In this document: positions 1-64,000 of the stretch, piece by piece
Layout of the letters: each line of letters opens with the position of its first letter
Numbering within the stretch: position 1 is the first letter of the stretch
Assembly (NCBI GenBank): GCA_965223545.1
Contig: OZ245006.1
Coordinates: 3,616,001 to 3,680,000 of the forward strand
Direction of reading: 5' to 3'
Origin: Planctomycetota bacterium
GTDB taxonomy: Bacteria; Planctomycetota; UBA1135; UBA2386
Length of the DNA stretch: 64,000 nucleotides
Made by a program: the position numbers and the translations under genes
The notes under the pieces: generated by a model
Databases searched by the model: none
What the model was told of the DNA's origin: nothing
What the model saw: the letters and a program-made list of their open reading frames with translations, nothing else

Positions 1-1
1 G

Positions 2-1501
2 GGGCCGAACCAGCGCGCCGGGCGACGGGCGACGACCGACTCGAGTGGCGTCGCCACATTCTCGGCCCTGGCACCGGGCACGCATCGCCTGTGCTCGTTC
101 GCCAACTTGCACGAAGAGAAGATCGAGCTGAGCAGCGGCGACCACCTCGAGCACGTCGTGTTCCTCGAGCCCGAAACCGAGATCGGGGGCGTCGTGGTCG
201 ACCCCGACGGTAGACCAGTCCCCGGCGCCGAGTTGATCGGGGTCTGGGGGGGCACGGATCCACAGTGGGTGTATCGCGTCGGTCGAACCGACGACGCCGG
301 ACGCTTCACGGTGCGCGGCCTGCGGTCGGTGAGCCAACTCGGTGCGCGCCACCCGCACCTCGGCACCTCGGGCCTGGCGGTGATCGCCGCTCAGCGGCGC
401 GGCGACGCGGCCCCACGGCCCCTGCGCCTCGAGCTGCCGGGCAGTGCTGCCGCCGTGCGCGGCCGCGTACTCGACCCGCGCGGCCGCCCGCTGGCGGGCG
501 TTTGGGTGCGACTCGGAGAGTACGGCCGGATCAAGAGGGACGCACACGGACAGTCGCTGCAAGAGCCGAACGGCGGCGTCCACGCGACCGACGCGGACGG
601 CACCTTTGCAGTGAACGCGCTGGCACCCGGCAACTGGCGCTTGCGCGTGTTCGCTGCGGGGTTCGCGCCACTCGATCGCCAGCTCCGCCTCGAGCCCCAC
701 ACGACGCGGTCCTTCGAGCTCGCCCTGCAGCCCGGAGGTGCTGTGCACGGCTCGGTGCGCGGTGGCGGAGGCGCGCCGATCGAGGGCGTCGAGGTCGAAG
801 TCGAAGGCGGCTGGTACCCGGCGACCACGCGAGCACACACCGACGAGGACGGTGCGTTTCAGCTGGCTTCGCTCGCCGCCGGCGAGGTCTTATTGACGTT
901 CTCGGCTGCCGGTCAGGCGGACGCCACGCGAGTTGCGACGGTCGTCGCCGGCAGCACCCAGCACATCGACGTCACCATGACCGCCGGCCACGTGCTGAGC
1001 GGTCGCTTGATCGACGAACATGGACAGCCCCTGGCGGGCTGGGCCATCCGCGCCGAGGGTCAGCAGCGTGGCACCAAGACCGCCCGCGACGGCACGTTCT
1101 CCCTCGACGCAGTGGCGATGGAGCCGCTCACCCTGGTGGTCCGCGAGCGCATGGGCTTCGAGCCCGAACGCACGCGTTTTAGCGGGATCCTCCCCGGCGC
1201 CCCGGTCGAGCTCACCGTCTCTTCCGACACCGCGCCCAGCGCCTGGCTGACCGGAACCGCCACCGATCCCCGCGGCCAACCCTTGGCCGGCGTGTCGATC
1301 ACCGTCTCGCAACGCGGGTGGCCCTTGCCGGGGTTGGGAGTGCGCACCGATGCCACCGGCCAGTTCCGCGTCGGCCCGCTGCCGCCGGGGCAATACACGG
1401 TTGCGGTCGCGCAAGCAGACTGGCGCAGTCCCGACCTCGACGTCGAAGTGCGCGCCGCCGAGGAGCGAACGCTCGGCGCGGTGATCGCCGCACCGCGGTG
1501 A
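2..1501 (+). CDS. Carboxypeptidase regulatory-like (prealbumin-fold) repeat protein, 5'-partial
   Basis: Frame is open from the window edge. Repeated G-x-V-x-D-x2-G-x-P-x2-G...T-D-x2-G-x-F-x5-L-x2-G units. Confidence 0.85.
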   Translation, partial: GPNQRAGRRATTDSSGVATFSALAPGTHRLCSFANLHEEKIELSSGDHLEHVVFLEPETEIGGVVVDPDGRPVPGAELIGVWGGTDPQWVYRVGRTDDAGRFTVRGLRSVSQLGARHPHLGTSGLAVIAAQRRGDAAPRPLRLELPGSAAAVRGRVLDPRGRPLAGVWVRLGEYGRIKRDAHGQSLQEPNGGVHATDADGTFAVNALAPGNWRLRVFAAGFAPLDRQLRLEPHTTRSFELALQPGGAVHGSVRGGGGAPIEGVEVEVEGGWYPATTRAHTDEDGAFQLASLAAGEVLLTFSAAGQADATRVATVVAGSTQHIDVTMTAGHVLSGRLIDEHGQPLAGWAIRAEGQQRGTKTARDGTFSLDAVAMEPLTLVVRERMGFEPERTRFSGILPGAPVELTVSSDTAPSAWLTGTATDPRGQPLAGVSITVSQRGWPLPGLGVRTDATGQFRVGPLPPGQYTVAVAQADWRSPDLDVEVRAAEERTLGAVIAAPR

Positions 1502-1522
1502 GCGCGTCGCTGATCACGCGGG

Positions 1523-2821
1523 CTACCTCCCGACGAGCACGGCCAGCCCCGGGCTCACTGCCAGGGCATTGTTGGGATCGATCGCCTGGCCACGGAAGAC
1601 CGCGCCCATGAGCGATGCGGAGTTGGGGATCGGCACCGGTGTGCGCGCGAACCCGGCCGCGTCAGCCGGCGCAGCCAGCAGCAGGTCGGCGGAGACCCGC
1701 AGCGGACAGCCGCCCGGCAGCGCCAGCGGCAAGGACGCCCCGCGCAGCACCTGGTCGGAGGTTCCCAGCGCGAGGATCGCCGTCGCGTTTGGCGTCAACC
1801 CTCCGGCCTGCAGTGCGAACTGCGTGTTGCCGACGTGCGGCCGCGACCACTCGAACAGATCGATGCCGGCTCCCTGCCCGCACGCCAAACCGAAGCGCAC
1901 CGCCCGGCCGACGTCCGAACGCGCGACGTCGAAGTCGACCGGGTCGCCCGGCAGCGGCCCCGCGACGATCCGCCACGGCCGCGCGGGGGCAGTGGCCAGG
2001 TTGACGACCTCCTTGAGGAACGGGTGCGCGGCATTCCCCAGCACCAAGGGGGAGCTGAATCGCTGCGCGCGCACGCGCACGGTCGCGCCGGCCGGCAGCA
2101 GCGGGGTGAAGGGAATCACTTCGGGCTGCTGGCTTCGCACGCCGACCGACACCGTGCCGTCGTCGTTGGCGAACAAGACGTGGCCCACGGCGTTCTGCAT
2201 TTGGAACACGCCGCGGATGCCGAATGGGCGGTAGCCGGCCATCGGCACTCCCGACGGCTGCTGGGCTCCGGTCAGCGGATCGAACACGAGCAGCTGCGGC
2301 TCGGTCGCCGGCGCCACTCCCGACTGCGCCACGAGCACGCCGCCGGCGAACCCGAGCTCACCGACTGCGTCGGCCCGCGGTAGCGGACTCAGCCGCGTCG
2401 CGGTGCCGCCCGTCCGCGGCAGCTGGTACAGACCGGCGCTCGCGCCCGTCGCGGTCAGCACCAGCGCGTCATCTCCGGCGAAGGCGAAGTCGGTGACCAC
2501 CGCCGGAACCACGCCGACGAGACGGCTCGCGGTGACCTGCCGGGCGCCGACGCTGAGCCGATAGACCGGCGTGTTGGCGCCGCCGTCGAGCGCCAGAAAC
2601 ACATCGTTGCCATGCGGGTCGAGGCGCAATGCGCGGGGTGGCGCTCCATCGACGGCGAATCGCGGATAGATCGTCTGGCCGCCACCGCGCACGTCGACTT
2701 CGACCAGCAATGTGGCCGCCGGGGTGTTGGTCCGCACGGCGACCAGGACGTGATCGAACGCCACCTGCGCCGTGACCGGAGCGGTGGTCAGGGCGGCGAG
2801 CAGCCAGGGTAGTGAGCGCAT
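1523..2821 (-). CDS. Secreted protein, beta-rich N-terminal region plus shared C-terminal domain
   Basis: Start reassigned to MRSLPWLLAALTTAPVTAQ (signal peptide). C-terminus FGLAC...PHVGN...GGCPLRV...PIPNSASLMG...Q. Confidence 0.75.
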   Translation of the reverse strand: MRSLPWLLAALTTAPVTAQVAFDHVLVAVRTNTPAATLLVEVDVRGGGQTIYPRFAVDGAPPRALRLDPHGNDVFLALDGGANTPVYRLSVGARQVTASRLVGVVPAVVTDFAFAGDDALVLTATGASAGLYQLPRTGGTATRLSPLPRADAVGELGFAGGVLVAQSGVAPATEPQLLVFDPLTGAQQPSGVPMAGYRPFGIRGVFQMQNAVGHVLFANDDGTVSVGVRSQQPEVIPFTPLLPAGATVRVRAQRFSSPLVLGNAAHPFLKEVVNLATAPARPWRIVAGPLPGDPVDFDVARSDVGRAVRFGLACGQGAGIDLFEWSRPHVGNTQFALQAGGLTPNATAILALGTSDQVLRGASLPLALPGGCPLRVSADLLLAAPADAAGFARTPVPIPNSASLMGAVFRGQAIDPNNALAVSPGLAVLVGR

Positions 2822-2977
2822 TTTTCGAATCCCTTGGAGTGAGAGGTGCCGCTCCGGGCTACGAGCAGGCGTGCGCGCCGGTCCCGATCCAGGCAGACCT
2901 CCCCGATCGCCCGCGGGGATTTGGTTGCACCCTTTCTCGCCGCGCGGGCGAGGAAGTTCCCCCAGGCTCTCCCACGC

Positions 2978-3949
2978 ATGCAACACGCACTCCTCCGTAC
3001 CGGCATCACCGTCTTCACCGCGATCACGCTGGCACCGTTGGCCGCCCAGCGGCAGCAGGCCACGCTGCACATCGACGAGCACACCGCCGTCCTCGACTAC
3101 GGTGTGCCGCGCTGGGGCAAACACTCGCTCGACGCCCTACCGGCCGGCAAGACCTGGCGCTTGGGCAGCAACGAGGCTTCGACCCTGACCACCGACGTGC
3201 CGCTGTTCACCGGCCGCGGCATGGTCGCGCCGGGCGCCTATCGCTGCCGGCTCTACCGGCACAAGGATGGCCAGCGCTATTACCTGCAGCTCGACTACGG
3301 ACGCTGGGCGCAGGGACTGAAGGCCCACGCCGAACGGCTGCCGGCGTCGCTGGTCGAGGGCGAGCCCGCCGAACGCCTGGCGATCGAGTGGCAAGATCGC
3401 GCCGCGGGGGCGCCCTCCCCCGAAGGCGGTGGAGATGCAGCGGCGCGCACCGCGGCACCCGCCAACATGCATGCAGTCGATCTGATCGCGAACTTCGGCC
3501 CCCACCAAATGCGCGTCGAGTTCACGGCAGCACCGGGCACCGCAGTGGGTCGCCTCCGCGGCTACACCCTGACCGCGTTTCAGATCCCGAGCGATCGGAT
3601 CGAGGCGCGCAACGAGCGCGAGCTGCCCACCGTGGTCGCCACCCTCAGGCCCAGAAAACCGGTGCGCAGCCGCAAGCAGCCGCCGTTCTTCAACCTGCTG
3701 ATCTCGGGCGACACGCTCTCGCTCGAACCCGCGCTGCGGGCGCCCACCGACTCGTTCGGCTTCGCCTCGCTCGAGCCGTGGCCCGACGAGTGGCGAGCGC
3801 GCGCCGAGGGCGAATGGCAGGCGGCCGACGCCGAGTACGCGCACTTCACCATCACCGGCGTCGAGCAGAAGCGCCGCACGCTCACCTTGCACTGCGCGCT
3901 CGGCCGCCGGACCGCCACGCTACAGGTCGAGATCCCGCGACCCCGGTGA
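2978..3949 (+). CDS. Secreted DUF2911-like protein
   Basis: Signal peptide ending LAAQ. Motif LDYGVPRW...WRLGSNEASTLTTDVPL...PGAY resembles DUF2911. Confidence 0.65.
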   Translation: MQHALLRTGITVFTAITLAPLAAQRQQATLHIDEHTAVLDYGVPRWGKHSLDALPAGKTWRLGSNEASTLTTDVPLFTGRGMVAPGAYRCRLYRHKDGQRYYLQLDYGRWAQGLKAHAERLPASLVEGEPAERLAIEWQDRAAGAPSPEGGGDAAARTAAPANMHAVDLIANFGPHQMRVEFTAAPGTAVGRLRGYTLTAFQIPSDRIEARNERELPTVVATLRPRKPVRSRKQPPFFNLLISGDTLSLEPALRAPTDSFGFASLEPWPDEWRARAEGEWQAADAEYAHFTITGVEQKRRTLTLHCALGRRTATLQVEIPRPR

Positions 3950-3965
3950 TCCTCTCAGACCCAGC

Positions 3966-4619
3966 TTACGCCGGCACCTTGACGCCGACCCAACAGCCGT
4001 CGCCGAGCGGCACGATGATGCCGTCGACATCGGCGCGGGCCGCCATGGCATCGTTGAACGCGGCGATCGCGCGCACGTCATCGGCAGCGTCCTCGTCGAA
4101 CAGACGACCGAAGCCGAACGCGTTGTCGACCATCACCAACCCGCCCGGGCGCAGGATGCGCAGGCACTCGTCGAGATAGGCGCCGTAGCCCTCCTTGTCG
4201 GCGTCGATGAAGCACGCATCCGCGCTGGCGTCGGCGAAGTCCCGCAGCAGGACCCGCGCGTCGCCGGTGTGCACGGCGATCCGGCCGGCGACGTCCGACT
4301 TCGCGATCCACTCACGCGCGAAGTCGGCGTGCCGCGGCTCGAGCTCGAGCGTATCGACGCGTCCCGCGTCGCTCAGGCCGCGCGCCATGGAGATCGCCGA
4401 GTAGCCGGCGAGCGTTCCCACTTCGATCACCGTCTCGGCGGCGATGGCACGCAGCAGGATGCGCATCAGGCTGGCCTGCTCGGGCGAGATCCAGATTCGC
4501 GGAATCCCGGCCTGCTCCGCCGCAACTTTCAGAGCGCGCAGAAACTCGTCCTCGCCGCGGGTGTGCGCGGCGAGGTAGGCGACGTGCTGGGCCGACACGG
4601 GCATCGATTCGCTCGACAT
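3966..4619 (-). CDS. O-methyltransferase (caffeoyl-CoA/YrrM-like, Methyltransf_3)
   Basis: IEVGTLAGYS SAM-binding motif, FIDADK, LRPGGLVMVDN. Confidence 0.92.
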   Translation of the reverse strand: MSSESMPVSAQHVAYLAAHTRGEDEFLRALKVAAEQAGIPRIWISPEQASLMRILLRAIAAETVIEVGTLAGYSAISMARGLSDAGRVDTLELEPRHADFAREWIAKSDVAGRIAVHTGDARVLLRDFADASADACFIDADKEGYGAYLDECLRILRPGGLVMVDNAFGFGRLFDEDAADDVRAIAAFNDAMAARADVDGIIVPLGDGCWVGVKVPA

Positions 4620-4695
4620 GCCGTGCACGGTAGCGAACGGGCGGCCGACGGACAGACCGCGGCCGCGGACTCTCGCTATCATCCACCACTCTGCG

Positions 4696-5070
<375 letters not shown>

Positions 5071-5080
5071 AACGCGGAGC

Positions 5081-6964
5081 TCACTGCCCCGCCGCGGCCG
5101 CCACGACGCGCAGCCGGCTGGGCGGCAGGCACATGTTCTCGTCGCAGACTTGGTAGCGGAGCTCGCACGCGACCTCGGCACCGGACAGGAGCTCGCCGCT
5201 GATCTCGTGCCGGAACTCGAGCTGGCCTTCGTAGACCGTGATCTCCGGATCGGCGGGGTAGGGCGCGCCCGCCGGCAGCTGCCAATCGCCGACCGCGGTC
5301 ATGCCGCCGGGCAAGTCCAGGGTGACGGTCATCGGCACGTAGGGCTGTCCTTCGGGCACATCGCGGTAGGCGTGCCAGCCCTCGAGAATGGATACCGCCA
5401 AGACGAGCGCGTGGTTGCCGTCCTGCTGTGACGTGACCGCGAGGGCGCCGACGACCGGCTCGTCGAGGCTCGGCTCGAGCAAGACCGCCGACCCGACCTC
5501 GGGCAAGGCCGCGCGTGCGCGGGGCGCGCGCGCATCCACCAGCCACTTGAAGCCACCGATCTCGGTGAAGAACAGACGATCGCGGTTCTCGTCCAGCCAC
5601 GCCGCCCACTCCGCAGCGGTCGCGAAGCGCTCGTCGGTGTAGCGCTGGAGCAGGGTGCGGGCGAGCTGTGCGCGCTCGCCGTCGCCGGCCCGCAGCGCCC
5701 CGACCGCACGGTCGAGTAGAGCGGGATCGTGATTGGCGACACCGAAGGCGCGCAGCTCCTCGTCGACCACCAACTGGTACCAACCCTCGCCGCGCAGGTA
5801 CGGCAAGTCGGCCTCGATGCGCGCGCGGATCGCGGTTTCATCGCCGGCCAACGCCTCCCAGTCCTCTTCGGGCACGAAGCGCTTTACCGGCGCGAACCGC
5901 TCGGGCGCCTTCGGCAGAGGACTGTCGAGCGCTCGGCGTTCGACATCGGCGACACTCTCACCGGCCGCGATCCGCGCGCGGATCTCGGCGTTGCGCTCGC
6001 GAATGCGTTGAAGAAAGTACTCGTGCTGCGCGAGCTCCACGGCATGGCCGGCCTCGCTGATGCGGTCGAGCGCTTCGCGAACACCCGCGCGCGACATGAT
6101 TCCCGGTACCCGGCGCGCGATCGGCCGCCGGCCGTCGAACTTCGCGATGTAGTGGATCGCGTTGACGAACACCAGCTTGGCCTCTTCCGTCATGTACGTC
6201 GGTGAAGCGGCGAACCCCCAGTGGAACAGGTTGCCGTGCCGGCCCAGTGCCACCGCGTCCGGCCGCTTGGTGTTGACCCCGCCCGAGATCCACTCGACGT
6301 CCGGCGAATCGAGAAAGCCCGCATCGCTCGAGACGACGCCGATCAGCTGATCGTCGCCGTCGGTGTAGCCCTCGGTCTGCACCCGCCACATCGGCATCGT
6401 ATCGCCGAGGTCGAAGCGGCCGTAGGCCTGTGGCGTCGGCTGTTCTTCGATGGTCAGCGCGACCTGGTGCGGTGTGTGGAAGATCTCGTGGTCGACGCGC
6501 ATCCCGTGCGCGTGGGCATCGAGGCACATTCAAAGCCAGTCGAACTTGCTGCCGAGCGACTCGCCGACCCAAGGGGAGTTCTCCGCGATCAACAGCGCCG
6601 GCCGGTCGAACCCTTCGGGCAAGTAGACCGGGACGCCGCGCTCCGGTTCACGCAGCGCCTTCGGCCGGCAGTCGAACACGGTGACGTCGAAGTCGTCCGA
6701 CATCGCGGCGTCGTAGTCCGCGCCGTACACGACCTCGACGTGATCGAAGTGGTAACGCAGCAGAGCCTCGAACGCCGCCGTGCGCTCGCGGTAGAGGCGG
6801 TGCGTGCGCGGTTTGGCCAAGCTGGTGAACGGCAGCTTGGGAGCTTGCGGATCGTGACCGACGAGCAGCACCCGCGGCGCGGCTTCCGGTATCGGATCGA
6901 CCTGCGCCGGCACGGCGAAGCCGAGCGACAGCGACAGGGTCGAGGAAACGATGACGTGGCGCAT
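5081..6964 (-). CDS. Probable secreted selenoprotein (U-x-C motif) with C-terminal DsbD N-terminal-like disulfide domain; joins ORFs 6530-7030 and 5081-6529 across an in-frame TGA at 6530-6532
   Basis: Both ORFs are in the same frame, separated only by TGA: ...SKFDWL-TGA-MCLDAHAH. Signal peptide MRHVIVSS...VPAQ lies on the first part. C-terminal GWHAY...YQVCDENMCLPP is typical of DsbD-N. SECIS-like hairpin follows the TGA. Confidence 0.8.
6495..6513 (-). promoter_or_regulatory. Putative bacterial SECIS hairpin
   Basis: ACGCGCA-CGGGA-TGCGCGT, a perfect 7-bp stem with a G-containing 5-nt loop. The stem starts 16 nt after the UGA and the loop 23 nt after it. Confidence 0.65.
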
Positions 6965-7031
6965 GACAACCTCTGGGTCAGGAGAATCGCGTGTCCAGGG
7001 TAGCAAACCCGCGTTCTCGGCGAAGTGCACG

Positions 7032-9107
7032 CTAGTTCGCGACTGTCACCTGCTCACCGGTCTCCGGGTCCACGGCGTACACCACCGGGACCCACGGATC
7101 CGACACCATGATCACCTCGCGCACCGTGTCGTACGCAATCGCCCGACTCGGACCCTGGCCGTAGACGCCCGGTCTCGAGCTCGCGCTCCAAGAGCGGAGC
7201 AGAGACCGATCGCCGGTGTTGAGGTCCACCGAGAGCAAGTCAAGCGGCCCCAGCACCTGCACGAGCACGTAGGCGCGTTGGCGCGCCGCGTCGAGTGCGA
7301 TCGATCTCGCGCCGCGGAGCGATGGGCCGGAGGCCGACGCCGGACTCGAGATGGTCGTGTCCGCTCCCGAAGGGAGGTGCACGGCGACCAACGCCTGGTC
7401 GCTGATTCCCAGGACGCGGGAACGTGCCGCGTCGAACACCATGGGCGAGAGACGCCCGCGGTAGGCGCCGATTGGCGTAATCATCCCGGTTCGGAAGTCC
7501 AACTCACCGAGCCCTTCTGGGGTGTGGAGGCTCGCAACGACGTGCCCGACTCGGGGCGAATCCGTGATCGCCGCCGCAATCGAGCCCACCAAAGAGGCGG
7601 CACGAAACGCAGCCCCGGTGGTCAGACTGACTTCGAGCCCACCTATGGTCCCGATCCCGTACAAATGGCTGCCGGAGCTGTCGAGCGCGACGGAAGTAGG
7701 GCTCGGGATGGGCAGGTTCCAGCTGGAAACGTGGCGGCGGGCTCCGGTGCCGTCGATCGTGGTCAAGACACCGTGCGCCAGGGACTGGAGCACCGGGTCG
7801 CCGACGAGAACGAGGAGTTGACGACGGACATCGAACGTCATCGCCGATGCTGCCGGCACAGGGACTCCCGATCCGACGGCAATGTGAGTGGACAACGCAG
7901 GGCCGACGTACGGTGCCTTCGGTTCGACGATCATGAACACGTCGCCATCCAACGTCGTCGACCAAGAAGCACCAAGCAGACGATCGAAAGCGACACCCCG
8001 CCCAGGAAGTCGCGAGTACCACTTCGGCGCTATCGAGCTCGCCCGAAGGTCGTACATGCTCACGGAACCGAACCACCCTTCATCGATCGCATAGAGACTC
8101 TGGCTCGCTTCGTCCAGGATGGCGCGGCGCGAGGCCGTGTCTTCGCCCATGTCGGTCCGGTCCCCGGTCTGGTAGTCGACCCAAGCAAGTTGGTACCGCC
8201 CGTAGTAGCCGAAGCCATTGTCGACGAGAAGCGAGGCTCGAACGCCAGTCTGGTCGGGGGCGACTCCAACGATCGTTCCGCTGAGTCCGCTGCCACGACC
8301 ACCGACGCCACTCTGGGAGATCAGCAGCGCCGCTCCCGAGGACGGGTCTACCGCCCAAAGCCCACCGGCCGCCGCCACGAGCAACCGGTTGTTCGCCGCG
8401 TCGAAGGCAAGGTCCGAGACCGCCGGCATGGACGGCCAACCGCCGTCGATGCGCAGCCGGTCTCCCGTCGCGGTATCGACCGCGTAGAGCACCGTTCCGA
8501 ACCGGCCGGCCACGTAGGCGGTGCGCCCATCGGAATGGACCGCCAGGGCGACAATCTGCTGGAGGGACTCACCCGAACCGCGACCATCATCGGCAACCAA
8601 CCGCCGTTTCCCCGAGCGATCCACCGCGACCATGCGGCCGATGTTGCTGGCGACGTAGTACCGCTGGTTCTGTGGATCCCATGAACCCGCGGTCGGAAGT
8701 CCGATCGTCACTTGGTGGTGCACGGTGATCGAGCTCCGTCCCAGCTCGTCGCCCGCGGCCGACAGCGCCACGGCTGTCAGGTGATTCGCGCCCTCGGACA
8801 GTGGGACTCTGGCGGACCACGTCGCGAAACCATCGGAACTCGTCGCCGGAGTGGTCGCACCGACGGTCTCGACGACGAGGGCCGCGGAGCCGGCAGGAGT
8901 CGTCGCCCCGCGGACGAGGATCGACTCTTCATCCGTGAGCGACTCGGCGAACGGGAAGACGAACTGCACCGTTCGCACAGGGGCGGGAACCGGCGGCGAG
9001 TGCGAGCGACCTCCTCGGTTACATCCCGACGCCAGGACTGTGGCGCCAGCGCAGACTGTTAGGAACGCTGTCCGCGACACCGAACTCGGCCAACCCATGG
9101 CCACCAT
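7032..9107 (-). CDS. Putative lipoprotein with Ig-like domain and beta-propeller repeats
   Basis: Hydrophobic N-terminus ending LASGC. VPLSEGANHLTAVA Ig-like segment. Repeated AVDxxTGDR blades. Start uncertain (9098/9107). Confidence 0.7.
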   Translation of the reverse strand: MVAMGWPSSVSRTAFLTVCAGATVLASGCNRGGRSHSPPVPAPVRTVQFVFPFAESLTDEESILVRGATTPAGSAALVVETVGATTPATSSDGFATWSARVPLSEGANHLTAVALSAAGDELGRSSITVHHQVTIGLPTAGSWDPQNQRYYVASNIGRMVAVDRSGKRRLVADDGRGSGESLQQIVALAVHSDGRTAYVAGRFGTVLYAVDTATGDRLRIDGGWPSMPAVSDLAFDAANNRLLVAAAGGLWAVDPSSGAALLISQSGVGGRGSGLSGTIVGVAPDQTGVRASLLVDNGFGYYGRYQLAWVDYQTGDRTDMGEDTASRRAILDEASQSLYAIDEGWFGSVSMYDLRASSIAPKWYSRLPGRGVAFDRLLGASWSTTLDGDVFMIVEPKAPYVGPALSTHIAVGSGVPVPAASAMTFDVRRQLLVLVGDPVLQSLAHGVLTTIDGTGARRHVSSWNLPIPSPTSVALDSSGSHLYGIGTIGGLEVSLTTGAAFRAASLVGSIAAAITDSPRVGHVVASLHTPEGLGELDFRTGMITPIGAYRGRLSPMVFDAARSRVLGISDQALVAVHLPSGADTTISSPASASGPSLRGARSIALDAARQRAYVLVQVLGPLDLLSVDLNTGDRSLLRSWSASSRPGVYGQGPSRAIAYDTVREVIMVSDPWVPVVYAVDPETGEQVTVAN

Positions 9108-9168
9108 AGTGGCCAATCATCCACCGGCCCGCGGCGTCTGCAGCAACCGTGGGCTATCGTCGGCGGCG

Positions 9169-9762
9169 ATGCCGAAATCGTCCGGGGAACCCGAGTGGCG
9201 CGCGCGGCTGCGACGCGCGCTGGCGAGCGGAATCGACGTTCCTGACGGCGAATGGGGTGTGTTCTGCCGCGACCTCTCGACCGAGACCTTCGCGAAGGGA
9301 GACCTGCTGTTCCGCGAAGGGCAGCTCCTCGACCGGGTCTACTTCCTGCTCGCGGGCATCGTCCGGTACTTCGCGCAGGGATCCGATCGCGAAGTGACGT
9401 TCGGGTTCGACTACGAGGGCCGGTTTTGCTCGGACTTCGATGGCTACTTCCGCGCGGCGCCGGCGAGGACCAGCGCCGAGGCGATGGAGGCCGTCGCCGC
9501 GGTCGCGATTCCCCGGGTGACGATGGAGGCCGCCTTCGAGCGCCACCCGTGCTGGGATCGGGTCGGACGCCACCTCATCCAGGAGATGGTGCTGCGGATC
9601 GTCGACAAAGAACGCCGGATCCGCATGTTGACCGCCGAGCAACGCTACCGGTTGCTCATCGAGCAGGACTCGCCGCTCGTACACCGGCTGCCACAGTACC
9701 ACCTCGCTGCGTACCTGGGCATCACGCCCGAGACGTTGAGTCGGATCCGGGCGCGCATCTGA
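9169..9762 (+). CDS. Crp/Fnr-family (cNMP-binding + HTH) transcriptional regulator
   Basis: FAKGDLLFREG...YFLLAGIVRYF and C-terminal PQYHLAAYLGITPETLSRIR. Confidence 0.92.
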   Translation: MPKSSGEPEWRARLRRALASGIDVPDGEWGVFCRDLSTETFAKGDLLFREGQLLDRVYFLLAGIVRYFAQGSDREVTFGFDYEGRFCSDFDGYFRAAPARTSAEAMEAVAAVAIPRVTMEAAFERHPCWDRVGRHLIQEMVLRIVDKERRIRMLTAEQRYRLLIEQDSPLVHRLPQYHLAAYLGITPETLSRIRARI

Positions 9763-9780
9763 CACGTCGCCCGGCGTGGA

Positions 9781-9798
9781 TCTTGATCCAGATCAAGA
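9781..9798. promoter_or_regulatory. FNR-box-like palindromic operator TCTTGATC-CA-GATCAAGA
   Basis: Contains a perfect TTGAT-N4-ATCAA (9783-9796). Lies between the Crp/Fnr gene and the hydrolase. TAGGGT -10-like hexamer at 9809-9814. Confidence 0.75.
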
Positions 9799-9822
9799 CG
9801 GCCGCCGCTAGGGTCGCCCGCG

Positions 9823-11229
9823 ATGAAAACGATCACGACCCTCGCGCTCGTTGGGGCAACTCTCGGGGCGACTGCGCGCGCGCAGCAACCGTGGCAGCAG
9901 CTGCGGGATCCGGTCGCCGCCGGCTGGGACGCCGCTGCGCTCGACGCTGCGCGCGGGCTCGCCGAGGAAGCCGGTTCCGCCGCGGTCATGGCCGTGCACC
10001 GTGATCAGGTCGTCGTTGCGTGGGGTGACGTCGAGCGGCGCTTCAAGTGTCACTCGGTGCGCAAGAGCATCCTGAGCGCGCTCTACGGCATCGCGATCGA
10101 GCGCGGCCTCGTCGACGTGACGCAGTCCCTCGCCGACCTCGGCATCGACGACCTCGACCCGCTGTCGGAGACCGAGAAGTCGGCCCGGGTCGAGCATCTT
10201 CTCGCGGCACGGTCGGGCATCTATCACCCCGCCGCGAAGGAGCCCCAGGACATGAAGCGCAACCGGCCTGCCCGTCACGGTCAGCCACCGGGAGAGCGGT
10301 TCCACTACAACAACTGGGACTTCAACGCGCTCGGGGTGATCTTCAACCGCGAAACCGGAATCGACCTGTTCGCTGCGTTCGAGGACTGGCTCGCCCGTCC
10401 CCTCGGCATGCAGGACTTCCGCCGCGGGGACGGCACCTACGAGCTCGAGCCCAGCAACTCCCGCCATCCGGCCTACGCGTTTCGTCTCTCGGCGCGCGAC
10501 CTCGCCCGGTTCGGCTGGCTCTATGCGCGGTCCGGCACACTCGGCGATCGCGCCATCGTGCCGTCCACCTGGATCGCGCGCAGCACGGCGCGAGTGACGG
10601 AGTTCGACAACGGTCAGGGCTACGGCCACATGTGGTGGGTGTACCCGCAGGGCACGCTGCCCCGACTCTCCGCGCTCAACCAACACGACGTCATCGCCGC
10701 CATCGGCACCGGCGGCCAAGTCGTCATGGTCGTCGAAGGCGCCGACTTCGTCTTCGTGCACCGGGCGGACACCGACAACGACCGGAGGGTGCGCGGCGGC
10801 GACGTCTGGCAGATCGCCGACCGGATCTTCGGTGGGCGACCGAGCAGCGAGGCCAGCGCCCCCGTCGCGCTGCAGCCGATCACCGCGCAGCCACTGCCCG
10901 GCGCGCTGCCCGCCCCGCGGATGCGCGAGTCGATGGCGGTCACCGCGGCGATTCTGCAAGAGCTCGCCGGCACCTATCTGATGGGCCCCTTGGGTCGGTG
11001 CGAGGCCCACTTGCACGACGGTCGGCTGTTCGTTCGCACTCCGCTCGGCCAGGAGACCGAGCTCTTCTGCGAGGCCGAGGACCGCTGGTTCTCGCGCACC
11101 TCGAACATGACCGTGACCGTGCTGCGCGACGAGGAGGGTCGCGTCGAAGCCATGGAGCTCGAGATGATGGGCCGGCGGATCAAGGGCGAGAAAGAGCGGC
11201 CCGCATCGCCGCGTGCTCCGGTCCGGTGA
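9823..11229 (+). CDS. Secreted serine hydrolase (class C beta-lactamase/esterase family) with extra C-terminal domain
   Basis: SVRK (SxxK), LLAARSG, FHYNNWDFNALG (YxN), YGHMWW. Signal peptide ending ARAQ. Confidence 0.9.
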   Translation: MKTITTLALVGATLGATARAQQPWQQLRDPVAAGWDAAALDAARGLAEEAGSAAVMAVHRDQVVVAWGDVERRFKCHSVRKSILSALYGIAIERGLVDVTQSLADLGIDDLDPLSETEKSARVEHLLAARSGIYHPAAKEPQDMKRNRPARHGQPPGERFHYNNWDFNALGVIFNRETGIDLFAAFEDWLARPLGMQDFRRGDGTYELEPSNSRHPAYAFRLSARDLARFGWLYARSGTLGDRAIVPSTWIARSTARVTEFDNGQGYGHMWWVYPQGTLPRLSALNQHDVIAAIGTGGQVVMVVEGADFVFVHRADTDNDRRVRGGDVWQIADRIFGGRPSSEASAPVALQPITAQPLPGALPAPRMRESMAVTAAILQELAGTYLMGPLGRCEAHLHDGRLFVRTPLGQETELFCEAEDRWFSRTSNMTVTVLRDEEGRVEAMELEMMGRRIKGEKERPASPRAPVR

Positions 11230-11812
11230 GGCGCTCGAGCCGGCCGGGGTCGACCGCGGCACCCCGCTCCACCAGCAGGCGCGCCACCGCCGGCAGCCGA
11301 TCGCGATCGCCGTGCGTTCCCTCGTGCCAGGCGTGCAACGCCCACTCGAGCGGCGTGCAGTCGTACTTCTCGTCGGCGAGGCCGAGGTCCGCGCCGGCAT
11401 CGACGAGCCGCGCGCCGAGCTCCGACAGGCCCATCAGGGCAGCCCAGTGGAGCGCCGTTGCGCCGAACAGGCCGCGCCGCGCGACGTCCGCACCGGCGTC
11501 GAGCAACACCAGCCCGACGCTCTCGGCGCCGAGGCTCGCCGCGGCGATGAGAAACGTGTCGCCGCTCTCGGCGTAGTCGAGGTCGGGGTCGACGCCGGCG
11601 CCGAGCAGGACCTCGGCGAGCGCGCGCGCCCGCTCCTGGTCGACGAAGCGCCCAAAGACGGCGTCGCAGACGACGTGCAGCGGCGGGAGCCGGTGCGGGC
11701 TGCCGTGTTCGAGCCCGATCGGCTCGTGGGCGCTCTTCGGATCGGCCGCGACCAGCGCCCGCAGCGCCTCGACGTCGCCCTCACGGATCGCCTTGCCCAC
11801 CGTATCGGTCAT
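11180..11812 (-). CDS. Ankyrin repeat protein, last gene of rtcBA operon
   Basis: PPLHVV, GDTFLIAAA, GATALHWAA, TPLEWAL repeats. ATGA overlap with the rtcA stop. Confidence 0.88.
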   Translation of the reverse strand: MTDTVGKAIREGDVEALRALVAADPKSAHEPIGLEHGSPHRLPPLHVVCDAVFGRFVDQERARALAEVLLGAGVDPDLDYAESGDTFLIAAASLGAESVGLVLLDAGADVARRGLFGATALHWAALMGLSELGARLVDAGADLGLADEKYDCTPLEWALHAWHEGTHGDRDRLPAVARLLVERGAAVDPGRLERLTGPEHAAMRAALSRP

Positions 11813-12852
11813 GGACCCAGTGCATCGGCCCGCACCGTCGTGCGCCAGCGTCCCGCGCCATTCTCGGCGAAATCGATCGTGGCCCCGGTGAACGCGGCCA
11901 AAACCGCGGCGTTGGTGCGGCTGTGCTCGGTCGGCGCGACGCACGAGAACTCGCCGCCGCCGGCGAGCACCATCGGCACCAAGAGCTGGTCGGCGAGGTG
12001 CGGTCCGACCGCCGCCTGGCTGCCGAGGTAGGCCCGCGCCTCCTGCGCGGCGGCGTGCGCGACGCGCTCGGCCGCGCGGCCCTTCTGGCCGAAGCCGGTG
12101 CACACCTCAGTCACGTGCTCGCTCTCGATCTCGACGTGCACGACATTGCCGGGCCCGGCCGACAACGGCTCCTCGTGCTGGCGGAGTTGTGGCGACCAGG
12201 GGGCGAGCTTGCGGCCGAGGACGTTGAGCTCGCGCTGGGCGATGGCGATCGGGAGGTGCGCGACCGTAGCGCGGCCGCGCACCGCGATCAGACCGCCGCG
12301 GTCGAGCAGCTCGAGCGGACGCAGCGGCTGCGGCGTGACTCTCACCACGAGGCTGCCACCCCCCGCCGGATAGAACCCGGCCCGTTCGATCTCGGCGTCG
12401 ACCGACGCGCCCATCCGACGCAGCAGGGGAAGGAACGTACGGTCGAGGAAGTCGAACGGCGGCGCGAACGGGTTGTGCGTGCCACCCTCGAGCCGCACGA
12501 CGCTCGGTCCCTCGGCGATCAGCAGCGCCGGCAGCACGGTCTGCAGAACGAGCGTCGTGCTACCGGCGGTGCCGACCGCGAAGTGGTACTCTCCACCGCG
12601 AGGCGGCCCCGGCGTGAACGCCAGCGCGCGGGCGCCGAGCGCCGCGCCGGTCACCGTGCCGCGACACACCTCGGCGGCCGCGCGCACCGCGGTCAAGTGC
12701 TGGCGCATGAGGCCGGGCTTTCTGCGGCCCTGGCGGATGGCGTGCAGCGAGCACGGCTGTCCGGTGCAGATCGCCATGGCGAGCGCCGAGCGGACGATCT
12801 GTCCGCCGCCCTCGCCCTGGCTGCCGTCGATCGTGATCATGGCGCGCGTCAT
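11809..12852 (-). CDS. rtcA: RNA 3'-terminal phosphate cyclase
   Basis: IDGSQGEGGGQIVRS, RRKPGLMRQHL, GTAGSTTLVLQT, GFYPAGGG, HLADQL. Confidence 0.97.
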   Translation of the reverse strand: MTRAMITIDGSQGEGGGQIVRSALAMAICTGQPCSLHAIRQGRRKPGLMRQHLTAVRAAAEVCRGTVTGAALGARALAFTPGPPRGGEYHFAVGTAGSTTLVLQTVLPALLIAEGPSVVRLEGGTHNPFAPPFDFLDRTFLPLLRRMGASVDAEIERAGFYPAGGGSLVVRVTPQPLRPLELLDRGGLIAVRGRATVAHLPIAIAQRELNVLGRKLAPWSPQLRQHEEPLSAGPGNVVHVEIESEHVTEVCTGFGQKGRAAERVAHAAAQEARAYLGSQAAVGPHLADQLLVPMVLAGGGEFSCVAPTEHSRTNAAVLAAFTGATIDFAENGAGRWRTTVRADALGP

Positions 12853-14069
12853 CCCTTCACGCAGACGACCTGGCGCAGCGTGTGCACGATGTCCACCAGC
12901 TCGGTCTGTGCCGCCATCACCGCGTCGATGTCCTTGTAGGCCATCGGCGTCTCGTCGATCACGGCGGCGTCCTTGCGGCACTCGATGCCCTCGGTAGCGG
13001 CGATGTGGTCCTCGAGCGAGAACTGCTTCTTGGCCTTGGTACGCGACAGCCTGCGGCCCGCCCCGTGGCTGCAGGAGTGGAAGCTCTCGGCGTTGCCCTT
13101 GCCGCGCACGATGAACGACCGCGCTCCCATCGACCCGGGAATGATGCCGAGCTCGCCGGCCGCTGCGCTCACGGCGCCCTTGCGAGTCACGTACACGTCT
13201 TCGCCGTAGTGCTCCTCGCGTTGCACGTAGTTGTGGTGGCAGTTGACCGCAAGCTCGGTGGTCGTGAACGCCGGCAGCTCCTTGCTCTGCGCCATCGTCT
13301 CCAAGATCGCGGCCATCATGACGTCGCGGTTGGTCCGCGCGTACCGCTGCGCCCAGTCGACCGCGAAGACGTAGTCGTCGAAGTGCTCCGCGCCCTCCTC
13401 GAAGTAGGCCAGGTCCTTGTCGGGCAGGTTGCTCATGTGCCGCTTCATGTCCTTCTGCGCGAGCTGGATGAAGTGCATGCCGATGCGGTTGCCGACGCCG
13501 CGCGAACCGCTGTGCAGCATCACCCACACGCGATCGGCCTCGTCGAGGCAGACCTCGATGAAGTGGTTGCCCGTGCCGAGCGTGCCGAGCTGGGCGTAGT
13601 GCCGGCCTCGATCCAGCCGTGGGTGCTTGGCGATGATCTGCTCATAGCCGGGGCGCAGCTTGCGCCACACCTGCTCGACGCGCGCGGGCGGACTGGCCCA
13701 TGAGCCTCGGTCGTTGCGGCCGCCGCGATGCGTGCGACCGTGCGGCACCGCCCGCTCGATCGCGGCGCGCAGTCCCTTCAACGACTCCGGCAGGTCACTG
13801 GCGTCGAGACTGGTGCGCACCGCCATCATCCCGCAACCGATGTCGACGCCGACGGCTGCCGGGATGATCGCGCCCTTGGTCGGGATCACGCTGCCCACCG
13901 TGGCGCCGATGCCGACGTGCACGTCGGGCATGGCCGCCACCCACTTGTGGATGAACGGCAGGGAAGCGACGTTGCGCAGCTGCGCGATCGCCTCGTCCTC
14001 GGCGGGCACGCCGTGGATCCAGGCCTTGATCGGGGCGCCGTCGGTCTTGATGCGCTGGTAGTCGGTCAT
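12849..14069 (-). CDS. rtcB: RNA-splicing/repair ligase RtcB
   Basis: MPDVH, VGVDIGCGM, GTGNHFIE, LHSGSRG, HHNY, IPGSMG, SCSHGAGR, C-terminal VCVKG. Confidence 0.98.
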   Translation of the reverse strand: MTDYQRIKTDGAPIKAWIHGVPAEDEAIAQLRNVASLPFIHKWVAAMPDVHVGIGATVGSVIPTKGAIIPAAVGVDIGCGMMAVRTSLDASDLPESLKGLRAAIERAVPHGRTHRGGRNDRGSWASPPARVEQVWRKLRPGYEQIIAKHPRLDRGRHYAQLGTLGTGNHFIEVCLDEADRVWVMLHSGSRGVGNRIGMHFIQLAQKDMKRHMSNLPDKDLAYFEEGAEHFDDYVFAVDWAQRYARTNRDVMMAAILETMAQSKELPAFTTTELAVNCHHNYVQREEHYGEDVYVTRKGAVSAAAGELGIIPGSMGARSFIVRGKGNAESFHSCSHGAGRRLSRTKAKKQFSLEDHIAATEGIECRKDAAVIDETPMAYKDIDAVMAAQTELVDIVHTLRQVVCVKG

Positions 14070-14108
14070 GGTAGTGCTCGTGGTTGGTGCAGGATGCACG
14101 GGCGGTAG

Positions 14109-14124
14109 AGCAGCTGCCGTGCCG
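14109..14124 (-). promoter_or_regulatory. Sigma54 (-24/-12) promoter of rtcBA
   Basis: CGGCACG-GCAG-CTGCT on the minus strand matches TGGCACG-N4-TTGC, 40 nt upstream of rtcB. A divergent sigma54 activator is adjacent. Confidence 0.85.
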
Positions 14125-14228
14125 ACCGCCGTCGGTTTCCCCAAGTCTCGGCACGAAGGTGAGTTGGAGCCAGGCCCGCGAATGGCGAGGACAGCCCAAT
14201 CTGATCGATTTGTATAGTGTTTATCTAT

Positions 14229-15875
14229 ATGGATCATCCCCGGCCCGTGACGGTGTTCGGCTTCCTCGGCACCCAGGTAGACCAGGGCTTCCGCGAAGAC
14301 CGGTGGGAGCGCTGGCGCCCCACGGTCGCGCTTTGCCAGCACGAGGACCTGCTGGTGGAGCACTTGGTGCTGTTCTCCGAGCGCGTGCGCGACCGCAAGC
14401 TCTGCGCGCAGGTGACGGACGACATCGCCCTGGTGTCGCCGGAGACTCGGGTCGAGCGGATCGAGCTCGAGCTGCGCAACCCGTGGGACTTCGAGGAGGT
14501 GTACGAGGTCCTGCACCGGTACTGCACCGGCTTCCCGTTCGACCCCGAGCGGCACACCTACCTGCTGCACATGACCACGGGCACGCACGTGACCCAGATC
14601 TGCTCGTTCTTGCTCGCCGAGACGCGGCACTTCCCGGCCTCGCTGCTGCAGACCGTGCCGCCGGGCCGCGATGCGCGCAGCCGCGGCGCCGCCGGCAGCT
14701 ACCAGATCATCGACCTCGACCTCTCGCGCTACGACCGCATCGCGCAGCGTTTCGCCGACGAGCATGCGCAGGGCCAGGCGCTGCTCAAGTCCGGCATCGC
14801 GACGCGCAACGAGGCGTTCAACGACCAGGTGCGGCAGATCGAGCAGGTGGCGCTGGCCTCCAGCGCGCCGATCCTGCTGCTGGGACCGACCGGCGCCGGC
14901 AAGTCCCAGCTCGCGGCGCGCATCTACGCGCTCAAGAAGCAGCGCCACAAGACGGCGGAGCGGTTCGTCGAGGTCAATTGCGCCACCCTGCGCGGCGACC
15001 AGGCGATGGCGGCGCTGTTCGGCCACGTCAAGGGCGCGTTCACCGGCGCGCAGCGCGACCGGCCCGGTCTGTTGCGCACCGCCGACGGCGGCATCCTGTT
15101 CCTCGACGAGATCGGTGAGCTCGGCCTCGACGAGCAGGCGATGCTGCTGCGGGCCCTCGAAGAGGGCAAGTTCTTGCCGGTGGGCGCGGACCGTGAGGTC
15201 GAGAGTCGTTTCCAGCTGGTCGCCGGCACCAACTGCGATTTGGGCGAACGCGTCGCCGCCGGCACCTTCCGCGAAGACCTGCTAGCGCGCATCAATCTGT
15301 GGACGTTCCGTCTGCCCGGGCTGGGCGAGCGCCGCGAGGACATCGAGCCCAACGTCGACTACGAACTGGCGCAGTTCGCCGCGCGCGAGGGGCGCAAAGT
15401 CGCCTTCAGCCGCGAAGCCCGCGCGCGCTACCTCGCCTTCGCGACCGGTCCCGAAGGACACTGGCGCGGCAACTTCCGCGACCTCAACGCCAGCGTCACG
15501 CGGCTCGCCACCCTGTGCCGCGGCGGCCGCATCACGCGGACCGACGTCGACCGCGAGTTGGCGCGGCTGCGCGCAGACTGGCGGCACGCGGCTGGCCCGG
15601 CCGACGCCGCCACTGCGGATGCGGCCCTGCTGCGTGGACTCCTCGGCGACGAGGCGGTCGCGGACCTCGATCTGTTCGACGTCGTGCAGCTCGCCGAGGT
15701 CGTGCGCACGTGCCAGCGGAGCCCGACCCTCTCGGCCGCCGGGCGTATCCTGTTCGCGGCTTCGCGCCGCGCGCGCAGCAGCACGAATGACGCCGACCGC
15801 GTGCGCAAGTACCTGCGCCGATTCGGCCTCGACTTCGCGGCCGTCAACCGCGCGCCGGCGCAACCCGGCCCGTGA
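14229..15875 (+). CDS. rtcR: Sigma54-dependent RNA repair transcriptional activator RtcR
   Basis: N-terminal RWERWRPTVALCQH and LHMTTGTHV (RtcR CARF-like domain). GPTGAGKS, GAFTGA, LFLDEIG. C-terminal NDADRVRKYLRRFGL. Confidence 0.97.
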   Translation: MDHPRPVTVFGFLGTQVDQGFREDRWERWRPTVALCQHEDLLVEHLVLFSERVRDRKLCAQVTDDIALVSPETRVERIELELRNPWDFEEVYEVLHRYCTGFPFDPERHTYLLHMTTGTHVTQICSFLLAETRHFPASLLQTVPPGRDARSRGAAGSYQIIDLDLSRYDRIAQRFADEHAQGQALLKSGIATRNEAFNDQVRQIEQVALASSAPILLLGPTGAGKSQLAARIYALKKQRHKTAERFVEVNCATLRGDQAMAALFGHVKGAFTGAQRDRPGLLRTADGGILFLDEIGELGLDEQAMLLRALEEGKFLPVGADREVESRFQLVAGTNCDLGERVAAGTFREDLLARINLWTFRLPGLGERREDIEPNVDYELAQFAAREGRKVAFSREARARYLAFATGPEGHWRGNFRDLNASVTRLATLCRGGRITRTDVDRELARLRADWRHAAGPADAATADAALLRGLLGDEAVADLDLFDVVQLAEVVRTCQRSPTLSAAGRILFAASRRARSSTNDADRVRKYLRRFGLDFAAVNRAPAQPGP

Positions 15876-15921
15876 CGCCGATTTCGCGGGACGCGGCGTT
15901 CCCGAGGGCAAAATCAACACC

Positions 15922-18174
15922 ATGTTGCTGATCTGGCAAATGCTCGTGCTCGTGCTCGTTGCGCTTGCCACACCGGCATCAACGGCGCAACAGTGGGTTC
16001 GCACCGGCTCGTTCCACGCTGGCGACACGATCGCTGGAGCGTATGACGAGGGGCGCGGCCGCCTCGTGGTTCTGCGACAAGCGAACAACTCCACCGAGCT
16101 GTGGGAGTGGGATGGAGTGGCTTGGGCCCACCGAAGAGTCGCGCCGAATCCGCCGGCGGGATTCGCCGGTCAGATGGCCTACGACTCGTCCCGAGGAGTC
16201 TGTGTGTTGGTCGGCGTCGCGACGGGACAGTGGCTGCAAACCTGGACGTGGGACGGCGTCTCGTGGACCGGTCATTCCGGCCCAAGCCCTGCGCAACGCT
16301 GGCACTTCTGCCTGGCGGACGACCCGGTTCGAAGTCGCGTCGTGCTGTGCGGCGGCAGCCTCCTCCCGACCTGGAGCTCTGGGACCGCCAACGACGAAAC
16401 ATGGACTTGGGACGGAAGTGGGTGGCAACGCCAATCGGTCGACGTTCGCCCACCTCCCCGGCGTGGTGCCGGCATGGCGTTTGACGCGGCCCGCTCGGTC
16501 ATGGTTCTGTACGGCGGGGTTGGGGATAGCTTGCGCCAAGTCCACGATGATACTTGGGAGTGGGATGGGAGCACTTGGAGCCAGGCCTTCCCAAGCGCGA
16601 CACCGGGCGTCAATCGAGAGCCCGTGACGCAGATGACGTTCGACCCGGTCCGGTCGGAGACACTGCTCGTGACCATTACCAAGCCCCTGTCCGGTTCGGG
16701 GACGGCCGAGACGTGGACCTTTGACGGGAGAGCATGGCGATCCCACAACACGGGGCCGACCCTCTCGTACCACGACACGCCGCTTCTCTTGTCGGATCCA
16801 TCCGCAGGGCGCGTGTTGTCCCTCTTTCCCAGAAATCCGGGGAGCAGCCCGCCGTTTCCCGCGGAGCACGATGCGTGGCAATGGAACGGATCGGTCTGGT
16901 CACCCCTGCCGGTGGGTGGTGGACCTTCGCGACGCGTGGGCTCGGCCTTGGCCTACGACGCCGCACGCGGCGAGGTACTGCTGTTCGGGGGCGCCAACCA
17001 CGGCAACGCCCTCGACGGCACGTTCGATGATACTTGGCTCTGGGATGGACAGAGTTGGCGCGAGCACAAGGGAGCCCCGATCTTCGAACGGCGTGACGCC
17101 GCGGTTTGCTACGACTCGGCTCGGCAGAGGGTGGTCCTGTTCGGCGGCAGGGACCGCACTTGGGGCTACCCTCTGATCCCACGTGATACCCACGAGTGGG
17201 ATGGCACGCAGTGGATCACTCTGCCCGGCGGTCCGGGGAATCGCTTCGGGGCCGCCATGGCCTTCGACGAGCGCCGATCTCGGGCTGTGCTGTTCGGCGG
17301 ACAAGTGAGCCCCTACTACGGCGGCGGCGGGCTGCAGGACACGTGGGAGTGGGACGGCACCACCTGGACGCAAGCGCTGCCTGCGACCAAGCCGCCGCCC
17401 TGCACGACTCCGGCAATGGCATACGACCCGGTCCGCGGCGAGATCGTCATGGTCTGCGCTAGCACGACTTGGACCTACGACGGAGTGGATTGGTCGATGC
17501 GGCAACCGACGAGGTCACCGTCGCCTCGACCTGGCGCGGCGATGACCTACGACCCCACACGTGGAGCCGTTGTCTTCGCGGGAGGTTATGGGCAATCGAC
17601 GTTCGAACTCTGGGAGTGGAGCGGAGGCGATTGGTCCCCGAGGCAGGTTCGTGGAGGTCCGAGTACGCGTGGCGGCGCTGGCCTCGTCTTCGATCGACGG
17701 CGCCGCGAACTGTTCCTGCACGGTGGCGAAGCCAACTTGGGAACCGGGCCATTGGGAGGCACGTGGCGCCTGGGTGACCACATCATCCCGGCGGACGTCG
17801 CTATCGGCGACGCTGGCTGCTTCGGGCCGGTCGCCCGACCAGTGACTCGGCCATATGGGATCCCGACTCTTGGCAACAACGGTTTCGCGCTCGACGTGTA
17901 CGTGAGTGGCGTGAATCAGACCGGGGCCATGCTGGTGGGTTCCGCGGCCGCATCGGTCAGTCTCGGGGCCTGTGTGCTGGGCGTGGATCCCCTGCGTTCG
18001 ATCGTGTGGCCGTTCACCAGCAACACGCAGGGCTTCGCCAGCCTGCGGCTTCCGATCGGAGCCACCGCCGCGCTGGCGAGTGTGGAGCTGTACTCGCAAG
18101 CGGCGGTGCTCACCATGGGGACTGGGCTGGGAGTCACACTGACCAACGATCTTATCGTTCGCTTGGGTCACTGA
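15922..18174 (+). CDS. Secreted Kelch/galactose-oxidase-like beta-propeller protein with shared C-terminal domain
   Basis: Signal peptide ending STAQ. About 12 repeats of MAYDxxRxxxVLFGG...DTWEWDGxxW. Confidence 0.88.
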   Translation: MLLIWQMLVLVLVALATPASTAQQWVRTGSFHAGDTIAGAYDEGRGRLVVLRQANNSTELWEWDGVAWAHRRVAPNPPAGFAGQMAYDSSRGVCVLVGVATGQWLQTWTWDGVSWTGHSGPSPAQRWHFCLADDPVRSRVVLCGGSLLPTWSSGTANDETWTWDGSGWQRQSVDVRPPPRRGAGMAFDAARSVMVLYGGVGDSLRQVHDDTWEWDGSTWSQAFPSATPGVNREPVTQMTFDPVRSETLLVTITKPLSGSGTAETWTFDGRAWRSHNTGPTLSYHDTPLLLSDPSAGRVLSLFPRNPGSSPPFPAEHDAWQWNGSVWSPLPVGGGPSRRVGSALAYDAARGEVLLFGGANHGNALDGTFDDTWLWDGQSWREHKGAPIFERRDAAVCYDSARQRVVLFGGRDRTWGYPLIPRDTHEWDGTQWITLPGGPGNRFGAAMAFDERRSRAVLFGGQVSPYYGGGGLQDTWEWDGTTWTQALPATKPPPCTTPAMAYDPVRGEIVMVCASTTWTYDGVDWSMRQPTRSPSPRPGAAMTYDPTRGAVVFAGGYGQSTFELWEWSGGDWSPRQVRGGPSTRGGAGLVFDRRRRELFLHGGEANLGTGPLGGTWRLGDHIIPADVAIGDAGCFGPVARPVTRPYGIPTLGNNGFALDVYVSGVNQTGAMLVGSAAASVSLGACVLGVDPLRSIVWPFTSNTQGFASLRLPIGATAALASVELYSQAAVLTMGTGLGVTLTNDLIVRLGH

Positions 18175-18214
18175 CACCGATACAAACCACCTGCCGGGCG
18201 CGTCGCGACTCCGA

Positions 18215-18400
18215 GCGAGCATGGGGCACGGCCCCACTCAGCTGTCGCGAAAGATCTCTGCTTCCCTGAATCGGTTGCGCCATGACTGACCGTCTGCGGC
18301 TTCACGCCAAGTTCGCCCGCGAAGTCCCCATTCGTCCCAACCATCTGCTGCAAGCAAGATCATCCGAGCGCGATCAACTTGTCGATGCGGGACCAATCTA
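18215..18400 (-). pseudogene. IS630-family transposase N-terminal HTH remnant (frameshifted)
   Basis: RARMILLAADG / TNGDFAGELGVKPQTVS / WRNRFRE pieces in different frames. Limits approximate. Confidence 0.7.
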
Positions 18401-18423
18401 CGCCGCGACCACTGCGGGTCCAT

Positions 18424-20112
18424 CTAGAGCTTCTCTAAAAGCAGCGGCCGGTTCTGCACAGTCATCACTCGCCCAGGCTCCTTGACTCGCACTGCAGCCA
18501 CCGCTCGAAAACCCGAGAATACTGGCTGGACCGCCAAACCATGACTCATGCTGACCGCCGACGGATCGATCTCGATAAACGTATCAGCGCCCTCGCGCCG
18601 GAGCCTGCACACCCCACTGGTAAAAGACCGCAGACCTGAGTTGTCAAAGAATTCGTAATCCACAGACACTCTATGCGCAAGCTTCGTATTGGTTGCACTT
18701 TTGACGTGAATCCTCGCCGGCTCTCCGGCTTCAAGAAAGGCGGTCCATTCACCCGCACGCCGAATGTCCTCACCCCGGACCGAGTGACGGTAGTATCCCT
18801 TTTTGATTACCTCAAGATTGCTCGCTCCGTCGGGGACGTCACTCAACTGGTAGACCCTCTCGCCCCCTACCACAGTGCTGGGCGGAGTATACGGATCTCG
18901 CTCTTCGTACACGCTCTCCAACCAGCTGCGTGACCGGCTGAGCGTAGCTCCTTCCTTGCCCGTCCACAACACTTTGACCGCACCCGTAAGCGGGGTTCTG
19001 CTCTGCGCATCCCGCAGACGCAAGTCGAAGACCTCGCATTGCTCCAGCTGCACTACGTAGTCCTCATCCTCCAGACTGACGTCTCTCTCTACAACAGCCC
19101 GGTGAGCTTCCGCACTCGCACGCAACTCTAACGTCGACGCCCCGGCTGCAATGCCGGAGATCATAAACCGGCCGCTCTCGTCCGTCTTTGCAAGACGGTA
19201 CTCGTGCTTACCGGAGGCCGTACCGACCAAGACTTCCACGGTTGCCTCCGCAAGCAACCCAGAAACCGCGCTGATCACCGTCCCGCCAAAGGTCAGACCA
19301 GAGGCCATCGTAATCGTCCCCAGATTTTTAGTCGCGGAGCCAACATCCACACCCGATATTCGCGCAGTCATATACTGCGGATGTCTCAACACCACTTCAT
19401 AGATTCCAGCACGCAAGCCGTGTAAGCACGCACTACCAAAGGTGTCTGTTCGCGCGCTCACTGCCAGACCACCCCCGAAGAGCCGCGCACGAACATGCAT
19501 CGCCCGTGCATCATCACCACCGATCACGATTCCTTCGCCTTTGCTGGCTTCCTGTAGACAGGCCTCCACCAGCACGTCCGCTAGGCGCATCCGGTCTACG
19601 CTTTGCACAACCAGACAACATGAACTACCACGACCTAACCGGATCTCGACCCGTTCCTCGACGTCGCTGACCTCCACGACGGTTGGCACAAAAGCGGCAT
19701 GTTCGGCCAAGACCCTCAGGGGAACCACTCCCTCGAACTCCACAGGTATCTCAAGCGCGAAACCCCCATCGACATCAGTGCGCTGAACTTTCCTGTAGCT
19801 CGCGCTGCAACTCACTGCCGCGCCCTCAAGCGGCTCACCTTCAGGTGAAAGGACTGTGCCCACAATTGCTGCCGATGCACTGGCTCTTTCCCCCACGTCT
19901 TGTTGCCCGGGAGCACTCTGAGCAACTCGGCTCCTGTCACCCAGTTGTTGCGCGCCAGGCTGCCCTACTTGCGGATGCCCCATGCTGGTCTCCAACGGAG
20001 ATCCGCCTCCGTTCGGTGCACGCGCTCGCTCACCAAAGCAAATCCAACCCACTACAGTCGCGGTCGTCGCCATTGCCAACAGAAGCGCTACACGTTTTGG
20101 CCAATGAGTCAT
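18424..20112 (-). CDS. Membrane-anchored carboxypeptidase regulatory-like domain protein
   Basis: N-terminal hydrophobic helix. GTVLSPEGEPLEGAAV, TDVDGGF, TDESGRF repeats. Confidence 0.75.
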   Translation of the reverse strand: MTHWPKRVALLLAMATTATVVGWICFGERARAPNGGGSPLETSMGHPQVGQPGAQQLGDRSRVAQSAPGQQDVGERASASAAIVGTVLSPEGEPLEGAAVSCSASYRKVQRTDVDGGFALEIPVEFEGVVPLRVLAEHAAFVPTVVEVSDVEERVEIRLGRGSSCCLVVQSVDRMRLADVLVEACLQEASKGEGIVIGGDDARAMHVRARLFGGGLAVSARTDTFGSACLHGLRAGIYEVVLRHPQYMTARISGVDVGSATKNLGTITMASGLTFGGTVISAVSGLLAEATVEVLVGTASGKHEYRLAKTDESGRFMISGIAAGASTLELRASAEAHRAVVERDVSLEDEDYVVQLEQCEVFDLRLRDAQSRTPLTGAVKVLWTGKEGATLSRSRSWLESVYEERDPYTPPSTVVGGERVYQLSDVPDGASNLEVIKKGYYRHSVRGEDIRRAGEWTAFLEAGEPARIHVKSATNTKLAHRVSVDYEFFDNSGLRSFTSGVCRLRREGADTFIEIDPSAVSMSHGLAVQPVFSGFRAVAAVRVKEPGRVMTVQNRPLLLEKL

Positions 20113-20120
20113 GGCTTTTC

Positions 20121-22724
20121 CTATCGATGGTCCACCGCCGAAAGCGCGCTCTCCCAGCGCTGCAAGAAGCTATCCGAGTGCTTGTCGTCGTGACATTCTA
20201 GACACACTTGCTGTGGAGGCGTCAGCCGAATGTTTTGAGCTGTTGGCGCTCGGACGTGGTCTTGTCCTGCGCCGTGACAGGCTTCACATTGCACGCCCTC
20301 CAAGCCCGCATCAGGCGTGTTCATCGTGAAACCATCTTCCCTACCGAGTCCCAGCACGTGGCAACGCACGCAATTCGGGTTACGAGCTCGGCCTCGCTTG
20401 CGCAGCGTAGCCATCGCACCCGCATGAGCCGTGCCCAACCACTGCACGTACTCCTGCGGATGGCAGCTCTGGCACGCTGCCGCTCCCACGTACTGCTGCT
20501 TCGACCAATCGTCCCAAGCGAATAGCGGGCTAAGATTCGTCATAAGGGACGGGTCTAGCGATACGTGCTGGTAGTGTTGATCGATCTGCGCAACAACCTC
20601 GGCATCGCGCTCAGCATCCGCGGGAAGTTCGATTCTGGATATTGTCGCCCCGCGCAAACGCCCGTCCCCTGAATACGATATCCGCAAATCCGTAATCCCA
20701 TAACTGCGCGCATAGTCGTGCACCAGCAAGGTCTCTCCGACAAGCCCCAATGGTTGTCGCCAAATTTCCGAAGCTTGCTCACCGTTGATAACAATATCTA
20801 CACCCAAGCTACACAGCTGTTTTTGCGTCGGCACAGAAAACCGGCCAATTACGACTACAATGTCGGCCTCGTCCCGTAGTTGCTCAACGAGTTCCGACAA
20901 CTCCCCCGTACCACAGGGGAACTTCACGCCAACTGCGTTACGTTCTAGCGCTTCGCTCAGCGTGCTGTAATTGTGCTTTTCTGAAAGTCCAATGATCCCA
21001 AATCTTTTGCCTTGGCTTTCGGTGGCCACCATCGATCGGAACATCCGCTCGCCACCCTTACTGATCCCGTGACCCAAGAGGACTAGATCCTCACGCTCAA
21101 ACAACTTTGCCGCTACCGATGGCTGTGCTAACAGCTCGCTTGGCCCAACACAAATGGCGTCGTAGCCAACACTTGCCATCGCATCCAAGTGCAACGGAAC
21201 CTCCATTTCCACAAACGGGTCGAGTCGAGGATTCGACGGCCGCGTTGGTAGGAAGTTACCCAAGTCGAGCAGCAGCAACTCCCCGGCCTTCTGCGCATTC
21301 TTGATCGCCGCCACACGACGCGCCAATCCCCCACTTTCGTTGGCGCGACAGCCACAGTTCTCAAGGTGCCCGTCGGTGTTTGCCGTGACCAGAATACGCA
21401 GTTCCTTGGCTTGAGCTCCATCTTCACCGTCATCCGCCGGTGGTTCGGGCACTTCCTCCAACACAAGCTCCCACTCCTTTTCAAAGCCAGCAACAAACGG
21501 TGCCTCCTTAGCCGCTCGGATGTAGACTCCCTCCACGGCGACCCGGTCGGCATCCCCAGATGCCAGCCGGGGCAGATCCTTACCGTCCCAGGAGCGCGTC
21601 AGTTGCGCCAGGCCACCGCGCTCAGCGAGCAGTTGATCGAGCTCGTAAAGCACCGTAGCTGCCTTCGTAGTAACCCACGGTTTGAACTTGCCGTAGAGCT
21701 CAGCGCGGGCCGCGATGTCGCGCTCACGCAACCAGGTGAACTCTAGGGAACTTCTGGCATCGCTGTTGTCCAGCCCAAGGCGCCAAGGCACAACCTGGGC
21801 CAGATACTCTGTCAGGCCGAGGCCAAACCACGGCACAGAATCTGTCGCCGGGTACCATGAACGCACAGCCTCTCGAATCATGCGTCGAAGACTACCAACG
21901 TCCGCCTGCATGATGTCGACGACGATAAATCCCCCACCCTGCCCCTTCTCCAGACGCAAAAGATCGTCCGCCGTAGGAATCAGTGCAATCGCTAGATCTC
22001 GTCGCGGTGGACCAAGAACCCGGTTTAGCTCTGCCAAGATTGCACGCACGCTCCCCACGGTCGCTGAGGGAATCTCGGCGTGAGCGTAGAGCGAACACCT
22101 GGGCTCCTCCGTTTCCATTAGGTGAAGACTCCCCGCAACAAAGCTCCACCCCCAGATCTCTTGTTCAACACTTGCAGCACTCGTCGCCGTGGGAAATGTC
22201 GATACAACACTCCACTGCTCAGGAACCTCTATCGAGAAAGATAACCCGTCGGCAGATACCGGAAGCAACACGCAACTCGCCGCCGTGATATAGCAATAGC
22301 TGTCTGCACTAATGCCCGCGTGCCGCTCCTCTCCACAGGGGACGGATACCTTGCGGACTGGCGGGGTCACGCTGTACGCCACGGTGAACGCCTGATCACT
22401 AGGTGCGATTTCGTAGCAAGTAAATCGGGAAGTCGTTTTCCCTGTTGGCGCATAGCGAGCACGAGGCGTGATCCCCAACAACGTTCCGCTCTCATCCTGC
22501 GCCGAGAGGTTCTCCAGGTTAACAAGCCGGTCAGAAAGCAGAGCACTGAGCAAGGTGCCTGAAGCAGAAGGCGGAAGCTCAAGCCGCACGCCCACCTTAC
22601 CACTCTCGGGATCGGGGCGGATTACATAGTGCGCCGTTTGGACGCCTCGGGAGCTTTGGGCAAATAGGTTCCATGCAAAGAACCCGACTAGAGCCGCGGC
22701 AAACGCTGTCAGCAAGGTCTTCAT
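20121..22724 (-). CDS. Secreted fusion: degenerate M61/M1-like peptidase + UshA/5'-nucleotidase-like CGC domain + tetraheme cytochrome c (c554-like)
   Basis: Signal peptide. REAVRSWYP...WFGLGLTEYLA (gluzincin-like without HExxH). NTDGHLENCGC...GGLARR...DLGN. Four CxxCH: CQSCH, CVRCH, CEACH, CLECH. Confidence 0.8.
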   Translation of the reverse strand: MKTLLTAFAAALVGFFAWNLFAQSSRGVQTAHYVIRPDPESGKVGVRLELPPSASGTLLSALLSDRLVNLENLSAQDESGTLLGITPRARYAPTGKTTSRFTCYEIAPSDQAFTVAYSVTPPVRKVSVPCGEERHAGISADSYCYITAASCVLLPVSADGLSFSIEVPEQWSVVSTFPTATSAASVEQEIWGWSFVAGSLHLMETEEPRCSLYAHAEIPSATVGSVRAILAELNRVLGPPRRDLAIALIPTADDLLRLEKGQGGGFIVVDIMQADVGSLRRMIREAVRSWYPATDSVPWFGLGLTEYLAQVVPWRLGLDNSDARSSLEFTWLRERDIAARAELYGKFKPWVTTKAATVLYELDQLLAERGGLAQLTRSWDGKDLPRLASGDADRVAVEGVYIRAAKEAPFVAGFEKEWELVLEEVPEPPADDGEDGAQAKELRILVTANTDGHLENCGCRANESGGLARRVAAIKNAQKAGELLLLDLGNFLPTRPSNPRLDPFVEMEVPLHLDAMASVGYDAICVGPSELLAQPSVAAKLFEREDLVLLGHGISKGGERMFRSMVATESQGKRFGIIGLSEKHNYSTLSEALERNAVGVKFPCGTGELSELVEQLRDEADIVVVIGRFSVPTQKQLCSLGVDIVINGEQASEIWRQPLGLVGETLLVHDYARSYGITDLRISYSGDGRLRGATISRIELPADAERDAEVVAQIDQHYQHVSLDPSLMTNLSPLFAWDDWSKQQYVGAAACQSCHPQEYVQWLGTAHAGAMATLRKRGRARNPNCVRCHVLGLGREDGFTMNTPDAGLEGVQCEACHGAGQDHVRAPTAQNIRLTPPQQVCLECHDDKHSDSFLQRWESALSAVDHR

Positions 22725-22758
22725 CGTGGCAAGTCTCTCTCGGTCCGTGCGGGCAAAC

Positions 22759-22788
22759 GTGAGTCCGGGAGCGCACTCCCGGACTCAC
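22759..22788. repeat. Perfect 13-bp inverted repeat (stem-loop) between peptide gene and cytochrome fusion
   Basis: GTGAGTCCGGGAG-CGCA-CTCCCGGACTCAC. Only a short GTTT follows on the minus strand. Confidence 0.9.
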
Positions 22789-22811
22789 AACTGGCAAAGA
22801 CGGTCTACCGC

Positions 22812-23072
22812 CTACGGCTCCTGCGGCTCGCTGTTACACTGTTCAGTGTCGCAGCGCTGTGCCGGAACGTAGCTGATCAGGCAGGCCAGGTGCGTCTTCT
22901 TTTCGCACTCACTCTTGCTTTTGCACTGCTCGTTCGGGCAGCCGGGAATCGTGGACTCCATGGACATCATGGAGCTCACTGCCGGCAGGCAGTTGGCCTG
23001 AGGAACAGCGCTGCTCAAAGCGCCAGTCAGGAGGCCGGCCAGCAGGCCGGCGAGAATGAACGACTTTCTCAT
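22812..23072 (-). CDS. Small secreted Cys-rich peptide (86 aa, 7 Cys)
   Basis: GAAAGGA SD upstream. Signal MRKSFILAGLLAGLLTGALSSA. CPNEQC and CDTEQC repeats. Confidence 0.7.
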   Translation of the reverse strand: MRKSFILAGLLAGLLTGALSSAVPQANCLPAVSSMMSMESTIPGCPNEQCKSKSECEKKTHLACLISYVPAQRCDTEQCNSEPQEP

Positions 23073-23799
23073 CAGGATTACATTCCTTTCAAAGAAGTTT
23101 CGGTTCCGAAGAACCACTCTCCGGCGACCCCCATGGCCGCAGGTACAGCCAAAACGTAACTCTCCGCCCCCTCCTGTCGATCCCCGACATTCCCGCACTC
23201 CATGTATGTGGGCAAGCTGTTCGGAGCTCCAGAATCTATGGAAGCTCTGCTCCATCAGTATTTCGACAGTCCAGCAGCTGCACTGCTGACTCACACCCGG
23301 GAACCCTATTGGACACAACGCTTTCTGAAACCGGAGACAACGAGCGACCGGCCTCTCTACTGCCTTCCGACTGCGTGGGCGACATTGGACCGGCCACACC
23401 GTTGCGCGATGTTTTGTCGCGCCCGAAGACCTGGCTTCCCTGGGTCTCGGATGTCTCAGCGCGGCCGGGGCCGCAACCAAGCTCGGATGCCGCTCTACTC
23501 GGAGCGGTTTGGAAGGTCCAACCCATCCGCCGCCGCGCTGAGCCAGGAGGCACTGTCTCTCCGAGCCTCCGGCGCGGCGGCGCCGTTGTCAGGGCGGCGG
23601 CGTCGCCTCGAGAATATTGTCGCCGCTCGGTGACTCGTGGCGCCGGTGGCTCAGACCGGCGATATGTCTCGAATGGTTGCCCGGGAAACTTCGGTTCGAG
23701 GCCGGCGTGAACGCCGGCCTCTCTCTGTTAACACACGGCAAGGTCGCGGCCGGCTCACCGACGAAGAGTTCGCCGCCGCAACTCGCCCCTACGCCTAAC

Positions 23800-24118
23800 G
23801 CATAATCACGTCGTGTAGCAGCCCAAACACCCGCCAATTGGCTGGTGTCGGAACGTGCTGGAAAAGCCCTCGTTAGAAATCCGGCGTGCCAAGTAGCGTG
23901 GTCGAGTTCGGAACTCGCAAGCCCAGCGATTCGTTACCCGCATCATCAAGCGCTACCACGGGCAGCGCGACGGCGGTGCCAGGGTTCGGACCTAGCTTCC
24001 CGTGGGGCGAAAGCCTGACAAGCGGAGTCGGCGCCCGTCCTGACAGGAACGGCACGACTCCAGCGGCGGCCGGGCGAGCTACGAATCGAACCGCAAACCG
24101 CGCGCCAACACGGGCCAA
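23800..24118 (-). pseudogene. Orphan remnant of the shared C-terminal domain
   Basis: RVGARFAVRF...FLS...LDDAGNESLGLRVPNSTTLLGT resembles the CTD pattern. No N-terminal part. Limits approximate. Confidence 0.4.
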
Positions 24119-24243
24119 ATAGGGCGTCGCGATGTGATGTTGCTGGTTGAGCGCCCGGAGAGGTTCGTTTGCGCTGCGCGCGCAGCGAACGGGTTTCGAG
24201 CTGTCGAAAGCACTCTGCTTCCAAAACCCCCCAAGCGAACAAC

Positions 24244-25380
24244 GTGAGCACCCCGAAGAAGCGACGCAAGGCCCGGCGCCGGGCCGAGAAGTTCATGGAC
24301 GAGGCGTGGGAGGCGGTCCTGCGGAACGACCTCGCCGCTGCCGAGAAGTACGGCCGCCGCGCGGTCGACGCGGGCCCGATGAACCCGCGGCTGTGGTTGG
24401 ACCACGGCCGCATCCTGCTGCAGTGCGAGGAGCGCGACGAGGCCGAGGCTGCGTTCCGGCAGGCGATCGCGTTGGCGCCCACCTTCGCCGACGCGTTCAC
24501 AGCGCTGGCCGATCTGCAGGCGCAGGCCGGCAAGCTGGTGCAGGCGGAGCGGCTGCAGGCGCGTGCGGTGGAGCTGGCTCCGGACGACGCCGAGGCCAAC
24601 AACCGCCTCGAGAGCTACCGGTGCCTGCTGCCCCCGAGCGGCGCCGGACCGACCGCGGATGCTCGCGAGCCACCGAAGACCACGACGCTGACCGACCGGT
24701 TCGATTGGGACGCAATCGCCGCCGCGCTGCGGGCGCACGGCATGGCTCCCCTGCGCGGGTTGCTGTCCGCCGCCGAGTGCGGAGAGCTCGCCGCCCTGTG
24801 GGACGACGAAGAGCGTTTCGAGCACAGCGTGCGCTACGACAGCGAGTCCGAGGGGCGCGTTGCATACCGCTTCTTCGCGCCGCCGTTGCCGCCGCTGATC
24901 ACCGCCCTGCGCAGTGAGATCTACGGCCGCGCGGCCATCATCTGCAACGAGTGGAACGTAATGCTCGGCCGGCCCGAACGGTTCCCCGCAACACTCGAGG
25001 ACTTCCTGGCCCGCTGCCGCGACGCGGGGCAGTACCGCTCCACGCCGATCCTGCTGCGCTACGAGGCCGGCGGCTTCAACGCCCCCCACCGCGACATCGC
25101 CGGCAAGTTGTGGTTCCCGCTCCAGCTCGCGGTGACGCTGGGGCCGGGCTGCAGCGACGACGGCGGCGGCGGCGAGCTGCTGCTCGTCGACCAACGTCCC
25201 GGCAAGCGTGTGCGCCAGCGCGCCCTACCGACTTCGGTGGGCGACGGCGTGCTGTTCTGCACACGCGAGCGACTGGTCGAGGTCGCGGGTGCCGTGGGCC
25301 TGCAAGGCGTGCAGCACGCGGTGGCGCCCGTGCGTCGCCCGCGCCTCGCGGTGGGCATCCCCTTCCACGAGCACGGGTGA
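24244..25380 (+). CDS. TPR-repeat + 2OG-Fe(II) oxygenase (DUF2086-like) fusion
   Basis: EAEAAFRQAIALAP TPRs. LLRYEAGGFNAPHRD (HxD), FPLQ, GGELLLVDQRP, VQH, GIPFH. GTG start assumed. Confidence 0.85.
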   Translation: MSTPKKRRKARRRAEKFMDEAWEAVLRNDLAAAEKYGRRAVDAGPMNPRLWLDHGRILLQCEERDEAEAAFRQAIALAPTFADAFTALADLQAQAGKLVQAERLQARAVELAPDDAEANNRLESYRCLLPPSGAGPTADAREPPKTTTLTDRFDWDAIAAALRAHGMAPLRGLLSAAECGELAALWDDEERFEHSVRYDSESEGRVAYRFFAPPLPPLITALRSEIYGRAAIICNEWNVMLGRPERFPATLEDFLARCRDAGQYRSTPILLRYEAGGFNAPHRDIAGKLWFPLQLAVTLGPGCSDDGGGGELLLVDQRPGKRVRQRALPTSVGDGVLFCTRERLVEVAGAVGLQGVQHAVAPVRRPRLAVGIPFHEHG

Positions 25381-25467
25381 GCGCGGCCGGCGCCGCCGCG
25401 GCGGGTCTGCGCGCTCGACCGGACTCTCGGACAGGTCTTTCTCCTTTGGCTTGCTAAGATCCGTCGC

Positions 25468-26037
25468 GTGACCGCATTCCAACCCACCGAGGCCAAGGCA
25501 CGCCTCCTGCACTTGGTCCGCACGCACGCCTACCGCGACGGGCTCGACATCGTGCTGGCCTCCGGCAAGCGCAGCGACTTCTACATCAACGGGAAGAAGG
25601 TGACGCTCGATCCCGAGGGGTTGTGGCTCCTGGGCAGATTGATGCTGGAGCAGCTGCGTGCGCTGCCGCAAGTGACGGCAATCGGCGGGCTGACGCTCGG
25701 CGCCGACCCGATCGCGGCGGCGGTCGCGGTCCTGTCGCACGAGACCGGCCAGAATCTGCGCGCCTTCATGGTGCGCAAGGAGCCCAAGGGGCACGGCACC
25801 GGCTCGCTGATCGAGGGCGATCTCGAGCCCGGCGAGAAGGTCGCGGTCATCGAGGACACGATCACCACCGGTGCGTCGGCGCGCAAAGCAATCGACGCGG
25901 TGCGTGCCGCGGGCGCCGAGCCGGTGGTCGTGTTGGCGCTGGCCGACCGGGAAGACAAGGACGCCGACGCGTTCCGCGCCGAATTCGACGTGCGCCCGGT
26001 GCTGGCGTTGTCGGAAATTCGCGGAGGCGGCGCATGA
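25468..26037 (+). CDS. pyrE: Orotate phosphoribosyltransferase
   Basis: LASGKRSDFYI, GGLTLGADPI, VRKEPKGHG, VIEDTITTGAS. Confidence 0.95.
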   Translation: MTAFQPTEAKARLLHLVRTHAYRDGLDIVLASGKRSDFYINGKKVTLDPEGLWLLGRLMLEQLRALPQVTAIGGLTLGADPIAAAVAVLSHETGQNLRAFMVRKEPKGHGTGSLIEGDLEPGEKVAVIEDTITTGASARKAIDAVRAAGAEPVVVLALADREDKDADAFRAEFDVRPVLALSEIRGGGA

Positions 26038-26510
26038 CCGAGTACAGCGGCACGGCACAAGGCCTGGGGCGCATCGTCAGCGGCCTGTTCGTGCTCACCG
26101 CCGGCCGCGGTGAGCACGCCACCGGAATGCTCGCCTCGTTCGTCCAGCAGGCGGGCTTCGAGCCGCCGGCGGTCACCGTCGCGCTGAAGAAGGGAAGGCC
26201 GATCACCGCGCTCGTGCAGGACACCGGCGCGTTCTGCATCTCGGTCCTGCACGACGGGTCCATGGGCCTGCTGGCCCACTTTGCCCGCGGCTTCGAGCCG
26301 GGCGTACCGGCGTTCGACGGGATCGAGGTGGTCACCGCGGTGAACGGTGTGCCCTATCTGCGCGACGCGCACGCGTTCGTCGCCTGCGAAGTGCTCGGCA
26401 CGGGCGACTGGAGCGACCACTTGGTCGTCTGCGGGCGGGTGCTCGACGGCGGCCGCAGCGACGAAGATCAGCCGCTGACCCACGTGCGCAAGAACGGGCT
26501 CAGCTACTGA
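26034..26510 (+). CDS. Flavin reductase family protein
   Basis: GLFVLTA, GMLASFVQQAGFEPP, DHLVVCGRV, HVRKNGLSY. ATGA overlap with pyrE. Confidence 0.9.
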   Translation: MTEYSGTAQGLGRIVSGLFVLTAGRGEHATGMLASFVQQAGFEPPAVTVALKKGRPITALVQDTGAFCISVLHDGSMGLLAHFARGFEPGVPAFDGIEVVTAVNGVPYLRDAHAFVACEVLGTGDWSDHLVVCGRVLDGGRSDEDQPLTHVRKNGLSY

Positions 26511-26521
26511 GCGGCGACCCC

Positions 26522-27103
26522 GTGCCACCAACCGCGACCGCTCTAGTGCTCGCCGCCGGCCGCGGCCGCCGTATGGGTGCCGACAAGGCGCTGCTCGATC
26601 TCGGTGGACGGTGTGCGCTGCAGCGGATCCTGGACTGCTGCGCAGCGGTCGGCGAAACCGTCGTCGTACGTCGGGCCGACGCCGCGCCGGTCGCCGCGGT
26701 CTGCGCTGAACGAGCGCACGTCGTCACGATCGAAGGCGACGGCGACATGCTGCACAGCATCAAGGAGGGTTGGGCCGCCCGACGGGGCGACGGGCCGGTT
26801 CTGATCTTCCCGGTCGATCACGCGATGGTCGGCGCAGCGGTGCCGGCCGCTCTGCTCGCGCACCTCGATGCGACGCGCCACATCGCGCTGCCGCTGTTCG
26901 AGGCACGGCCCGGCCACCCGATCGCGCTGGCGGCCCAACTCATCTCAGAGGTGAGCGCGCCGCGAACGACCACGCTCCGCGACGTGATCGGCGCGGACCC
27001 TTCCCGCGTCGCCGCCGTCACCGTTGCCGATCCCTGGGTGCTCCGCGACCTCGATACGCCCGAGGATCTCGACCGGGCACGCGCTTGGCTCAAGGCCCGT
27101 TAG
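26522..27103 (+). CDS. MobA/MocA-like nucleotidyltransferase
   Basis: LVLAAGRGRRMGADKALL, FPVDH, GHP, DLDTPEDL. Confidence 0.9.
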   Translation: MPPTATALVLAAGRGRRMGADKALLDLGGRCALQRILDCCAAVGETVVVRRADAAPVAAVCAERAHVVTIEGDGDMLHSIKEGWAARRGDGPVLIFPVDHAMVGAAVPAALLAHLDATRHIALPLFEARPGHPIALAAQLISEVSAPRTTTLRDVIGADPSRVAAVTVADPWVLRDLDTPEDLDRARAWLKAR

Positions 27104-27131
27104 CCGCCGACTCTGGCGTACTATCGCGAAC

Positions 27132-27896
27132 ATGCGCACCTTCTTCGCCGCGGTCGGCCTCGCCCTGATCTCGCCGAGCTGCCTGGGAGTCGCCGACGTC
27201 GGCGCCAGCGCTGAGTTCGGCTGGATGCAGGTGGGCGTGCGCGGGGACGCCGGCCTGGCAGCGACCGGAACCACGGGCACCCCGTCCACCGTCGACGTCG
27301 AAGACGAGCTCGGGCTCGGCGACGTCGGCGCGCCCTACGCCCGCGTCGAGCTCGACTTGAGCCTCGCGCACGTCACGCTATCGGCGTTTCGCTACTCCGA
27401 GAACTCGCGCGGAGCGCTGTCGTCGGGGTTCGGCATGATCCCCGCCACCGCACCGGTGCGCGCCGACACCGAGCTCAACAACGTCAAGGCCGCGGTCGGC
27501 TTCGACGTGCTCGAGCTGCCGGTGTTCCGCCTGTCGCCGGGGATCGCCATCGACTACTTCGACGTCGACATGCGGGTCGAGTCGCCGCCGTTCGGCGCCG
27601 AGGAGACGCTGCGCATCGACGCGCCGATCCCCGAGCTCTTCTTGCAGGCCGAGGTCGACCTCGGCGTGGTTTCGGCGACGGTCGATGTCAGCGGCATGTC
27701 GGCCGACATCGGTGATGTCTCGGGCGAGTTCGCCGACGTCGAAGCGCTGCTCCGCGTGCACCCGGCCGCCCATTTGCAGCTGTTCGGCGGCTACCGCTGG
27801 TTGTCCATCGAAGCCGACGGCACCAGCGACGGGCAGCGCTTCGACGCGGACCTCCGCATCAGCGGTTGGTTCGTCGGCGGCGGCGTGACGTTCTGA
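27132..27896 (+). CDS. Outer-membrane beta-barrel protein
   Basis: Signal peptide, alternating beta strands, GGYRW, C-terminal GWFVGGGVTF. Confidence 0.8.
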   Translation: MRTFFAAVGLALISPSCLGVADVGASAEFGWMQVGVRGDAGLAATGTTGTPSTVDVEDELGLGDVGAPYARVELDLSLAHVTLSAFRYSENSRGALSSGFGMIPATAPVRADTELNNVKAAVGFDVLELPVFRLSPGIAIDYFDVDMRVESPPFGAEETLRIDAPIPELFLQAEVDLGVVSATVDVSGMSADIGDVSGEFADVEALLRVHPAAHLQLFGGYRWLSIEADGTSDGQRFDADLRISGWFVGGGVTF

Positions 27897-27917
27897 CTCG
27901 GGGACGACGCCGCCCGA

Positions 27918-30900
27918 CTACCGCTTCGACCCGCGGTCGAGCAGCGCTCGTGCCTGGACGTGCACCGCTCCGAACCGCTCGTCCCATTCGGTGTCGAGCA
28001 CGTGTTGCAGCGTCTTCTTCGCCGCAGCCTCGTCGCCGGTCGCGCGCTGCATTCGCGCCACACCGAGCCAGCCCTCGGGCTCGTCGGTGCGGATGCGCAC
28101 GACACAGCGCCACTGTCGCAGCGCGTCGAGGTGGCGCGCCTGCTGCTCGCGCTGCAGGGCGAGCAGCCGGTGGCCGGCAGCTTCCTCGGGCAGCACCTCG
28201 ACCAAGCTGGTGAAGGCCCGCTCGCTCGCCTCGCCCTGACCGAGCGCGGCGTAGCGCGTCCCCAGCTGGACGAAGCGCGGCAGCGCGGTGGGGTCGTGCG
28301 CGGCGGCGATGCGCATCGCCTCGCAGGCCGCGGCGGGGTCTCCCATCGCCTCGAGCACGCCGATCAGCGCGTCGTGCACCTCGACGTCCTCGGGTTGCAG
28401 GGCCCGTGCCAGCTCGAGCTGGCGCGCGGCCGTCGCCAGCTCACCCCGTTCTCGATAGACCTCCCCCAGCGCCTTGCGGATCACCGGTGCATCGACGCCG
28501 CGCGCCGCGACCTCGGCATCCCAACCGCGGACGTAGCCGGCCAGGTCGGAGAGCTTGGCGAGCACCGCGTGCAGCTTCTGCAGAGCGTCGCCGCGCCGGC
28601 GCGGCTCGCCACTCCACGCGACCACGGCCGCCGCCGCGGCATCGACCGCCGCCGCGTCCTGGCCAAGCGCCGCTCGTGCCAACGCCAGGCTGCCGTAGTA
28701 GTTCGACAGGGTGTTCGCGTTCGGGCGCTGGCCGCGCTCGTGCGCGGCGATGGCCGCGTCGAACAGCTCCGCCGCGCGACGCCAGAACTCGCAGCGCAGC
28801 GCGACCTGCGCCACGGCCGCCATCGCCCCCTCGTCCCAACGTCCGACCCGTTCGAGCCGCTCGACGGTCGCGTCGAGGACCCCGCGCGCGGCTTCGTCCG
28901 CTCCGGTCTCGTGCAGACCGCGCACCAGCCGCACGCGGTCGTCGACCCGGTCCGGAAACTCGTCGACCAAACGCCGCGCCAAGGCGACGGACGCCTCCCA
29001 CTGCCGGCGGTCCTGCAGCCAGTGCATCAGCTGCCGCAGGGCGTCGCCCGACAGCGGCGCCCGCGCGTCGGCGCGCCGCAGGAGATCGATGGCGTCCGCG
29101 TACCGCTGCAGGCCGTGCCACAAGTAGTCGGCGACGTGCCGCTGGCGCGCGACCGAATCCTCGGCCGCGGCCGCGATCTCGAGCGCGCGCCGCGCGAACA
29201 GATCGGCCTTCTCCTTCCAGACGTAGGAGCCACGGCCGTACATCGAGCGCTGCCGCGAATCCAACCCGGTGAGGTCGCCGACCAGCGCATCCATCACCAC
29301 GCGCAGCAGCCGCGGCTCGAGGTCACCGAGCTCGGGCTGCTCCTGCCGCCAGCGCGCCATCGTGCCGGCGAAGGTCTGCCAGCCGCCGCGGCGCACCCGC
29401 GCGAGCCAGCGTGGCTCGGTCTCGATGCGATGCAACAGCAGACGCAGGCCGGCATGCGGCCCGGCGATGCCGGCGAGCGTGCCGGCGGTGTCGACGAACA
29501 ACGCCTGGCTGTCTTGCGCGGCCCGGGTGGCCAGCTCCGGCAGCGCTGTCGCGGCAAACCGCTGCAGATCGGCGGCGACACCACCGACCGAGGCTTCGCG
29601 ATGCGCGGAGCCGTGCAGCAAGAGAAACTGGGTCAAGCCCTCGCGCAGCGAGGTCACCGGCATGGAGAAGAGTGCGTCCTGCATCGCCGCGCGCGCGCCC
29701 CGGTACAAGTCCGCGCCACGGCCGAGCGCCACCGCGCCGCCCTGGCCGAGACACCCGACCCAGAGCTCGAAGCGGCGCAGCTGCAGCCACGTGCGCTGGG
29801 CTTCGGTGACGTCACGGTCGAGCTCGGCGACCAAGAGGTCCTCGGCGACCCGGAACCGGCCGCGCGACTGGTACCAAGTCGACAGCGTTGCGAGCGCCTC
29901 GTTGACGGCGGCAATGTCGTCGGGACGGGGCGCTGTTCGATACGCCGCCAACGCGGCACGCACGCCGTCGATCGCGGCGTCCTGCGCGCCGTAGGCCCAC
30001 TCGGTGCGACCCAGCGACAGGGCGACCGCCAGCCGCTCGCCGAGATCGCGCTGCGCGACGCGCTCGAGCTCGCGCAGCTGGCGCCGCTGTTCGTCGGCGA
30101 AGCGGCGGTCGGCGATCACGCCCATCCCGGCGAGCAGCGTCGCCATCATCGGCGGCTCGCCAGGCGCCCAGTCACCGCGCGCACTGTCGCGCAACCAGCG
30201 CAGACCACGGTCGGCGTGCGGGCCCGGCGCATCCAGCACCTCGGACGCCCGCCGCTCGACCAAGAAGCCGAGCATGGTCAGCGCGCGCCGGTCGGCGGCG
30301 TTCGGGTCGGCGGCCAGCAGGGATTCGATCCGCTCCACGACCGCGTCACAGGTCGCCTCTTCGTGCACTTGTGCGATCAACCGGCCGACGCGCTCGAGCA
30401 TCGCGTAGGCGGTCTGCGGCGAGTGGCCGAGCAAACCGTCCGCCGTCGCCTGCAGCAAGCGGTGGTCCTTCACCGCCGCGTACAGGTTCTCGACCAACCA
30501 GAGCTGCGCCGCCGGATCTCCGGCCTTGCGCAGCAAGGCGGGCAGAGCGCGGAACACCTGCGCGTCGAGATCACCGGGCACGCCCGCGCCTCGCCGCGCC
30601 ACCGACTGCCGCGCCCGCTGCAGGAGACCGATCAGCTCGTGCTCGGGCATGGTCGCGAAGCGCTGGCGCACGGCGCGCTTCCGCGCTTCCAGATCACCGA
30701 GCGCGAGCTGCCAGCCCGCCATCGCCTCGAACTCCGCAGCCTCGAGCGCGCCGGCCTCGGCGACGCGCTCGAGCTCACGCACCGCGTCGCGCAGCGCACC
30801 GCGCTCGGCCAGCAGGTATGCCAACGCCACCCGCCACGGGCTGTGTACGTCGGCCGGTGTCAGCCAAGTGCGCACGACGGCCTCCAGCGGCTCCGGCCGA

Positions 30901-33900
30901 TCCAACGCCAGCAGCAAACGCCACAGCTGGTAGCGCCAATCCAGATCCCCGCTCTCGGCCGCGACCCCGGCGCGGTACAGCGCGATGACGCCATCGACCA
31001 GCGGCTCGGGCGCCGCCGTCTGGCAGGCGGCGTGGCTCAGGACCAGCGAGCAACGCTCGCGCAGCGCGCGGCGCCACGCCGCGGTCGGGCGTTCCGGCGC
31101 CTCCTCCACGGCGCCCTCCGCCGCGGCGTCTTCCCCCGACAGCTCGGCGAGCAGGGCGCGGGCACGCCGGTCGACGTCGGCCAGGTCGGCGCCGGTCTCG
31201 ACGGCGAAGCACAGCGCTTCGACAGCCAAGAATGCCCGGTGCGCGGGGTCCGCCTCTTCCGCGGCGCGCGCCAAGCGTTCCGCCAGCCCCGCGCGCGCAG
31301 CTGCGAGCGCGTTGCGCTCTGCCTCGCGCCGCGCCGCGCGGCTCAGCGCTTCGAGTGCCGCGGGCTCGCCGAGCGCGTGCCGGCGGCGCTGCTCGAGCAA
31401 GCCCGTGGCGAGCTGGCGGACGGCGCCCGCGATTGCGCCATCGCGCGCCGCGGCCTCTGCTTTGGGCGACACGTGCGCCGCCAACGTCGCCAGCGCCTCG
31501 TCCTCGAGCGCGCGACTCCAGGGCTCCCGCAACAGACGCGGGAGGAGCGCTGCCGCCGCTGCCGCGCGCGTCTCGGCCGCGGCCGAGAGAAGCCACTGCC
31601 GCGCCACCGCCAAAGCCTCGGCACGCTGCTCGCCGGCGTCGTGAATGCGCAGCAGCTCGCGCGCGAGCACTGCACCGGCCTCGGGCTCGGCCCGCCAACG
31701 CGCGTGCAGCAGCGCCACCAAGCTCGCGCGCAGCTCCACGTCGACCGCATCCGCTTGCCATTCCAACACCGCCAAGAGCAGCTGCAGTCGCGGCAAGGGC
31801 ATGGTGGCGATCGCCCGGTCCTCGAGCAGCCGGCCCCGGACTTCATCGCGCAGTGCGGCCCCGGCATCGGTGCGCGCAAAGCGGTAGTCGCGCAGCACGC
31901 GCGCGGCGACGTCCGCGTAGGGCGCACCGGCGTCGAGCCACGGCAGCACGGCGGCGCGCAGCGCGTCCGCAAACCGGAGATCGACCGCGTACGAGCCGAA
32001 GTTCCAACCCCGCCCCAGCACGATCGAAACCGCGGCGTGCAACCGCGCGGCGTGCGCGCGGCGGACATCATCGCCGGCGTCGGCGCCGCGCGGCGCCTCG
32101 GCAAGCCGCGCCGCCACCCACGCGTCCGCCGCATCCTCGGCGCCGAACAGGTAGCGCGCCGCGATGTAGCGGTCGGCGGCGACTGCCCGCGTCGGGTGCT
32201 CGCCGATCCAGGTCTCGGTCAACGCCAGCAGCGCCGGCCCATCGCGGCGGCTCCACAGCAGTTCCGTGCACCGCGTGTAGAGATCGTTGGCCTCGTGGGC
32301 CGTCAGTCGCTTGCGCGCATCCAATGCCGCTTGCAGGAGCTGCGCCGCCTCGCCGGTGCGCGAGCACTGCATCAGAGCGCGCGCGCACTCCCACACCGCC
32401 GTCGGCTCACCCGAGGCGTCGGCCAGCAGCGCCCGGCGCAAGACCAGGGCGTCGGCCCAGCGGCCGGCGCGCTCCAGCGTCTTGGCTTGCCAATCGCGGA
32501 GCTGGCGCTCGGCGAAGTCGGTGTCGGGTCCCGCGTCGGCGAAGGCGGGGCGCAGCGCCTCGACCAAAGCGAGGACCTCCGGCGGCTCGAGATGCCGCGA
32601 CGCGACCTGCAGCACGTGCGCGCCGAGCACGGCGCCGCGGCCCACGAGCCGCGCCGCCGCCGCCGAGACCACACGCTCCGCCTGCGCGCTGAGCTCCGCG
32701 CCGCGGCGTCCCAGCGCCATCGCGGCAAACCGCAACCATTCGGCCGATTGCTCCTCCGACCCCGCGAGCAGAGGTGCCATCGCGTCCCGACACTCGTCCC
32801 AGCTCTGACGGGCGGCGAAGTGCAGCGCCACCGTCAGCACGTCGATCGGTCGGCCGCGCCCCTCGTGCACCGCGCGCCGCGCCACCGCCAGCGAAGGCGC
32901 CGGTCCGTCGAGCAGCAGCGCTCCGGCCGGCGCCGCGCGCGCCGCGAGCTGGGCCGCAGCGTCCGCGGCGGGTACCGATTCCAGCGCGATGGACTGCCGC
33001 ATCACGCGGCGGCCTTCGCCATCGAAGCTCTCCGCGTGCGTCGCCCACCACACGCCACCGACCTCGACGAAGTCACCGAACGTCGCCCGCTGGGTCAGCG
33101 CGTCGCCGGTCCACACGCGGCGCTCGCGCAGCACGGCGCGGCGCACGTCGACGACGAGCTCGGTGCGGTCGGTGCGCGGCTCCGGCGGCACGAGCTCGAC
33201 CACCGCGACGTCGTCATCGGCGCGCAGCAGCCGGGCCTTCCAGCCGGCGTACGCCCCCGACCAGTCCGTGAACGACGCATCGCCGACCAACCTGGGCCAG
33301 GCGTCCGCGTCGGCCGCAGCCGACGGCCGGCGGCGCCCCAAGGCCAAGTCCGCCGACAGTGCCGCACGGAAACCCGCGAAGTTCCAGGATTCGTACGCCA
33401 GCCCCGCGCGCGGGGCGGAGCGGGCGTGCCACTCGTGTCCCAGGACCAGCAACTCGCTGCGCTGCACGCCGACGACGCCCCGTCGCAGGGCGTGGATGCG
33501 GGTGGTCTCGCCGCGCCAACGCAGCCCGTCGGTCCTCGCCGCCACCGCCGTGCTGCGATCGAGCGAGAGGAGCACGCGGCGGACCTCTTCTGGCCACGCG
33601 GCCGGCGCCGCGACCGGAGCCCTGATGGGCGCGGCAGGCGGCAGCGGCGGAAAGCCCAGGCTGCCGAGATCGGCGCGCGGCGGCACCGGCCCCCAGGCCG
33701 TGTTCGCATCCCGACGCCAGCGCCCTCCCGACGCCGGCGGTGCCATCGCCGCCGAGCGCCGTTGGTCACCGAGAAAGAACGAGTCCGCCGAGGCCCCCGG
33801 CAGATTCGCCATCGACTCGCTCGCCGGCAACGGGGTCTCGAGCTCCTCGGCGCTGCGCTCGTCATCGAACGGCGCCGCGGTCATCGGACCGCGCGCGCTG

Positions 33901-36374
33901 GCGAAGCGCACGGAGTCCAGCTGCTCGTTGTCGAAGTCGCGCGCATAGCGCGCCCCGCCGCCACCGAACTTGCCCTCCGCCGAGGTGCCGACGGCGACGT
34001 GCCACGGCGACAGATCACGCCCCAGGCCCGCGATCTCGCGCAGCATCTGTGCGCGGAGCCGATGCCGCCAGGCGCGCGCCGCCCGCATCTGGTCGCGCCG
34101 CATCGCCAGGTCGACCGCGTCCCGCGCCGCGGCGAAGAACTGCTCGCCGTCGCGCGGGTGGACGCGGCGCTCGACACCGTAGCGCTCGCGATCGGCATCG
34201 TTCTCCAACACCAAGAGCGAGGTGTAGGGAGTGATCACTCCGTAGCGTTCGCTGAGCTCGATGATGTCCTCCGCGACTCCCGGCGCGCGCCCCTGCAAGA
34301 GCAGCGCGTCGATGTGCCGCCGCGCCCACAGCCGCGGGATGAACGAGTTGCCGCCGTCGGCCGCCGGCAACTCGACGTCGGCGACCCAACGCACCGGTAC
34401 GCCATCGCGCGTTCCCTCGACCACCAGCCGGCCCGCGGTCGATTCCTCGCCCGGCCGATACCGGCCGACGACGACGTGCTGGCTGCCAGCGGCGAGGTTG
34501 GCAAGGCGACCCGGGTGGACCCGCGCCGTCTCCAGCCCCTCGAAGCGCAACGACAGCTCGCGAACCGCCGGCGACGTCGCCTCCTCCAGCAGCTCGGCGG
34601 CATCGAGGGCGGGGTGCTGGCCCACTGCGCGCACGGAGCCGCCGCCGATCGCGGCGATCGCCTGCAACACCCGGGCCTCGACTTGCGCGCCGGTCGAGAC
34701 CGCGTGGCAGGCCACGTCAGCGCCGGCGCCCGCCGCGGCGAGCCGCTCGGCGAGCGCGACCGCATCCGAGTCGGCGGCGGTGCCCAGACCGTCGCCGACG
34801 TAGACGACGACCGCTCCCGCGGAGGCGTCGCCGATGGCCCGCCGCAGCATCGCCTCCACGTCGCTCCAACCGAGCGACGCGCGGCCGGTCAAGAACTCCA
34901 TCGCCGCGCCGACGTTGGCGTCGGTCGGTGCCGAGGCCGCAGCGGCGAACGGCACCGCTTCGACGTCACCGGCGTACAGGCGGAACCGATCGTCCTCTCC
35001 CAATACCGACAGCAGCCCTTCGACGAAGGCGTGCTGCGCGGCGCGCGCTGCGTGGTCCATCGAAGCCGAGGTGTCGGCGACGACCACCAGCTCCCCCATC
35101 GAGGCGTCGCCGATGCGCTCGCGGCGGAACACACCCGTGTCCTCCGGCGCCGACAGCAATGCCATCAGGTAGCCGTCGTCGCCACGGCGGTGGACACGGA
35201 GCGACAGCGGATCCCGGCGGGCGAGCCGCACCGCTACTTCGAAATCGCGCTGCGGCACGTAGTCCTCGGCGTCGAATTCGACCGCGGCGCGGTGTCCATC
35301 GTCCCGGGACCGAACCTCGTGGGTCGGCGACTCGATCGCGGTGATCGCGGTCGCCGAATCGATCGCCACCCGCAGCTGCAGCTGCCGCAGCGGATGGGCG
35401 CGCAGCAGGTCGCTGCGCAGCGCGTAGCGGTAGCGCAGGGTGTCGCCGCGCAGAGGCAGGACCTGGGTGTAGCGAATGCGGATCCGCTTCTCCGAGTGGG
35501 CCTCGATGGGAAACACCCGCGCCTTGAACAGGTTGCCCCCCGCCCACTCCAGCAGGGCTGGGTCTTTGCGGCGGCGCACGATGTCTTCGAAGATCGCCCG
35601 CGCGCGCTGGCGCTCGACCACGTCCGCTTCGACCAGCTCGCTGCCGATCCACATGCCGAAGCCGCTCACCGACGCATCGGATGGCAACGGAAAGTAGAAC
35701 ACGCCTTCGAGCCGCGCGTCCGTGTTGTTGACGAAGCTCTGCTCGACCGTGGTGCGCGCGATCTGGTCTTTGATCTCGACGTCGACCTTGTGGTAGCCGA
35801 TCGACAGCGGCACGTCGCGGCCGTCGACCTGGGCGACGAGCGATCCCATCCACTCATTGGTCGCCGCGCCGCGGTAGCCGGTCAGCCAGCGCGGATCGTC
35901 GGTGAGCTGCTCGGTGGAAGCGGCGGTGGCGGCGAGGACGGCCCGCTCGGTCAGGCGCTGTGCGAACCCACCCGGCCCGCGCACCGAGAGAGGCGCACCC
36001 TCGGCCGGAGTGACCTCGACCTGCCCGCGCAGCAGCCGCAGCGAAGCCGTCGCCTCACCCAGCTCGATCGTGGCGCCCGGGCCGACCAGGACCTGCGCGC
36101 CGTCGCGCAGCTCGAGCTCGACCGCGTTGGCCCCGCGCGCGCTGGTGCGCACCACCTCCGCAGGCCACACCTGCCCCCCCGTGCGCAGCGGGGTCCAGCG
36201 GCGACCGCCGGCGACACGCGCCGTGGCGGTGCCCTGCACGTCGACGACGGTCCCAGCCCGCCCGTCGCGCGGCGGCATTTGGCCGCCGGACGGGGAGAAC
36301 CGCCGCTCGGCCGCGAGGGCGAGGCCCGCCAACAACAACAGGACGAAGATCATCGGTCGCAGAATCGGTCGCAT
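27918..36374 (-). CDS. Giant secreted FecR-like + VIT + vWA + TPR protein (~2800 aa)
   Basis: Signal peptide. VRTSARG...LELRDG (FecR-like). IARTTVEQSF...LEGVFYFPLP...DPALLEW (VIT). DTSASMD (MIDAS). RLWARR, TPYTSLLVLE. Long TPR-like C-terminal region. Confidence 0.88.
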   Translation of the reverse strand: MRPILRPMIFVLLLLAGLALAAERRFSPSGGQMPPRDGRAGTVVDVQGTATARVAGGRRWTPLRTGGQVWPAEVVRTSARGANAVELELRDGAQVLVGPGATIELGEATASLRLLRGQVEVTPAEGAPLSVRGPGGFAQRLTERAVLAATAASTEQLTDDPRWLTGYRGAATNEWMGSLVAQVDGRDVPLSIGYHKVDVEIKDQIARTTVEQSFVNNTDARLEGVFYFPLPSDASVSGFGMWIGSELVEADVVERQRARAIFEDIVRRRKDPALLEWAGGNLFKARVFPIEAHSEKRIRIRYTQVLPLRGDTLRYRYALRSDLLRAHPLRQLQLRVAIDSATAITAIESPTHEVRSRDDGHRAAVEFDAEDYVPQRDFEVAVRLARRDPLSLRVHRRGDDGYLMALLSAPEDTGVFRRERIGDASMGELVVVADTSASMDHAARAAQHAFVEGLLSVLGEDDRFRLYAGDVEAVPFAAAASAPTDANVGAAMEFLTGRASLGWSDVEAMLRRAIGDASAGAVVVYVGDGLGTAADSDAVALAERLAAAGAGADVACHAVSTGAQVEARVLQAIAAIGGGSVRAVGQHPALDAAELLEEATSPAVRELSLRFEGLETARVHPGRLANLAAGSQHVVVGRYRPGEESTAGRLVVEGTRDGVPVRWVADVELPAADGGNSFIPRLWARRHIDALLLQGRAPGVAEDIIELSERYGVITPYTSLLVLENDADRERYGVERRVHPRDGEQFFAAARDAVDLAMRRDQMRAARAWRHRLRAQMLREIAGLGRDLSPWHVAVGTSAEGKFGGGGARYARDFDNEQLDSVRFASARGPMTAAPFDDERSAEELETPLPASESMANLPGASADSFFLGDQRRSAAMAPPASGGRWRRDANTAWGPVPPRADLGSLGFPPLPPAAPIRAPVAAPAAWPEEVRRVLLSLDRSTAVAARTDGLRWRGETTRIHALRRGVVGVQRSELLVLGHEWHARSAPRAGLAYESWNFAGFRAALSADLALGRRRPSAAADADAWPRLVGDASFTDWSGAYAGWKARLLRADDDVAVVELVPPEPRTDRTELVVDVRRAVLRERRVWTGDALTQRATFGDFVEVGGVWWATHAESFDGEGRRVMRQSIALESVPAADAAAQLAARAAPAGALLLDGPAPSLAVARRAVHEGRGRPIDVLTVALHFAARQSWDECRDAMAPLLAGSEEQSAEWLRFAAMALGRRGAELSAQAERVVSAAAARLVGRGAVLGAHVLQVASRHLEPPEVLALVEALRPAFADAGPDTDFAERQLRDWQAKTLERAGRWADALVLRRALLADASGEPTAVWECARALMQCSRTGEAAQLLQAALDARKRLTAHEANDLYTRCTELLWSRRDGPALLALTETWIGEHPTRAVAADRYIAARYLFGAEDAADAWVAARLAEAPRGADAGDDVRRAHAARLHAAVSIVLGRGWNFGSYAVDLRFADALRAAVLPWLDAGAPYADVAARVLRDYRFARTDAGAALRDEVRGRLLEDRAIATMPLPRLQLLLAVLEWQADAVDVELRASLVALLHARWRAEPEAGAVLARELLRIHDAGEQRAEALAVARQWLLSAAAETRAAAAAALLPRLLREPWSRALEDEALATLAAHVSPKAEAAARDGAIAGAVRQLATGLLEQRRRHALGEPAALEALSRAARREAERNALAAARAGLAERLARAAEEADPAHRAFLAVEALCFAVETGADLADVDRRARALLAELSGEDAAAEGAVEEAPERPTAAWRRALRERCSLVLSHAACQTAAPEPLVDGVIALYRAGVAAESGDLDWRYQLWRLLLALDRPEPLEAVVRTWLTPADVHSPWRVALAYLLAERGALRDAVRELERVAEAGALEAAEFEAMAGWQLALGDLEARKRAVRQRFATMPEHELIGLLQRARQSVARRGAGVPGDLDAQVFRALPALLRKAGDPAAQLWLVENLYAAVKDHRLLQATADGLLGHSPQTAYAMLERVGRLIAQVHEEATCDAVVERIESLLAADPNAADRRALTMLGFLVERRASEVLDAPGPHADRGLRWLRDSARGDWAPGEPPMMATLLAGMGVIADRRFADEQRRQLRELERVAQRDLGERLAVALSLGRTEWAYGAQDAAIDGVRAALAAYRTAPRPDDIAAVNEALATLSTWYQSRGRFRVAEDLLVAELDRDVTEAQRTWLQLRRFELWVGCLGQGGAVALGRGADLYRGARAAMQDALFSMPVTSLREGLTQFLLLHGSAHREASVGGVAADLQRFAATALPELATRAAQDSQALFVDTAGTLAGIAGPHAGLRLLLHRIETEPRWLARVRRGGWQTFAGTMARWRQEQPELGDLEPRLLRVVMDALVGDLTGLDSRQRSMYGRGSYVWKEKADLFARRALEIAAAAEDSVARQRHVADYLWHGLQRYADAIDLLRRADARAPLSGDALRQLMHWLQDRRQWEASVALARRLVDEFPDRVDDRVRLVRGLHETGADEAARGVLDATVERLERVGRWDEGAMAAVAQVALRCEFWRRAAELFDAAIAAHERGQRPNANTLSNYYGSLALARAALGQDAAAVDAAAAAVVAWSGEPRRRGDALQKLHAVLAKLSDLAGYVRGWDAEVAARGVDAPVIRKALGEVYRERGELATAARQLELARALQPEDVEVHDALIGVLEAMGDPAAACEAMRIAAAHDPTALPRFVQLGTRYAALGQGEASERAFTSLVEVLPEEAAGHRLLALQREQQARHLDALRQWRCVVRIRTDEPEGWLGVARMQRATGDEAAAKKTLQHVLDTEWDERFGAVHVQARALLDRGSKR

Positions 36375-36629
36375 GCGCGCTCCCCGCGGCAAAGAGGGCA
36401 GGCTCGAGATGCCGCCCACGAAGAAAGATGCGAGGCGCCGTGCAAAGTTCCCGAGCGACCCGGCGGCGGCGCGACGGCGGCTCCGGTTCGGCACATGCTA
36501 TCGCCGGGTCCACGCCGAGGGACCGCCGCGCGCCCCGCGGTTTCCGATTCCGGGGATTCCGACTCGATGTCGAATCCCGCAGTGCACCGCCGTCCCCTGG
36601 GCAACCATTGACGCCAAGGAACCATCCCG

Positions 36630-37148
36630 ATGCTCCATCCGCTCTTCTACACGCTGCTCGCCGCGTGCCTCGCCCCCTTCGGCAACCCCGGCCAGGATCC
36701 CGAACCCGCTGCCGCGCCCGAGGCCTCCGCGCCCGCCCAACCGTCGATCGACGACTTCAAGTGGCTCGCCGGGCACTGGCGCGGGACCGGACTCGGCGGC
36801 ACCTGTGAGGAGATTTGGAGCGAGCCGATGGGCGGCACGATGATGGGCTCGTTCCGCCTGCTGCGGGACGACAAGGTGCTATTCTACGAGCTGATCGTGC
36901 TGGGGCCCGACAAGGACGGCTTCTCCATGCGGGTGAAGCACTTCTCGCCCGAGTTCGTCGCGTGGGAGGAGAAGGACGGCGCGGTGCGCTTCCCCTTCGA
37001 GTCCGTCGAGGGCACGAAAGCCGAGTTCGGCGGCCTGCGCGCAGAGCGCGACGGCGACCGTCTGGTGATCCAGGTGAAGATGAGCGGCCGCGACGGCAGC
37101 TCTCGGTGGGAGCCCTTCGAGCTCGAGCGCGTGACGCCGGGGTCCTGA
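36630..37148 (+). CDS. Secreted DUF6265-like protein
   Basis: WLAGHWRG...EEIWSEPMGGTMMGSFR...FYE...KHF...WEEKD. Confidence 0.8.
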   Translation: MLHPLFYTLLAACLAPFGNPGQDPEPAAAPEASAPAQPSIDDFKWLAGHWRGTGLGGTCEEIWSEPMGGTMMGSFRLLRDDKVLFYELIVLGPDKDGFSMRVKHFSPEFVAWEEKDGAVRFPFESVEGTKAEFGGLRAERDGDRLVIQVKMSGRDGSSRWEPFELERVTPGS

Positions 37149-37236
37149 AGTTCGGCAGAGCGTACGCGCGCTCCCTTTTTGGCCGAAACTTGAGACACAC
37201 ACCGAGGGAAATGCGACAAGGGGTTCGGAGAATCCC

Positions 37237-39663
37237 GTGTCTGCCCCCCTTCAGATCCGGTCGATCTGCGCCCTCGCGCTGATCGCGCTGCTACCCCCCT
37301 GCGCTGCACAGACGCCGCCGGATCTGTACGACGACAGCGTCCTGCGCACCTTCGAGCTCCGCTTCGCCCAGCCGAATTGGTGGACGCTGCTCGAGCAAAA
37401 CAAGCCGGCGGAGCAGGAGATCCCCGCCGACCTCGTCGTCGACGGCCGCGTCTACCCCGGCGTCGGCGTGCGCTTCAAGGGCCGCTCCTCGTACATCGCC
37501 ACCCGCAACTCGCTCAAGCGGCCGTTTCGCATCGTGGTCGACTTCACGATCCCGGGACTGGAGCTGTACGGCTACTCCACGCTCAATCTCAACAACGGCT
37601 TTCGCGATCCGACGTTCCTGCGCGAGGTCGTCGGCTACCGCATGCTGCGTCGCTACACGCCGGCGCCAAAGGCCAATTGGGTCGAGCTCAAGATCAACGG
37701 CGAGAGCTGGGGGGTCTACATGAACGTCCAGCACGTCAACAAGGACTTCATGGACGAGTGGTTGGCGTCGAACGACGGCCACCGCTTCAAGCTCAGCCGT
37801 CCCGGCAACGTGTCGGCCAACGTCGCCGCCCTCAACTGGCTGGGATCGGAGCCGGCGCTCTATCAAGGAATCTACGAGCTGAAGAGCAACACACCGGCAG
37901 CGTGGAACGCGCTGGTCGCGCTCTGCGATGCGCTCGACAACAGCCCTGCCGGCCAGCTCGAAGCGCGGCTCACCCCGCACCTGCACATCGACCGCGCCCT
38001 CTGGTTCGTCGCGCTCAACAACCTCATGGTCGGGCTCGACAGCTACATCGGCACCGCCAACAACTACTACTTGGTGCAGGACGAGGTGCACCAGCGGTTC
38101 AGTGTCATATCGTGGGACCTCAATGACAGCTTCGGCAGCTTCTGGCTGTCGACGCCCGGTGTGCCCTCCAACCTCGACCCATTGTACCGCGAGCAAACGA
38201 GGACGCGACCGTTGGTCTCCTCGCTGCTCTCCGAACCGCACTGGCGGGCACGCTACTTGGCACACTACCGAACCGCGCTGCAGGAGGCCTGGGACTGGAA
38301 CACGGTCGGCAGCTGGATCGCGCAGTATCAGAGCCTGTTGGGCCCGGCGATCGCGGCGGACAAGGTCAAGCTCTACTCGACGGCACTGTTCTGGAGCAAT
38401 GTGACCCAGGCCACCGTGATCGGCACGGTCGTGATCCCCGGCCTCGAGCCGCTGGTCAAGGCGCGGCGCGCGTTCCTGGAGGCTCATCCCGAGCTCAGTG
38501 TGCCGCAGCCGTCAATCGGCAACGTCACTCACACTCCAGCCCAGCCTACGCCGACGACTCCAGTGCACGTGACCGCCACCGTCACCCCGGCGACAACGAC
38601 CGCACCTCCTGTCGTCGAGCTGCATGCGCGGGTCATCGGTTCGTACGTGCGGTTGCCGATGTACGACGACGGCCAGCACGGCGACGGCGCCGCCGGGGAC
38701 GGCGTCTACGGGGAGTCGATTCCACCGCAGGCCGCCGGGGCGACGGTGTCCTACTTCGTCACGGCGCACGACGCCAACGGCGCCATGCGGGTTGCGCCGA
38801 GCGGCGGCGCCGACGGCGCCCACGAGTACACCGTCACCGCCACGCCCACCGGCAACAGCCTGCGAATCAACGAGCTGATGGCGGACAATACCTCGACCAT
38901 CGCCGACCCCGCGGGCGACTATGACGATTGGCTCGAGCTGCACAATCCGACGACGGCGCCGATCGACGCGGCGGGCATGTATCTGACCGACGACCCAGCC
39001 CAGCCGACGCGGTGGCAGCTGCCGTCCGGCACGCTCGTCCCACCGGGGGCACACCTCTTGATCTGGGCCGATGCCGAGCCGTGGCAGGGCCCTTTGCACG
39101 CACCGTTCAGGCTCGGCGCGGGCGGCGAGACCGTCGCTCTGTACGACACGGACGGCACGACCCTGCTCGATCAGATCACCTTCGGCCCACAGGTGGCCGA
39201 CGCCAGCACCGGGCGCCTTCCCGACGGAGCACCGCTGTGGGTGACGCTGTTGGACCCCAGTCCGACGGCCGCCAACGCCGTGCCGGTCTGTGGGTCGCTC
39301 GCCTTCACCGCGCGCGATGCCACCGCCCAGCAGGGGTTGCTGACCCTGACGAGCACCCCCAGCATCGGCGGCAACATCGACATCTTCTTGGCCGGCCTGC
39401 CGGCGGCTTCGCCCACGGCGATCGTAATCGGCGGCGGCGCGGCGCACCTGCCGCTGCCCGGTTCGGCATCGATGTTGCTCCTCGCGGCACCGATGGCGAC
39501 CGCGCTCACGCAGACCAGCTCGGTGCTCGGCACGCTGGCGCAGTCGGTGCCGATCCCCGACGACCCCGCACTGGTCGGCCTGCGAATCGCGGTGCAGGCG
39601 GTGAGCGTGCTGCCGAGTGGGCCCGCCGCGAGCAGCGCGGTCTGGTTCGACATCTGCGGCTGA
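37237..39663 (+). CDS. CotH kinase family protein with lamin-tail domain and shared C-terminal domain
   Basis: VGVRFKGRSS, LNLNN, DPTFLRE, DSY...NYYL, WDLN. MYDDGQHGDGAAGDGVY. INELMADN...DWLELHN (LTD). Confidence 0.92.
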   Translation: MSAPLQIRSICALALIALLPPCAAQTPPDLYDDSVLRTFELRFAQPNWWTLLEQNKPAEQEIPADLVVDGRVYPGVGVRFKGRSSYIATRNSLKRPFRIVVDFTIPGLELYGYSTLNLNNGFRDPTFLREVVGYRMLRRYTPAPKANWVELKINGESWGVYMNVQHVNKDFMDEWLASNDGHRFKLSRPGNVSANVAALNWLGSEPALYQGIYELKSNTPAAWNALVALCDALDNSPAGQLEARLTPHLHIDRALWFVALNNLMVGLDSYIGTANNYYLVQDEVHQRFSVISWDLNDSFGSFWLSTPGVPSNLDPLYREQTRTRPLVSSLLSEPHWRARYLAHYRTALQEAWDWNTVGSWIAQYQSLLGPAIAADKVKLYSTALFWSNVTQATVIGTVVIPGLEPLVKARRAFLEAHPELSVPQPSIGNVTHTPAQPTPTTPVHVTATVTPATTTAPPVVELHARVIGSYVRLPMYDDGQHGDGAAGDGVYGESIPPQAAGATVSYFVTAHDANGAMRVAPSGGADGAHEYTVTATPTGNSLRINELMADNTSTIADPAGDYDDWLELHNPTTAPIDAAGMYLTDDPAQPTRWQLPSGTLVPPGAHLLIWADAEPWQGPLHAPFRLGAGGETVALYDTDGTTLLDQITFGPQVADASTGRLPDGAPLWVTLLDPSPTAANAVPVCGSLAFTARDATAQQGLLTLTSTPSIGGNIDIFLAGLPAASPTAIVIGGGAAHLPLPGSASMLLLAAPMATALTQTSSVLGTLAQSVPIPDDPALVGLRIAVQAVSVLPSGPAASSAVWFDICG

Positions 39664-39695
39664 CGCGTGGCGATCCGGCGCGGCCCGACGGCGGC

Positions 39696-40376
39696 TCAGA
39701 ACGTGGCGGACAGCCCGACGACCAACCCCAAGTCGGTGCTGTCGGGATCGCCGACGACACCGGTCCCGAGGTCCGACCAACGCACTTCGAGGCCGGCGTT
39801 GGTCGCCAAGGACCGCGTCAGCGCGCACTGCAGGCCCAGGCCAAACCCCGCGGTGATGCCGTCCTGGTTCTCGTTGACGCGGACTCCCGTGAAGCCAAGG
39901 AACCCCGCGTGGCTACGTGGCTGGTTGTCCGGCATGACCTCCCCCTCGGCGTGGCCCCAGCCCAAGAAAAACTCACCGTATGGGCGCACTCCTTCCGGTG
40001 ATCCCCAATAACCACGGACGAGCGCCTCGACCAAGACCTCGGTCGCGCGCGCGCTCATGTGGCTCTCGGGAAACGCACCAGCCTGAAACCGATAGTCGAT
40101 GCCATTGGTACGCTGTCGCCGGACCACGGTGCGCACCCCGGCTTCGATCGAGGGGAGCGCCGGCAACGCGCGCAGAAGCTCGATGCGACCGCCGGCATGC
40201 GTGCCGTGCTGGTTGCGGTCGATCCCGCCCCCATCACGCACCGTAGTCCACCCGTAGCTGCCGCCGAGACCCACGCGCCATCGAGATCCCTGCGCATCCG
40301 ACTGGCAGGCAAGGGCTGAGAAAAAGGCGGCGACCGAGAGCAACGGCAGGGCTCGAGACGCGCGAACACTCGGCAT
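39696..40376 (-). CDS. Outer-membrane beta-barrel protein (OmpA-like barrel)
   Basis: Signal ending ALAC. VRPYGEFFLGWG, GFGLGLQ. C-terminal VGLSATF. Confidence 0.7.
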   Translation of the reverse strand: MPSVRASRALPLLSVAAFFSALACQSDAQGSRWRVGLGGSYGWTTVRDGGGIDRNQHGTHAGGRIELLRALPALPSIEAGVRTVVRRQRTNGIDYRFQAGAFPESHMSARATEVLVEALVRGYWGSPEGVRPYGEFFLGWGHAEGEVMPDNQPRSHAGFLGFTGVRVNENQDGITAGFGLGLQCALTRSLATNAGLEVRWSDLGTGVVGDPDSTDLGLVVGLSATF

Positions 40377-40481
40377 GGCGGGGACTCCACCTGCCAGGTA
40401 GTCCGGCGCGGAGATCCGGTCACAGCGGGTGCTCGGGCCTGGCCCCTCGCGGCCTTTCCCCCGCTGCTACACTCCTCCCAT

Positions 40482-41873
40482 ATGGCTGCTCCGACAATTC
40501 GCCTCTCCCAGGCCGCGGTGCTCGTCTGCATGGCCGTCGCGGTCGGGGGCGCCGGTGGATGGCTCCTCAAGACCTACATGGCCAAGAAGGCCCAGGCCAA
40601 CCCCGGTGCGCGCTCGACCCCGTCGGTCGGCTTCTGGCACCCGTTGCGACACGCCGACGCACACACGGACACCGACGCGCCGCTGCCCGACAACCTGGCG
40701 AACTTGCCGTATCTCGCCGGCCACTCCGGCGCGGTCGAGGCGCAGTCGGTGACGCTGCTCGACCCCGAGGCGACGGCGCCCGGCATCAACCTCGTGGTCT
40801 CCGGCCACAAGCCGTCGGCCGAGCTGCGCGATCTCAAGGGCAACGTGCTGCACGAGTGGACCATCGAGTTCGAGACCGTGTTTCCCGGCCCACTCGGGTT
40901 CGAGGAACGGCCGGACAACAAGCGCTTCTGGCGCCGCGCCCACGTCCTGCCCAACGGCGACCTGCTGGCGATCTTCGAGGGGATCGGCATGGTCAAGCTC
41001 GACAAGGACTCCAACTTGATCTGGGGCTTCAAGGGCCGCTGCCACCACGATCTCTACGTCGGCGAGGACGGCGAGATCTACACGCTGACGCGGACCAAAC
41101 ACACGCGCCCGGAGCTCGCGGAGGCACCGACCTACATCACCGGCGAACTCCGCGAGGACTTCATCACGGTGCTCGAGGCCGACGGAACCGAGCGCCGCTC
41201 GGTGTCGCTGCTCGAGTGCTTCCGCAACTCCGACTACCGCTCGCTGTTCGGTTTGGGCCTGCGCGAAGGCGACGTCTTCCACACCAACACGCTGGAGATC
41301 ATGGACGGCCGGTTCGCGGACCGGCACCCGCTGTATCGCAAGGGCAACGCGCTGGTGTCGCTGGCAGCCCTCGACACCGTTGCCGTGGTCGACATGGAGG
41401 CACAGACCGTCGTCTGGGCACTGACCGGCATGAGCACCTTCCAGCACGAGCCAACGGTGCTGGACAACGGCAACATCCTGCTGTTCGACAACACCGGCGG
41501 CTACAGGGGAGGATCGCGGGTGCTCGAGATCGAGCCGCTGACCCAGCGCATCGTCTGGGCCTATCGCGACGGCGAGGAAACTCCGCTCCTGTCGCACATC
41601 CTGGGCTCGTGCCAACGTCTGCCCAACGGCAATACGCTGATCGTCGAGTCGACCGCCGGCCGCGCGTTCGAAGTGACGCCCGACCTCGAAGTGGTGTGGA
41701 ACTACTTCAACCCACACCGCGCCGGTGACAACGACGAGCTCATCGCGAGCCTGTTCGACGTCGTGCGCCTCGACCCGAGCATGTTCGACGAGTCGTTCGC
41801 GCCGGGCGCTGCGTCGGAAGGCGGCGTCGATCTCGAAGGAGTCGACGCTCTGCTCAACGGCACCGGGCGTTGA
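40482..41873 (+). CDS. Arylsulfotransferase-family protein
   Basis: LPNGDLL, HHD, FHTNT, FQH, ILLFDN, QRLPNGNTLI. N-terminal anchor. Confidence 0.88.
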   Translation: MAAPTIRLSQAAVLVCMAVAVGGAGGWLLKTYMAKKAQANPGARSTPSVGFWHPLRHADAHTDTDAPLPDNLANLPYLAGHSGAVEAQSVTLLDPEATAPGINLVVSGHKPSAELRDLKGNVLHEWTIEFETVFPGPLGFEERPDNKRFWRRAHVLPNGDLLAIFEGIGMVKLDKDSNLIWGFKGRCHHDLYVGEDGEIYTLTRTKHTRPELAEAPTYITGELREDFITVLEADGTERRSVSLLECFRNSDYRSLFGLGLREGDVFHTNTLEIMDGRFADRHPLYRKGNALVSLAALDTVAVVDMEAQTVVWALTGMSTFQHEPTVLDNGNILLFDNTGGYRGGSRVLEIEPLTQRIVWAYRDGEETPLLSHILGSCQRLPNGNTLIVESTAGRAFEVTPDLEVVWNYFNPHRAGDNDELIASLFDVVRLDPSMFDESFAPGAASEGGVDLEGVDALLNGTGR

Positions 41874-41877
41874 CCCG

Positions 41878-43473
41878 TCACTCCGCGCCCGGCGGCACGA
41901 TCCGATACACGGTGAACCACTCGTTGGCGTAGCTCTGCTCGAAGCGGGGCGGGAAGTCGTCGAGGATCCTCTGCCACCGCTCGCGATCGTGCAGCCGCGG
42001 CGTCGCGCCGGCGTCGAGGTTGGGAGCCACGTGGCAGACGATCAGATAGTCGACGCCCTTGTCGTCGAAGTACTGCATCGTCTCGTGCGTCTGCGCCGGC
42101 CCGCGCAGGGCGGCGAACGTGCGACCGGTCTCCAGCGCCAGCACGCGCGGGAAGCGGAAGATCAAGAACGAGTCCGGCGGGGTCTCCTCTTCGACGTAGC
42201 GCGACAGCGCGCGCATCGGCTCCCCGTCGATGCCCTCGATCGGCCCGAACGGCAGTCGTGAGTACTTGCCGGCAAAGGACGCGGCCAGCGCCAGCGTCAG
42301 CACACAGCCCAGCACCGGCCCCAGCGCCCATCGCGCCCCGGTCGCCGTCGAGCCGATCGCCTGGATCGCGAAGTAGGCGTAGGCGAACAGGAGCGGCGCG
42401 GTCGGCAGCATGTAGCGGTTGTGGTAGATCGACCAAATGATCGACGCGGCCACGTAGAGCGGCACGAACACCTCGAACGGTGTGAAGCCGCGCCGACAAC
42501 GCACGAGAAAGCCCACGACCGCCAGCGACAAGAACACCGCGGCCAGCACCTTGGTCGCCCACGGCAGATAGCCGTTCTCGAACAGACTCGCATACTTGGA
42601 GAGGTTGTAGGTGATGATCGCGAGGTCGTTGGGACGGAACTGATCGAGGTAGCTGTCGGGGGAGTGCAACAGCACCAGCTGCGGTGCGGCGCAGAGCGCG
42701 AAGGTGGCCAGGGCAACCAGCAGAAAGCGGCTGGGGCGGCGCATGCGCAACAGGTCGTGCGCGATCACCACCGGCACGAGCACTCCACCCAACGTGCGCA
42801 ACCCATAGCCCACGTAAAGCAGGATGCCCGTGACGATGGCGCTGCCCACGCTCGGCGACGCGCCCTGGCCAGCGCGCTGATAGCCGCGGTGGACCCACCA
42901 CAGGGTGAAGAAGCAGACCGGCAAGAAGGTCAGGTCCGAGCCGATGTCGTCCTTGTAGCGCCAGAAGAACGGGCTGAACCCACAGGCGGCGATCGCGGTC
43001 AACAGGTAGGCCGGACGCACGGAATTGCGAAAGCCCAGGAAGAGCGCGCCAAGCGCGAGCACCATCGCGATCACGGCCAATCGCTTGGCGGCGATCAAAT
43101 CGACGCCCGACGCCATGTAGACCGGCACCAACAGGAGCGGATACAGCGGGGGGTATGTGGCCGGCGCAAGGTCGATCAGCTGTTGGGTGCGGACGTAACC
43201 GATGTCGTCATAAGGCCTTCCCTCGACAACATTGGCGGCGTGCGCGAAGTACTGGCTGTAGTCGCCAATCCAGCGGTGGCCGCTGCGGACCGTAGACCAC
43301 TGGAAGGCACCGATGGCCAAGAGGAGGCAGACGAGGACGAGCTTGACCTTCACGAGGAGCGGAGCGGGGGGCTTGGGCCGGTGGCCGGCACCTGATCCTA
43401 CCGGCTCGATTCGCACCCCGCGAACGCCGGCGGGAGCGGCAGTTCGGCGGAAAAATGGAGATCGCCGTGTCAC
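41878..43473 (-). CDS. Multi-pass membrane GT-C (ArnT/PMT-like) glycosyltransferase
   Basis: GDYSQY...YPPLYPLLL, SD motif, RTLG, RYMLP. More than 10 hydrophobic segments. Start uncertain. Confidence 0.75.
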   Translation of the reverse strand: MTRRSPFFRRTAAPAGVRGVRIEPVGSGAGHRPKPPAPLLVKVKLVLVCLLLAIGAFQWSTVRSGHRWIGDYSQYFAHAANVVEGRPYDDIGYVRTQQLIDLAPATYPPLYPLLLVPVYMASGVDLIAAKRLAVIAMVLALGALFLGFRNSVRPAYLLTAIAACGFSPFFWRYKDDIGSDLTFLPVCFFTLWWVHRGYQRAGQGASPSVGSAIVTGILLYVGYGLRTLGGVLVPVVIAHDLLRMRRPSRFLLVALATFALCAAPQLVLLHSPDSYLDQFRPNDLAIITYNLSKYASLFENGYLPWATKVLAAVFLSLAVVGFLVRCRRGFTPFEVFVPLYVAASIIWSIYHNRYMLPTAPLLFAYAYFAIQAIGSTATGARWALGPVLGCVLTLALAASFAGKYSRLPFGPIEGIDGEPMRALSRYVEEETPPDSFLIFRFPRVLALETGRTFAALRGPAQTHETMQYFDDKGVDYLIVCHVAPNLDAGATPRLHDRERWQRILDDFPPRFEQSYANEWFTVYRIVPPGAE

Positions 43474-43556
43474 CGATGGGACCGAGCGGCCGGTTCAGGG
43501 AACTTCAGGAGGACCATTCTCCGTCCCCACCCGCCACCTCTGGCCCGGGAGCAACG

Positions 43557-46499
43557 ATGCACAGTCACCTCCATCCCGCAGTCGCGATCCTCGGCGCGTG
43601 CTGCGCGCTGGCGGCGCAAGCGCCGCGCCAGCTCCTCGATATCCGCCAGCCCACGCAGACCGTGTCGTCCAGCCCGACGGACCTCACGCGCTCGGGGGCG
43701 ACGATCTTCTTCACCGCCACCGGGCTCAGCGGCCGTGAGCTCTACCGCACGCTGGGAGGCGTGGGTGGCGCAAGCCTCGTCGCCGATCTCGCGCCCGGCA
43801 GCACCGGCTCGAACCCGTCGGCGCTGACGCCATTTGGCGGTGGAGTCTACTTCGTCGCCGACGACACGGTCAGCGGCCGCGAGCTGTGGTACTCGGACGG
43901 CACGGCGACCGGCACCCGGCTGATCGCCGACCTGGTCGCCGGCAGCGGCGGGGCCAACCCGCGCTCGCTGACGCCCTACGGCACCGATCTCTACTTCGTC
44001 GCCACGCCGCAGACCGTGCTGTGGCGGACCAACGGCACGACCGCCGGGACCACGCCCGTGGCCGGCGCGCCGGCGACGGGCGAGGTCGCCACGGCGGCGG
44101 GTCGCCTGTTCTTCATCGGCTACGACGGCTTCGATTGGGGACTGTGGACCATCGGCGCGGCGGGCATTCCGAGCGAGCTGCAGTCGTTCCCCAACAACGC
44201 GCGGTCGCTGACCGGTACCGGCAGCCGCCTGTACTTCGTCGCCGACGACGGCGTCAGCGGCTTGGAGCTGTGGACCTCGGACGGCACCGCCCCCGGCACG
44301 CGACGCGTCGCCGACATCGCCCCCGGTGCAGCGAGCAGCAACCCGACGACCCTGACCCCATCGGGCAACTCCCTGTTCTTCGCCGCGACGGAGCCCACTC
44401 GGGGCAACGAGCTGTGGGTGACCGACGGCACCACCGCGGGCACGCGCGCCGTCACCGACCTCAACCCCGGCCCCGCGGGATCCGCGCCGACGGAGCTCGT
44501 CGCATTTGCCGGGGGCGTGGTGTTCCGCGCCGACGACGGCAGCGGCAATGGCCTTTGGCGCACGGACGGCACGGCCGCCGGCACGGTGCTCTTGCGCGCC
44601 AACAGCACTGCCCTCGGCCTGCACGCGATTGCGACCGACGTGTTCTTCCGCGATCTCATCGATGGCGAGCTGTGGGCCACCGACGGGACGCCGGGCGGCA
44701 CCCGGCGCGTGGTCGAGTTCTTCGCCGGCCCCCGCGGCGGCAACCCGGGGGGCTTCGTCGTCCATGCGTCCAACCGGAGTGTCGTGTTCGCCGCGGACCG
44801 ACCCGTGTCGGGCCGAGAGCTGTTCGTATCGGACGGCACCGCCCTGGGAACCGTGCTGCTCGACGACCTCAACACGGCGCCGTTGTCGGGCAGCACGGAC
44901 TCGGATCCCGCCGAGTTCACCGCGCTGTTCGGCGGTGGCCTGTTCACCGCCGACGACGGCGTGCTCGGTCGTGAGCTGTGGTTTACCAATGGCACTGCCG
45001 CCGGGACCACGCTGACCTTGGATGCCCGCGTCGGCCCCGCCGGAGCCGACCCCCGCGAGCTCACCCGAGTCGGCGCGCAGGTGCTCTACTCCGCGGAGAC
45101 CGACGCGAACGGCAGGGAGCTCTGGTGCTCCGACGGCACCGCCGCCGGCACGCGGCTCGTGCGGGACATCTTCCCCGGGGTGCTGCCGTCCATTCCGTCG
45201 GAGCTGACCGCCGCCGGTGGATACGCCTGGTTCTCGGCCGATGACGGCAGCGGTCGCGAGCTGTGGCGGTCCGATGGAACCGCCGCCGGCACCGCCATGG
45301 TGGCGGATCTGGAGCCGGTCGGCGGGTCCGCGCCGCGCTTCTTGGTGGCGCTGCAGGATCGGGTCCTGTTCTTCGCCTACACGCTGGCCATCGGTCTGGA
45401 GCTGTGGGAATCGGACGGGACACCGGGGGGCACCCAGGCGGTCAAGGACATCAACCCCGGTTCCGGGTCCACGTTCCCGCAGGCAATGGTCGCCGCCGAG
45501 AACCGCGCCTACTTCATCGCCAGCATCGGAACGTCCACGGGGCTCTGGACCACCGACGGAACCGCACAGGGCACGATCAACCTGACCCAGGGCACCGCCG
45601 GCCGGATCATCGCTCCCTTTGGCGCGGCGGTGCTGTTCGTGGTCTCGAAGCTCAGCGGGCCGGAACTGTGGTACACCAACGGAACGCGCATCAACACACG
45701 CCTGGTCGCGGGCCTCGGACCCGGCGTGCTGGGACCCCACTCGTGGGCGGGCGCCAGCGCCGGCGGCTTCGTCTACTTCGCGGTTCCCGACCCGACGCTC
45801 GGCACCGAGCTGTGGCGCAGTGACGGCACGGTGGCTGGCACGACGCGCATTACCGATCTGCGGCACGGCGACGTCGACCCGCAGGCGATCCCGATCACCG
45901 CCGCCGGCGACCGCCACGTGTACTTCGCGGTGCGGACCACCACCGACGTCGAGCTGTGGCGCACCGACGGCACCGCGGCGGGGACGACCCAGCTCGGGCC
46001 GGCGTTCTACAGCGTTGGCAACAGCCGCGGACAGCGGGCCAGCTTCGCGCTGATCGATGGGCGCATCCTGTTCGCCGCCGACGGCCCCGCGGGCAGCGGC
46101 GTCGCCGGCATCGAGCCGTGGGTCTTCGATCCCGGCGCCACCGCTCAGCCGTGGCCGGTGGCGTGCCCCCTCGGCACGCGCCCAACCCTCACCGCGTCCG
46201 ACCCGGTGCTCGGCAGCACCGCCGGCATCCGCCTGGTGCAATCGACGCCGGCAACGGCGGCCGCCATCTTGGTGTCGGCAGCCCTGCCGCCGGTGCGGCT
46301 CCCCGCCAGCACGTGTGCGCTGGTCGTCGACCCGTTCTCCGCGCTGGCGACCGTCGGCACCGGGGGCAGTCTCACGGCAAGTGCCCCCGTTCCCGCCCAA
46401 CAGATCCTGCAGGGATTGCGCGTCGCGCTGCAGGGGGCGACGTTGAGCACCGCGGGCTTGTCGATCTCCGACGGGATCTACTGGACCCTGGGCCGCTGA
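43557..46499 (+). CDS. Secreted ELWxxDGT-repeat protein with shared C-terminal domain
   Basis: Many FxADDGxxGxELWxSDGTxxGT repeats. Signal ending LAAQ. Confidence 0.92.
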   Translation: MHSHLHPAVAILGACCALAAQAPRQLLDIRQPTQTVSSSPTDLTRSGATIFFTATGLSGRELYRTLGGVGGASLVADLAPGSTGSNPSALTPFGGGVYFVADDTVSGRELWYSDGTATGTRLIADLVAGSGGANPRSLTPYGTDLYFVATPQTVLWRTNGTTAGTTPVAGAPATGEVATAAGRLFFIGYDGFDWGLWTIGAAGIPSELQSFPNNARSLTGTGSRLYFVADDGVSGLELWTSDGTAPGTRRVADIAPGAASSNPTTLTPSGNSLFFAATEPTRGNELWVTDGTTAGTRAVTDLNPGPAGSAPTELVAFAGGVVFRADDGSGNGLWRTDGTAAGTVLLRANSTALGLHAIATDVFFRDLIDGELWATDGTPGGTRRVVEFFAGPRGGNPGGFVVHASNRSVVFAADRPVSGRELFVSDGTALGTVLLDDLNTAPLSGSTDSDPAEFTALFGGGLFTADDGVLGRELWFTNGTAAGTTLTLDARVGPAGADPRELTRVGAQVLYSAETDANGRELWCSDGTAAGTRLVRDIFPGVLPSIPSELTAAGGYAWFSADDGSGRELWRSDGTAAGTAMVADLEPVGGSAPRFLVALQDRVLFFAYTLAIGLELWESDGTPGGTQAVKDINPGSGSTFPQAMVAAENRAYFIASIGTSTGLWTTDGTAQGTINLTQGTAGRIIAPFGAAVLFVVSKLSGPELWYTNGTRINTRLVAGLGPGVLGPHSWAGASAGGFVYFAVPDPTLGTELWRSDGTVAGTTRITDLRHGDVDPQAIPITAAGDRHVYFAVRTTTDVELWRTDGTAAGTTQLGPAFYSVGNSRGQRASFALIDGRILFAADGPAGSGVAGIEPWVFDPGATAQPWPVACPLGTRPTLTASDPVLGSTAGIRLVQSTPATAAAILVSAALPPVRLPASTCALVVDPFSALATVGTGGSLTASAPVPAQQILQGLRVALQGATLSTAGLSISDGIYWTLGR

Positions 46500-46520
46500 C
46501 CGGCACCAGCGGGGCGAACG

Positions 46521-47603
46521 CTACCGATACTCGATGACGCAGCCCGAGCCCGCCTCCCACGCGCCGTCACTGCTCGTCGACGGGGCGTAGCCGCTGGTCA
46601 CGTCGCTGGGGATCGCGGAGGGCAGCATCGGCACGACCTGCACGGCGCCGTTGCTGACCGCCACTCCCATCGGGTAGCTGGCGACCGTGGTCGGCGCGAT
46701 CGCCTGCATGTAGATCGGCACGCGGGTCAACGTCATGGACAACGGCAGCGCGGTCGACAACTTGAGCTGCCCGGTCGGGCCCGTCGCGCCGATGATGCCG
46801 AGGCCGATCTGTCCGCCGACCGGCACCGGCTCGCACGGACAGCGCGGGCCCGGGCAGACGCCGAGGTCGTCGTCGGTGCCCACCAGCAGCGCCACCGCGA
46901 CGTTGGGCTCGCCGACCACGCACAGGTCCCAGCCAAACGAGGTCGCCCCGCGGCGCACGCTCATCGTGCTGTCCAAGCTCATCGGGGCCATGGCGCCCGA
47001 GAAGTCGGGAACGTCACAGCCGTCCGGCCCCTTGCCGGCGACGATGCAGGAGCCCTCGACATCGATGGGGTAGGGTCCGGTGGGCGAGACGCCAGTGCCG
47101 ATGATGTCGACCAGCAGCGCCGAGTCCGCGGTCGTCCGCGCGTACGGATAGGGTGTGTCGAACGGCAGGTAGAACGAGCTCGCACTGCCAAACGCGACGG
47201 GAGCCGACCCCGGCTTGCGCTGCAGATCGGGCAGCGCCACCGTCTTGTCAGGGCCGATGACCACGATGCTGTTGGTGCCGCGCACGAACGGCGCGGTGCC
47301 CCCCGATGGCACGGTGCGGTAGTCGATCTCGTGCAGCTCGACGGTCGCCAAGAACGACCGCGGCCCGGCCGCGAGCTCGTCGTACTGATAGCCGTCGCGA
47401 CGGAAGCCGAGCGCGCCGTAAACCCCGCCCGGCGCGCCCTTGTCCACTTGCTGGTAGCGAAACGCGGCGGTGGCGAACAGGTCGTTGCGCACGCCGACAC
47501 CCTCGACCGCGCCGAGGCCGGGCGGGCTCGTGGTCTGCGCGGGCGCGCCGGCCGCCCACAGGGCGGCGATCGACAGGGTCAACAACAGGGTGGTGCGAGG
47601 CAT
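46521..47603 (-). CDS. Secreted hypothetical protein with divergent shared C-terminal domain
   Basis: Signal ending APAQ. RYQQ...LGFRRD...PFDTPYPY, similar to the 54434 protein. Confidence 0.7.
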   Translation of the reverse strand: MPRTTLLLTLSIAALWAAGAPAQTTSPPGLGAVEGVGVRNDLFATAAFRYQQVDKGAPGGVYGALGFRRDGYQYDELAAGPRSFLATVELHEIDYRTVPSGGTAPFVRGTNSIVVIGPDKTVALPDLQRKPGSAPVAFGSASSFYLPFDTPYPYARTTADSALLVDIIGTGVSPTGPYPIDVEGSCIVAGKGPDGCDVPDFSGAMAPMSLDSTMSVRRGATSFGWDLCVVGEPNVAVALLVGTDDDLGVCPGPRCPCEPVPVGGQIGLGIIGATGPTGQLKLSTALPLSMTLTRVPIYMQAIAPTTVASYPMGVAVSNGAVQVVPMLPSAIPSDVTSGYAPSTSSDGAWEAGSGCVIEYR

Positions 47604-47625
47604 CGGAACTCCGCGGTCTAAGGCT

Positions 47626-50369
<2,744 letters not shown>

Positions 50370-50373
<4 letters not shown>

Positions 50374-53300
50374 AGCCCCAGCCGCAGCTCGATCGCCGGC
50401 GAGGTGTCGAAGCCGAAGAACGGGTCATCGGAGGGGAACACGAGCGCCTGCACGCGCAGGTTGGCGCCGATGTAGCTCGACACCAGCGGGATCGGCAGCA
50501 CCGCGTTGTAGTTGGTGATCGCCGGCGCGGAGCCGAACTGCAAGAACGTGCCCAAGTCGAGCTGCAGGGTGCAGCCACCCTGCAGCGGGGCCGGCAGCAG
50601 CGGCCGGGTGCTGATGTAGAACAGCGCCGTCGTGCCGGGCAGGTTGCCGGAGCCGGAGCCGTCGAACTGGACGTTGCCGCCGATGTGCGGCGCAGTCGCA
50701 TACAGATCGGGGCGGCGGTCGTAGCCGCCGCAGCCGGTGCCGAAGCGGCGGGCGACCGCGTCGGCGGGCAACGACCACGGCTCGGTGCCGGTGACCCCGT
50801 CGTCGGCGTTGAAGACCATGCTGTGCTGCGCCACGCCAAAGCGCGCGTCGCCACTCGACGACGACGCCGGCCCCGGCGCCAGGTCGGCAATGCGGTGCGG
50901 GTTCTGCAGGAACAGCGTCTCGACGATCCACGGCTCGCGGCCGACACCCGGTTCGTCGGCGGTGAAGTAGAGATCATCGGAGCTGAAGAACAGCCCGCGC
51001 GGCGACGACGAACCCGGGCCCGGCACGAGATCGAGCAGGGTCGGCGCGCCGAGGCTCGCCCACCAGAGCTCCTCGCCGGCGACGCCGTCATCGGCGACGA
51101 ACGCGACCCGGTCGATGTGCAGCCGGGTGATCTCGCGCGGGTCGGAGCCGAGCGGACCCGGGCGCAGGTCGGCGATCTGGACCGTACCGGGCGCGGTGCC
51201 GTTGGAGCGCCACAGCTCGAGCCCGGTGGCACCGTCGTCCGCGGCGAAGTACAGCCTGGGGCCGGTGGTCACCATCTCGCCCGGGATGCCGTCGGCGCCG
51301 CCCGGGTTGATGTCGCGCACCAGCTGCGTCCCACTGGGGAAGCCACCGGAAGTCCACAGCTCGCGGCCGGCCGTGCCGTCGTCGGCGGTGAAGTAGAGGA
51401 CGTTGCGATAGCCGATGAGCGTGCGCGGGGCCGAGCCCTGCGGCCCCGGTCGCAGATCACCCAAGAACAGCAACGCCGGCGAAAAGCGCGGCGCGCGCCA
51501 GTGCAGCACCCAGAGCTCTTCGCCGTTGGTACCGTCGTCCGCGGTGAAGAACAGGTTGTTGCCGACGACGGTGAAGTGCGCGGGATTGGACGATCCCGGC
51601 CCGGGGTTGATGTCGTAGAGCTGCTGGTTGAAGTAGAACTCGCGGCCGTTGGTGCCGTCGTCCGCCGAGTAGGCGATGTTGCGGCCGACCGGCGTCAAGT
51701 GCTGCGGGTCCGAGGATCCCGGCCCCGGATTGACGTCCGCGTAGAGCGCGAACCCAGTCCCCGCGGCCGACGCGGTCCACAGCTCCAGCCCGGCGGCGCC
51801 GGTGTTGGCAAAGAACGCCCGCCAATCGGCGGTGAACACCACCTCGTCGATCGGTGAGCTGCCAAGGAAGGAGAGGTTTGCGAGCAGCGCGGTCCCCGCC
51901 GCGGTGCCGTCGGTGCGCCAGAGCTCGCGCCCGGTCGCCGGTTCGGTCGCCATGAACCACAGGTCCCCGGTCGGCGTCTCCCAGTAGGGACCGGGGTCGG
52001 AGCCGGGGTCTGCACCTTGCGCCAGGTCGGCCAGCACGCTGCTGGTACCGCCCTCGCGGTAGACGTGCGGCTCGATGCCGAGCGGGTCGACACCACGCGC
52101 GGCGAACAACACGGTCTCCGCCCCCGGAGTCGTCGACATCACCACGGCGTGGTCGGGATTCGACGAGGTCAGCAGACCGAGCCCGGGCCGCACGTCGTAG
52201 ACCAGCTGCGCGGTCAGTCCGTCCGTGCGCCACAGCTCGCGCCCGGTCGCACCGAGGCCGGTGTCGGCGCTGAAGTAGACGTGCGCGTCGCTCTGCGCCA
52301 AGAAGCGCGGCGCGCTGCTGCCGCTGGTGTGGATGTCGGCAAGCGGCGCGACGCTGAACAAATCGAGCCGATACGGCTCGTCACCGGTCACTCCGTCGTC
52401 CGCGACGAACAGGATCGGCTGGTTGAACGGATCGAGGGCCGCCGCGGAATACAACCCGTGCGGGTCGGCGCTCGCCGCCCCCGGCGCCAAATCCGTCAGC
52501 TGGAACACCTGCCCCGAGAACGCATCCGTCATCCACAACTCGCGACCGCTGCGGCTCGTGGTCGCGGCAAACACCACGGTGTTGCCGCGCGCCGTCAGCT
52601 CGTCGGGATCGGCACCGACACTCCCCACCTCCAGATCGACCGCCAGCCCGTAGCTCGGCGTGCCGCCACCGAACGGCTCGAACCACGAGTACAGCTCGAC
52701 CCCCGCCACCGGATCATCGGCGACGAACCAAACGGTGACCCCCTGCGAGAAGAACGACGGAACCAGCGGCCCGTGGTGCGCCAAGCGCCGCGCGACCACC
52801 CCGTCCAAGGGACCGGCCGCAACGTCGGTGAGCCGCTCCGCCCCCCCGACGCTGGCGCGCCAAAGCTCGCGTCCGTGCGTGCTGGTCCACGCCGAGAAGA
52901 ACGTGCGGATCTCGGGCCTGCCGGTCACCACGTCGAACCACTCGACGACGTGCAGATCACGCGGACTCGACGACCCCGGCCCGACCTCGATGTCCTGCAC
53001 CCTCGCCGTGCCCGCGGCCGTCCCGTTCGTGCGCCACAGCTCGACGTCACCGCTCGCGAGATCGCGCGCCGAGAACAGCACGGTGCTCCGGTTCTGCGCC
53101 CAGTTATCCGGATACGACACGGGCTCGATCGCGGCCAACGACACGGTGCCAACCGCAGTCCCGTCGGTCGCCCAAAACCGGTTGTCCGCGAAGAACACCA
53201 CCCGGCCGTTCACCGACAGCAGCTTCTCCACATCCGACGAAGCAGCTCCCGGCACGATGTCGACGAGCAGCTGCGTGCCCGCGGCCGTGCCATCCGTCGA

Positions 53301-53486
53301 CCAGAGCTCGCGACCCGCGCTGGGAGTGCGCGCACTGAACAACCACTGGTTGCCGAGCGCGGTGAACTCGCGCGGATCGGAGCCCACCGGTGTGCTCGGG
53401 GTGTTGATGTTGGCAAGGCGAGTCGGCGTTTGCGAACCGGCGACGCCGGTGGCGAACGCCACAGCGAGGGGCAGGAGGGTGCGCAT
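50370..53486 (-). CDS. Secreted ELWxxDGT-repeat protein with shared C-terminal domain
   Basis: GRELWSTDGTAAGT repeats. Signal MRTLLPLAVAFATGVAGSQ. Confidence 0.92.
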
Positions 53487-53705
53487 GGTTGGGGCCTTTC
53501 TCTGCGCTTGGAGGTGTGGGGGCAAGCGTAGGGGAGGTTGGGGTGGAGGGCAGGAGTTGTTCGGGCGTGACGGTGGAGCGGAAGGGGCGCGGGCTTGGGG
53601 GTCGCCACAAGGAACGAAGGGTGCGCATGAGGAGCGCCAACAACCTGCTCCCGGTTCGGCGCCAGCAAGTTGCGGGCCCGACAATCTGTCGATAGTGTTG
53701 GACGA

Positions 53706-54164
53706 ATGAGGACAGGTGGATTCCCAGGCCAAGCGGAGGCCCTTCGCGCAAGGCTCGAGCAGGTCAAGAACGATGGGCGCCGAATGGCGACGCGGCGGAT
53801 GTTTGGCGGGCTCCTGGTTGGAGCTGTCGCCGGTGTCGCAAGCACCTACACTCTCGTTGGCAACCCGGCGCACGTCGAAGCAAGCAGTTTGGACTCGTCA
53901 CCGCATTGGGCACGCGAACTGGCAACTGGCCCTTTCGAACGATTACTGCGCTCGCAAGTCACCTTCGTCGCCACCGTCATGCAAAGTCCGCAGCCCGACC
54001 CAGCTCTGTGGACCGGAGTTTCCCGCCTGGTGCACTGCGCGGCGGAAGGCGATCCACGAGTCAAGCCTGGTGTGCGCGTCGCGATCAGCAGTTTGCTAGA
54101 TCGGCCCGACCTCCCTGCTCACATGCGGCCATGGCGGACCCTCCACTTGAACGGTGAGAAATAG
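53706..54164 (+). CDS. Hypothetical protein with one hydrophobic helix
   Basis: ORF overlaps the next gene's start. MFGGLLVGAVAGVASTYTLV segment. Confidence 0.5.
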   Translation: MRTGGFPGQAEALRARLEQVKNDGRRMATRRMFGGLLVGAVAGVASTYTLVGNPAHVEASSLDSSPHWARELATGPFERLLRSQVTFVATVMQSPQPDPALWTGVSRLVHCAAEGDPRVKPGVRVAISSLLDRPDLPAHMRPWRTLHLNGEK

Positions 54165-54423
54165 CGAAGTGGCCCCCGCTGGCGAGCTGACCATTCAACC
54201 GAATCCGGTGACGGAAGGGTCGGACGTCCAGATCGAATACCAGGGCCCCGGACCATTGCTTGTTTCCGTCGATGGACAGGACTGGGAAGAGGTCCCACTC
54301 GACGACCAGGGTCAAGGTTCATTCACTGCGCCGAGCGGCACGAGCGTCTTGCTGTTCTCGGATCATGATCTCCCTGATCCCTCAGAGGACGCCGTTGTCG
54401 TGGTTAGCACGAGCTCACCGTAG
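54154..54423 (+). CDS. Small acidic Ig-like hypothetical protein
   Basis: LTIQPNPVTEGSDVQIEY. Its stop abuts the AGGAG RBS of the next gene. Confidence 0.55.
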   Translation: MRNSEVAPAGELTIQPNPVTEGSDVQIEYQGPGPLLVSVDGQDWEEVPLDDQGQGSFTAPSGTSVLLFSDHDLPDPSEDAVVVVSTSSP

Positions 54424-54433
54424 GAGACCCACT

Positions 54434-55552
54434 ATGCGCACTTCGATTGCACCGTTTGCCGCCCTCATCAGCGCAACCGCGATCCTCAGCGGAACGTCGG
54501 TCGGGCAGAGCATCGTCACGGTTCCGGCGGGCCTCGATCAGCGGGAGGGCAACTCGCGCGGGTTGGTGCCCGGCTTCAACGCACACTGGCGACAGCAGGT
54601 ACTGCTCGACGCGAGCCTGCTGTCCACGATCGCGGGACAGCCCGTGCAGGCGCTGTGGCTGCGGCGCGACCACGAGCTCGGGATTGCGTATCCGGCGGGA
54701 CGCGCCCGGGTGCGGTTGTCGATCTCGACGGCGCAGCGCGGCGTGGCGAATCCCTCACGCAACTTTGCCGACAACCGCGGCACGCCCACCGTCGTGTTCG
54801 ACGGCGAGCTCGCGCTCCCGGCGGTCACGGCGCCCACAGGAGCAGCGCCATGGGCCACGCCGTCGGCTGTACGGGTGCCGTTTTCGACCCCGTTCGTGCA
54901 CGGCAGTGGCGACTTGTGCATCGAGATCGAAGGCACGCCGGTCGTAACGCCCGCCGCCTGGTCCGTCGACTACGAGCACCGCGCGGTCGGCGCGACGGTC
55001 TCTCCCCGCGGCACACCCTGCGGCGGGCCCAGCAACCACTTTCGCAACACCGCGCTCGCCTGGGGGCGCCATCTCGTGCCGGGATCGACGGGGATTCTGG
55101 TCTCCTTCGGACAACCCAGCACGCCCGCGATCGTCGTGCTCGGCGCAGCCCCAATCGACCCCGGTGTCCCGCTCGATGGGATTGGCGCCACGGGTTGCAA
55201 GGTGTACGTGCGCCCCGACATCGCGGTGCCCACCGCCTACGGTGCGCTGACGGGTCCAACCCCGTTTGCACCCCTGCGCTTCGAGCTTGAGCTACCCGCT
55301 AGCACCACCCTGCTCGGCAAGACCTTTCACGCGCAGTGGGTCAACCTCGAGACCGGTCCGGCGCGCAGCAATCCCGCGGGCCTGACCACCACCAACGCGC
55401 TCGACATCACGATGGCCGCCACACCGCCACCGGTAATGATGTCCACAGTCTCCTCGCGCCAAGTCGACCCCAGCCTGCCATGGCCGGACGAGGGCCGCAT
55501 CCAAGTCGCGCGCGGCCCGGTGCTTGGCTTCGAGCTGCAGTCCACACGCTGA
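54434..55552 (+). CDS. Secreted hypothetical protein with shared C-terminal domain
   Basis: AGGAG RBS. Signal ending SVGQ. WRQQVL...LWLRRD...PFSTPFV. GTPC...GATGCKVYVRP...LLGKTFHAQW...NPAGLTTTNAL. Confidence 0.8.
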   Translation: MRTSIAPFAALISATAILSGTSVGQSIVTVPAGLDQREGNSRGLVPGFNAHWRQQVLLDASLLSTIAGQPVQALWLRRDHELGIAYPAGRARVRLSISTAQRGVANPSRNFADNRGTPTVVFDGELALPAVTAPTGAAPWATPSAVRVPFSTPFVHGSGDLCIEIEGTPVVTPAAWSVDYEHRAVGATVSPRGTPCGGPSNHFRNTALAWGRHLVPGSTGILVSFGQPSTPAIVVLGAAPIDPGVPLDGIGATGCKVYVRPDIAVPTAYGALTGPTPFAPLRFELELPASTTLLGKTFHAQWVNLETGPARSNPAGLTTTNALDITMAATPPPVMMSTVSSRQVDPSLPWPDEGRIQVARGPVLGFELQSTR

Positions 55553-55561
55553 CCCGAGCAC

Positions 55562-55927
55562 ATGCGACTGTTGTCCATCAAGTCCTCGTTGATGGCGTTG
55601 GGTGCCTTGCATCTGCCTGTGTGCGGTCAAGGTGTCTCGTGGGACCCCGTTCCGTCCGGTCCGGTACCGTGGAGTCGGAACCACCAGCTCGCCAATTCCG
55701 ATCAACCGCCACTCTCGCTGGCAAGAAGCCGGATCTGGCCCGGCCCGTCACAGGTCGGCAGGACGAAAACGGGTTCTCGCGCACGCGCATCGACGGAACG
55801 GCGGAGCACTACGATGCTCAGGGCCGCCTCAGCAGCGTCACCGACCGCAACGGCAACCGCACGAGCTCGTACAACGCGCGTGGCACCGTCGAGAGCATCA
55901 CCGATCCGGCTCAGCGGGTGACCCGCG
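55562..55927 (+). pseudogene. RHS/YD-repeat protein remnant
   Basis: Signal-like start MRLLSIKSSLMALGAL. In another frame DGTAEHYDAQGRLSSVTDRNGNRTSSYNARGTVESITDPAQRVT. Confidence 0.75.
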
Positions 55928-56074
55928 TTGGCCGAGGCTGCGGAAAAGAAATGGCGTCGCCTCAACGGCGCGGAATTCGTCCCCGCAGTGGTAGACGGCG
56001 TCAGTGCAAAGATGGAATCAGGGTTGAGGACGCCGCGTGATCAATTCACCATCCACAGCTATCGACAATATCTC
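55928..56074 (+). mobile_element. IS256-family right-end remnant
   Basis: AEKKWRRLNGAEFVPAVVDGV / KDGI is a typical IS256 transposase C-terminus. Followed by IR-like CACAGCTATCGACAATATCTC. Confidence 0.7.
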
Positions 56075-56265
56075 TACAACACGCGCGGAGAAGGTAACAA
56101 GGTGGTTGAATCGAGCACTCGGGCGGAGCTGCAACCAAGTTGCAGCACTCCTCGCCGCTGTCTCGGGAAAACCTCTCAACCGCCCTTCGCAGCATCACAG
56201 CCCCGGACGGCGGTGTCCGCCTTGACAGAGGGGTGGATCATGACTCTGGCCATTTTGGGCAAGCG

Positions 56266-56661
56266 ATGTACCGATTGGAAATCCGACGATTCGACACACA
56301 GTTGGCCAGCGATGACTTCTCCGTCGACTCTTCAGCAGCTGCAGCTCAGCAGGTACAGCGACTGCGAGATGACGACTTGTTCCTGCGGGTCGCCTGGATC
56401 GAGGGTCCGCTCGACCATGGTAACTTCCTTATCTGGTGTCGGGGAACACGGGCCTACGTGCGTCTGGATGAACATCGAGAACACTTCGCTTCACATCCGG
56501 GTAGCGCACAATCAACAGGTGAGGCGGTGGAGTTCCGCGATGATGACGGCTCGGCCTTTAAGGTGGAGGCCGGCAGAACCGTCTCCCGCGAGCAGGCGTT
56601 TCAGGCACTAAAGCACTGGTTGCAGACCGGCAGAAAGCTCGACGCACTGACATGGTCGTAG
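56266..56661 (+). CDS. Imm1-like immunity protein
   Basis: C-terminal VEF...TVSREQAFQALKHWLQTGRKLDALTW pattern. Lies downstream of the RHS remnant. Confidence 0.6.
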   Translation: MYRLEIRRFDTQLASDDFSVDSSAAAAQQVQRLRDDDLFLRVAWIEGPLDHGNFLIWCRGTRAYVRLDEHREHFASHPGSAQSTGEAVEFRDDDGSAFKVEAGRTVSREQAFQALKHWLQTGRKLDALTWS

Positions 56662-56693
56662 GCAACTACTTCCAAGGCAGCGAAATGACTTGC

Positions 56694-56918
56694 TGAACCG
56701 CCCCGGGTTTTCCGGAGACTTGGCTATGTGAGTCCAGCCACGGCGACTGGTTCACCTGTTGACGATAGTAGGCCGCCTCGAACTCTGCAGGAGGGACATC
56801 TCCCAGAGGTCCGAGGAGGCGACGATTGTTGAACCAGTCGACCCAGCCGCCCGTGGCGAACCCCACATCCTCGACGCCTTTCCATGGCCCGCGCCGAACG
56901 GATGACCTCTGTCTTGAG
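56694..56918 (-). mobile_element. IS3-family remnant (3' part and terminal IR)
   Basis: IR TGAACCGCCCCGGGTTTTCCGGAGAC (56694-56719, IS6110/IS51-like). KTEVIR...WVDWFNNRRLLGPLGDVPPAEFEAAYY. Confidence 0.88.
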
Positions 56919-57002
56919 GGGTCTTCAGGAATTCGTGTGGGTAGACGGTGACTCCCTCTTCCTCAGGATCAAGAGCTGACGGGCGCTCACCCTTCGCTCC
57001 GC

Positions 57003-59035
57003 GCCGAGTAGCCGCGGGGGGTTGCCCCCCCGCAGCTCTCACAGAACCGGACTTGTGGGTCACACATCCGGCTCTTCAGGACGGTATCCCCCAAAGGGGC
57101 CGCCAGTCGTAGCGGCGCTCGTCCCAGAGCTTGGAAAGCGACACCAGCCGCTCAGCAAACCACTGATTGGGATAAGCGCGTTTGATCGCTCCCGAGTTGC
57201 TCTGCCACCACGTGCCACGCCGGCCAAACGCGGTGCGTGCAGCCGACTGCCAGCTGCACCCACGGGCGACAAGGTCTCGGAAGAGGTATCGCGGTCTCTT
57301 CTTCTGCCGAATGATGATCGCCCGCAGGCGTCGTCGAATATGGCCATCGAGATTCCGCAAGGTCCGCCACGCGGCCTTCGTGATCAGCTTGAAGTAGCCG
57401 ATCCAACCACGGAGGTAACGGTTCAGTCGTTCGATGCACCAGGACAGCCGACCACCCCAGGACCGCGGCGTAAGCTCACGGATTCGGGCGTCGATGCGAT
57501 CCAGAGTGCGACGGGACAACTGCACCGTCAGCCAGCCCTTTCGAGTTGCGCCTACGCGAAACCCGAGGAAGTGCCGGCGATGGGCCAGGTCGACGGAACT
57601 CTTCGCTTCGTTCACTTTCAGTCGCACGCGACGTTCGATGAACCTGCGAATCGAAGCCATGACCCGGTGTCCTGAGCGCTCGCTACCGACGTAGATATTG
57701 CAGTCGTCGGCGTAGCGCACAAAACGCAACCCGCGTCGTTCCAACTCCCAGTCCAGTTCGTCCAGGACGATGTTGGACAGCAGAGGTGATAGCGGGCCGC
57801 CCTGGGGCGTTCCTTCTTCCGTGATGACGCGGGTGCCATCTGGAAGAACCACGTTCGCTTTCAGCATCAGGCGGATGATCCGCAGCACCCGACGGTCCTT
57901 CACCTTCTGAGCCAGCCGGTCCAGGAGGCGTTGGTGATGGACACGGTCGAAGAACTTCTCCAAATCGATGTCCACCGTGTACCGCCGACCCTGCTTCACG
58001 TAACCCGCTGCTTCGGCGATCGCTGTGTGGGCTCCCCGCCTCGGCCGGAAGCCGTGGCTGCTGTCGTGGAACGTCGGGTCGTAGATCGGCTCCAGAATCT
58101 GGCGCACGGCCTGTTGGACCCAGCGGTCGATCACGGTTGGAATCCCGAGACCCCGCTGCCCACCACTGGGCTTCGGGATCCACACCCGACGAATATCGCC
58201 GGGCGCGTAGGTCTCCATGAGCAGAGCATCGCGGAGTTTCGGGAGCAGGTGTTTCGCATGACGCTTGACCTCTGACACCGTCTGTCCGTCGACGCCCGGG
58301 GCGCCCTTCTTGCTTACGACATGTGCCAGTGCGCTTCGCAGGTTGCCCTGCTCCGCGACCAGCTCCAGCAGATGGCAGTAGCCGTCCGCTGGCGGTGGAG
58401 CCGATTCCGATCGATGGCTGCAATCCGTCGTAGGCACCGACGTGGACTTCGTGGCAGATTCGTCTGCCCTTCCGGCCACGCCGTCCCCTTGCGGGCTCTC
58501 GGCGAAAGCGAACTGCAGTTGCCGTGGTTTCGGCTTTCTCATCCTGTCACCCCCTTCGCTCCACCGGCATTACCCGGCTTCATCACTACTACGGGGTGAT
58601 CCGACTTCGCTGCATGCCTTGGTGGGTCGTCGTTGCCTCCTCCCCACCTACCGCTCGAAGCGGACACACAGAGATCTCCCTGGGTAAGAACGCAGAGTTT
58701 CGCGCCGCCGCCGGTTCCAGTACTCCGAGGTCGCGACTGGATATCGGGCGTCACGTTGGATGGCACGCTGACCCAGACCTCGAGAGCCTTACGGAACTTC
58801 GCTTTCGCTCGGTGCTGCGCTGCGTCTAGGGCTTCCATCCCACACGACCTCGCGGGAACAGCACGGCACGGTGTCCGTCCTGTTCTGGCATCCCGGATCA
58901 ACACCGCGCACCGCCCTCTCGGACGGCACACGGCTCCCCTTTCTGCCTCGTGCAGCTGCCTTCGACTCATGGTTTCCTCCAGTACGGATCCATAAAGAAC
59001 TTTCATCTTCAACTCTGCGCCCATGCCAGGCGCAA
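57003..59035 (-). ncRNA. Group II intron
   Basis: 5' end TTGCGCCTGGCATGGGCGCA. Domain V GAGCCGGATGTGTGACCCACAAGTCCGGTTC. Domain VI GAGAGCTGCGGGGGGCAACCCCCCGCGGCTACTC with bulged A. Ends uncertain by a few nt. Confidence 0.88.
57076..58542 (-). CDS. ltrA: Group II intron reverse transcriptase/maturase (no endonuclease domain)
   Basis: GAPGVDG, RGLGIPTVIDR, SHGFRP, DLEKFFD, GTPQGGPLSPLLSNI, RYADD, FLGF, LRGWIGYF. Confidence 0.97.
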   Translation of the reverse strand: MRKPKPRQLQFAFAESPQGDGVAGRADESATKSTSVPTTDCSHRSESAPPPADGYCHLLELVAEQGNLRSALAHVVSKKGAPGVDGQTVSEVKRHAKHLLPKLRDALLMETYAPGDIRRVWIPKPSGGQRGLGIPTVIDRWVQQAVRQILEPIYDPTFHDSSHGFRPRRGAHTAIAEAAGYVKQGRRYTVDIDLEKFFDRVHHQRLLDRLAQKVKDRRVLRIIRLMLKANVVLPDGTRVITEEGTPQGGPLSPLLSNIVLDELDWELERRGLRFVRYADDCNIYVGSERSGHRVMASIRRFIERRVRLKVNEAKSSVDLAHRRHFLGFRVGATRKGWLTVQLSRRTLDRIDARIRELTPRSWGGRLSWCIERLNRYLRGWIGYFKLITKAAWRTLRNLDGHIRRRLRAIIIRQKKRPRYLFRDLVARGCSWQSAARTAFGRRGTWWQSNSGAIKRAYPNQWFAERLVSLSKLWDERRYDWRPLWGIPS

Positions 59036-59138
59036 CACCCTCGGCGCCGGCCTTGGAGGGTGCGACCGACGCCGAGGGTGACGGAGCTGCGGGTGAGCGA
59101 GGAGCGATGCTGGTGGCGTGCGCCGGTAGATTGCACGG

Positions 59139-60382
59139 ATGCGCGACCGTGATCTCTACGCCACGATTCTTGGGCTGAAGGCACCGTGGAAGGTGACCGA
59201 CGTCGACTTGGACCCGAAGCTCGAGCTGGTCGCGGTGAAGGTCGAGGCAGGCAATCGGTCTGTGCTGATCTGCCCGGAATGCGGCAAGGACTGCCCGGGG
59301 TATGACACGCGGCATCGCCGCTGGCGCCACCTCGACACCTGTCAGTACCAGACCATCCTCGAAGCGGAGGTGCCGCGGGTGGAATGCGCGGAACACGGCG
59401 TCCGACAGATCGACGTTCCGTGGGCAGCTCCTGGCTCTCCCTTCACGGCGCTCTACGAGGCTCTGATCATCGACTGGCTGAAGGAGGCCACGATCTCGGC
59501 GGTCGCTCGACGGCTCGATCTGACCTGGGACGAAGTCGATGGCGTGATGAAACGGGCGGTCGACCGTGGCCTCGCACGGCGCGAGAAGCGCGACCTCATC
59601 GCCATTGCCGTCGACGAGACCTCGTTCCAGAAGCGGCACGAGTACGTCACGGTCGTCACGGATCTCACGACCTCCGATGTCATCTATGTCGCGGACCACC
59701 GCCGAAAGTCGTCCCTGGACGGCTTCTACAAGGCGGAAGGCGCAGAGCGGCTGGCCGGCCTCGAGATCGTCTCGATGGACATGAGCAAGTCCTACATCGC
59801 GTCGACCAGGGATTACGTCCCCGACGCCGATCGCAAGATCGCCTTCGATCGTTTCCATGTCTCCAAGGCTCTCGGCGATGCCTTGAACAAGGTCCGGTGC
59901 GACGAGCACAAGGCTCTGTCGGCAATGGGCGACATGACCCTCACGCGAACCAAGCACCTCCTGCTGCGACGCGGCGACTCGCTCGACGACCATCAGGAGG
60001 AGATCGTCGACATCCTGCGCCAGGCTGGCCTGAAGACCGCCAAGGCTTGGGCCATCAAGGAGGCCGCCACCAAGCTCTGGACATACCTCAGGCCCGGCAA
60101 CGCACGCAGAGCCTGGAAGAAGTGGATCGGCTGGGCCATGCGCAGTCGCATCGAACCGATGAAGCAAGCGCCCGGATGATCCGCGATCATCTCTGGGGCA
60201 TCGTCAACGCCGTGACCCAGGGCGTGTCCAACGCCCTCAGCGAGTCGATCAATGCCAAGATTCAGCGTGTCAAGAAGATGGCCTGCGGCTTCCGCAACCG
60301 CGACCGCTTTCGCAACGCCATCCTCTTCCATCTCGGCGGCCTCGACCTCTATCCAGCTTCAGCTACCCACACAGATTCCTGA
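59139..60382 (+). pseudogene. ISL3 transposase, frameshifted near 60170
   Basis: CPECG zinc finger, WRHLD, VDETS, SMDM, FDRFHV. C-terminal [13 protein letters not shown]...GFRN lies in another frame. Could be a sequencing error. Confidence 0.9.
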
Positions 60383-60388
60383 AGCGCC

Positions 60389-60465
60389 GTCTTGAGAGGG
60401 CGATCACCGTCTCGGCAAGGGCGTCGTCGTACGAGTCACCGGCACTGCCAACCGACGCGTCGTAT
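60389..60465 (-). mobile_element. IS3-family remnant (upstream part split off by ISL3)
   Basis: ASVGSAGDSYDDALAETVI, the integrase motif that normally directly precedes FKTEVI. Confidence 0.85.
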
Positions 60466-60769
60466 GTCGGCCTCATCGCCGGTCCCCAAGCCCTGGCGAT
60501 CGCAACCAGCAGCCCCTCCAGGAGCTCTTGGGCAAGACACCCGACGAACAACGAGTCGACGTGATCCGCGCTTTCGAGGAGTTGACTAAGATCGTTCGTG
60601 GCCGGGGTGACACCGCCCACCGGATCACGAGGTACGACCAGGCACACAGTGCGATCCGCCACGAGCTGCAGGGGTGGGGCTCGCATAGTCGCCCACGCCC
60701 GACACCTCGGTCAGCCTAGGAACCCGTGTCCGCGCAGTCGGACCCGGGCGGCTCGATCGAGCAGCAGCG

Positions 60770-61357
60770 CCCCACCGGCCACCGCAATCCCCTGCGGTCA
60801 CGGCCACGTGCGTGACCACGCCGCCGGCCTCGGCCTGCAGCGGGTTCTGCATCTTCATCGCCTCGAGCACGACCAGCACCTGGCCCTGCTCGACGACATC
60901 GCCCTCGGCGACCATCAGCTCGACGACCACGCCGGGCATGACGGCAACGATCTCCTGCGCCGCCGACTGACGCGCGCCAGAGACGTCGACCGCGGCGCGT
61001 TCGCGCTCGTCCAACACCTCGACCGGGGTGGCACGCCGCGGTACTGCACGACCAGCCTGCCGTCGACCGTCTCGATCACGCAGTCGTGCTCGGCACCGCG
61101 GAAGCGGGCAACGGCGGCGGCCAACGAGACCAGCTCGGCGGCGCGCTCGTCCATCGTCCGGTCCAGCCCGGCCGCGATGCCGGTGTCGTAGTCACCAGAG
61201 CGGAACGCCTCGCTGCGCAGCACGTCCAGCGCCACCGGCACCGAAGTGGCGACGCCGACGATACGCAGCTCGCGCAGCGCCCGCTCGGCGCGGGCGATCG
61301 CTTGCTCGCGGTCGGCGGCGTGTACGATCAGCTTGCCGAGCATGCTGTCGTAGTGCC
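60770..61357 (-). pseudogene. Biotin carboxylase C-terminus + biotin carboxyl carrier fragment
   Basis: HYDSMLGKLIVHAADREQAIAR and VLEAMKMQN biotinylation motif. Frameshifted and 5'-truncated. Confidence 0.85.
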
Positions 61358-61371
61358 CACGCACCGGCTGC

Positions 61372-61880
61372 GTGACCTTCTTCCAGCGCTTCGACTCGGC
61401 GCTGCGATTGAACGTCCACTTCCACATGCTCTGGCCGGACGGCGTCTTCTCGATCGAGTTCCGCGACAACGAACCACGCGACCGCGCCGAGTTCTACGAC
61501 ACCACCCCCCCCCACCGACGACGACATCCAGCGCCTGGTGAAGACGCTGCGGGATCGCGTGCTGCGGGTGCTGCGCAAACGGGGCAAGCTGCCACCCGAG
61601 GACGACGAAGGCGCCGACGACCCCGGCTGCGAGCAGCCGTCGCTGTTCGAAGGTCTCGCCGCCGCTTCCGTGCAAGGCAAGATCGCGCTCGGTCCGCACG
61701 CCGGTCACCTTGCGGCGCACACGAGCCGCGAACGCGCGGCAAGCTCTGCGCATCCCGCGACGGCTTCTCCCTGAACGCGACGGTCCGCGTGCCGGAGTTC
61801 AGCCCCGAACGGCTGGAGAAGCTCTGCCGCTGCATCGCACGCCCTGCCGTCGTCCATGAGCGCCTGTCGCTGTCCAAGGG
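61372..61880 (+). pseudogene. IS91-family (Y2/HUH) transposase internal fragment
   Basis: QRFDSALRLNVHFHMLWPDGVF and DGFSLNA...RLEKLCRCIARP. Frameshifted. Confidence 0.85.
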
Positions 61881-61894
61881 CGGCACCGTTCGTC

Positions 61895-62895
61895 GGGACC
61901 TTCGTCATGGATGGGGTCTTCGGCGAGGGCGTGCTGAGTGAGGTCATGAACGCCTTCAACATCCACCGTATCAACGTGGATTCGGTGGACTCGGGCGTCA
62001 CCCAGGTCGATGCCGATGGCGACGTGACGACCGCCCGCGACACCGCTCTCGACTACCGCTTCAGCGGCGACTGGAACCGCTGCTGGATGGGGGCGGGGCC
62101 CAACACCAACACCGCGCTCAACGACCTGCTCGACGCGCTGGTGCCCGAGCGCGACTACGTCTTCGTGGTCCTCAACGAGCCGGGCTTCGGCGGCTGCGCC
62201 GGTGGCTCGCGCCTGGCGGTGACCATGGGGGCGGGCTGGTCGGTCGGGTCCCACGAGATGGGGCACATGGTGGGCGGTCTGGCGGACGAGTAATGCCGCG
62301 CCGGCACCTACGCCGGCGGTGAGCCGGGCGCGGTCAACGTGACCACGAACACGGACCGCGCGACCCTCAAGTGGCGGGAGTTCGTGCACCCGTCCACGCC
62401 GATGCCCACCGGCGTGAACGCCAACCCGGGCAACGGCGCGTGCACCGGATACAATCAAGGGTCGGGGACGGCGCCGGCTAGCTGGAGCAACAGCGATGAC
62501 GCCGGCTTGTTCGAGGGGGCGCGCTACAACGATTCGGGCATCTACCGCCCCGTCGTCAACTGCCGTATGCGCGGCAACACGCCATCGTTCTGTCCGGTGT
62601 GCTACCACGAGATGCGCGCGCAGACGCGCGCCCAGCACGGGCCACACGTTCCGGAACAGCTACGTCGGCGACTTCAACGGCGACGAGAAGGACGATCTGT
62701 TCGTCTTCAACTGGTCCGACTGGGCGATCCCGTACTTCGCGCTGTTGCGCTCCACCGGGACGAGCTTCGAGTGCATCCGCCGCTTCGACGAGGAGCTGCC
62801 CGGCTGGGACGACATGAAGCGCCACGACGAGTTCTTCGTCGCCGACTTCAACGACGACGGCCGCGACGACATCTTCGTGTTCAACGGCCAGGAGA
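61895..62895 (+). pseudogene. M64 (IgA peptidase-like) metallopeptidase with FG-GAP/VCBS repeats, disrupted
   Basis: HEMGHMVGGLADE-TAA-C (GLADEY with a nonsense codon), GLFEGA..GIYRP..CRMR..FCPVC. GDFNGDEKDDL repeats follow a frameshift. Confidence 0.85.
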
Positions 62896-62951
62896 CAAAA
62901 ACCTAAATTCCAGGAGTTAGATCCCCGAATTTACGTAAAATCGTGGTCTCG

Positions 62952-64000
62952 ATGCCCGGCAATCACATTCCTCGGCAGCTCGAGGCCGTCCTCGGCGCCG
63001 CGCTGGCCGGTCCGCGGAAGGTGCTGGTCGTGTTCGGTCCACGCCAGGTCGGCAAGACCACGCTGCTCCGCACGGTCGCGGCGACGCTGCCGGGCAAGGT
63101 CGTGTCGTTGAACGGCGACTGGCTCGACGACCAGACGCAGCTCCGGCCCGAGAAGGCGTCGTTGACGCGCCTGCTGGCCGGGGCCGACTACCTGCTGGTC
63201 GACGAGGCGCAGAACGTGCCCGAGGTCGGCACCAGCCTCAAGCTGGTGCACGATCACTTCCCGTCGGTGCGTGTGCTGGCGACGGGGTCGTCGTCCTTCG
63301 ACCTCGCGCGGCGCACCGGCGAGCCGCTCACCGGTCGCCAGCGGACGTTTCTGCTCTTTCCCCTCTCGTACCACGAGCGCGACCCCGAGCCGGCGCGGAG
63401 CCGCGCGGTGCTCGAGGAGATGATGGTCTTCGGCGGCTACCCGGAGGTCGCGCTCATGCCGAGCGCAGACGACAAGGCCGCGCACCTGCGCCAGCTCGCC
63501 GCCGACTACATCCTCAAGGACGTCTTCGCCCACGTCGACGTCAACCGCCGCAAGCTGCTCGACATTCTGCGGCTGGTCGCGCTGCAGGTGGGCGAGGAGG
63601 TGTCGCTCAGCGAACTCGGCCGCACGGTGCAGATCGACACCAAGACGGTGGGTCGTTATCTCGACCTGCTGGAGAGCGCTTTTCTGATCGTGCGCCTGCG
63701 CGGGTTCAGCCGCAACCTGCGCAAGGAAGTGGGCAAGTCGCAGAAGGTGTACTTCCTCGATCTCGGCATCCGCAACGCGATCATCCAGCGCTTCGAGCCG
63801 CCAGCCGCTCGCGACGACGTCGGCCGGCTGTGGGAAAACCTGTTCGTCGTGGAGCGGATGAAGCGGAACGTATACGCGGGGGTGGCCGCGAGCTACGCGT
63901 TCTGGCGGACGTACGACCGGCAGGAGATCGACCTGATCGAGGAGCACGGGGCGGAGCTGCGGGCGTTCGAGATCAAGTGGGGGCGGGCGCGCAAGCGGAT
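62952..64000 (+). CDS. AAA+ ATPase (AAA_14 + DUF4143), 3'-partial
   Basis: GPRQVGKTT, VDEAQ, TGSSS, LTGR, FGGYPE, KVYFLDLGIRN, EIDLIE...FEIKW. Missing from the ORF track because it runs off the window. Confidence 0.93.
   Translation, partial: MPGNHIPRQLEAVLGAALAGPRKVLVVFGPRQVGKTTLLRTVAATLPGKVVSLNGDWLDDQTQLRPEKASLTRLLAGADYLLVDEAQNVPEVGTSLKLVHDHFPSVRVLATGSSSFDLARRTGEPLTGRQRTFLLFPLSYHERDPEPARSRAVLEEMMVFGGYPEVALMPSADDKAAHLRQLAADYILKDVFAHVDVNRRKLLDILRLVALQVGEEVSLSELGRTVQIDTKTVGRYLDLLESAFLIVRLRGFSRNLRKEVGKSQKVYFLDLGIRNAIIQRFEPPAARDDVGRLWENLFVVERMKRNVYAGVAASYAFWRTYDRQEIDLIEEHGAELRAFEIKWGRARKR

Follow-up and report, generated by a model that had tools for sequence, protein, structure and literature searches.

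A lineage-restricted module on several hundred otherwise unrelated secreted proteins of a planctomycete genome

Introduction

PEP-CTERM-type sorting signals consist of a short motif, a transmembrane helix and a basic tail, and are cleaved by a membrane protease. Some CTERM-type modules need the general type II secretion system (T2SS) for surface delivery, according to the accessible part of a report by Haft (10.1101/2023.06.07.544157). The T2SS exports folded proteins; the available portion of PMC7949064 describes an Fn3 loop as a key secretion signal of Pel3/PelI, and T2SS signals as composite rather than modular. In Bacteroidetes, glutamine often follows the signal peptide, as stated in the accessible text of PMC5837995.

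Here we analyzed a 64,000-nucleotide stretch from the genome of an uncultured planctomycete (the window), for which an earlier note had proposed that seven unrelated secreted proteins share one C-terminal domain, serving as a new sorting or anchoring system. Our analysis supports an unnamed, lineage-restricted module on otherwise unrelated secreted proteins; the further suggestion, that it has its own machinery or acts as an export signal, was not borne out.

Results

All seven segments lie in open reading frames, on the strands and at the coordinates given for them, and show the motif described. C-terminal copies are found in an exported protein of 432 aa with no Pfam family (1523..2821, minus strand; domain at about 1526-1897, E 1e-17 to 4e-21), in a Kelch beta-propeller protein of 750 aa whose copy was used for fold prediction (15922..18174, plus strand; domain at 17803-18171), in a CotH kinase, choice-of-anchor X and lamin-tail protein of 808 aa whose copy is without the second conserved cysteine (37237..39663, plus strand; domain at about 39337-39660), and in two ELWxxDGT-repeat proteins, of 980 aa (43557..46499, plus strand; domain at 46146-46496) and 1038 aa (50370..53486, minus strand; domain at 50373-50750). 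For the two copies that the earlier note called sub-terminal, the prediction is insertion within a second domain rather than a mere tail after them. In the 372-aa member of this inserted subfamily (54434..55552, plus strand; domain at about 55007-55411), the predicted model (pLDDT 91.5) places the domain (residues about 173-306) inside a jelly-roll, structural matches span residues 1-349 (Z 8-10), and the N-terminal part and C-terminal tail are predicted to build one jelly-roll or lectin-like host domain. The 360-aa member (46521..47603, minus strand) carries a divergent domain at about 46632-47033; to judge by homology, the tail behind it would complete the N-terminal domain, and its insertion is predicted from the folded paralogue at 54434..55552. 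An eighth copy in the window is a decayed, stop-truncated orphan (23873..24292, minus strand; E 1.5e-8 to 6.6e-5), in which no signal peptide or passenger domain was recognized.

Profile searches found at least 368 carriers in the whole genome, far beyond the seven in the window, with a probable total of 400-430 (about 6-7% of genes). Each seed was iterated separately against the 69,420 six-frame ORFs of the genome. Pairwise likeness among the seven segments is weak (E<1e-3 in two of 21 pairs), and six of the seven seeds independently settled on one common set of 310-329 ORFs, with overlaps of 297-320, so the segments align as one family, as claimed for them, with the seventh as a divergent member. 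That seventh seed, 46632-47035, recovers itself alone in this search; on sequence criteria we count it as a member because it was matched at E 7.2e-5 in an iterated run from another seed and at E 1.5e-7 when the search was limited to C-termini, and because the N-terminal part of its carrier belongs to a subfamily otherwise carrying the domain (E 9.5e-16). The final profile retrieved 344 ORFs at E<=1e-3 and none in reversed decoys; a chance or compositional artefact was ruled out, as the decoys gave no match at E<=0.1. A word-index protein search for longer forms gave four proteins, a yield far below that of the full profile scan. Carrier genes cluster in the genome (67 adjacent pairs vs. a shuffle mean of 22.5), and decayed copies of the domain are present.

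No Pfam or NCBIfam family matches more than three of 114 copies even at E<=0.1, and no T9SS model is among those that do. PDB sequences gave no convincing match (one at E 0.13), and no Pfam family is common to the 30 nearest ESM Atlas clusters. The domain is not described in the titles and abstract openings listed by the literature searches, and the available portions of 10.1101/817700, PMC11495043, PMC11032199 and 10.1101/2023.06.07.544157 do not mention it. The family comprises 37,310 cluster representatives at 50% identity, which would, if true, make it one of the largest uncatalogued domain families. It is seen in some Planctomycetota lineages only; its distribution by family is near all-or-none, a single copy is kept across 61 genomes from many families, and a genome of the same order that is 91% complete (G015) is domain-negative. 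The lineage specificity and the lack of a named family claimed earlier both hold within these searches.

The domain is roughly 120 residues long, with glycine, proline and glutamine at its near-invariant positions and no aromatic platform among the conserved ones. Both cysteines are present in 195 of 321 aligned copies, neither in 107 and one alone in 19; because the two co-occur almost strictly, the domain is probably disulfide-closed, as had been suspected. The domain is poor in charged residues (8.2%; Asp+Glu 4.2%, Lys+Arg 4%) compared with its passengers (17.4%) and with other proteins (22.8%). The AlphaFold model of the Kelch-protein copy is all-beta (pLDDT 92.4), from which we assign, with confidence in the prediction, an Ig/macroglobulin-like beta-sandwich fold. 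The best structural matches (Z 8.8-9.2, with many ties) are generic and indicate no function; the PorU C-terminal region is among the fold matches at rank 39 (Z 7.4), and the N-terminal cysteine arm (model residues 1-14) falls outside nearly all structural alignments. Weak Foldseek matches to GM2 activator and MD-1 (E about 6e-3, TM 0.3-0.4) raised a lipid-binding, MD-2-related ML fold, a lead not upheld, as both were absent among the best 50 entries after structural re-alignment.

By eye and by heuristic, all seven window proteins have the Sec-type signal peptide attributed to them, a short hydrophobic N-terminal leader followed by small-x-small-Gln. Genome-wide, our own heuristic, whose background is high (39%), called signal peptides in 280 of 336 carriers vs. 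2045 of 5180 other genes, with glutamine at +1 in 241 of the 280 leader-bearing carriers vs. 729 of the 2045 other leader-bearing genes. Every carrier has one copy of the domain (344/344 genome ORFs and 150/150 top database matches). The copy ends within 5 residues of the stop in 304 of 344 ORFs, where random placement expects about 22, and within 10 aa in 306, while at least 60 residues follow it in 12. Position bias and signal-peptide co-occurrence, the checks proposed beforehand, thus agree with the earlier note, and none of the outcomes it had named as fatal (alignment failure, a Pfam match, or cytoplasmic or random occurrence) was found.

Other placements exist: the domain directly follows the signal peptide in 5 of the top 150 database matches, and forms with the signal peptide the whole of three genome proteins. 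A Cys-free variant also lies at the end of a multi-pass glycosyltransferase-like membrane protein, both in this genome and in a second genus; with one gene in 368, this fusion may be accidental. A Pro/Thr/Ser-rich linker before the domain was not found; the domain abuts its passenger. Among 316 passengers there are 105 unrelated clusters, and families recognized in the 67 carriers scanned include FG-GAP, Kelch, LamG, sulfatase, beta-lactamase-like, di-haem peroxidase, GSDH and spondin. CotH, Kelch and FG-GAP proteins also occur without the domain, including in carrier genomes.

Searches for machinery in the genome (91% complete) did not find PorV, exosortase (PF09721) or dockerin (PF00404), for all of which controls matched; SprA, Por_Secre_tail and peptidase C25 gave no genome matches either, with their controls also silent, and plant-type glutaminyl cyclase (PF05096) was not found. 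Homologues of gspD, E, F, G, H, J and K are present, all under the NCBIfam cut-offs (gspE and gspF narrowly), the gspD homologue being one of six secretins in the genome. As candidates for dedicated machinery, gspD and a short secretin beside gspK were rejected, since their presence does not track the domain: both occur in the domain-negative G015 (E 1.4e-107 and 5.7e-45), and secretins were found in 62 of 63 genomes tested, irrespective of the domain. A small genome of a different order or class that also carries the domain (G178) was compared over 1.94 of its roughly 2.4 Mb and gave 887 common genes, 184 of them with a hydrophobic N-terminus; 72 of these were Pfam-scanned, 18 had no family at 1e-8, and the 13 read with their neighbours included, by eye, no dedicated barrel, protease, sortase or scaffold, in a comparison that could overlook fast-evolving genes and the missing 20%. 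Families adjoining carrier genes, named by eye, are Ser/Thr kinases, ECF sigma factors and transposases, with no unexplained barrel or protease family enriched there. In summary, no dedicated machinery for the domain emerged from the searches run.

Discussion

In Planctomycetota that are widespread, mostly uncultured and with secretomes still largely lacking annotation, a single profile marks several hundred proteins per genome as likely to belong to the envelope or surface. On sequence, anchoring, export and substrate binding are all conceivable. We give a probability of roughly 0.5 to an uncleaved, charge-poor module that docks its carriers non-covalently at one shared envelope site. Carriers would be exported by Sec through the leader seen in their sequences, and signal peptidase I would cut so as mostly to leave glutamine at +1. 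The domain would then fold in the periplasm, where in about 60% of copies a disulfide, suggested by the observed covariation, may join the N-terminal arm to a protruding hairpin. Given the inserted, N-terminal and stand-alone forms and the missing linker, the domain would presumably not be removed by proteolysis. Its uncharged, Pro/Gly-rich, hydrophobic surface would bind a shared partner, for which the outer membrane or a layer covering it is the likeliest candidate. Any passage across the outer membrane would use the general T2SS, whose genes are seen, and in this way the cell would retain the passengers (beta-propellers, lectin-like domains, hydrolases and redox enzymes). One copy per protein is expected of a stoichiometric handle, and the occurrence of the domain at the N-terminus, alone, on a membrane protein and within another domain favours an uncleaved module over a processed tag of the T9SS or PEP-CTERM kind. 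Against docking stands the extreme C-terminal position of about 88% of copies: a module for binding alone would not need so strong a bias, which is typical of export tags.

That the T2SS itself reads the domain, as a mark of folded periplasmic proteins for the secretin with no anchoring role, seems doubtful to us. The gsp homologues, the Pel3/PelI Fn3 domains among the tied fold matches (Z 7.4-8.4) and the single copy at a terminal position all fit; yet gspD and the short secretin also occur in G015 and secretins in nearly all genomes tested, the composite signals described in the available portion of PMC7949064 speak against a modular tag, and the multi-pass membrane protein bearing the Cys-free variant cannot be a T2SS substrate. 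A CBM-like role, in which the domain grips a polysaccharide, particle, prey or biofilm matrix and so targets enzymes and adhesins, is improbable: the domain is never in tandem and has no conserved aromatic platform, and several hundred passengers with unrelated functions would all need to be served by a single ligand, although CBMs are among the Ig-like sandwiches (BhCBM56, Z 8.0), many passengers are lectin-like or hydrolytic, and the machinery it could do without was not found.

The Ig-like fold, strong C-terminal bias and near all-or-none distribution by family, together with Gln+1 leaders of the kind noted for Bacteroidetes in the accessible text of PMC5837995 and passengers such as ELWxxDGT and choice-of-anchor X, would suit a T9SS-like signal that is cleaved and swapped for a covalent anchor by an unrecognized dedicated machine. 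We hold this to be quite improbable in view of the inserted, N-terminal and stand-alone forms, the missing linker, the failure to find PorV in the genome, and the failure to find an unexplained barrel or protease among the envelope proteins shared with the compared part of G178 or enriched beside carriers. Very improbable is a domain with no targeting role, that is, a folding or stabilizing cap or a self-associating unit that domain shuffling has spread through the lineage; it would agree with the linkerless junction, the many repeat propellers, the clustered genes and the decayed copies, but the same passenger families (CotH, Kelch, FG-GAP) occur without the domain, the domain occurs alone, and one copy is kept across the 61 genomes.

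Taking the docking module further, we tentatively suggest as a possibility that this deep Planctomycetota branch has a new display system, in which a disulfide-closed, charge-poor Ig-like handle would, once type II secretion is complete, clip 6-7% of gene products, uncleaved and sortase-free, into a modular coat at the surface or onto the outer membrane. The domain might double as a modular T2SS address, in which case the system's substrate choice, an open question, would be testable with a single module. If uncleaved anchoring or export is true, the domain would add a new principle of protein sorting to those of T9SS tags, sortase-type signals and dockerins, and might serve as a display tag.

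Compared with known systems, the domain resembles the type A T9SS CTD of Bacteroidota (TIGR04183 Por_Secre_tail) as a single, C-terminal, Ig-like beta-sandwich on unrelated Sec substrates that mostly have glutamine after the signal peptide. It differs in having no sequence match, about 120 vs. about 72 positions, a cysteine pair, N-terminal, stand-alone and inserted forms, no PorV found in the genome, and a different phylum. With PEP-CTERM/exosortase, MYXO-CTERM and GlyGly-CTERM it shares the character of a lineage-specific C-terminal module on diverse exported proteins, but it is folded, all-beta and charge-poor, and exosortase was not found in the genome. Macroglobulin, Ig and Fn3 domains match structurally (A2ML1, E. 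coli alpha-2-macroglobulin, C3, TEP1 and LILR Ig domains; Z 8-9.2, rmsd 2.6-3.3 A over 89-104 residues), although with 8-15% identity, tied scores and no match at sequence level. The duplicated acidic Ca-binding loops and tandem repeats of dockerins are absent from the domain, and its model is without loop-helix helices; under our best explanation it would nonetheless act like dockerin/cohesin and SLH-type anchors, as an uncleaved module that can stand at either protein end and docks on a shared scaffold.

An abundant C-terminal domain in the source genome

The earlier note placed a module of ~120 residues at or near the C-terminus of seven unrelated secreted proteins, and all seven segments (window positions 1523–1897, 17803–18174, 39337–39663, 46146–46499, 46632–47035, 50370–50750 and 55005–55413) proved to be open frames. 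Their alignment gives 20–29% identity to the first segment and one invariant glutamine, and only 2 of 21 segment pairs are significant alone; therefore, each seed was iterated separately against all 69,420 six-frame open reading frames (ORFs) of the source genome (8.1 Mb in two contigs, 91% complete, ~70% G+C). Six of the seven seeds converged on the same 310–329 ORFs, and the 46632–47035 seed is a divergent family member. The final profile matched 344 ORFs at E ≤ 1e-3 and no reversed decoys at this threshold. A Cys-free variant with an LPLNxD motif, which is homologous to the domain (HHalign 96%, E 3e-9), occurs in 24 further ORFs, giving 368. Searches restricted to the C-terminal 170 residues of called genes returned 373 matches with the same profile and 408–420 (0–1 decoy matches) with a second-round profile trained partly on the newly found matches themselves. 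These counts make a total of 400–430 copies likely, about 6–7% of the 5,782 genes in our home-made gene call. The domain is real, very abundant and lineage-restricted.

The domain has no sequence-family match in Pfam, NCBIfam or the PDB, in agreement with the earlier note. AlphaFold2 yields an all-beta model (pLDDT 92.4, pTM 0.84), the structural matches of which are generic (macroglobulin MG, Ig and Fn3 domains, Z 8–9.2, many ties). Its two cysteines covary (both in 195, neither in 107, a single one in 19; n = 321), which points to a predicted disulfide between the N-terminal arm and the hairpin and supports the suggestion of a disulfide-closed fold. Asp, Glu, Lys and Arg make up 8.2% of the domain, 17.4% of its passengers (the remainder of the carrier proteins) and 22.8% elsewhere; Pro and Gly are abundant, several strands contain consecutive hydrophobic positions, and we infer an exposed hydrophobic face.

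Position, export signals and passengers

All 344 ORFs contain a single copy, which ends within 5 residues of the stop in 304 (~22 expected by chance) and is followed by 10–59 residues in 26 and by 60 or more in 12. A signal-peptide heuristic passed 175 of 336 carriers vs. 1309 of 5180 other genes at called starts, and 280 vs. 2045 of the same sets with start shifts of up to 60 codons; by eye, a clear leader or a wrongly called start is visible in many of the 56 failing carriers. The residue after the cleavage site is Gln in 241 of the 280 carriers that pass vs. 729 of the 2045 other genes that do. The passenger parts are diverse (105 clusters among 316). Pfam families in 67 scanned carriers include FG-GAP, Kelch, LamG, sulfatase, beta-lactamase-like, di-haem peroxidase, GSDH and spondin, and about half of the 67 have no Pfam family at 1e-6. 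Window passengers comprise a Kelch protein, a protein with CotH, choice-of-anchor X and lamin-tail domains, and two ELWxxDGT-repeat proteins.

Taxonomic distribution

A 114-copy alignment searched against 1.84 billion cluster representatives matched 37,310 at E ≤ 1e-3; in the best 150, each with one copy, the domain is C-terminal in 145 and directly follows the signal peptide in 5. The nearest ESM Atlas clusters originate from Planctomycetota, and the best matches of the source genome's seryl-tRNA synthetase (57–69% identity) come from metagenome-assembled genomes mostly labelled Planctomycetota. Sixty-six of 301 phylum genomes, source genome counted, contain the domain in a survey that scored only 14 candidates per genome and could miss weak copies; 61 have several matches and 5 have one, 4 of which stayed at one after more candidates were scored. 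Nineteen of 20 same-order relatives are positive, and no copy was found in the same-order genome G015 (91% complete). Among 29 genomes reached via named loci, all 8 with the closest seryl-tRNA synthetase are positive, including one probably mislabelled Luminiphilus, and no domain was found in 7 more distant Planctomycetota or in 14 genomes labelled as other phyla. Outside the order, a small carrier genome of ~2.4 Mb has 31 copies (29 terminal, 2 N-terminal) in the 1.94 Mb examined.

A probably retained module rather than a processed signal

The two copies described earlier as sub-terminal (46632–47035 and 55005–55413) belong to a subfamily, 23 ORFs of which have a 10–30-residue tail after the domain. 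A profile of the subfamily's N-terminal part, seeded by these 23, found 32 ORFs, of which 27 carry the domain; the remaining 5 are members that have diverged or are broken. In the folded model of the 54434–55552 protein (pLDDT 91.5), PDB jelly-roll/lectin-like matches, small single domains included, span residues 1–349 and Ig-like matches cover only about residues 173–306; thus, the domain is predicted to be inserted within its passenger instead of plainly sub-terminal, such that its excision would split the passenger. Elsewhere the domain directly follows a signal peptide, stands alone, or ends a multi-pass protein, glycosyltransferase-like by eye and without a Pfam match, in the source genome and a second genus. 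Because of these placements, and since no linker was found ahead of the domain, the module more likely stays on its protein than serves as a processed signal.

A recurring cassette precedes genes of this subfamily (window copy 53784–54164 (+) and 54154–54423 (+)). Its first protein (~125 aa) has a twin-arginine-like leader; the second, acidic and ~85–90 aa long, lacks a signal peptide, starts L-x-x-x-PNP-V-x-EG and has 7 paralogues in the genome. No Pfam match was obtained, and the ESM Atlas neighbours are only weakly Ig-like (0.82 or less). Three ~810-aa paralogues (contig C1 of the source genome, 7601490–7604584, 5007980–5011110 and 6484142–6487195) combine the domain at the N-terminus with an alpha/beta-hydrolase-like motif; downstream of each lies a gene for a ~215-aa secreted partner without an assigned family.

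Other features of the window

The window also encodes the RNA-repair proteins RtcB and RtcA together with a divergent regulator, RtcR-like by eye (11809–15875); a multihaem cytochrome (20121–22724 (-)) and, directly upstream of it, a secreted Cys-rich peptide of 86 aa (22812–23072 (-)), in a stretch where the coding score is low; a 2,800-aa VIT and vWA protein (27918–36353 (-)), opposite which runs an open frame of equal length; and a group II intron (57076–58859 (-)) with a reverse transcriptase/maturase ORF and a match to Rfam RF02001, adjoined by a transposase-like ORF (59139–60179).

Function and comparison with known systems

Families beside carrier genes are Ser/Thr kinases (22/97), ECF sigma factors (12/23, 6/19 and 5/17) and transposases, against a background of 10%, which suggests regulation, not sorting. 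In the window, one kinase and FGE-sulfatase gene (47626–50367 (-)) sits between two same-strand carrier genes. Eighteen of 72 envelope proteins scanned in a comparison with the small carrier genome lack a Pfam family; 13 of these, read by eye, are not convincing candidates for dedicated machinery.

Our best reading, at a probability of about one half, is that the domain would work like a non-covalent envelope anchor. A putative type II secretion address is an unlikely alternative: type II secretion genes are present in the source genome, but gspD and a short secretin near gspK occur in domain-negative G015 as well, and secretins were found in 62 of 63 genomes tested. In the source genome, gspK lies away from the gspD–J operon, behind two tandem short secretins (~470 aa; C1 1170056–1175088), and two additional, long secretins bracket an ExbB/ExbD-like and TPR cluster (C1 7078860–7090901).

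None of the catalogues and papers searched contains the domain, and on the features tested it belongs to neither T9SS CTDs, PEP-CTERM nor dockerins. Searches of the source genome with working controls gave no PorV, exosortase or dockerin; SprA, Por_Secre_tail and peptidase C25 gave no match, but their controls were silent too. The carriers' Gln bias after the signal peptide is reminiscent of the Bacteroidetes Q-rule, which its authors found not to be a generic sorting signal (PMC5837995).

Follow-up and report, generated by a model that had tools for sequence, protein, structure and literature searches.

The locus and its reading frame

Positions refer to the window, the whole stretch of 64,000 nucleotides that was analysed. 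On its minus strand, two open reading frames (6530..7030 and 5081..6529) lie in the same frame and are split only by a TGA codon at 6530-6532, an arrangement that an earlier note on this DNA had described without stating the strand. The codon context is TGG CTT TGA ATG TGC (W-L-U-M-C if the TGA encodes selenocysteine, Sec), and reading through it from the ATG at 6962-6964 gives the 627 residues that the note had counted. The first reading frame begins, again as claimed, with a hydrophobic leader (MRHVIVSSTLSLSLGFAVPAQV), predicted from its sequence to be a signal peptide; homologues start with similar leaders. The read-through gene contains no frameshifts and no further internal stops. Its features are the following:

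5081..6964, minus strand: coding sequence of the predicted selenoprotein, 627 residues, from the ATG at 6962-6964 to the true stop TGA at 5081-5083, aligning over its full length with uninterrupted homologues of 617-665 amino acids
6970..6974, minus strand: Shine-Dalgarno-like AGAGG, 5 nt upstream of the ATG, inferred by reading the sequence directly
6899..6964, minus strand: predicted signal peptide, approximately residues 1-22, from the sequence and the N-termini of homologues
6095..6874, minus strand: ThuA-like/class-I glutamine-amidotransferase-like domain, approximately residues 31-290, spanning the TGA, from the AF2 model, VIA and Foldseek
6530..6532, minus strand: in-frame TGA, the putative Sec codon (U145), aligned with an invariant Cys in Cys-form homologues and with TGA in relatives
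6524..6526, minus strand: codon of Cys147, the partner in U-x-C, invariant in alignment A3 and in the 28 Sec-form domains of alignment A5
6495..6513, minus strand: predicted bSECIS hairpin with a 7-bp stem and a CGGGA apical loop (6502-6506), from conservation, covariation and published constraints
5525..6091, minus strand: helical middle domain, approximately residues 292-480, from model secondary structure and invariant columns, with conserved RYT...W..W...LFFTE.GG
5096..5455, minus strand: DsbD-alpha-type (DsbD_N) immunoglobulin-like domain, approximately residues 504-623, from Pfam PF11412, Foldseek and a profile search
5129..5146, minus strand: C607-x4-C612 pair of DsbD_N (codons 5144-5146 and 5129-5131), invariant in A3

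A promoter and terminator scan of positions 4900-7300 found no promoter-like site and a single terminator-like site, inside the gene and at the level expected by chance. An alternative genetic code was considered and rejected, because the gene itself ends on TGA and because the Sec machinery and the SECIS element account for its single internal TGA.

We interpret the region as one gene for an exported selenoprotein of 627 residues in which UGA145 encodes Sec, a reading to which the sequence comparisons below give a probability of roughly 0.85. The suspicion that annotators had split this gene proved correct: of the 120 best database hits, 81 extend over no more than 77% of the read-through protein, corresponding to the part after the TGA, under titles like 'protein-disulfide reductase DsbD N-terminal domain-containing protein'. 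Planctomycetota entries for the gene are truncated to a 'DsbD N-terminal domain protein' that lacks the signal peptide and half of the catalytic domain; recognition of the Sec codon would recover the actual protein, and with a family model the annotation could be fixed wherever the Sec form occurs.

Evidence for selenocysteine at residue 145

The position of the TGA is occupied by Cys in uninterrupted homologues, mostly from Bacteroidota, that read DWYCxCL, and the motif DWxCxCLDAxAH, which the earlier note had given for related secreted proteins, is present in real homologues (for example KTDWYCLCLDAHAHH). Sequence is conserved on both sides of the TGA, with C145 and C147 at least 90% conserved in a 16-sequence alignment (A1) and invariant among the 38 full-length sequences of A3. 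All 80 named loci could be classified by their residue at the site, as Cys (59/80) or TGA (21/80). Conservation of the TGA itself was likewise found in relatives: every one of the 28 loci retrieved from related genomes, subfamilies down to 22% identity included, shows U-x-C-[LM] in the matching alignment column, and all 38 table rows spanning residue 145 from a search of 61 genomes carry one TGA. The domain was detected in 23 of 301 sampled genomes of the phylum, where 26 of 27 site-spanning rows carry one TGA, a count of its presence anywhere in the row.

This conservation already contradicts the notion that the TGA arose from faulty sequencing or assembly, or that the gene is a pseudogene, which we consider scarcely credible. 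The codon recurs at the same column in 28/28 loci of other genomes and in 21/80 named loci, across many assemblies; the gene is without frameshifts or further stops; and the site is spanned without any difference by contigs of sequencing runs X1 (record 1) and X4 (record 14), which speaks against the read error that the earlier note had named as a possible refutation. Some room for an error is left by the provenance of these runs, as X1-X4, which hold all sampled words of the gene, come from one study, and X1 and X4 may include the source of the present DNA. Runs X5 and X6, from two other studies, hold parts of the gene that do not cover the TGA, so that the codon is confirmed within the runs of one study only. 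No RNA run is listed among the sequencing runs that hold sequence of the gene.

The hairpin reported in the earlier note is present as described, with seven perfect pairs between ACGCGCA (6507-6513) and TGCGCGT (6495-6501) enclosing the loop CGGGA (6502-6506), and begins 16 nt after the UGA. A May 2026 review (PMC13188914, section 5) gives the bSECIS consensus as a loop of 3-9 nt, an upper stem of 4-16 bp, a UGA-to-loop spacing of 16-37 nt, G in the first two loop positions (mostly G[G|U]) and a minimum free energy of at most -7.5 kcal/mol. The present hairpin agrees on every count, with a loop of 5 nt, a stem of 7 bp, a UGA-to-loop distance of 23 nt and an energy of -10.6 kcal/mol (taken from locus L051, which has an identical 30-nt segment); its loop starts CGG, placing G at position 2 followed by another G, which fits the loop rule. 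Folding energy alone proves nothing in this G+C-rich DNA, because that of the 60-nt stretch is unexceptional (z = -0.52; 59 of 200 shuffles fold as well or better). A search of positions 6380-6620 against Rfam at a permissive threshold (E up to 10) matched no family and is uninformative either way.

The weight of the hairpin comes instead from its being conserved in place, covarying and absent from Cys forms. Among 28 sequences, loop positions C27 and G28 are invariant, and 76.8% of the cells in hairpin columns 19-26/32-39 are paired, versus 57.4% in shuffles. The covariation score is 0.435 versus 0.157 for shuffles, a value reached by 0 of 500 shuffles, and slid controls score at most 0.198. 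Both stem sides are altered in 45 alignment cells, and pair 24-34 occurs as CG in 12 sequences and as GC in another 12; relatedness among the sequences inflates these counts, and the stem lies within coding sequence. The two forms of the family amount to a clean natural experiment for the SECIS element: the hairpin is found in 21/21 Sec loci (mean -9.9 kcal/mol), and a CGGGN hairpin in 0/59 Cys loci (mean -3.1 kcal/mol). The Cys-form locus L067 and the Sec-form locus L066 both encode A-H-G-L-R, and four synonymous differences in L067 break the stem. Downstream of its own Sec-UGA, selD in this genome likewise carries a hairpin, with a stem of 9 bp and a CGGGC loop, which suggests that CGGGN may be the loop motif recognised by SelB in this lineage. 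From these comparisons, the hairpin is classed as a putative bSECIS element.

The decoding machinery, whose presence the earlier note had made a point to check, is found in the genome, with selA (464 bits), selB (318), selD (346) and tRNA-Sec (74) all scoring above curated cut-offs; ARAGORN also reports a tRNA-SeC with anticodon tca. UGA145 is predicted to be read as Sec, given that the conserved SECIS-type hairpin follows it and that SelA, SelB, SelD and tRNA-Sec are all encoded in the genome.

It is very improbable that the region instead comprises two genes, with translation stopping at TGA145 and restarting at the adjacent ATG (TGAATG coupling) to yield an exported protein of 144 residues and a 'DsbD_N domain protein' of 482 residues. 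An ATG does lie directly 3' of the TGA, and databases hold the 460-500-amino-acid piece as a protein (81 of the 120 listed hits are of this kind), but in many relatives the codon after the TGA is CTG, AAC, ACC/ACG, ATC/ATT, GAG or CAG, no usual start. The Cys-form homologues are single uninterrupted open reading frames, and one compact domain of the AF2 model (pLDDT 90.5) runs unbroken across residue 145. Two genes would also leave the signal peptide on the upstream piece only, although DsbD_N belongs outside the cytoplasm, and would leave the covariation of the hairpin, its loss in Cys forms and its resemblance to that of selD unexplained.

Domain architecture and relation to known families

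The N-terminal domain, which the earlier note had left unnamed, is assigned to the ThuA-like/class-I glutamine-amidotransferase (GATase)-like fold on the basis of its predicted structure. The AF2 model of residues 25-290 has a pLDDT of 90.5 and a pTM of 0.91 (residues 1-24 are modelled with pLDDT below 50), and its VIA matches, with 181-198 residues aligned, include 1t0b (Z 13.5, rmsd 3.4, 197 aligned), 4jqs (Z 13.2), 2gk3 (Z 12.2) and 3rht (Z 12.1), functionally uncharacterised ThuA-like/GATase1-like proteins of the same fold; Foldseek finds GATase domains at E ~5e-5. At the sequence level, a Pfam search of the whole protein with E up to 1 yielded DsbD_N as the sole match, with neither ThuA (PF06283) nor GATase, no family of NCBIfam release 20.0 matched with E up to 1, and a profile search linked the protein to solved structures through its DsbD_N part alone and not through the N-terminal domain. 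True GATases carry a nucleophilic Cys at a strand-to-helix elbow and a Cys-His-Glu triad. No conserved Cys follows strand 123-126 ('ALLIA'), the corresponding elbow as placed by the order of secondary-structure elements and the GATase topology, and the U-x-C motif lies ~18 residues beyond it. The helical domain always accompanies the N-terminal domain in relatives. In the ESM Atlas, the Cys homologue P0097 falls among unnamed Bacteroidota clusters (0.95-0.97) and, below 0.9, ThuA and HEAT clusters, which serve as leads only.

The fusion to a DsbD_N domain, proposed in the earlier note, is real: residues 509-617 match Pfam PF11412 with 53.4 bits against a cut-off of 25 (3.2e-14), and the CxxxxC site that the note had pointed out is C607-x4-C612. 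Foldseek matches the C-terminal domain to 6c29_A at 8.8e-6 and to 1jpe, 1vrs and 1l6p at ~1e-5, and a profile search matches it to E. coli DsbD-alpha at 2.9e-5, with C607 and C612 aligned with both Cys of 'TYQGCaDAGFCYPP' within a conserved YQ.C....C.PP segment. The domain thus resembles DsbD-alpha and the N-terminal domain of ScsB (PF11412; 1l6p, 1jpe, 1vrs, 6c29) in sequence, fold and Cys pair, but the spacing is C-x4-C here and C-x5-C in DsbD-alpha, and here it is fused to a Sec-bearing ThuA-like domain. Unlike DsbD, the present protein has no membrane domain and no thioredoxin-like gamma domain; its DsbD_N would be a relay module and not the enzyme itself.

Prokaryotic selenoproteins are catalogued in 119 families (PMC13188914 Table 1), of which none, compared by description, has PF11412, a ThuA-like domain or this architecture. 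One catalogued family likewise has Sec in a GATase-superfamily fold, the sole such precedent there, but in a GxUxG nucleophile-elbow motif, whereas the motif here is [WHY]-x-U-x-C-[LM] and lies elsewhere in the fold. The exported DsbA-like, DsbG-like, thiol:disulfide interchange and TlpA-type UGC proteins are likewise Sec/Cys families with a bSECIS within the open reading frame and an extracytoplasmic thiol-redox context; all of these have a thioredoxin fold with UxxC or UGC, in contrast to the non-thioredoxin fold and U-x-C found here. The same U-x-C spacing occurs in thioredoxin-like Sec.2 (PF13192) and the SO_0444 transporter (NF033936), which have unrelated folds and no match here. Literature on selenoproteins of Planctomycetes/Planctomycetota, on selenoproteins with DsbD or ThuA, and on DUF4843 yielded nothing on this selenoprotein family; an unnamed 'hypothetical' planctomycete Sec candidate with a Rhodopirellula Cys homologue (PMC4807772 Table S9) may or may not be the same. 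This is a new predicted selenoprotein family that uses canonical Sec decoding, adding to the catalogue a family with several Sec subfamilies, outside the dominant thioredoxin fold and with a rare U-x-C spacing.

Proposed redox function

Sec usually marks a catalytic redox residue, and U145 therefore points to the probable active site of an uncharacterised ThuA-like domain. From the motif, the fusion and the gene neighbourhood, a redox role is inferred for U-x-C, and the most likely function is that of a periplasmic selenol/thiol redox enzyme wired into an electron relay of the DsbD/TlpA type. After export, U145 and C147 would form a redox-active selenenylsulfide or selenol-thiol centre, near which the invariant His159 (A3, A5), Lys233 and Arg242 and the nearly invariant Glu224 may sit. 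This centre would trade electrons with C607 and C612 in the DsbD-alpha domain of the same protein, supplied in turn by TlpA-like thioredoxins or DsbD, an arrangement to which we give about an even chance. The ThuA-like domain would then be an end-point, most likely the terminal reductase, of an extracytoplasmic thiol relay.

Domain arrangements among homologues bear on this proposal. DsbD_N is C-terminal in most subfamilies and N-terminal in L045 and L047, and some Sec subfamilies (~430 amino acids) do not have it at all, which means that not every member can have an intramolecular relay. TlpA-like thioredoxins are fused to homologues P0079, P0117, L088 and L074, and in 9 of 13 scanned loci of Bacteroidota and Gammaproteobacteria an AhpC/TSA-Redoxin gene is adjacent or fused, with DsbD in 2. 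The seven planctomycete loci scanned show an AhpC/TSA neighbour in one and no conserved partner. Gene context in the window gives no hint of function: of the five neighbours tested (the 694-amino-acid upstream ORF, YjbR, an O-methyltransferase, a Crp-like protein and a 530-amino-acid ORF), none is matched by tblastn (E at most 1e-5) in any of 109 related loci. Docking of residues 28-478 of the Cys homologue P0097 against its residues 500-628 scored 0.56, the best of three controls scoring 0.01, and weakly supports contact between the two parts: in calibration, 116 of 157 solved complexes attained the docking mark, as did 2 of 215 mismatched pairs, and scores of at most 0.60 took in only 18 of the 157 complexes along with both mismatches that passed. 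At least 78% of contacts are shared between the docking runs, with partner pLDDT of at least 79; a custom alignment was used, so the calibration counts hold only roughly.

The flow of electrons could be the reverse, with U-x-C of the selenoprotein acting on substrate thiols as oxidant or isomerase and not as a terminal reductase, in the manner of the CPC motif of Mia40 or the CGC motif of Erv2. In known oxidoreductases, C-x-C disulfides are under strain and oxidising. We consider this direction quite improbable here, since DsbD-alpha domains are electron donors of reducing pathways, the TlpA-like thioredoxins and DsbD of the Bacteroidota loci belong to reducing pathways, and no DsbB- or Erv-like oxidase was found nearby in the loci scanned.

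A selenoprotein of this kind might instead bind a metal or metalloid (such as Cu, Hg, As or Se) through U145-x-C147, His159 and the nearby His residues of C-L-D-A-H-A-H, a site in place of a catalytic redox pair, with DsbD_N merely keeping it reduced. His159 is invariant, the C-terminal domain finds its best structural match in ScsB, whose deposited title is 'putative metal resistance protein', and the table of PMC13188914 includes the SO_0444 family Cu/Zn efflux transporter (NF033936) with a U-x-C motif. Such a site is nevertheless rather unlikely. Sphingobacteriia forms read CQCLENDALN, so His151 and His153 are not conserved; the SECIS stem and loop constrain part of the A-H-G codons in Sec forms, so that conservation there need not reflect the protein; and no metal-resistance genes recur beside the gene.

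Returning to the terminal reductase, gene context in Bacteroidota prompts the guess that its substrates may be imported disulfide-containing peptides or proteins. More speculatively, and with the odds against the proposal as a whole, the ThuA-like domain could represent an unrecognised class of extracytoplasmic seleno/thiol enzyme and the first terminal acceptor of a DsbD/TlpA relay without a thioredoxin fold, converted nearly wholesale to Sec in Planctomycetota and diversified there into several subfamilies, with up to 4 Sec copies per genome, while in Bacteroidota it would work alongside SusC/D importers and peptidases, reducing disulfide-rich substrates that they import. The tie to DsbD/TlpA relays makes the function of the ThuA-like domain experimentally approachable, and the domain is widespread as the Cys form in Bacteroidota, gut genera included.

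Evidence for selenocysteine decoding at an in-frame TGA

The gene consists of two open reading frames parted only by a TGA codon at 6530-6532 on the minus strand (context TGG CTT TGA ATG TGC). Read-through starts at the ATG at 6962-6964, which AGAGG precedes by five nucleotides, and ends at the terminal TGA (5081-5083); the product is 627 residues long, and U145 lies within W-L-U-M-C.

6530..7030, minus strand: open reading frame, upstream half, in the same frame as 5081..6529
5081..6529, minus strand: open reading frame, downstream half, in the same frame as 6530..7030
6495-6513, minus strand: hairpin ACGCGCA-CGGGA-TGCGCGT, a perfect 7-bp stem sixteen nucleotides past the UGA
Residues 292-480: helical middle domain, which always accompanies the N-terminal domain
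Residues 509-617: DsbD_N, the sole Pfam domain (53.4 bits; cut-off 25)

An earlier note had claimed the same-frame pair parted only by TGA, the 627-residue read-through product, the perfect hairpin 16 nt after the UGA and the fusion to a DsbD-N-like domain, and all four stand. With a probability of about 0.93 this is a genuine selenoprotein gene, in which UGA145 would be read as selenocysteine by canonical insertion (SelA, SelB, SelD, tRNA-Sec and the hairpin).

The best 120 database matches to the read-through protein fall sharply into two parts. In 81, identity is 45-100% and coverage of the query is at most 77%, comprising the post-TGA part only; these are mostly 460-500 aa long (range 347-702), and the named ones are from Planctomycetota MAGs. 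Public annotation systematically truncates this selenoprotein. The other 39 have 35-41% identity over 88-99% of the query and are mostly 594-665 aa long, two (814 and 957 aa) having extra domains. Full-length homologues read KFDWYCQCLE or KTDWYCLCLDAHAHH at the motif, with Cys at both the U145 column and position 147; conservation in them also extends over the 144 residues N-terminal to the U145 column. C145 and C147 are invariant across 38 sequences, so Cys aligns with the TGA in homologues, one of the checks that the earlier note had proposed; its check on the conservation of the TGA itself in relatives also came out positive, the codon being present at the same motif in 28/28 fetched related loci (DWLU[ML]CL..AHG, HHGULCL, FGUTCL and GYIUICM types), down to 22% identity to the protein of the window. 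A stop-read-through search of the window's genome and 60 relatives gave a match in 37 of the 61, with exactly one TGA in all 38 table rows spanning residue 145.

This conservation across relatives contradicts a sequencing error at the TGA, as do two contigs (X1 record 1 and X4 record 14, from samples of one study that may include the source) that span the site with no difference; in runs from other studies the site lay outside coverage. Termination at the TGA with a restart downstream is contradicted by the codons that follow it, which are non-start in many relatives, by the Cys forms, which are single open reading frames, by the signal peptide, which is on the upstream part only, and by a single AF2 domain that crosses the TGA (pLDDT 90.5, pTM 0.91).

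The hairpin is found at the same distance in 28/28 related loci, with differing stem sequences. It falls within every limit of the published bacterial SECIS (bSECIS) model as quoted in section 5 of a May 2026 review of prokaryotic selenoproteomes (PMC13188914): its loop is 5 nt and its stem 7 bp, G at loop position 2 is followed by G, the spacing from UGA to loop is 23 nt, and the minimum free energy is -10.6 kcal/mol. In an ungapped alignment of the 28 loci, loop C27 and G28 are invariant, and an 8-pair helix has 76.8% paired cells versus 57.4% in shuffles, a simple count that is lowered by a one-base bulge in the pairing of some variants. Two-sided changes occupy 45 cells versus 21.4 in shuffles, and the covariation score is 0.435 versus 0.157 (reached by 0/500 shuffles; slid controls at most 0.198), these shuffle-based measures being inflated because the sequences are related; at pair 24-34, twelve sequences have CG and another twelve GC. 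The SECIS-like character proposed for the hairpin is thus upheld by the published constraints and by covariation; against it are counted the folding energy of the single sequence, which is not exceptional (z -0.52), and the lack of any match in Rfam.

Among loci from named genomes, the hairpin is present in 21/21 Sec loci (energies of a 30-nt segment average -9.9 kcal/mol and span -13.4 to -6.7), versus a CGGGN-loop hairpin in 0/59 Cys loci at that place (average -3.1, span -8.5 to 0.0). Closest among the Cys forms is L126, which has a shifted 6-bp hairpin with a GCAUA loop (-6.2). The Cys-form locus L067 (GCU CAU GGC UUA CGC) and the Sec-form locus L066 (GCG CAC GGG UUG CGC) both encode A-H-G-L-R, and their four synonymous differences abolish the stem in L067.

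The Sec machinery that the earlier note had proposed to look for is present in the 8.1-Mb genome: selA (464 bits), selB (318 bits), selD (346 bits) and tRNA-Sec (74 bits) all score above curated cut-offs. ARAGORN, run on fetched locus L013 only, reported tRNA-SeC with anticodon tca. The selD gene (in locus L010, G000:C1:1262504-1266421, minus strand) itself encodes a selenoprotein (in-frame TGA; GGGU-AAKLP), selA lies directly upstream of and adjacent to it (G000:C1:1265001-1266329), and selB and tRNA-Sec map away from them, at about 7.66 Mb and 7.95 Mb. The selD hairpin has 9 bp and a CGGGC loop and starts 27 nt after its Sec-UGA; one SelB would read both hairpins. The tRNA-Sec model also matches L014 (G000:C1:422811-422898; 48.7 bits, gathering score 47), probably a tRNA with a long arm, for Ser or Leu for example.

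Distribution and novelty of the family

The 80 loci from named genomes comprise 21 with TGA (Planctomycetota, Pirellulaceae, Mariniblastus and unclassified MAGs) and 59 with Cys, the latter including Bacteroidota (Mucilaginibacter, Pedobacter, Flavobacterium, Prevotella, Alistipes and others) and one Pirellulaceae. Cys forms also occur in two Gammaproteobacteria MAGs (L090, L091) and in a record labelled Clostridium sp. CAG:302 (L104), placements that could reflect gene transfer or mis-binning. In an even sample of the phylum (301 genomes), the domain was found in 23, and all but one of the 27 rows across the site have one TGA, counted rather than placed; the exception, from genome G323, has none.

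Some relatives have several Sec paralogues of differing subfamilies; only one copy is present in the window's genome. Genome G032 has at least four TGA matches in the phylum sample, where copy numbers are lower bounds (nine candidates scored per genome), and eleven partial matches in the 61-genome search. Tandem Cys-form paralogues occur in a Prevotella and a Seonamhaeicola genome (L122, at 4285 and 7721; L126, at 2834 and 4927). Five matches that lie in the middle or C-terminal region also have one TGA: G012:C32:126708-126977, G029:C154:10380-10850, G010:C151:6261-6620, G023:C6:3682397-3682714 and G024:C655:41-541; the TGA of locus L025 appears to be an ordinary stop ending a short form of about 430 aa.

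The gene represents a new selenoprotein family, with canonical Sec decoding and a fold new to selenoproteins. DsbD_N, a ThuA-like fold and this architecture are each absent from all 119 families and subfamilies in Table 1 of PMC13188914; within that table, U-x-C is confined to thioredoxin-like Sec.2 and the SO_0444 transporter family, and the sole GATase-type Sec protein is the CTP-synthase-related GxUxG family. NCBIfam, which includes the models named in that table, gave nothing for the read-through protein (release 20.0, E up to 1). No description of the family was found in open-access full text, and an account elsewhere is possible; Table S9 of a 2016 planctomycete genome paper (PMC4807772) has one unnamed 'hypothetical' Sec candidate that may or may not belong to it. 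New selenoprotein families turn up regularly and the decoding mechanism is no surprise, but the finding is firm as well as useful and gives a way into an unknown enzyme family.

Domain architecture and proposed function

Mean pLDDT is 86.3 and pTM 0.72 for the full-length model. Residues 31-290 or thereabouts are predicted to adopt a ThuA-like/GATase1-like fold, with no profile membership in Pfam or NCBIfam. This domain resembles 1t0b (VIA Z 13.5, rmsd 3.4, 197 aligned), 4jqs (Z 13.2), 2gk3 (Z 12.2) and the planctomycete protein 3rht (Z 12.1), and, by Foldseek, GATase domains of GMP synthetase (E about 5e-5). True amidotransferases have their nucleophile at a strand-to-helix elbow, whereas the elbow after strand 123-126 has no conserved Cys; U145 would lie about 18 residues past it, in or beside a beta-strand, as placed by the order of elements rather than by superposition. 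U145, C147, H159, P165, G229, K233, R242, G250 and P255 are invariant and E224 is at least 90% conserved in 28 Sec-form domains, a set that, judged from sequence conservation, looks like an active site. Residues 504-623, approximately, resemble DsbD-alpha and the N-terminal domain of ScsB (6c29_A, 8.8e-6; also 1jpe, 1vrs and 1l6p), and in the family profile C607 and C612 align with the two cysteines of DsbD-alpha from E. coli.

There is about an even chance that the protein is a periplasmic selenol/thiol oxidoreductase, most likely a terminal reductase, in which donors of the TlpA/DsbD type would recharge the U145/C147 centre through the protein's own DsbD-alpha domain. This reading draws on domain pairing, links to thioredoxins, gene neighbours and docking. 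The pairing of DsbD_N with the U-x-C domain is retained in both arrangements: DsbD_N stands at the C-terminal end in most subfamilies and at the N-terminal end in L045 and L047. Forms about 430 aa long lack it. Homologues P0079, P0117, L088 and L074 have TlpA-like thioredoxin fusions. Of 13 Bacteroidota or Gammaproteobacteria loci scanned, nine have an adjacent or fused AhpC/TSA-Redoxin gene, seven have SusD and two a DsbD; in others the neighbours include DUF4843, lipoproteins of the PKD-like type and peptidases of the M16 or HtrA-like type. Planctomycete loci are uninformative here, only 1 of 7 scanned having an AhpC/TSA neighbour. Docking one part of the Cys homologue P0097 against the other lends weak support: the score was 0.56 (best of three controls 0.01), and the mark was reached by 116/157 solved complexes and 2/215 mismatches, with scores up to 0.60 including only 18/157 solved complexes and both passing mismatches. 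These runs, which used an alignment made for this analysis, so that the calibration counts apply only approximately, and which gave no interface, had at least 78% contact agreement and a partner pLDDT of at least 79. Rival readings make U-x-C a metal or metalloid site, or the protein an oxidase or isomerase. The whole explanation, with Sec decoding observed through its signatures and the oxidoreductase relay as its inferred part, is considered highly probable.

A same-strand Cys-form locus recurs in Bacteroidota (L070, L079, L074, L088, L095, L097, L126, L069 and L077), comprising SusC/SusD, DUF4843, a PKD-like lipoprotein, one to four TlpA-like thioredoxins (DUF4369 plus AhpC/TSA), M16 or HtrA-like peptidases and sometimes a full DsbD. 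Together these genes look like a system for importing and reducing disulfide-containing substrates, and no description of the locus was found in the open-access literature searched.

The neighbours of the gene in the window (YjbR, O-methyltransferase, a 694-aa unknown, Crp-like and RtcA/RtcB) show no synteny in 109 loci. The pair of RtcA (RNA 3'-phosphate cyclase) and RtcB (RNA ligase) genes, at 11809-15026 on the minus strand, has listed open reading frames that greatly exceed the Pfam domains in length, so both genes probably start further in. At 107-1501 on the plus strand, a gene with five CarboxypepD_reg-like repeats (1.5e-57) probably encodes a secreted or surface-bound product.

Follow-up and report, generated by a model that had tools for sequence, protein, structure and literature searches.

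A gene for a short, exported, cysteine-rich peptide and a gene for a three-domain fusion protein form a conserved pair, and this two-gene system spans Planctomycetota, Eisenbacteria and one genome of Acidobacteriota. With regard to its function, we see about an even chance that the fusion protein is a dedicated extracytoplasmic enzyme which forms the disulfides of the exported six-cysteine peptide. The pair lies in the window analyzed here, a 64,000-nucleotide stretch of DNA from a Planctomycetota bacterium (Table 1). The layout described in an initial annotation of this DNA, i.e., three co-oriented genes, a Shine-Dalgarno sequence, a small product with seven cysteines and two CxxEQC repeats, a 13-bp hairpin and a gap of 8 nt between the P0003 and P0002 open reading frames (ORFs), was found in full, on the minus strand.

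Table 1. Features of the peptide–fusion region, numbered from the first position of the window.
Feature	Positions	Strand	Remarks
Peptide P0001 ORF	22812..23072	-	86-aa precursor: hydrophobic signal region, spacer, six-Cys core; single copy in genome
Shine-Dalgarno-like AAGGA of the peptide gene	23084..23088	-	from sequence
Six-Cys core C45-C79 of P0001	22836..22940	-	spacing 4-5-7-9-4
Perfect 13-bp hairpin, 4-nt loop, 3' of the peptide stop	22759..22788		from sequence and folding z
P0002, 867 aa, three domains, hydrophobic segment at the N-terminus	20121..22724	-	proposed maturase
Predicted M61/M1 gluzincin-fold domain without HExxH	21450..22643	-	proposed to hold the peptide
Predicted UshA-like 5'-nucleotidase-fold domain without GNHE	20550..21407	-
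Cys457-Gly-Cys459	21348..21356	-	Cys459 matches the UshA-like family's selenocysteine position
Tetraheme cytochrome c554-like domain	20124..20507	-	four CxxCH plus invariant His 767, 823, 849, 866
P0003, 562-aa N-terminally anchored CarboxypepD_reg repeat protein	18424..20112	-	three stretches
Low-GC island holding the three genes	18200..23450		58-60% GC vs 70% in the genome

The cysteines of P0001 occupy positions 28, 45, 50, 56, 64, 74 and 79, and its two repeats read CPNEQC and CDTEQC. An orthologue with 55% identity is encoded at locus L030, a contig labelled Brocadiaceae on which all three genes are present. When the 35 core codons were compared, 14 were identical, 13 differed synonymously and 8 non-synonymously, with third positions accounting for 16 of the 31 base differences; this pattern, together with the identity of the orthologue, indicates that the P0001 ORF is beyond chance. 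Since the orthologue keeps neither Cys28 nor the CxxEQC repeat in its exact form, the meaningful unit is the even six-cysteine core from C45 to C79, for which three disulfides are predicted, and the odd cysteine count and CxxEQC repeats emphasized in the initial annotation were discarded as significant features. Window positions 17500-23492 showed no differences in two short-read assemblies from one study, an agreement which is not independent because both assemblies possibly derive from the source sample.

The linkage between peptide and fusion genes was examined with a filter that accepted ORFs on the same strand within 900 nt, of 55-130 aa, with a hydrophobic N-terminus and at least six cysteines after residue 28. 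Among the matches listed, such a peptide was found at 33 of 48 fusion loci; where at least 500 nt were available on both sides (32 loci), it was present at 25, compared with 0 of 73 unfused UshA-like loci under the same filter, a control from which loci with a middle-domain score above 130 were left out as likely truncated fusions. Counted by clusters of 70% identity, the peptide was present in 19 of 24. The recurrence of small cysteine-rich ORFs near homologues of the fusion, which had been proposed as the check on this system, was thus borne out (25/32 vs 0/73), but not their upstream position, a peptide gene downstream of the fusion being the more frequent arrangement. No peptide neighbor was seen at 7 of the 32 flanked loci (among the matches listed) or at L256.

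A similar association was observed in whole genomes. Among 101 genomes of the Eisenbacteria phylum, 18 were fusion-positive and 15 matched the peptide profile, all of them within those 18, while the 83 fusion-negative genomes gave no match; two of the remaining three fusion-positive genomes had a divergent six-cysteine neighbor. At further genome loci the peptide was present in 20 of 21 cases, including one among 201 genomes of the Acidobacteria phylum. These locus sets are not independent of each other: many members are closely related, and some peptides of the genome loci are identical to ones from metagenomes. The peptide of one Eisenbacteria-phylum locus is 32% identical to P0001 over 62 residues, a hint that the two genes are transferred as a unit.

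Three arrangements among these loci can be recorded separately. At L134:899-7575, two fusion genes in tandem enclose a pair of differing peptide genes. The fusions of L116, L166 and L170 form a clade without a peptide neighbor, each right behind an OmpA/TSP3 gene, and possibly have a different substrate. Finally, G478, which carries L256, was both the sole fusion-positive Eisenbacteria-phylum genome with VKOR and the sole one without a peptide neighbor, which is a single case.

Altogether, this undescribed two-gene peptide system comprises at least 51 distinct precursors, falling into 31 core clusters. The 51 unique precursors have six core cysteines in 44 cases, eight in six and seven in one, i.e., an even number in 50 of 51, and easing the filter to four cysteines around the first 48 loci (among the matches listed) added no similar peptide; the counts and the lack of four-cysteine relatives argue that cysteines have been gained in pairs. 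The usual frame has C-x4-C at both ends, to which the spacing of P0001 conforms. A spacer motif with the consensus SPYxSAL precedes the variable cores in 44 of 51 precursors and Ala-x-Ala stands just ahead of the core in 38, P0001 and its orthologue matching the spacer motif only loosely. Within the cores, cysteine alone is conserved: the inter-cysteine loops range from 4 to 20 residues, the number of histidines from 0 to 4 and the net charge from -3 to +5. No significant match was obtained for 30 of the peptides against Pfam and NCBIfam (single-member matches had E values of 0.003 or worse), and the best match of the peptides in the PDB had an E value of 3. A short precursor gene, a conserved leader, a variable core and a linked enzyme gene, as in RiPP systems, are found here, and the variable cores on a fixed cysteine frame suggest target-binding peptides, either antagonistic or signalling.

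The fusion protein P0002 was modelled from an alignment with a pLDDT of 87.5 and a pTM of 0.86, compared with a pLDDT of 34 for the single-sequence model. Comparison of the predicted structure with 48,161 chains gave the order M61/M1 peptidase, 5'-nucleotidase, cytochrome c554. In this model, the first domain resembled 4fgm (Z 22.0, rmsd 5.1, 364 residues aligned) and 8j9d (Z 19.7, rmsd 5.3, 368 aligned), which would place the N-half among the M61/M1 gluzincins by fold; the modelled middle domain resembled the 5'-nucleotidase 7d0v (Z 26.2, rmsd 3.0, 273 aligned) and the modelled heme domain cytochrome c554 1bvb (Z 11.3, rmsd 2.6, 126 aligned). The Foldseek matches listed were all of the 5'-nucleotidase type. 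At the sequence level, Pfam recognized the heme domain only (PF13435, cytochrome c554; 61.8 bits against a gathering cut-off of 20.8), a domain-level assignment, and NF041198 (UshA_like_PCGU) scored 201.4 bits, under its curated cut-off of 275 bits. The architecture of that family is nevertheless present in P0002, with CGC at 457-459 in a 5'-nucleotidase fold followed by four CxxCH motifs.

Both hydrolase folds of the fusion look dead. The gluzincin zinc motif, HExxH, is missing from P0002 (we place its lost position at about residues 284-288 by the gluzincin consensus, not by residue-level superposition), and no proteolysis is therefore expected; a string of this form, counted irrespective of its position, occurs in one of 49 N-halves. 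GNHE was found in none of the 49 full-length members, the Asp of DLG is all that is retained of the dimetal ligands (GNHE and flanking His), and hemes take the place of the UshA C-terminal substrate domain in P0002.

The Cys-Gly-Cys and heme motifs are conserved. Glu455, Gly458, Cys459, the four CxxCH motifs and four more histidines are invariant in the 49 fusions, which amounts to eight heme cysteines and eight histidines, and whereas all 49 have Cys459, Cys457 occurs in 48 of them. The four extra invariant histidines suggest six-coordinate, electron-transferring hemes with no open site, so that all four are likely bis-His coordinated, as judged from the sequences. In the profile alignment, Cys-Gly-Cys stands opposite a cysteine-bearing loop of CD73. 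As the cysteines of that CD73 loop are structural, the motif may not be catalytic. Cys459, on the other hand, matches the selenocysteine position implied by the name of the PCGU model and by the CxU motif; from this position and the conservation of the motif, we infer a redox-active dithiol. The UshA-like family is tabulated as a selenoprotein with a CxU motif in PMC13188914, and PMC2398784 describes most selenoprotein families as thiol oxidoreductase homologues, and names UshA-like as an exception among families with conserved cysteine-based redox motifs. No selenocysteine was seen in fused members, a result to be read with the fact that the pattern used in the metagenome scan could not detect one; a candidate in G479 was dismissed, the flagged TGA being the terminal stop. 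A lipobox-like motif was present in 23 of 49 fusions. Two shorter relatives, P0014 (746 aa) and P0026 (708 aa), keep the dead peptidase and C-x-C and end before the heme domain; either they lack hemes by nature or the genes were called too short.

The host has one copy of each of these three genes of the window, and in addition an unfused UshA-like paralogue. The first search for relatives matched the shared C-half alone (40 of 41 genomes), and as a single sequence the N-half found only itself in a word-indexed collection and nothing in the PDB. A search of 1.84 billion representatives with the N-half gave 25 proteins at E <= 0.001, most of 850-920 aa, and in a 27-row N-half alignment 20 rows had four CxxCH motifs and seven had none. 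The 401 genomes of the host phylum contained one true homologue, G067, from another family (12 non-self matches at E <= 0.01, six of them read, the N-half profile being negative at the 11 loci other than G067); its fusion is preceded by an 87-aa, six-cysteine, signal-bearing ORF and a 13-bp hairpin. A metagenome motif scan yielded at least 121 stretches, with flanks taken for 80, and the fusion set grew to at least 48 loci, five duplicate loci having been dropped. In a quick tree of the shared half, 49 fused proteins formed their own clade against 18 unfused ones (SH-aLRT 100), split into two subclades with peptides in both.

A hairpin follows most peptide genes of relatives too, in line with the gene-then-hairpin layout noted initially. 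In the window, the folding z of the 80 nt past the P0001 stop was -4.2 and that of a 116-nt stretch only -1.98; 71 different perfect hairpins with stems of 13 bp or more occur on the 8.07-Mb host contig. Among 32 peptide genes, z in the 80 nt past the stop was -2 or lower in 21, whether upstream or downstream of the fusion, and near zero or above in five; these z values for 80 nt come from crude dinucleotide-block shuffles. The hairpin likely stabilises the 3' end of the peptide message or acts as an attenuator. An intrinsic terminator was rejected, since no U-tract terminator was called at the hairpin. The hairpins past the peptide stop of L118, L122, L124, L133, L134, L136, L156, L157, L163 and L179 share a centre, GG[CT]G-GCAC-CGCC, that could be a lineage repeat or a site of protein binding or processing.

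The third gene could not be upheld as a member of the system, contrary to the initial annotation: among the matches listed for loci L001-L242, an orthologue of P0003 occurred only at L030, and none was present at the 21 later loci. P0003 was accordingly rejected as a core part and is accessory at best. A different CarboxypepD_reg gene lies upstream at L129, and the host genome has 11 weaker matches to P0003. The low-GC island was likely acquired horizontally; no tRNA that could mark an integration site is present in the window. Bordering the island, a dispersed repeat of about 165 bp (window 23455-23620) gave 189 blastn matches across the genome, with identities of 89-92% for the best ones and some copies in tandem at 195-bp spacing. 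Further out, ORFs at 12849-15875 presumably represent the RNA repair genes rtcB and rtcA and the regulator rtcR, and a 2858-aa ORF at 27918-36494 (minus strand) is one we take to encode a VIT/vWA protein with TPR repeats.

The domains of the fusion are known folds, and RiPPs already provide the logic of a precursor plus a dedicated enzyme. Neither the family libraries nor the literature searched, the latter mostly outside subscription journals, contained the peptide family, the three-domain enzyme or the combination of the two, although supplements of genome-mining studies could list them. The closest known relative is the UshA-like family NF041198, which likewise joins a 5'-nucleotidase fold with a Cys-x-Cys/Sec motif to a tetraheme c domain; the fusion, however, adds a dead peptidase domain of 400 aa and forms its own clade, and the unfused members had no peptide neighbor in 73 of 73 cases. 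The literature searched gave no function for this family. Likeness to cytochrome c554 is limited to the last 130 residues of P0002. The M61/M1 gluzincin peptidases, among them the M61 enzyme MfuP of a RiPP cluster and the M1 enzyme AplP, share the predicted fold (Z 17-22); according to PMC10885120, MfuP acts on a RiPP core, and M61 and M1 folds engage RiPP leaders or cores. Unlike these, the fusion domain lacks HExxH and is joined to a redox module.

As for disulfide-forming systems, Mia40 oxidises cysteine-rich substrates through C-P-C, as stated in PMC4307334, and titles in its reference list have the electrons of the Mia40/Erv1 relay going on to cytochrome c. The fusion resembles this relay in pairing a substrate-binding domain with C-x-C for small cysteine-rich proteins, an analogy of working and not a claim of homology, but differs in having no FAD enzyme, in carrying the binding, thiol and heme parts in one chain and in serving one dedicated substrate. 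The RiPP cluster of sublancin has thiol-disulfide oxidoreductases of its own, BdbA and BdbB. As with these and DsbA/DsbB, a precursor gene with a conserved leader and variable core stands beside the proposed disulfide catalyst, whereas the fusion has no thioredoxin fold or DsbB part, the signal is of the Sec type and not a double-glycine leader, and no conserved transporter or protease was found among the neighbors scanned. Bufferins likewise have a signal-bearing, cysteine-rich precursor beside a modifying enzyme. The present pair resembles them in this arrangement and differs in its cysteine frame and in having no MNIO gene (no PF05114 in the three genes of the window).

A paired-cysteine precursor with a conserved spacer and variable core, adjoining a protein with a dead peptidase, Cys-x-Cys and hemes, is most simply read as a substrate and its dedicated disulfide catalyst. 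This joins observed gene linkage and motifs with folds predicted by modelling and with conjectural steps, and the composite stands, in our estimate, evenly balanced between right and wrong. Of the three options left by the initial annotation, maturation, sensing and metal binding, the evidence favours maturation over the other two. The precursor would be exported via its hydrophobic N-terminus, and the dead M61/M1 domain would bind the conserved spacer or the unfolded core. The Cys457-Gly-Cys459 disulfide would then exchange with the core thiols, and the four hemes would re-oxidise it, passing electrons to a periplasmic or respiratory acceptor. Cleavage at Ala-x-Ala, a site present in most relatives, would free a three-disulfide miniprotein of 30-45 residues, and the hairpin may keep the peptide message in excess. 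As far as the fold goes, electrons could flow in either direction, which counts against a disulfide catalyst.

The same anatomy could indeed run in reverse. The fusion would then be a reductase or metal-loading enzyme, in which the hemes feed Cys-Gly-Cys and keep the six cysteines reduced for metal binding or detoxification. This is unlikely, if the first alternative to be kept in mind: the best PDB sequence match of the profile is the multiheme protein 6i5b, and in one clade the loci adjoin a cluster that is bufferin-like and includes an MNIO gene (PF05114), yet such neighbors are limited to one enzyme cluster at 60% identity, the gain of cysteines in pairs speaks against it, and the ranges of loop length, histidine number and charge are unlike a fixed metal site. 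We also regard as unlikely, and a little more so, that the peptide folds by general means and the fusion serves as its receptor or as an immunity protein, the dead peptidase capturing the mature peptide and then either signalling or inactivating it by reduction of its disulfides. The one-to-one linkage, with peptide types tracking enzyme clades, would fit a ligand and receptor or a toxin and immunity protein equally well, and the lipobox-like motif agrees with this; against it, the fusion has no cytoplasmic or output domain, no signalling gene was conserved among the 29 neighbors scanned, and both the conserved part of the peptide, which is the spacer ahead of the core, and the pairing of two different cores with one enzyme at several loci are as for a leader-directed maturase.

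That the fusion modifies the core oxidatively in some other way, by a persulfide, thioether or cross-link in place of plain disulfides, is improbable. Enzymes of other chemistry do occur within the predicted folds, namely SoxB, a thiosulfohydrolase (2wdc; Z 24.6, rmsd 3.2, 266 aligned), and MslH, an epimerase of lasso peptides (8gq9; Z 13.3, rmsd 4.0, 223 aligned), but no core residue besides cysteine is conserved, and hemes that are six-coordinate, as inferred from the extra histidines, would offer no open site. More improbable still is that the small protein is a subunit or redox shuttle and that the real substrates of the enzyme lie elsewhere. The flanked loci without a peptide neighbor (7 of 32 among the matches listed) and the wide occurrence of unfused UshA-like genes without such a peptide are compatible with this, whereas the hypervariable cores, the tandem peptide duplicates and the hairpin fit a product made in excess.

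The genomic background of thiol oxidation was also surveyed. Cytochrome c maturation is present in the host genome (91% complete), whose search for DsbA, DsbB and VKOR gave none of the three. A mutual exclusion between UshA-like genes and VKOR was rejected, as 19 of 37 VKOR-positive genomes have an UshA-like gene compared with 76 of 151 overall, and the fusion-bearing G067 has VKOR. Within the Eisenbacteria phylum, DsbB and VKOR were both absent from 17 of 18 fusion-positive genomes and from 70 of 83 others, so their absence is not special to fusion carriers. DsbB was found in one of 151 genomes in one set and in none of 101 in the other. As a wider proposal, which we hold tentatively and think rather less probable than not, the UshA-like Cys-x-Cys/tetraheme modules might constitute a heme-coupled, disulfide-forming class that needs no quinone or FAD, a third route beside DsbB and VKOR, with the fusion as a substrate-dedicated form that matures a large, so far unrecognised bacterial family of conotoxin-like three-disulfide miniproteins.

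Should the enzyme oxidise thiols via its hemes, it would be a new type of oxidative-folding catalyst, and such oxidation, if true, would bear on how disulfides are made in lineages nearly devoid of DsbB. The peptide provides a candidate substrate for the UshA-like selenoprotein family, so the chemistry of this family becomes directly testable, and a leader-directed folding enzyme tolerant of variable cores could help to produce disulfide-rich miniproteins.

Several further observations concern the surroundings of related genes. In relatives of the host, unfused UshA-like genes lie behind one for a conserved protein of about 400 aa that is likely exported (G000:C1:7723094-7724419; L004, L005 and L014) and is a candidate substrate or partner of the general UshA-like family. 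UshA-like genes in tandem were present on contig C39 of G435 and in G095, G144, G184, G202 and G119, and in several genomes one gene of such a tandem contains an in-frame TGA, as a selenocysteine form would. In one clade, a cluster that we take to be bufferin-like from its CxGxNxCKG peptide and MNIO gene lies head-to-head with the fusion; the MNIO assignment (PF05114) was confirmed at L123:5831-6727, and a small ORF that diverges from the fusion on its upstream side and encodes the signal-bearing CxGxNxCKG peptide was seen at L123, L128, L137, L141, L144, L153, L173 and L176.
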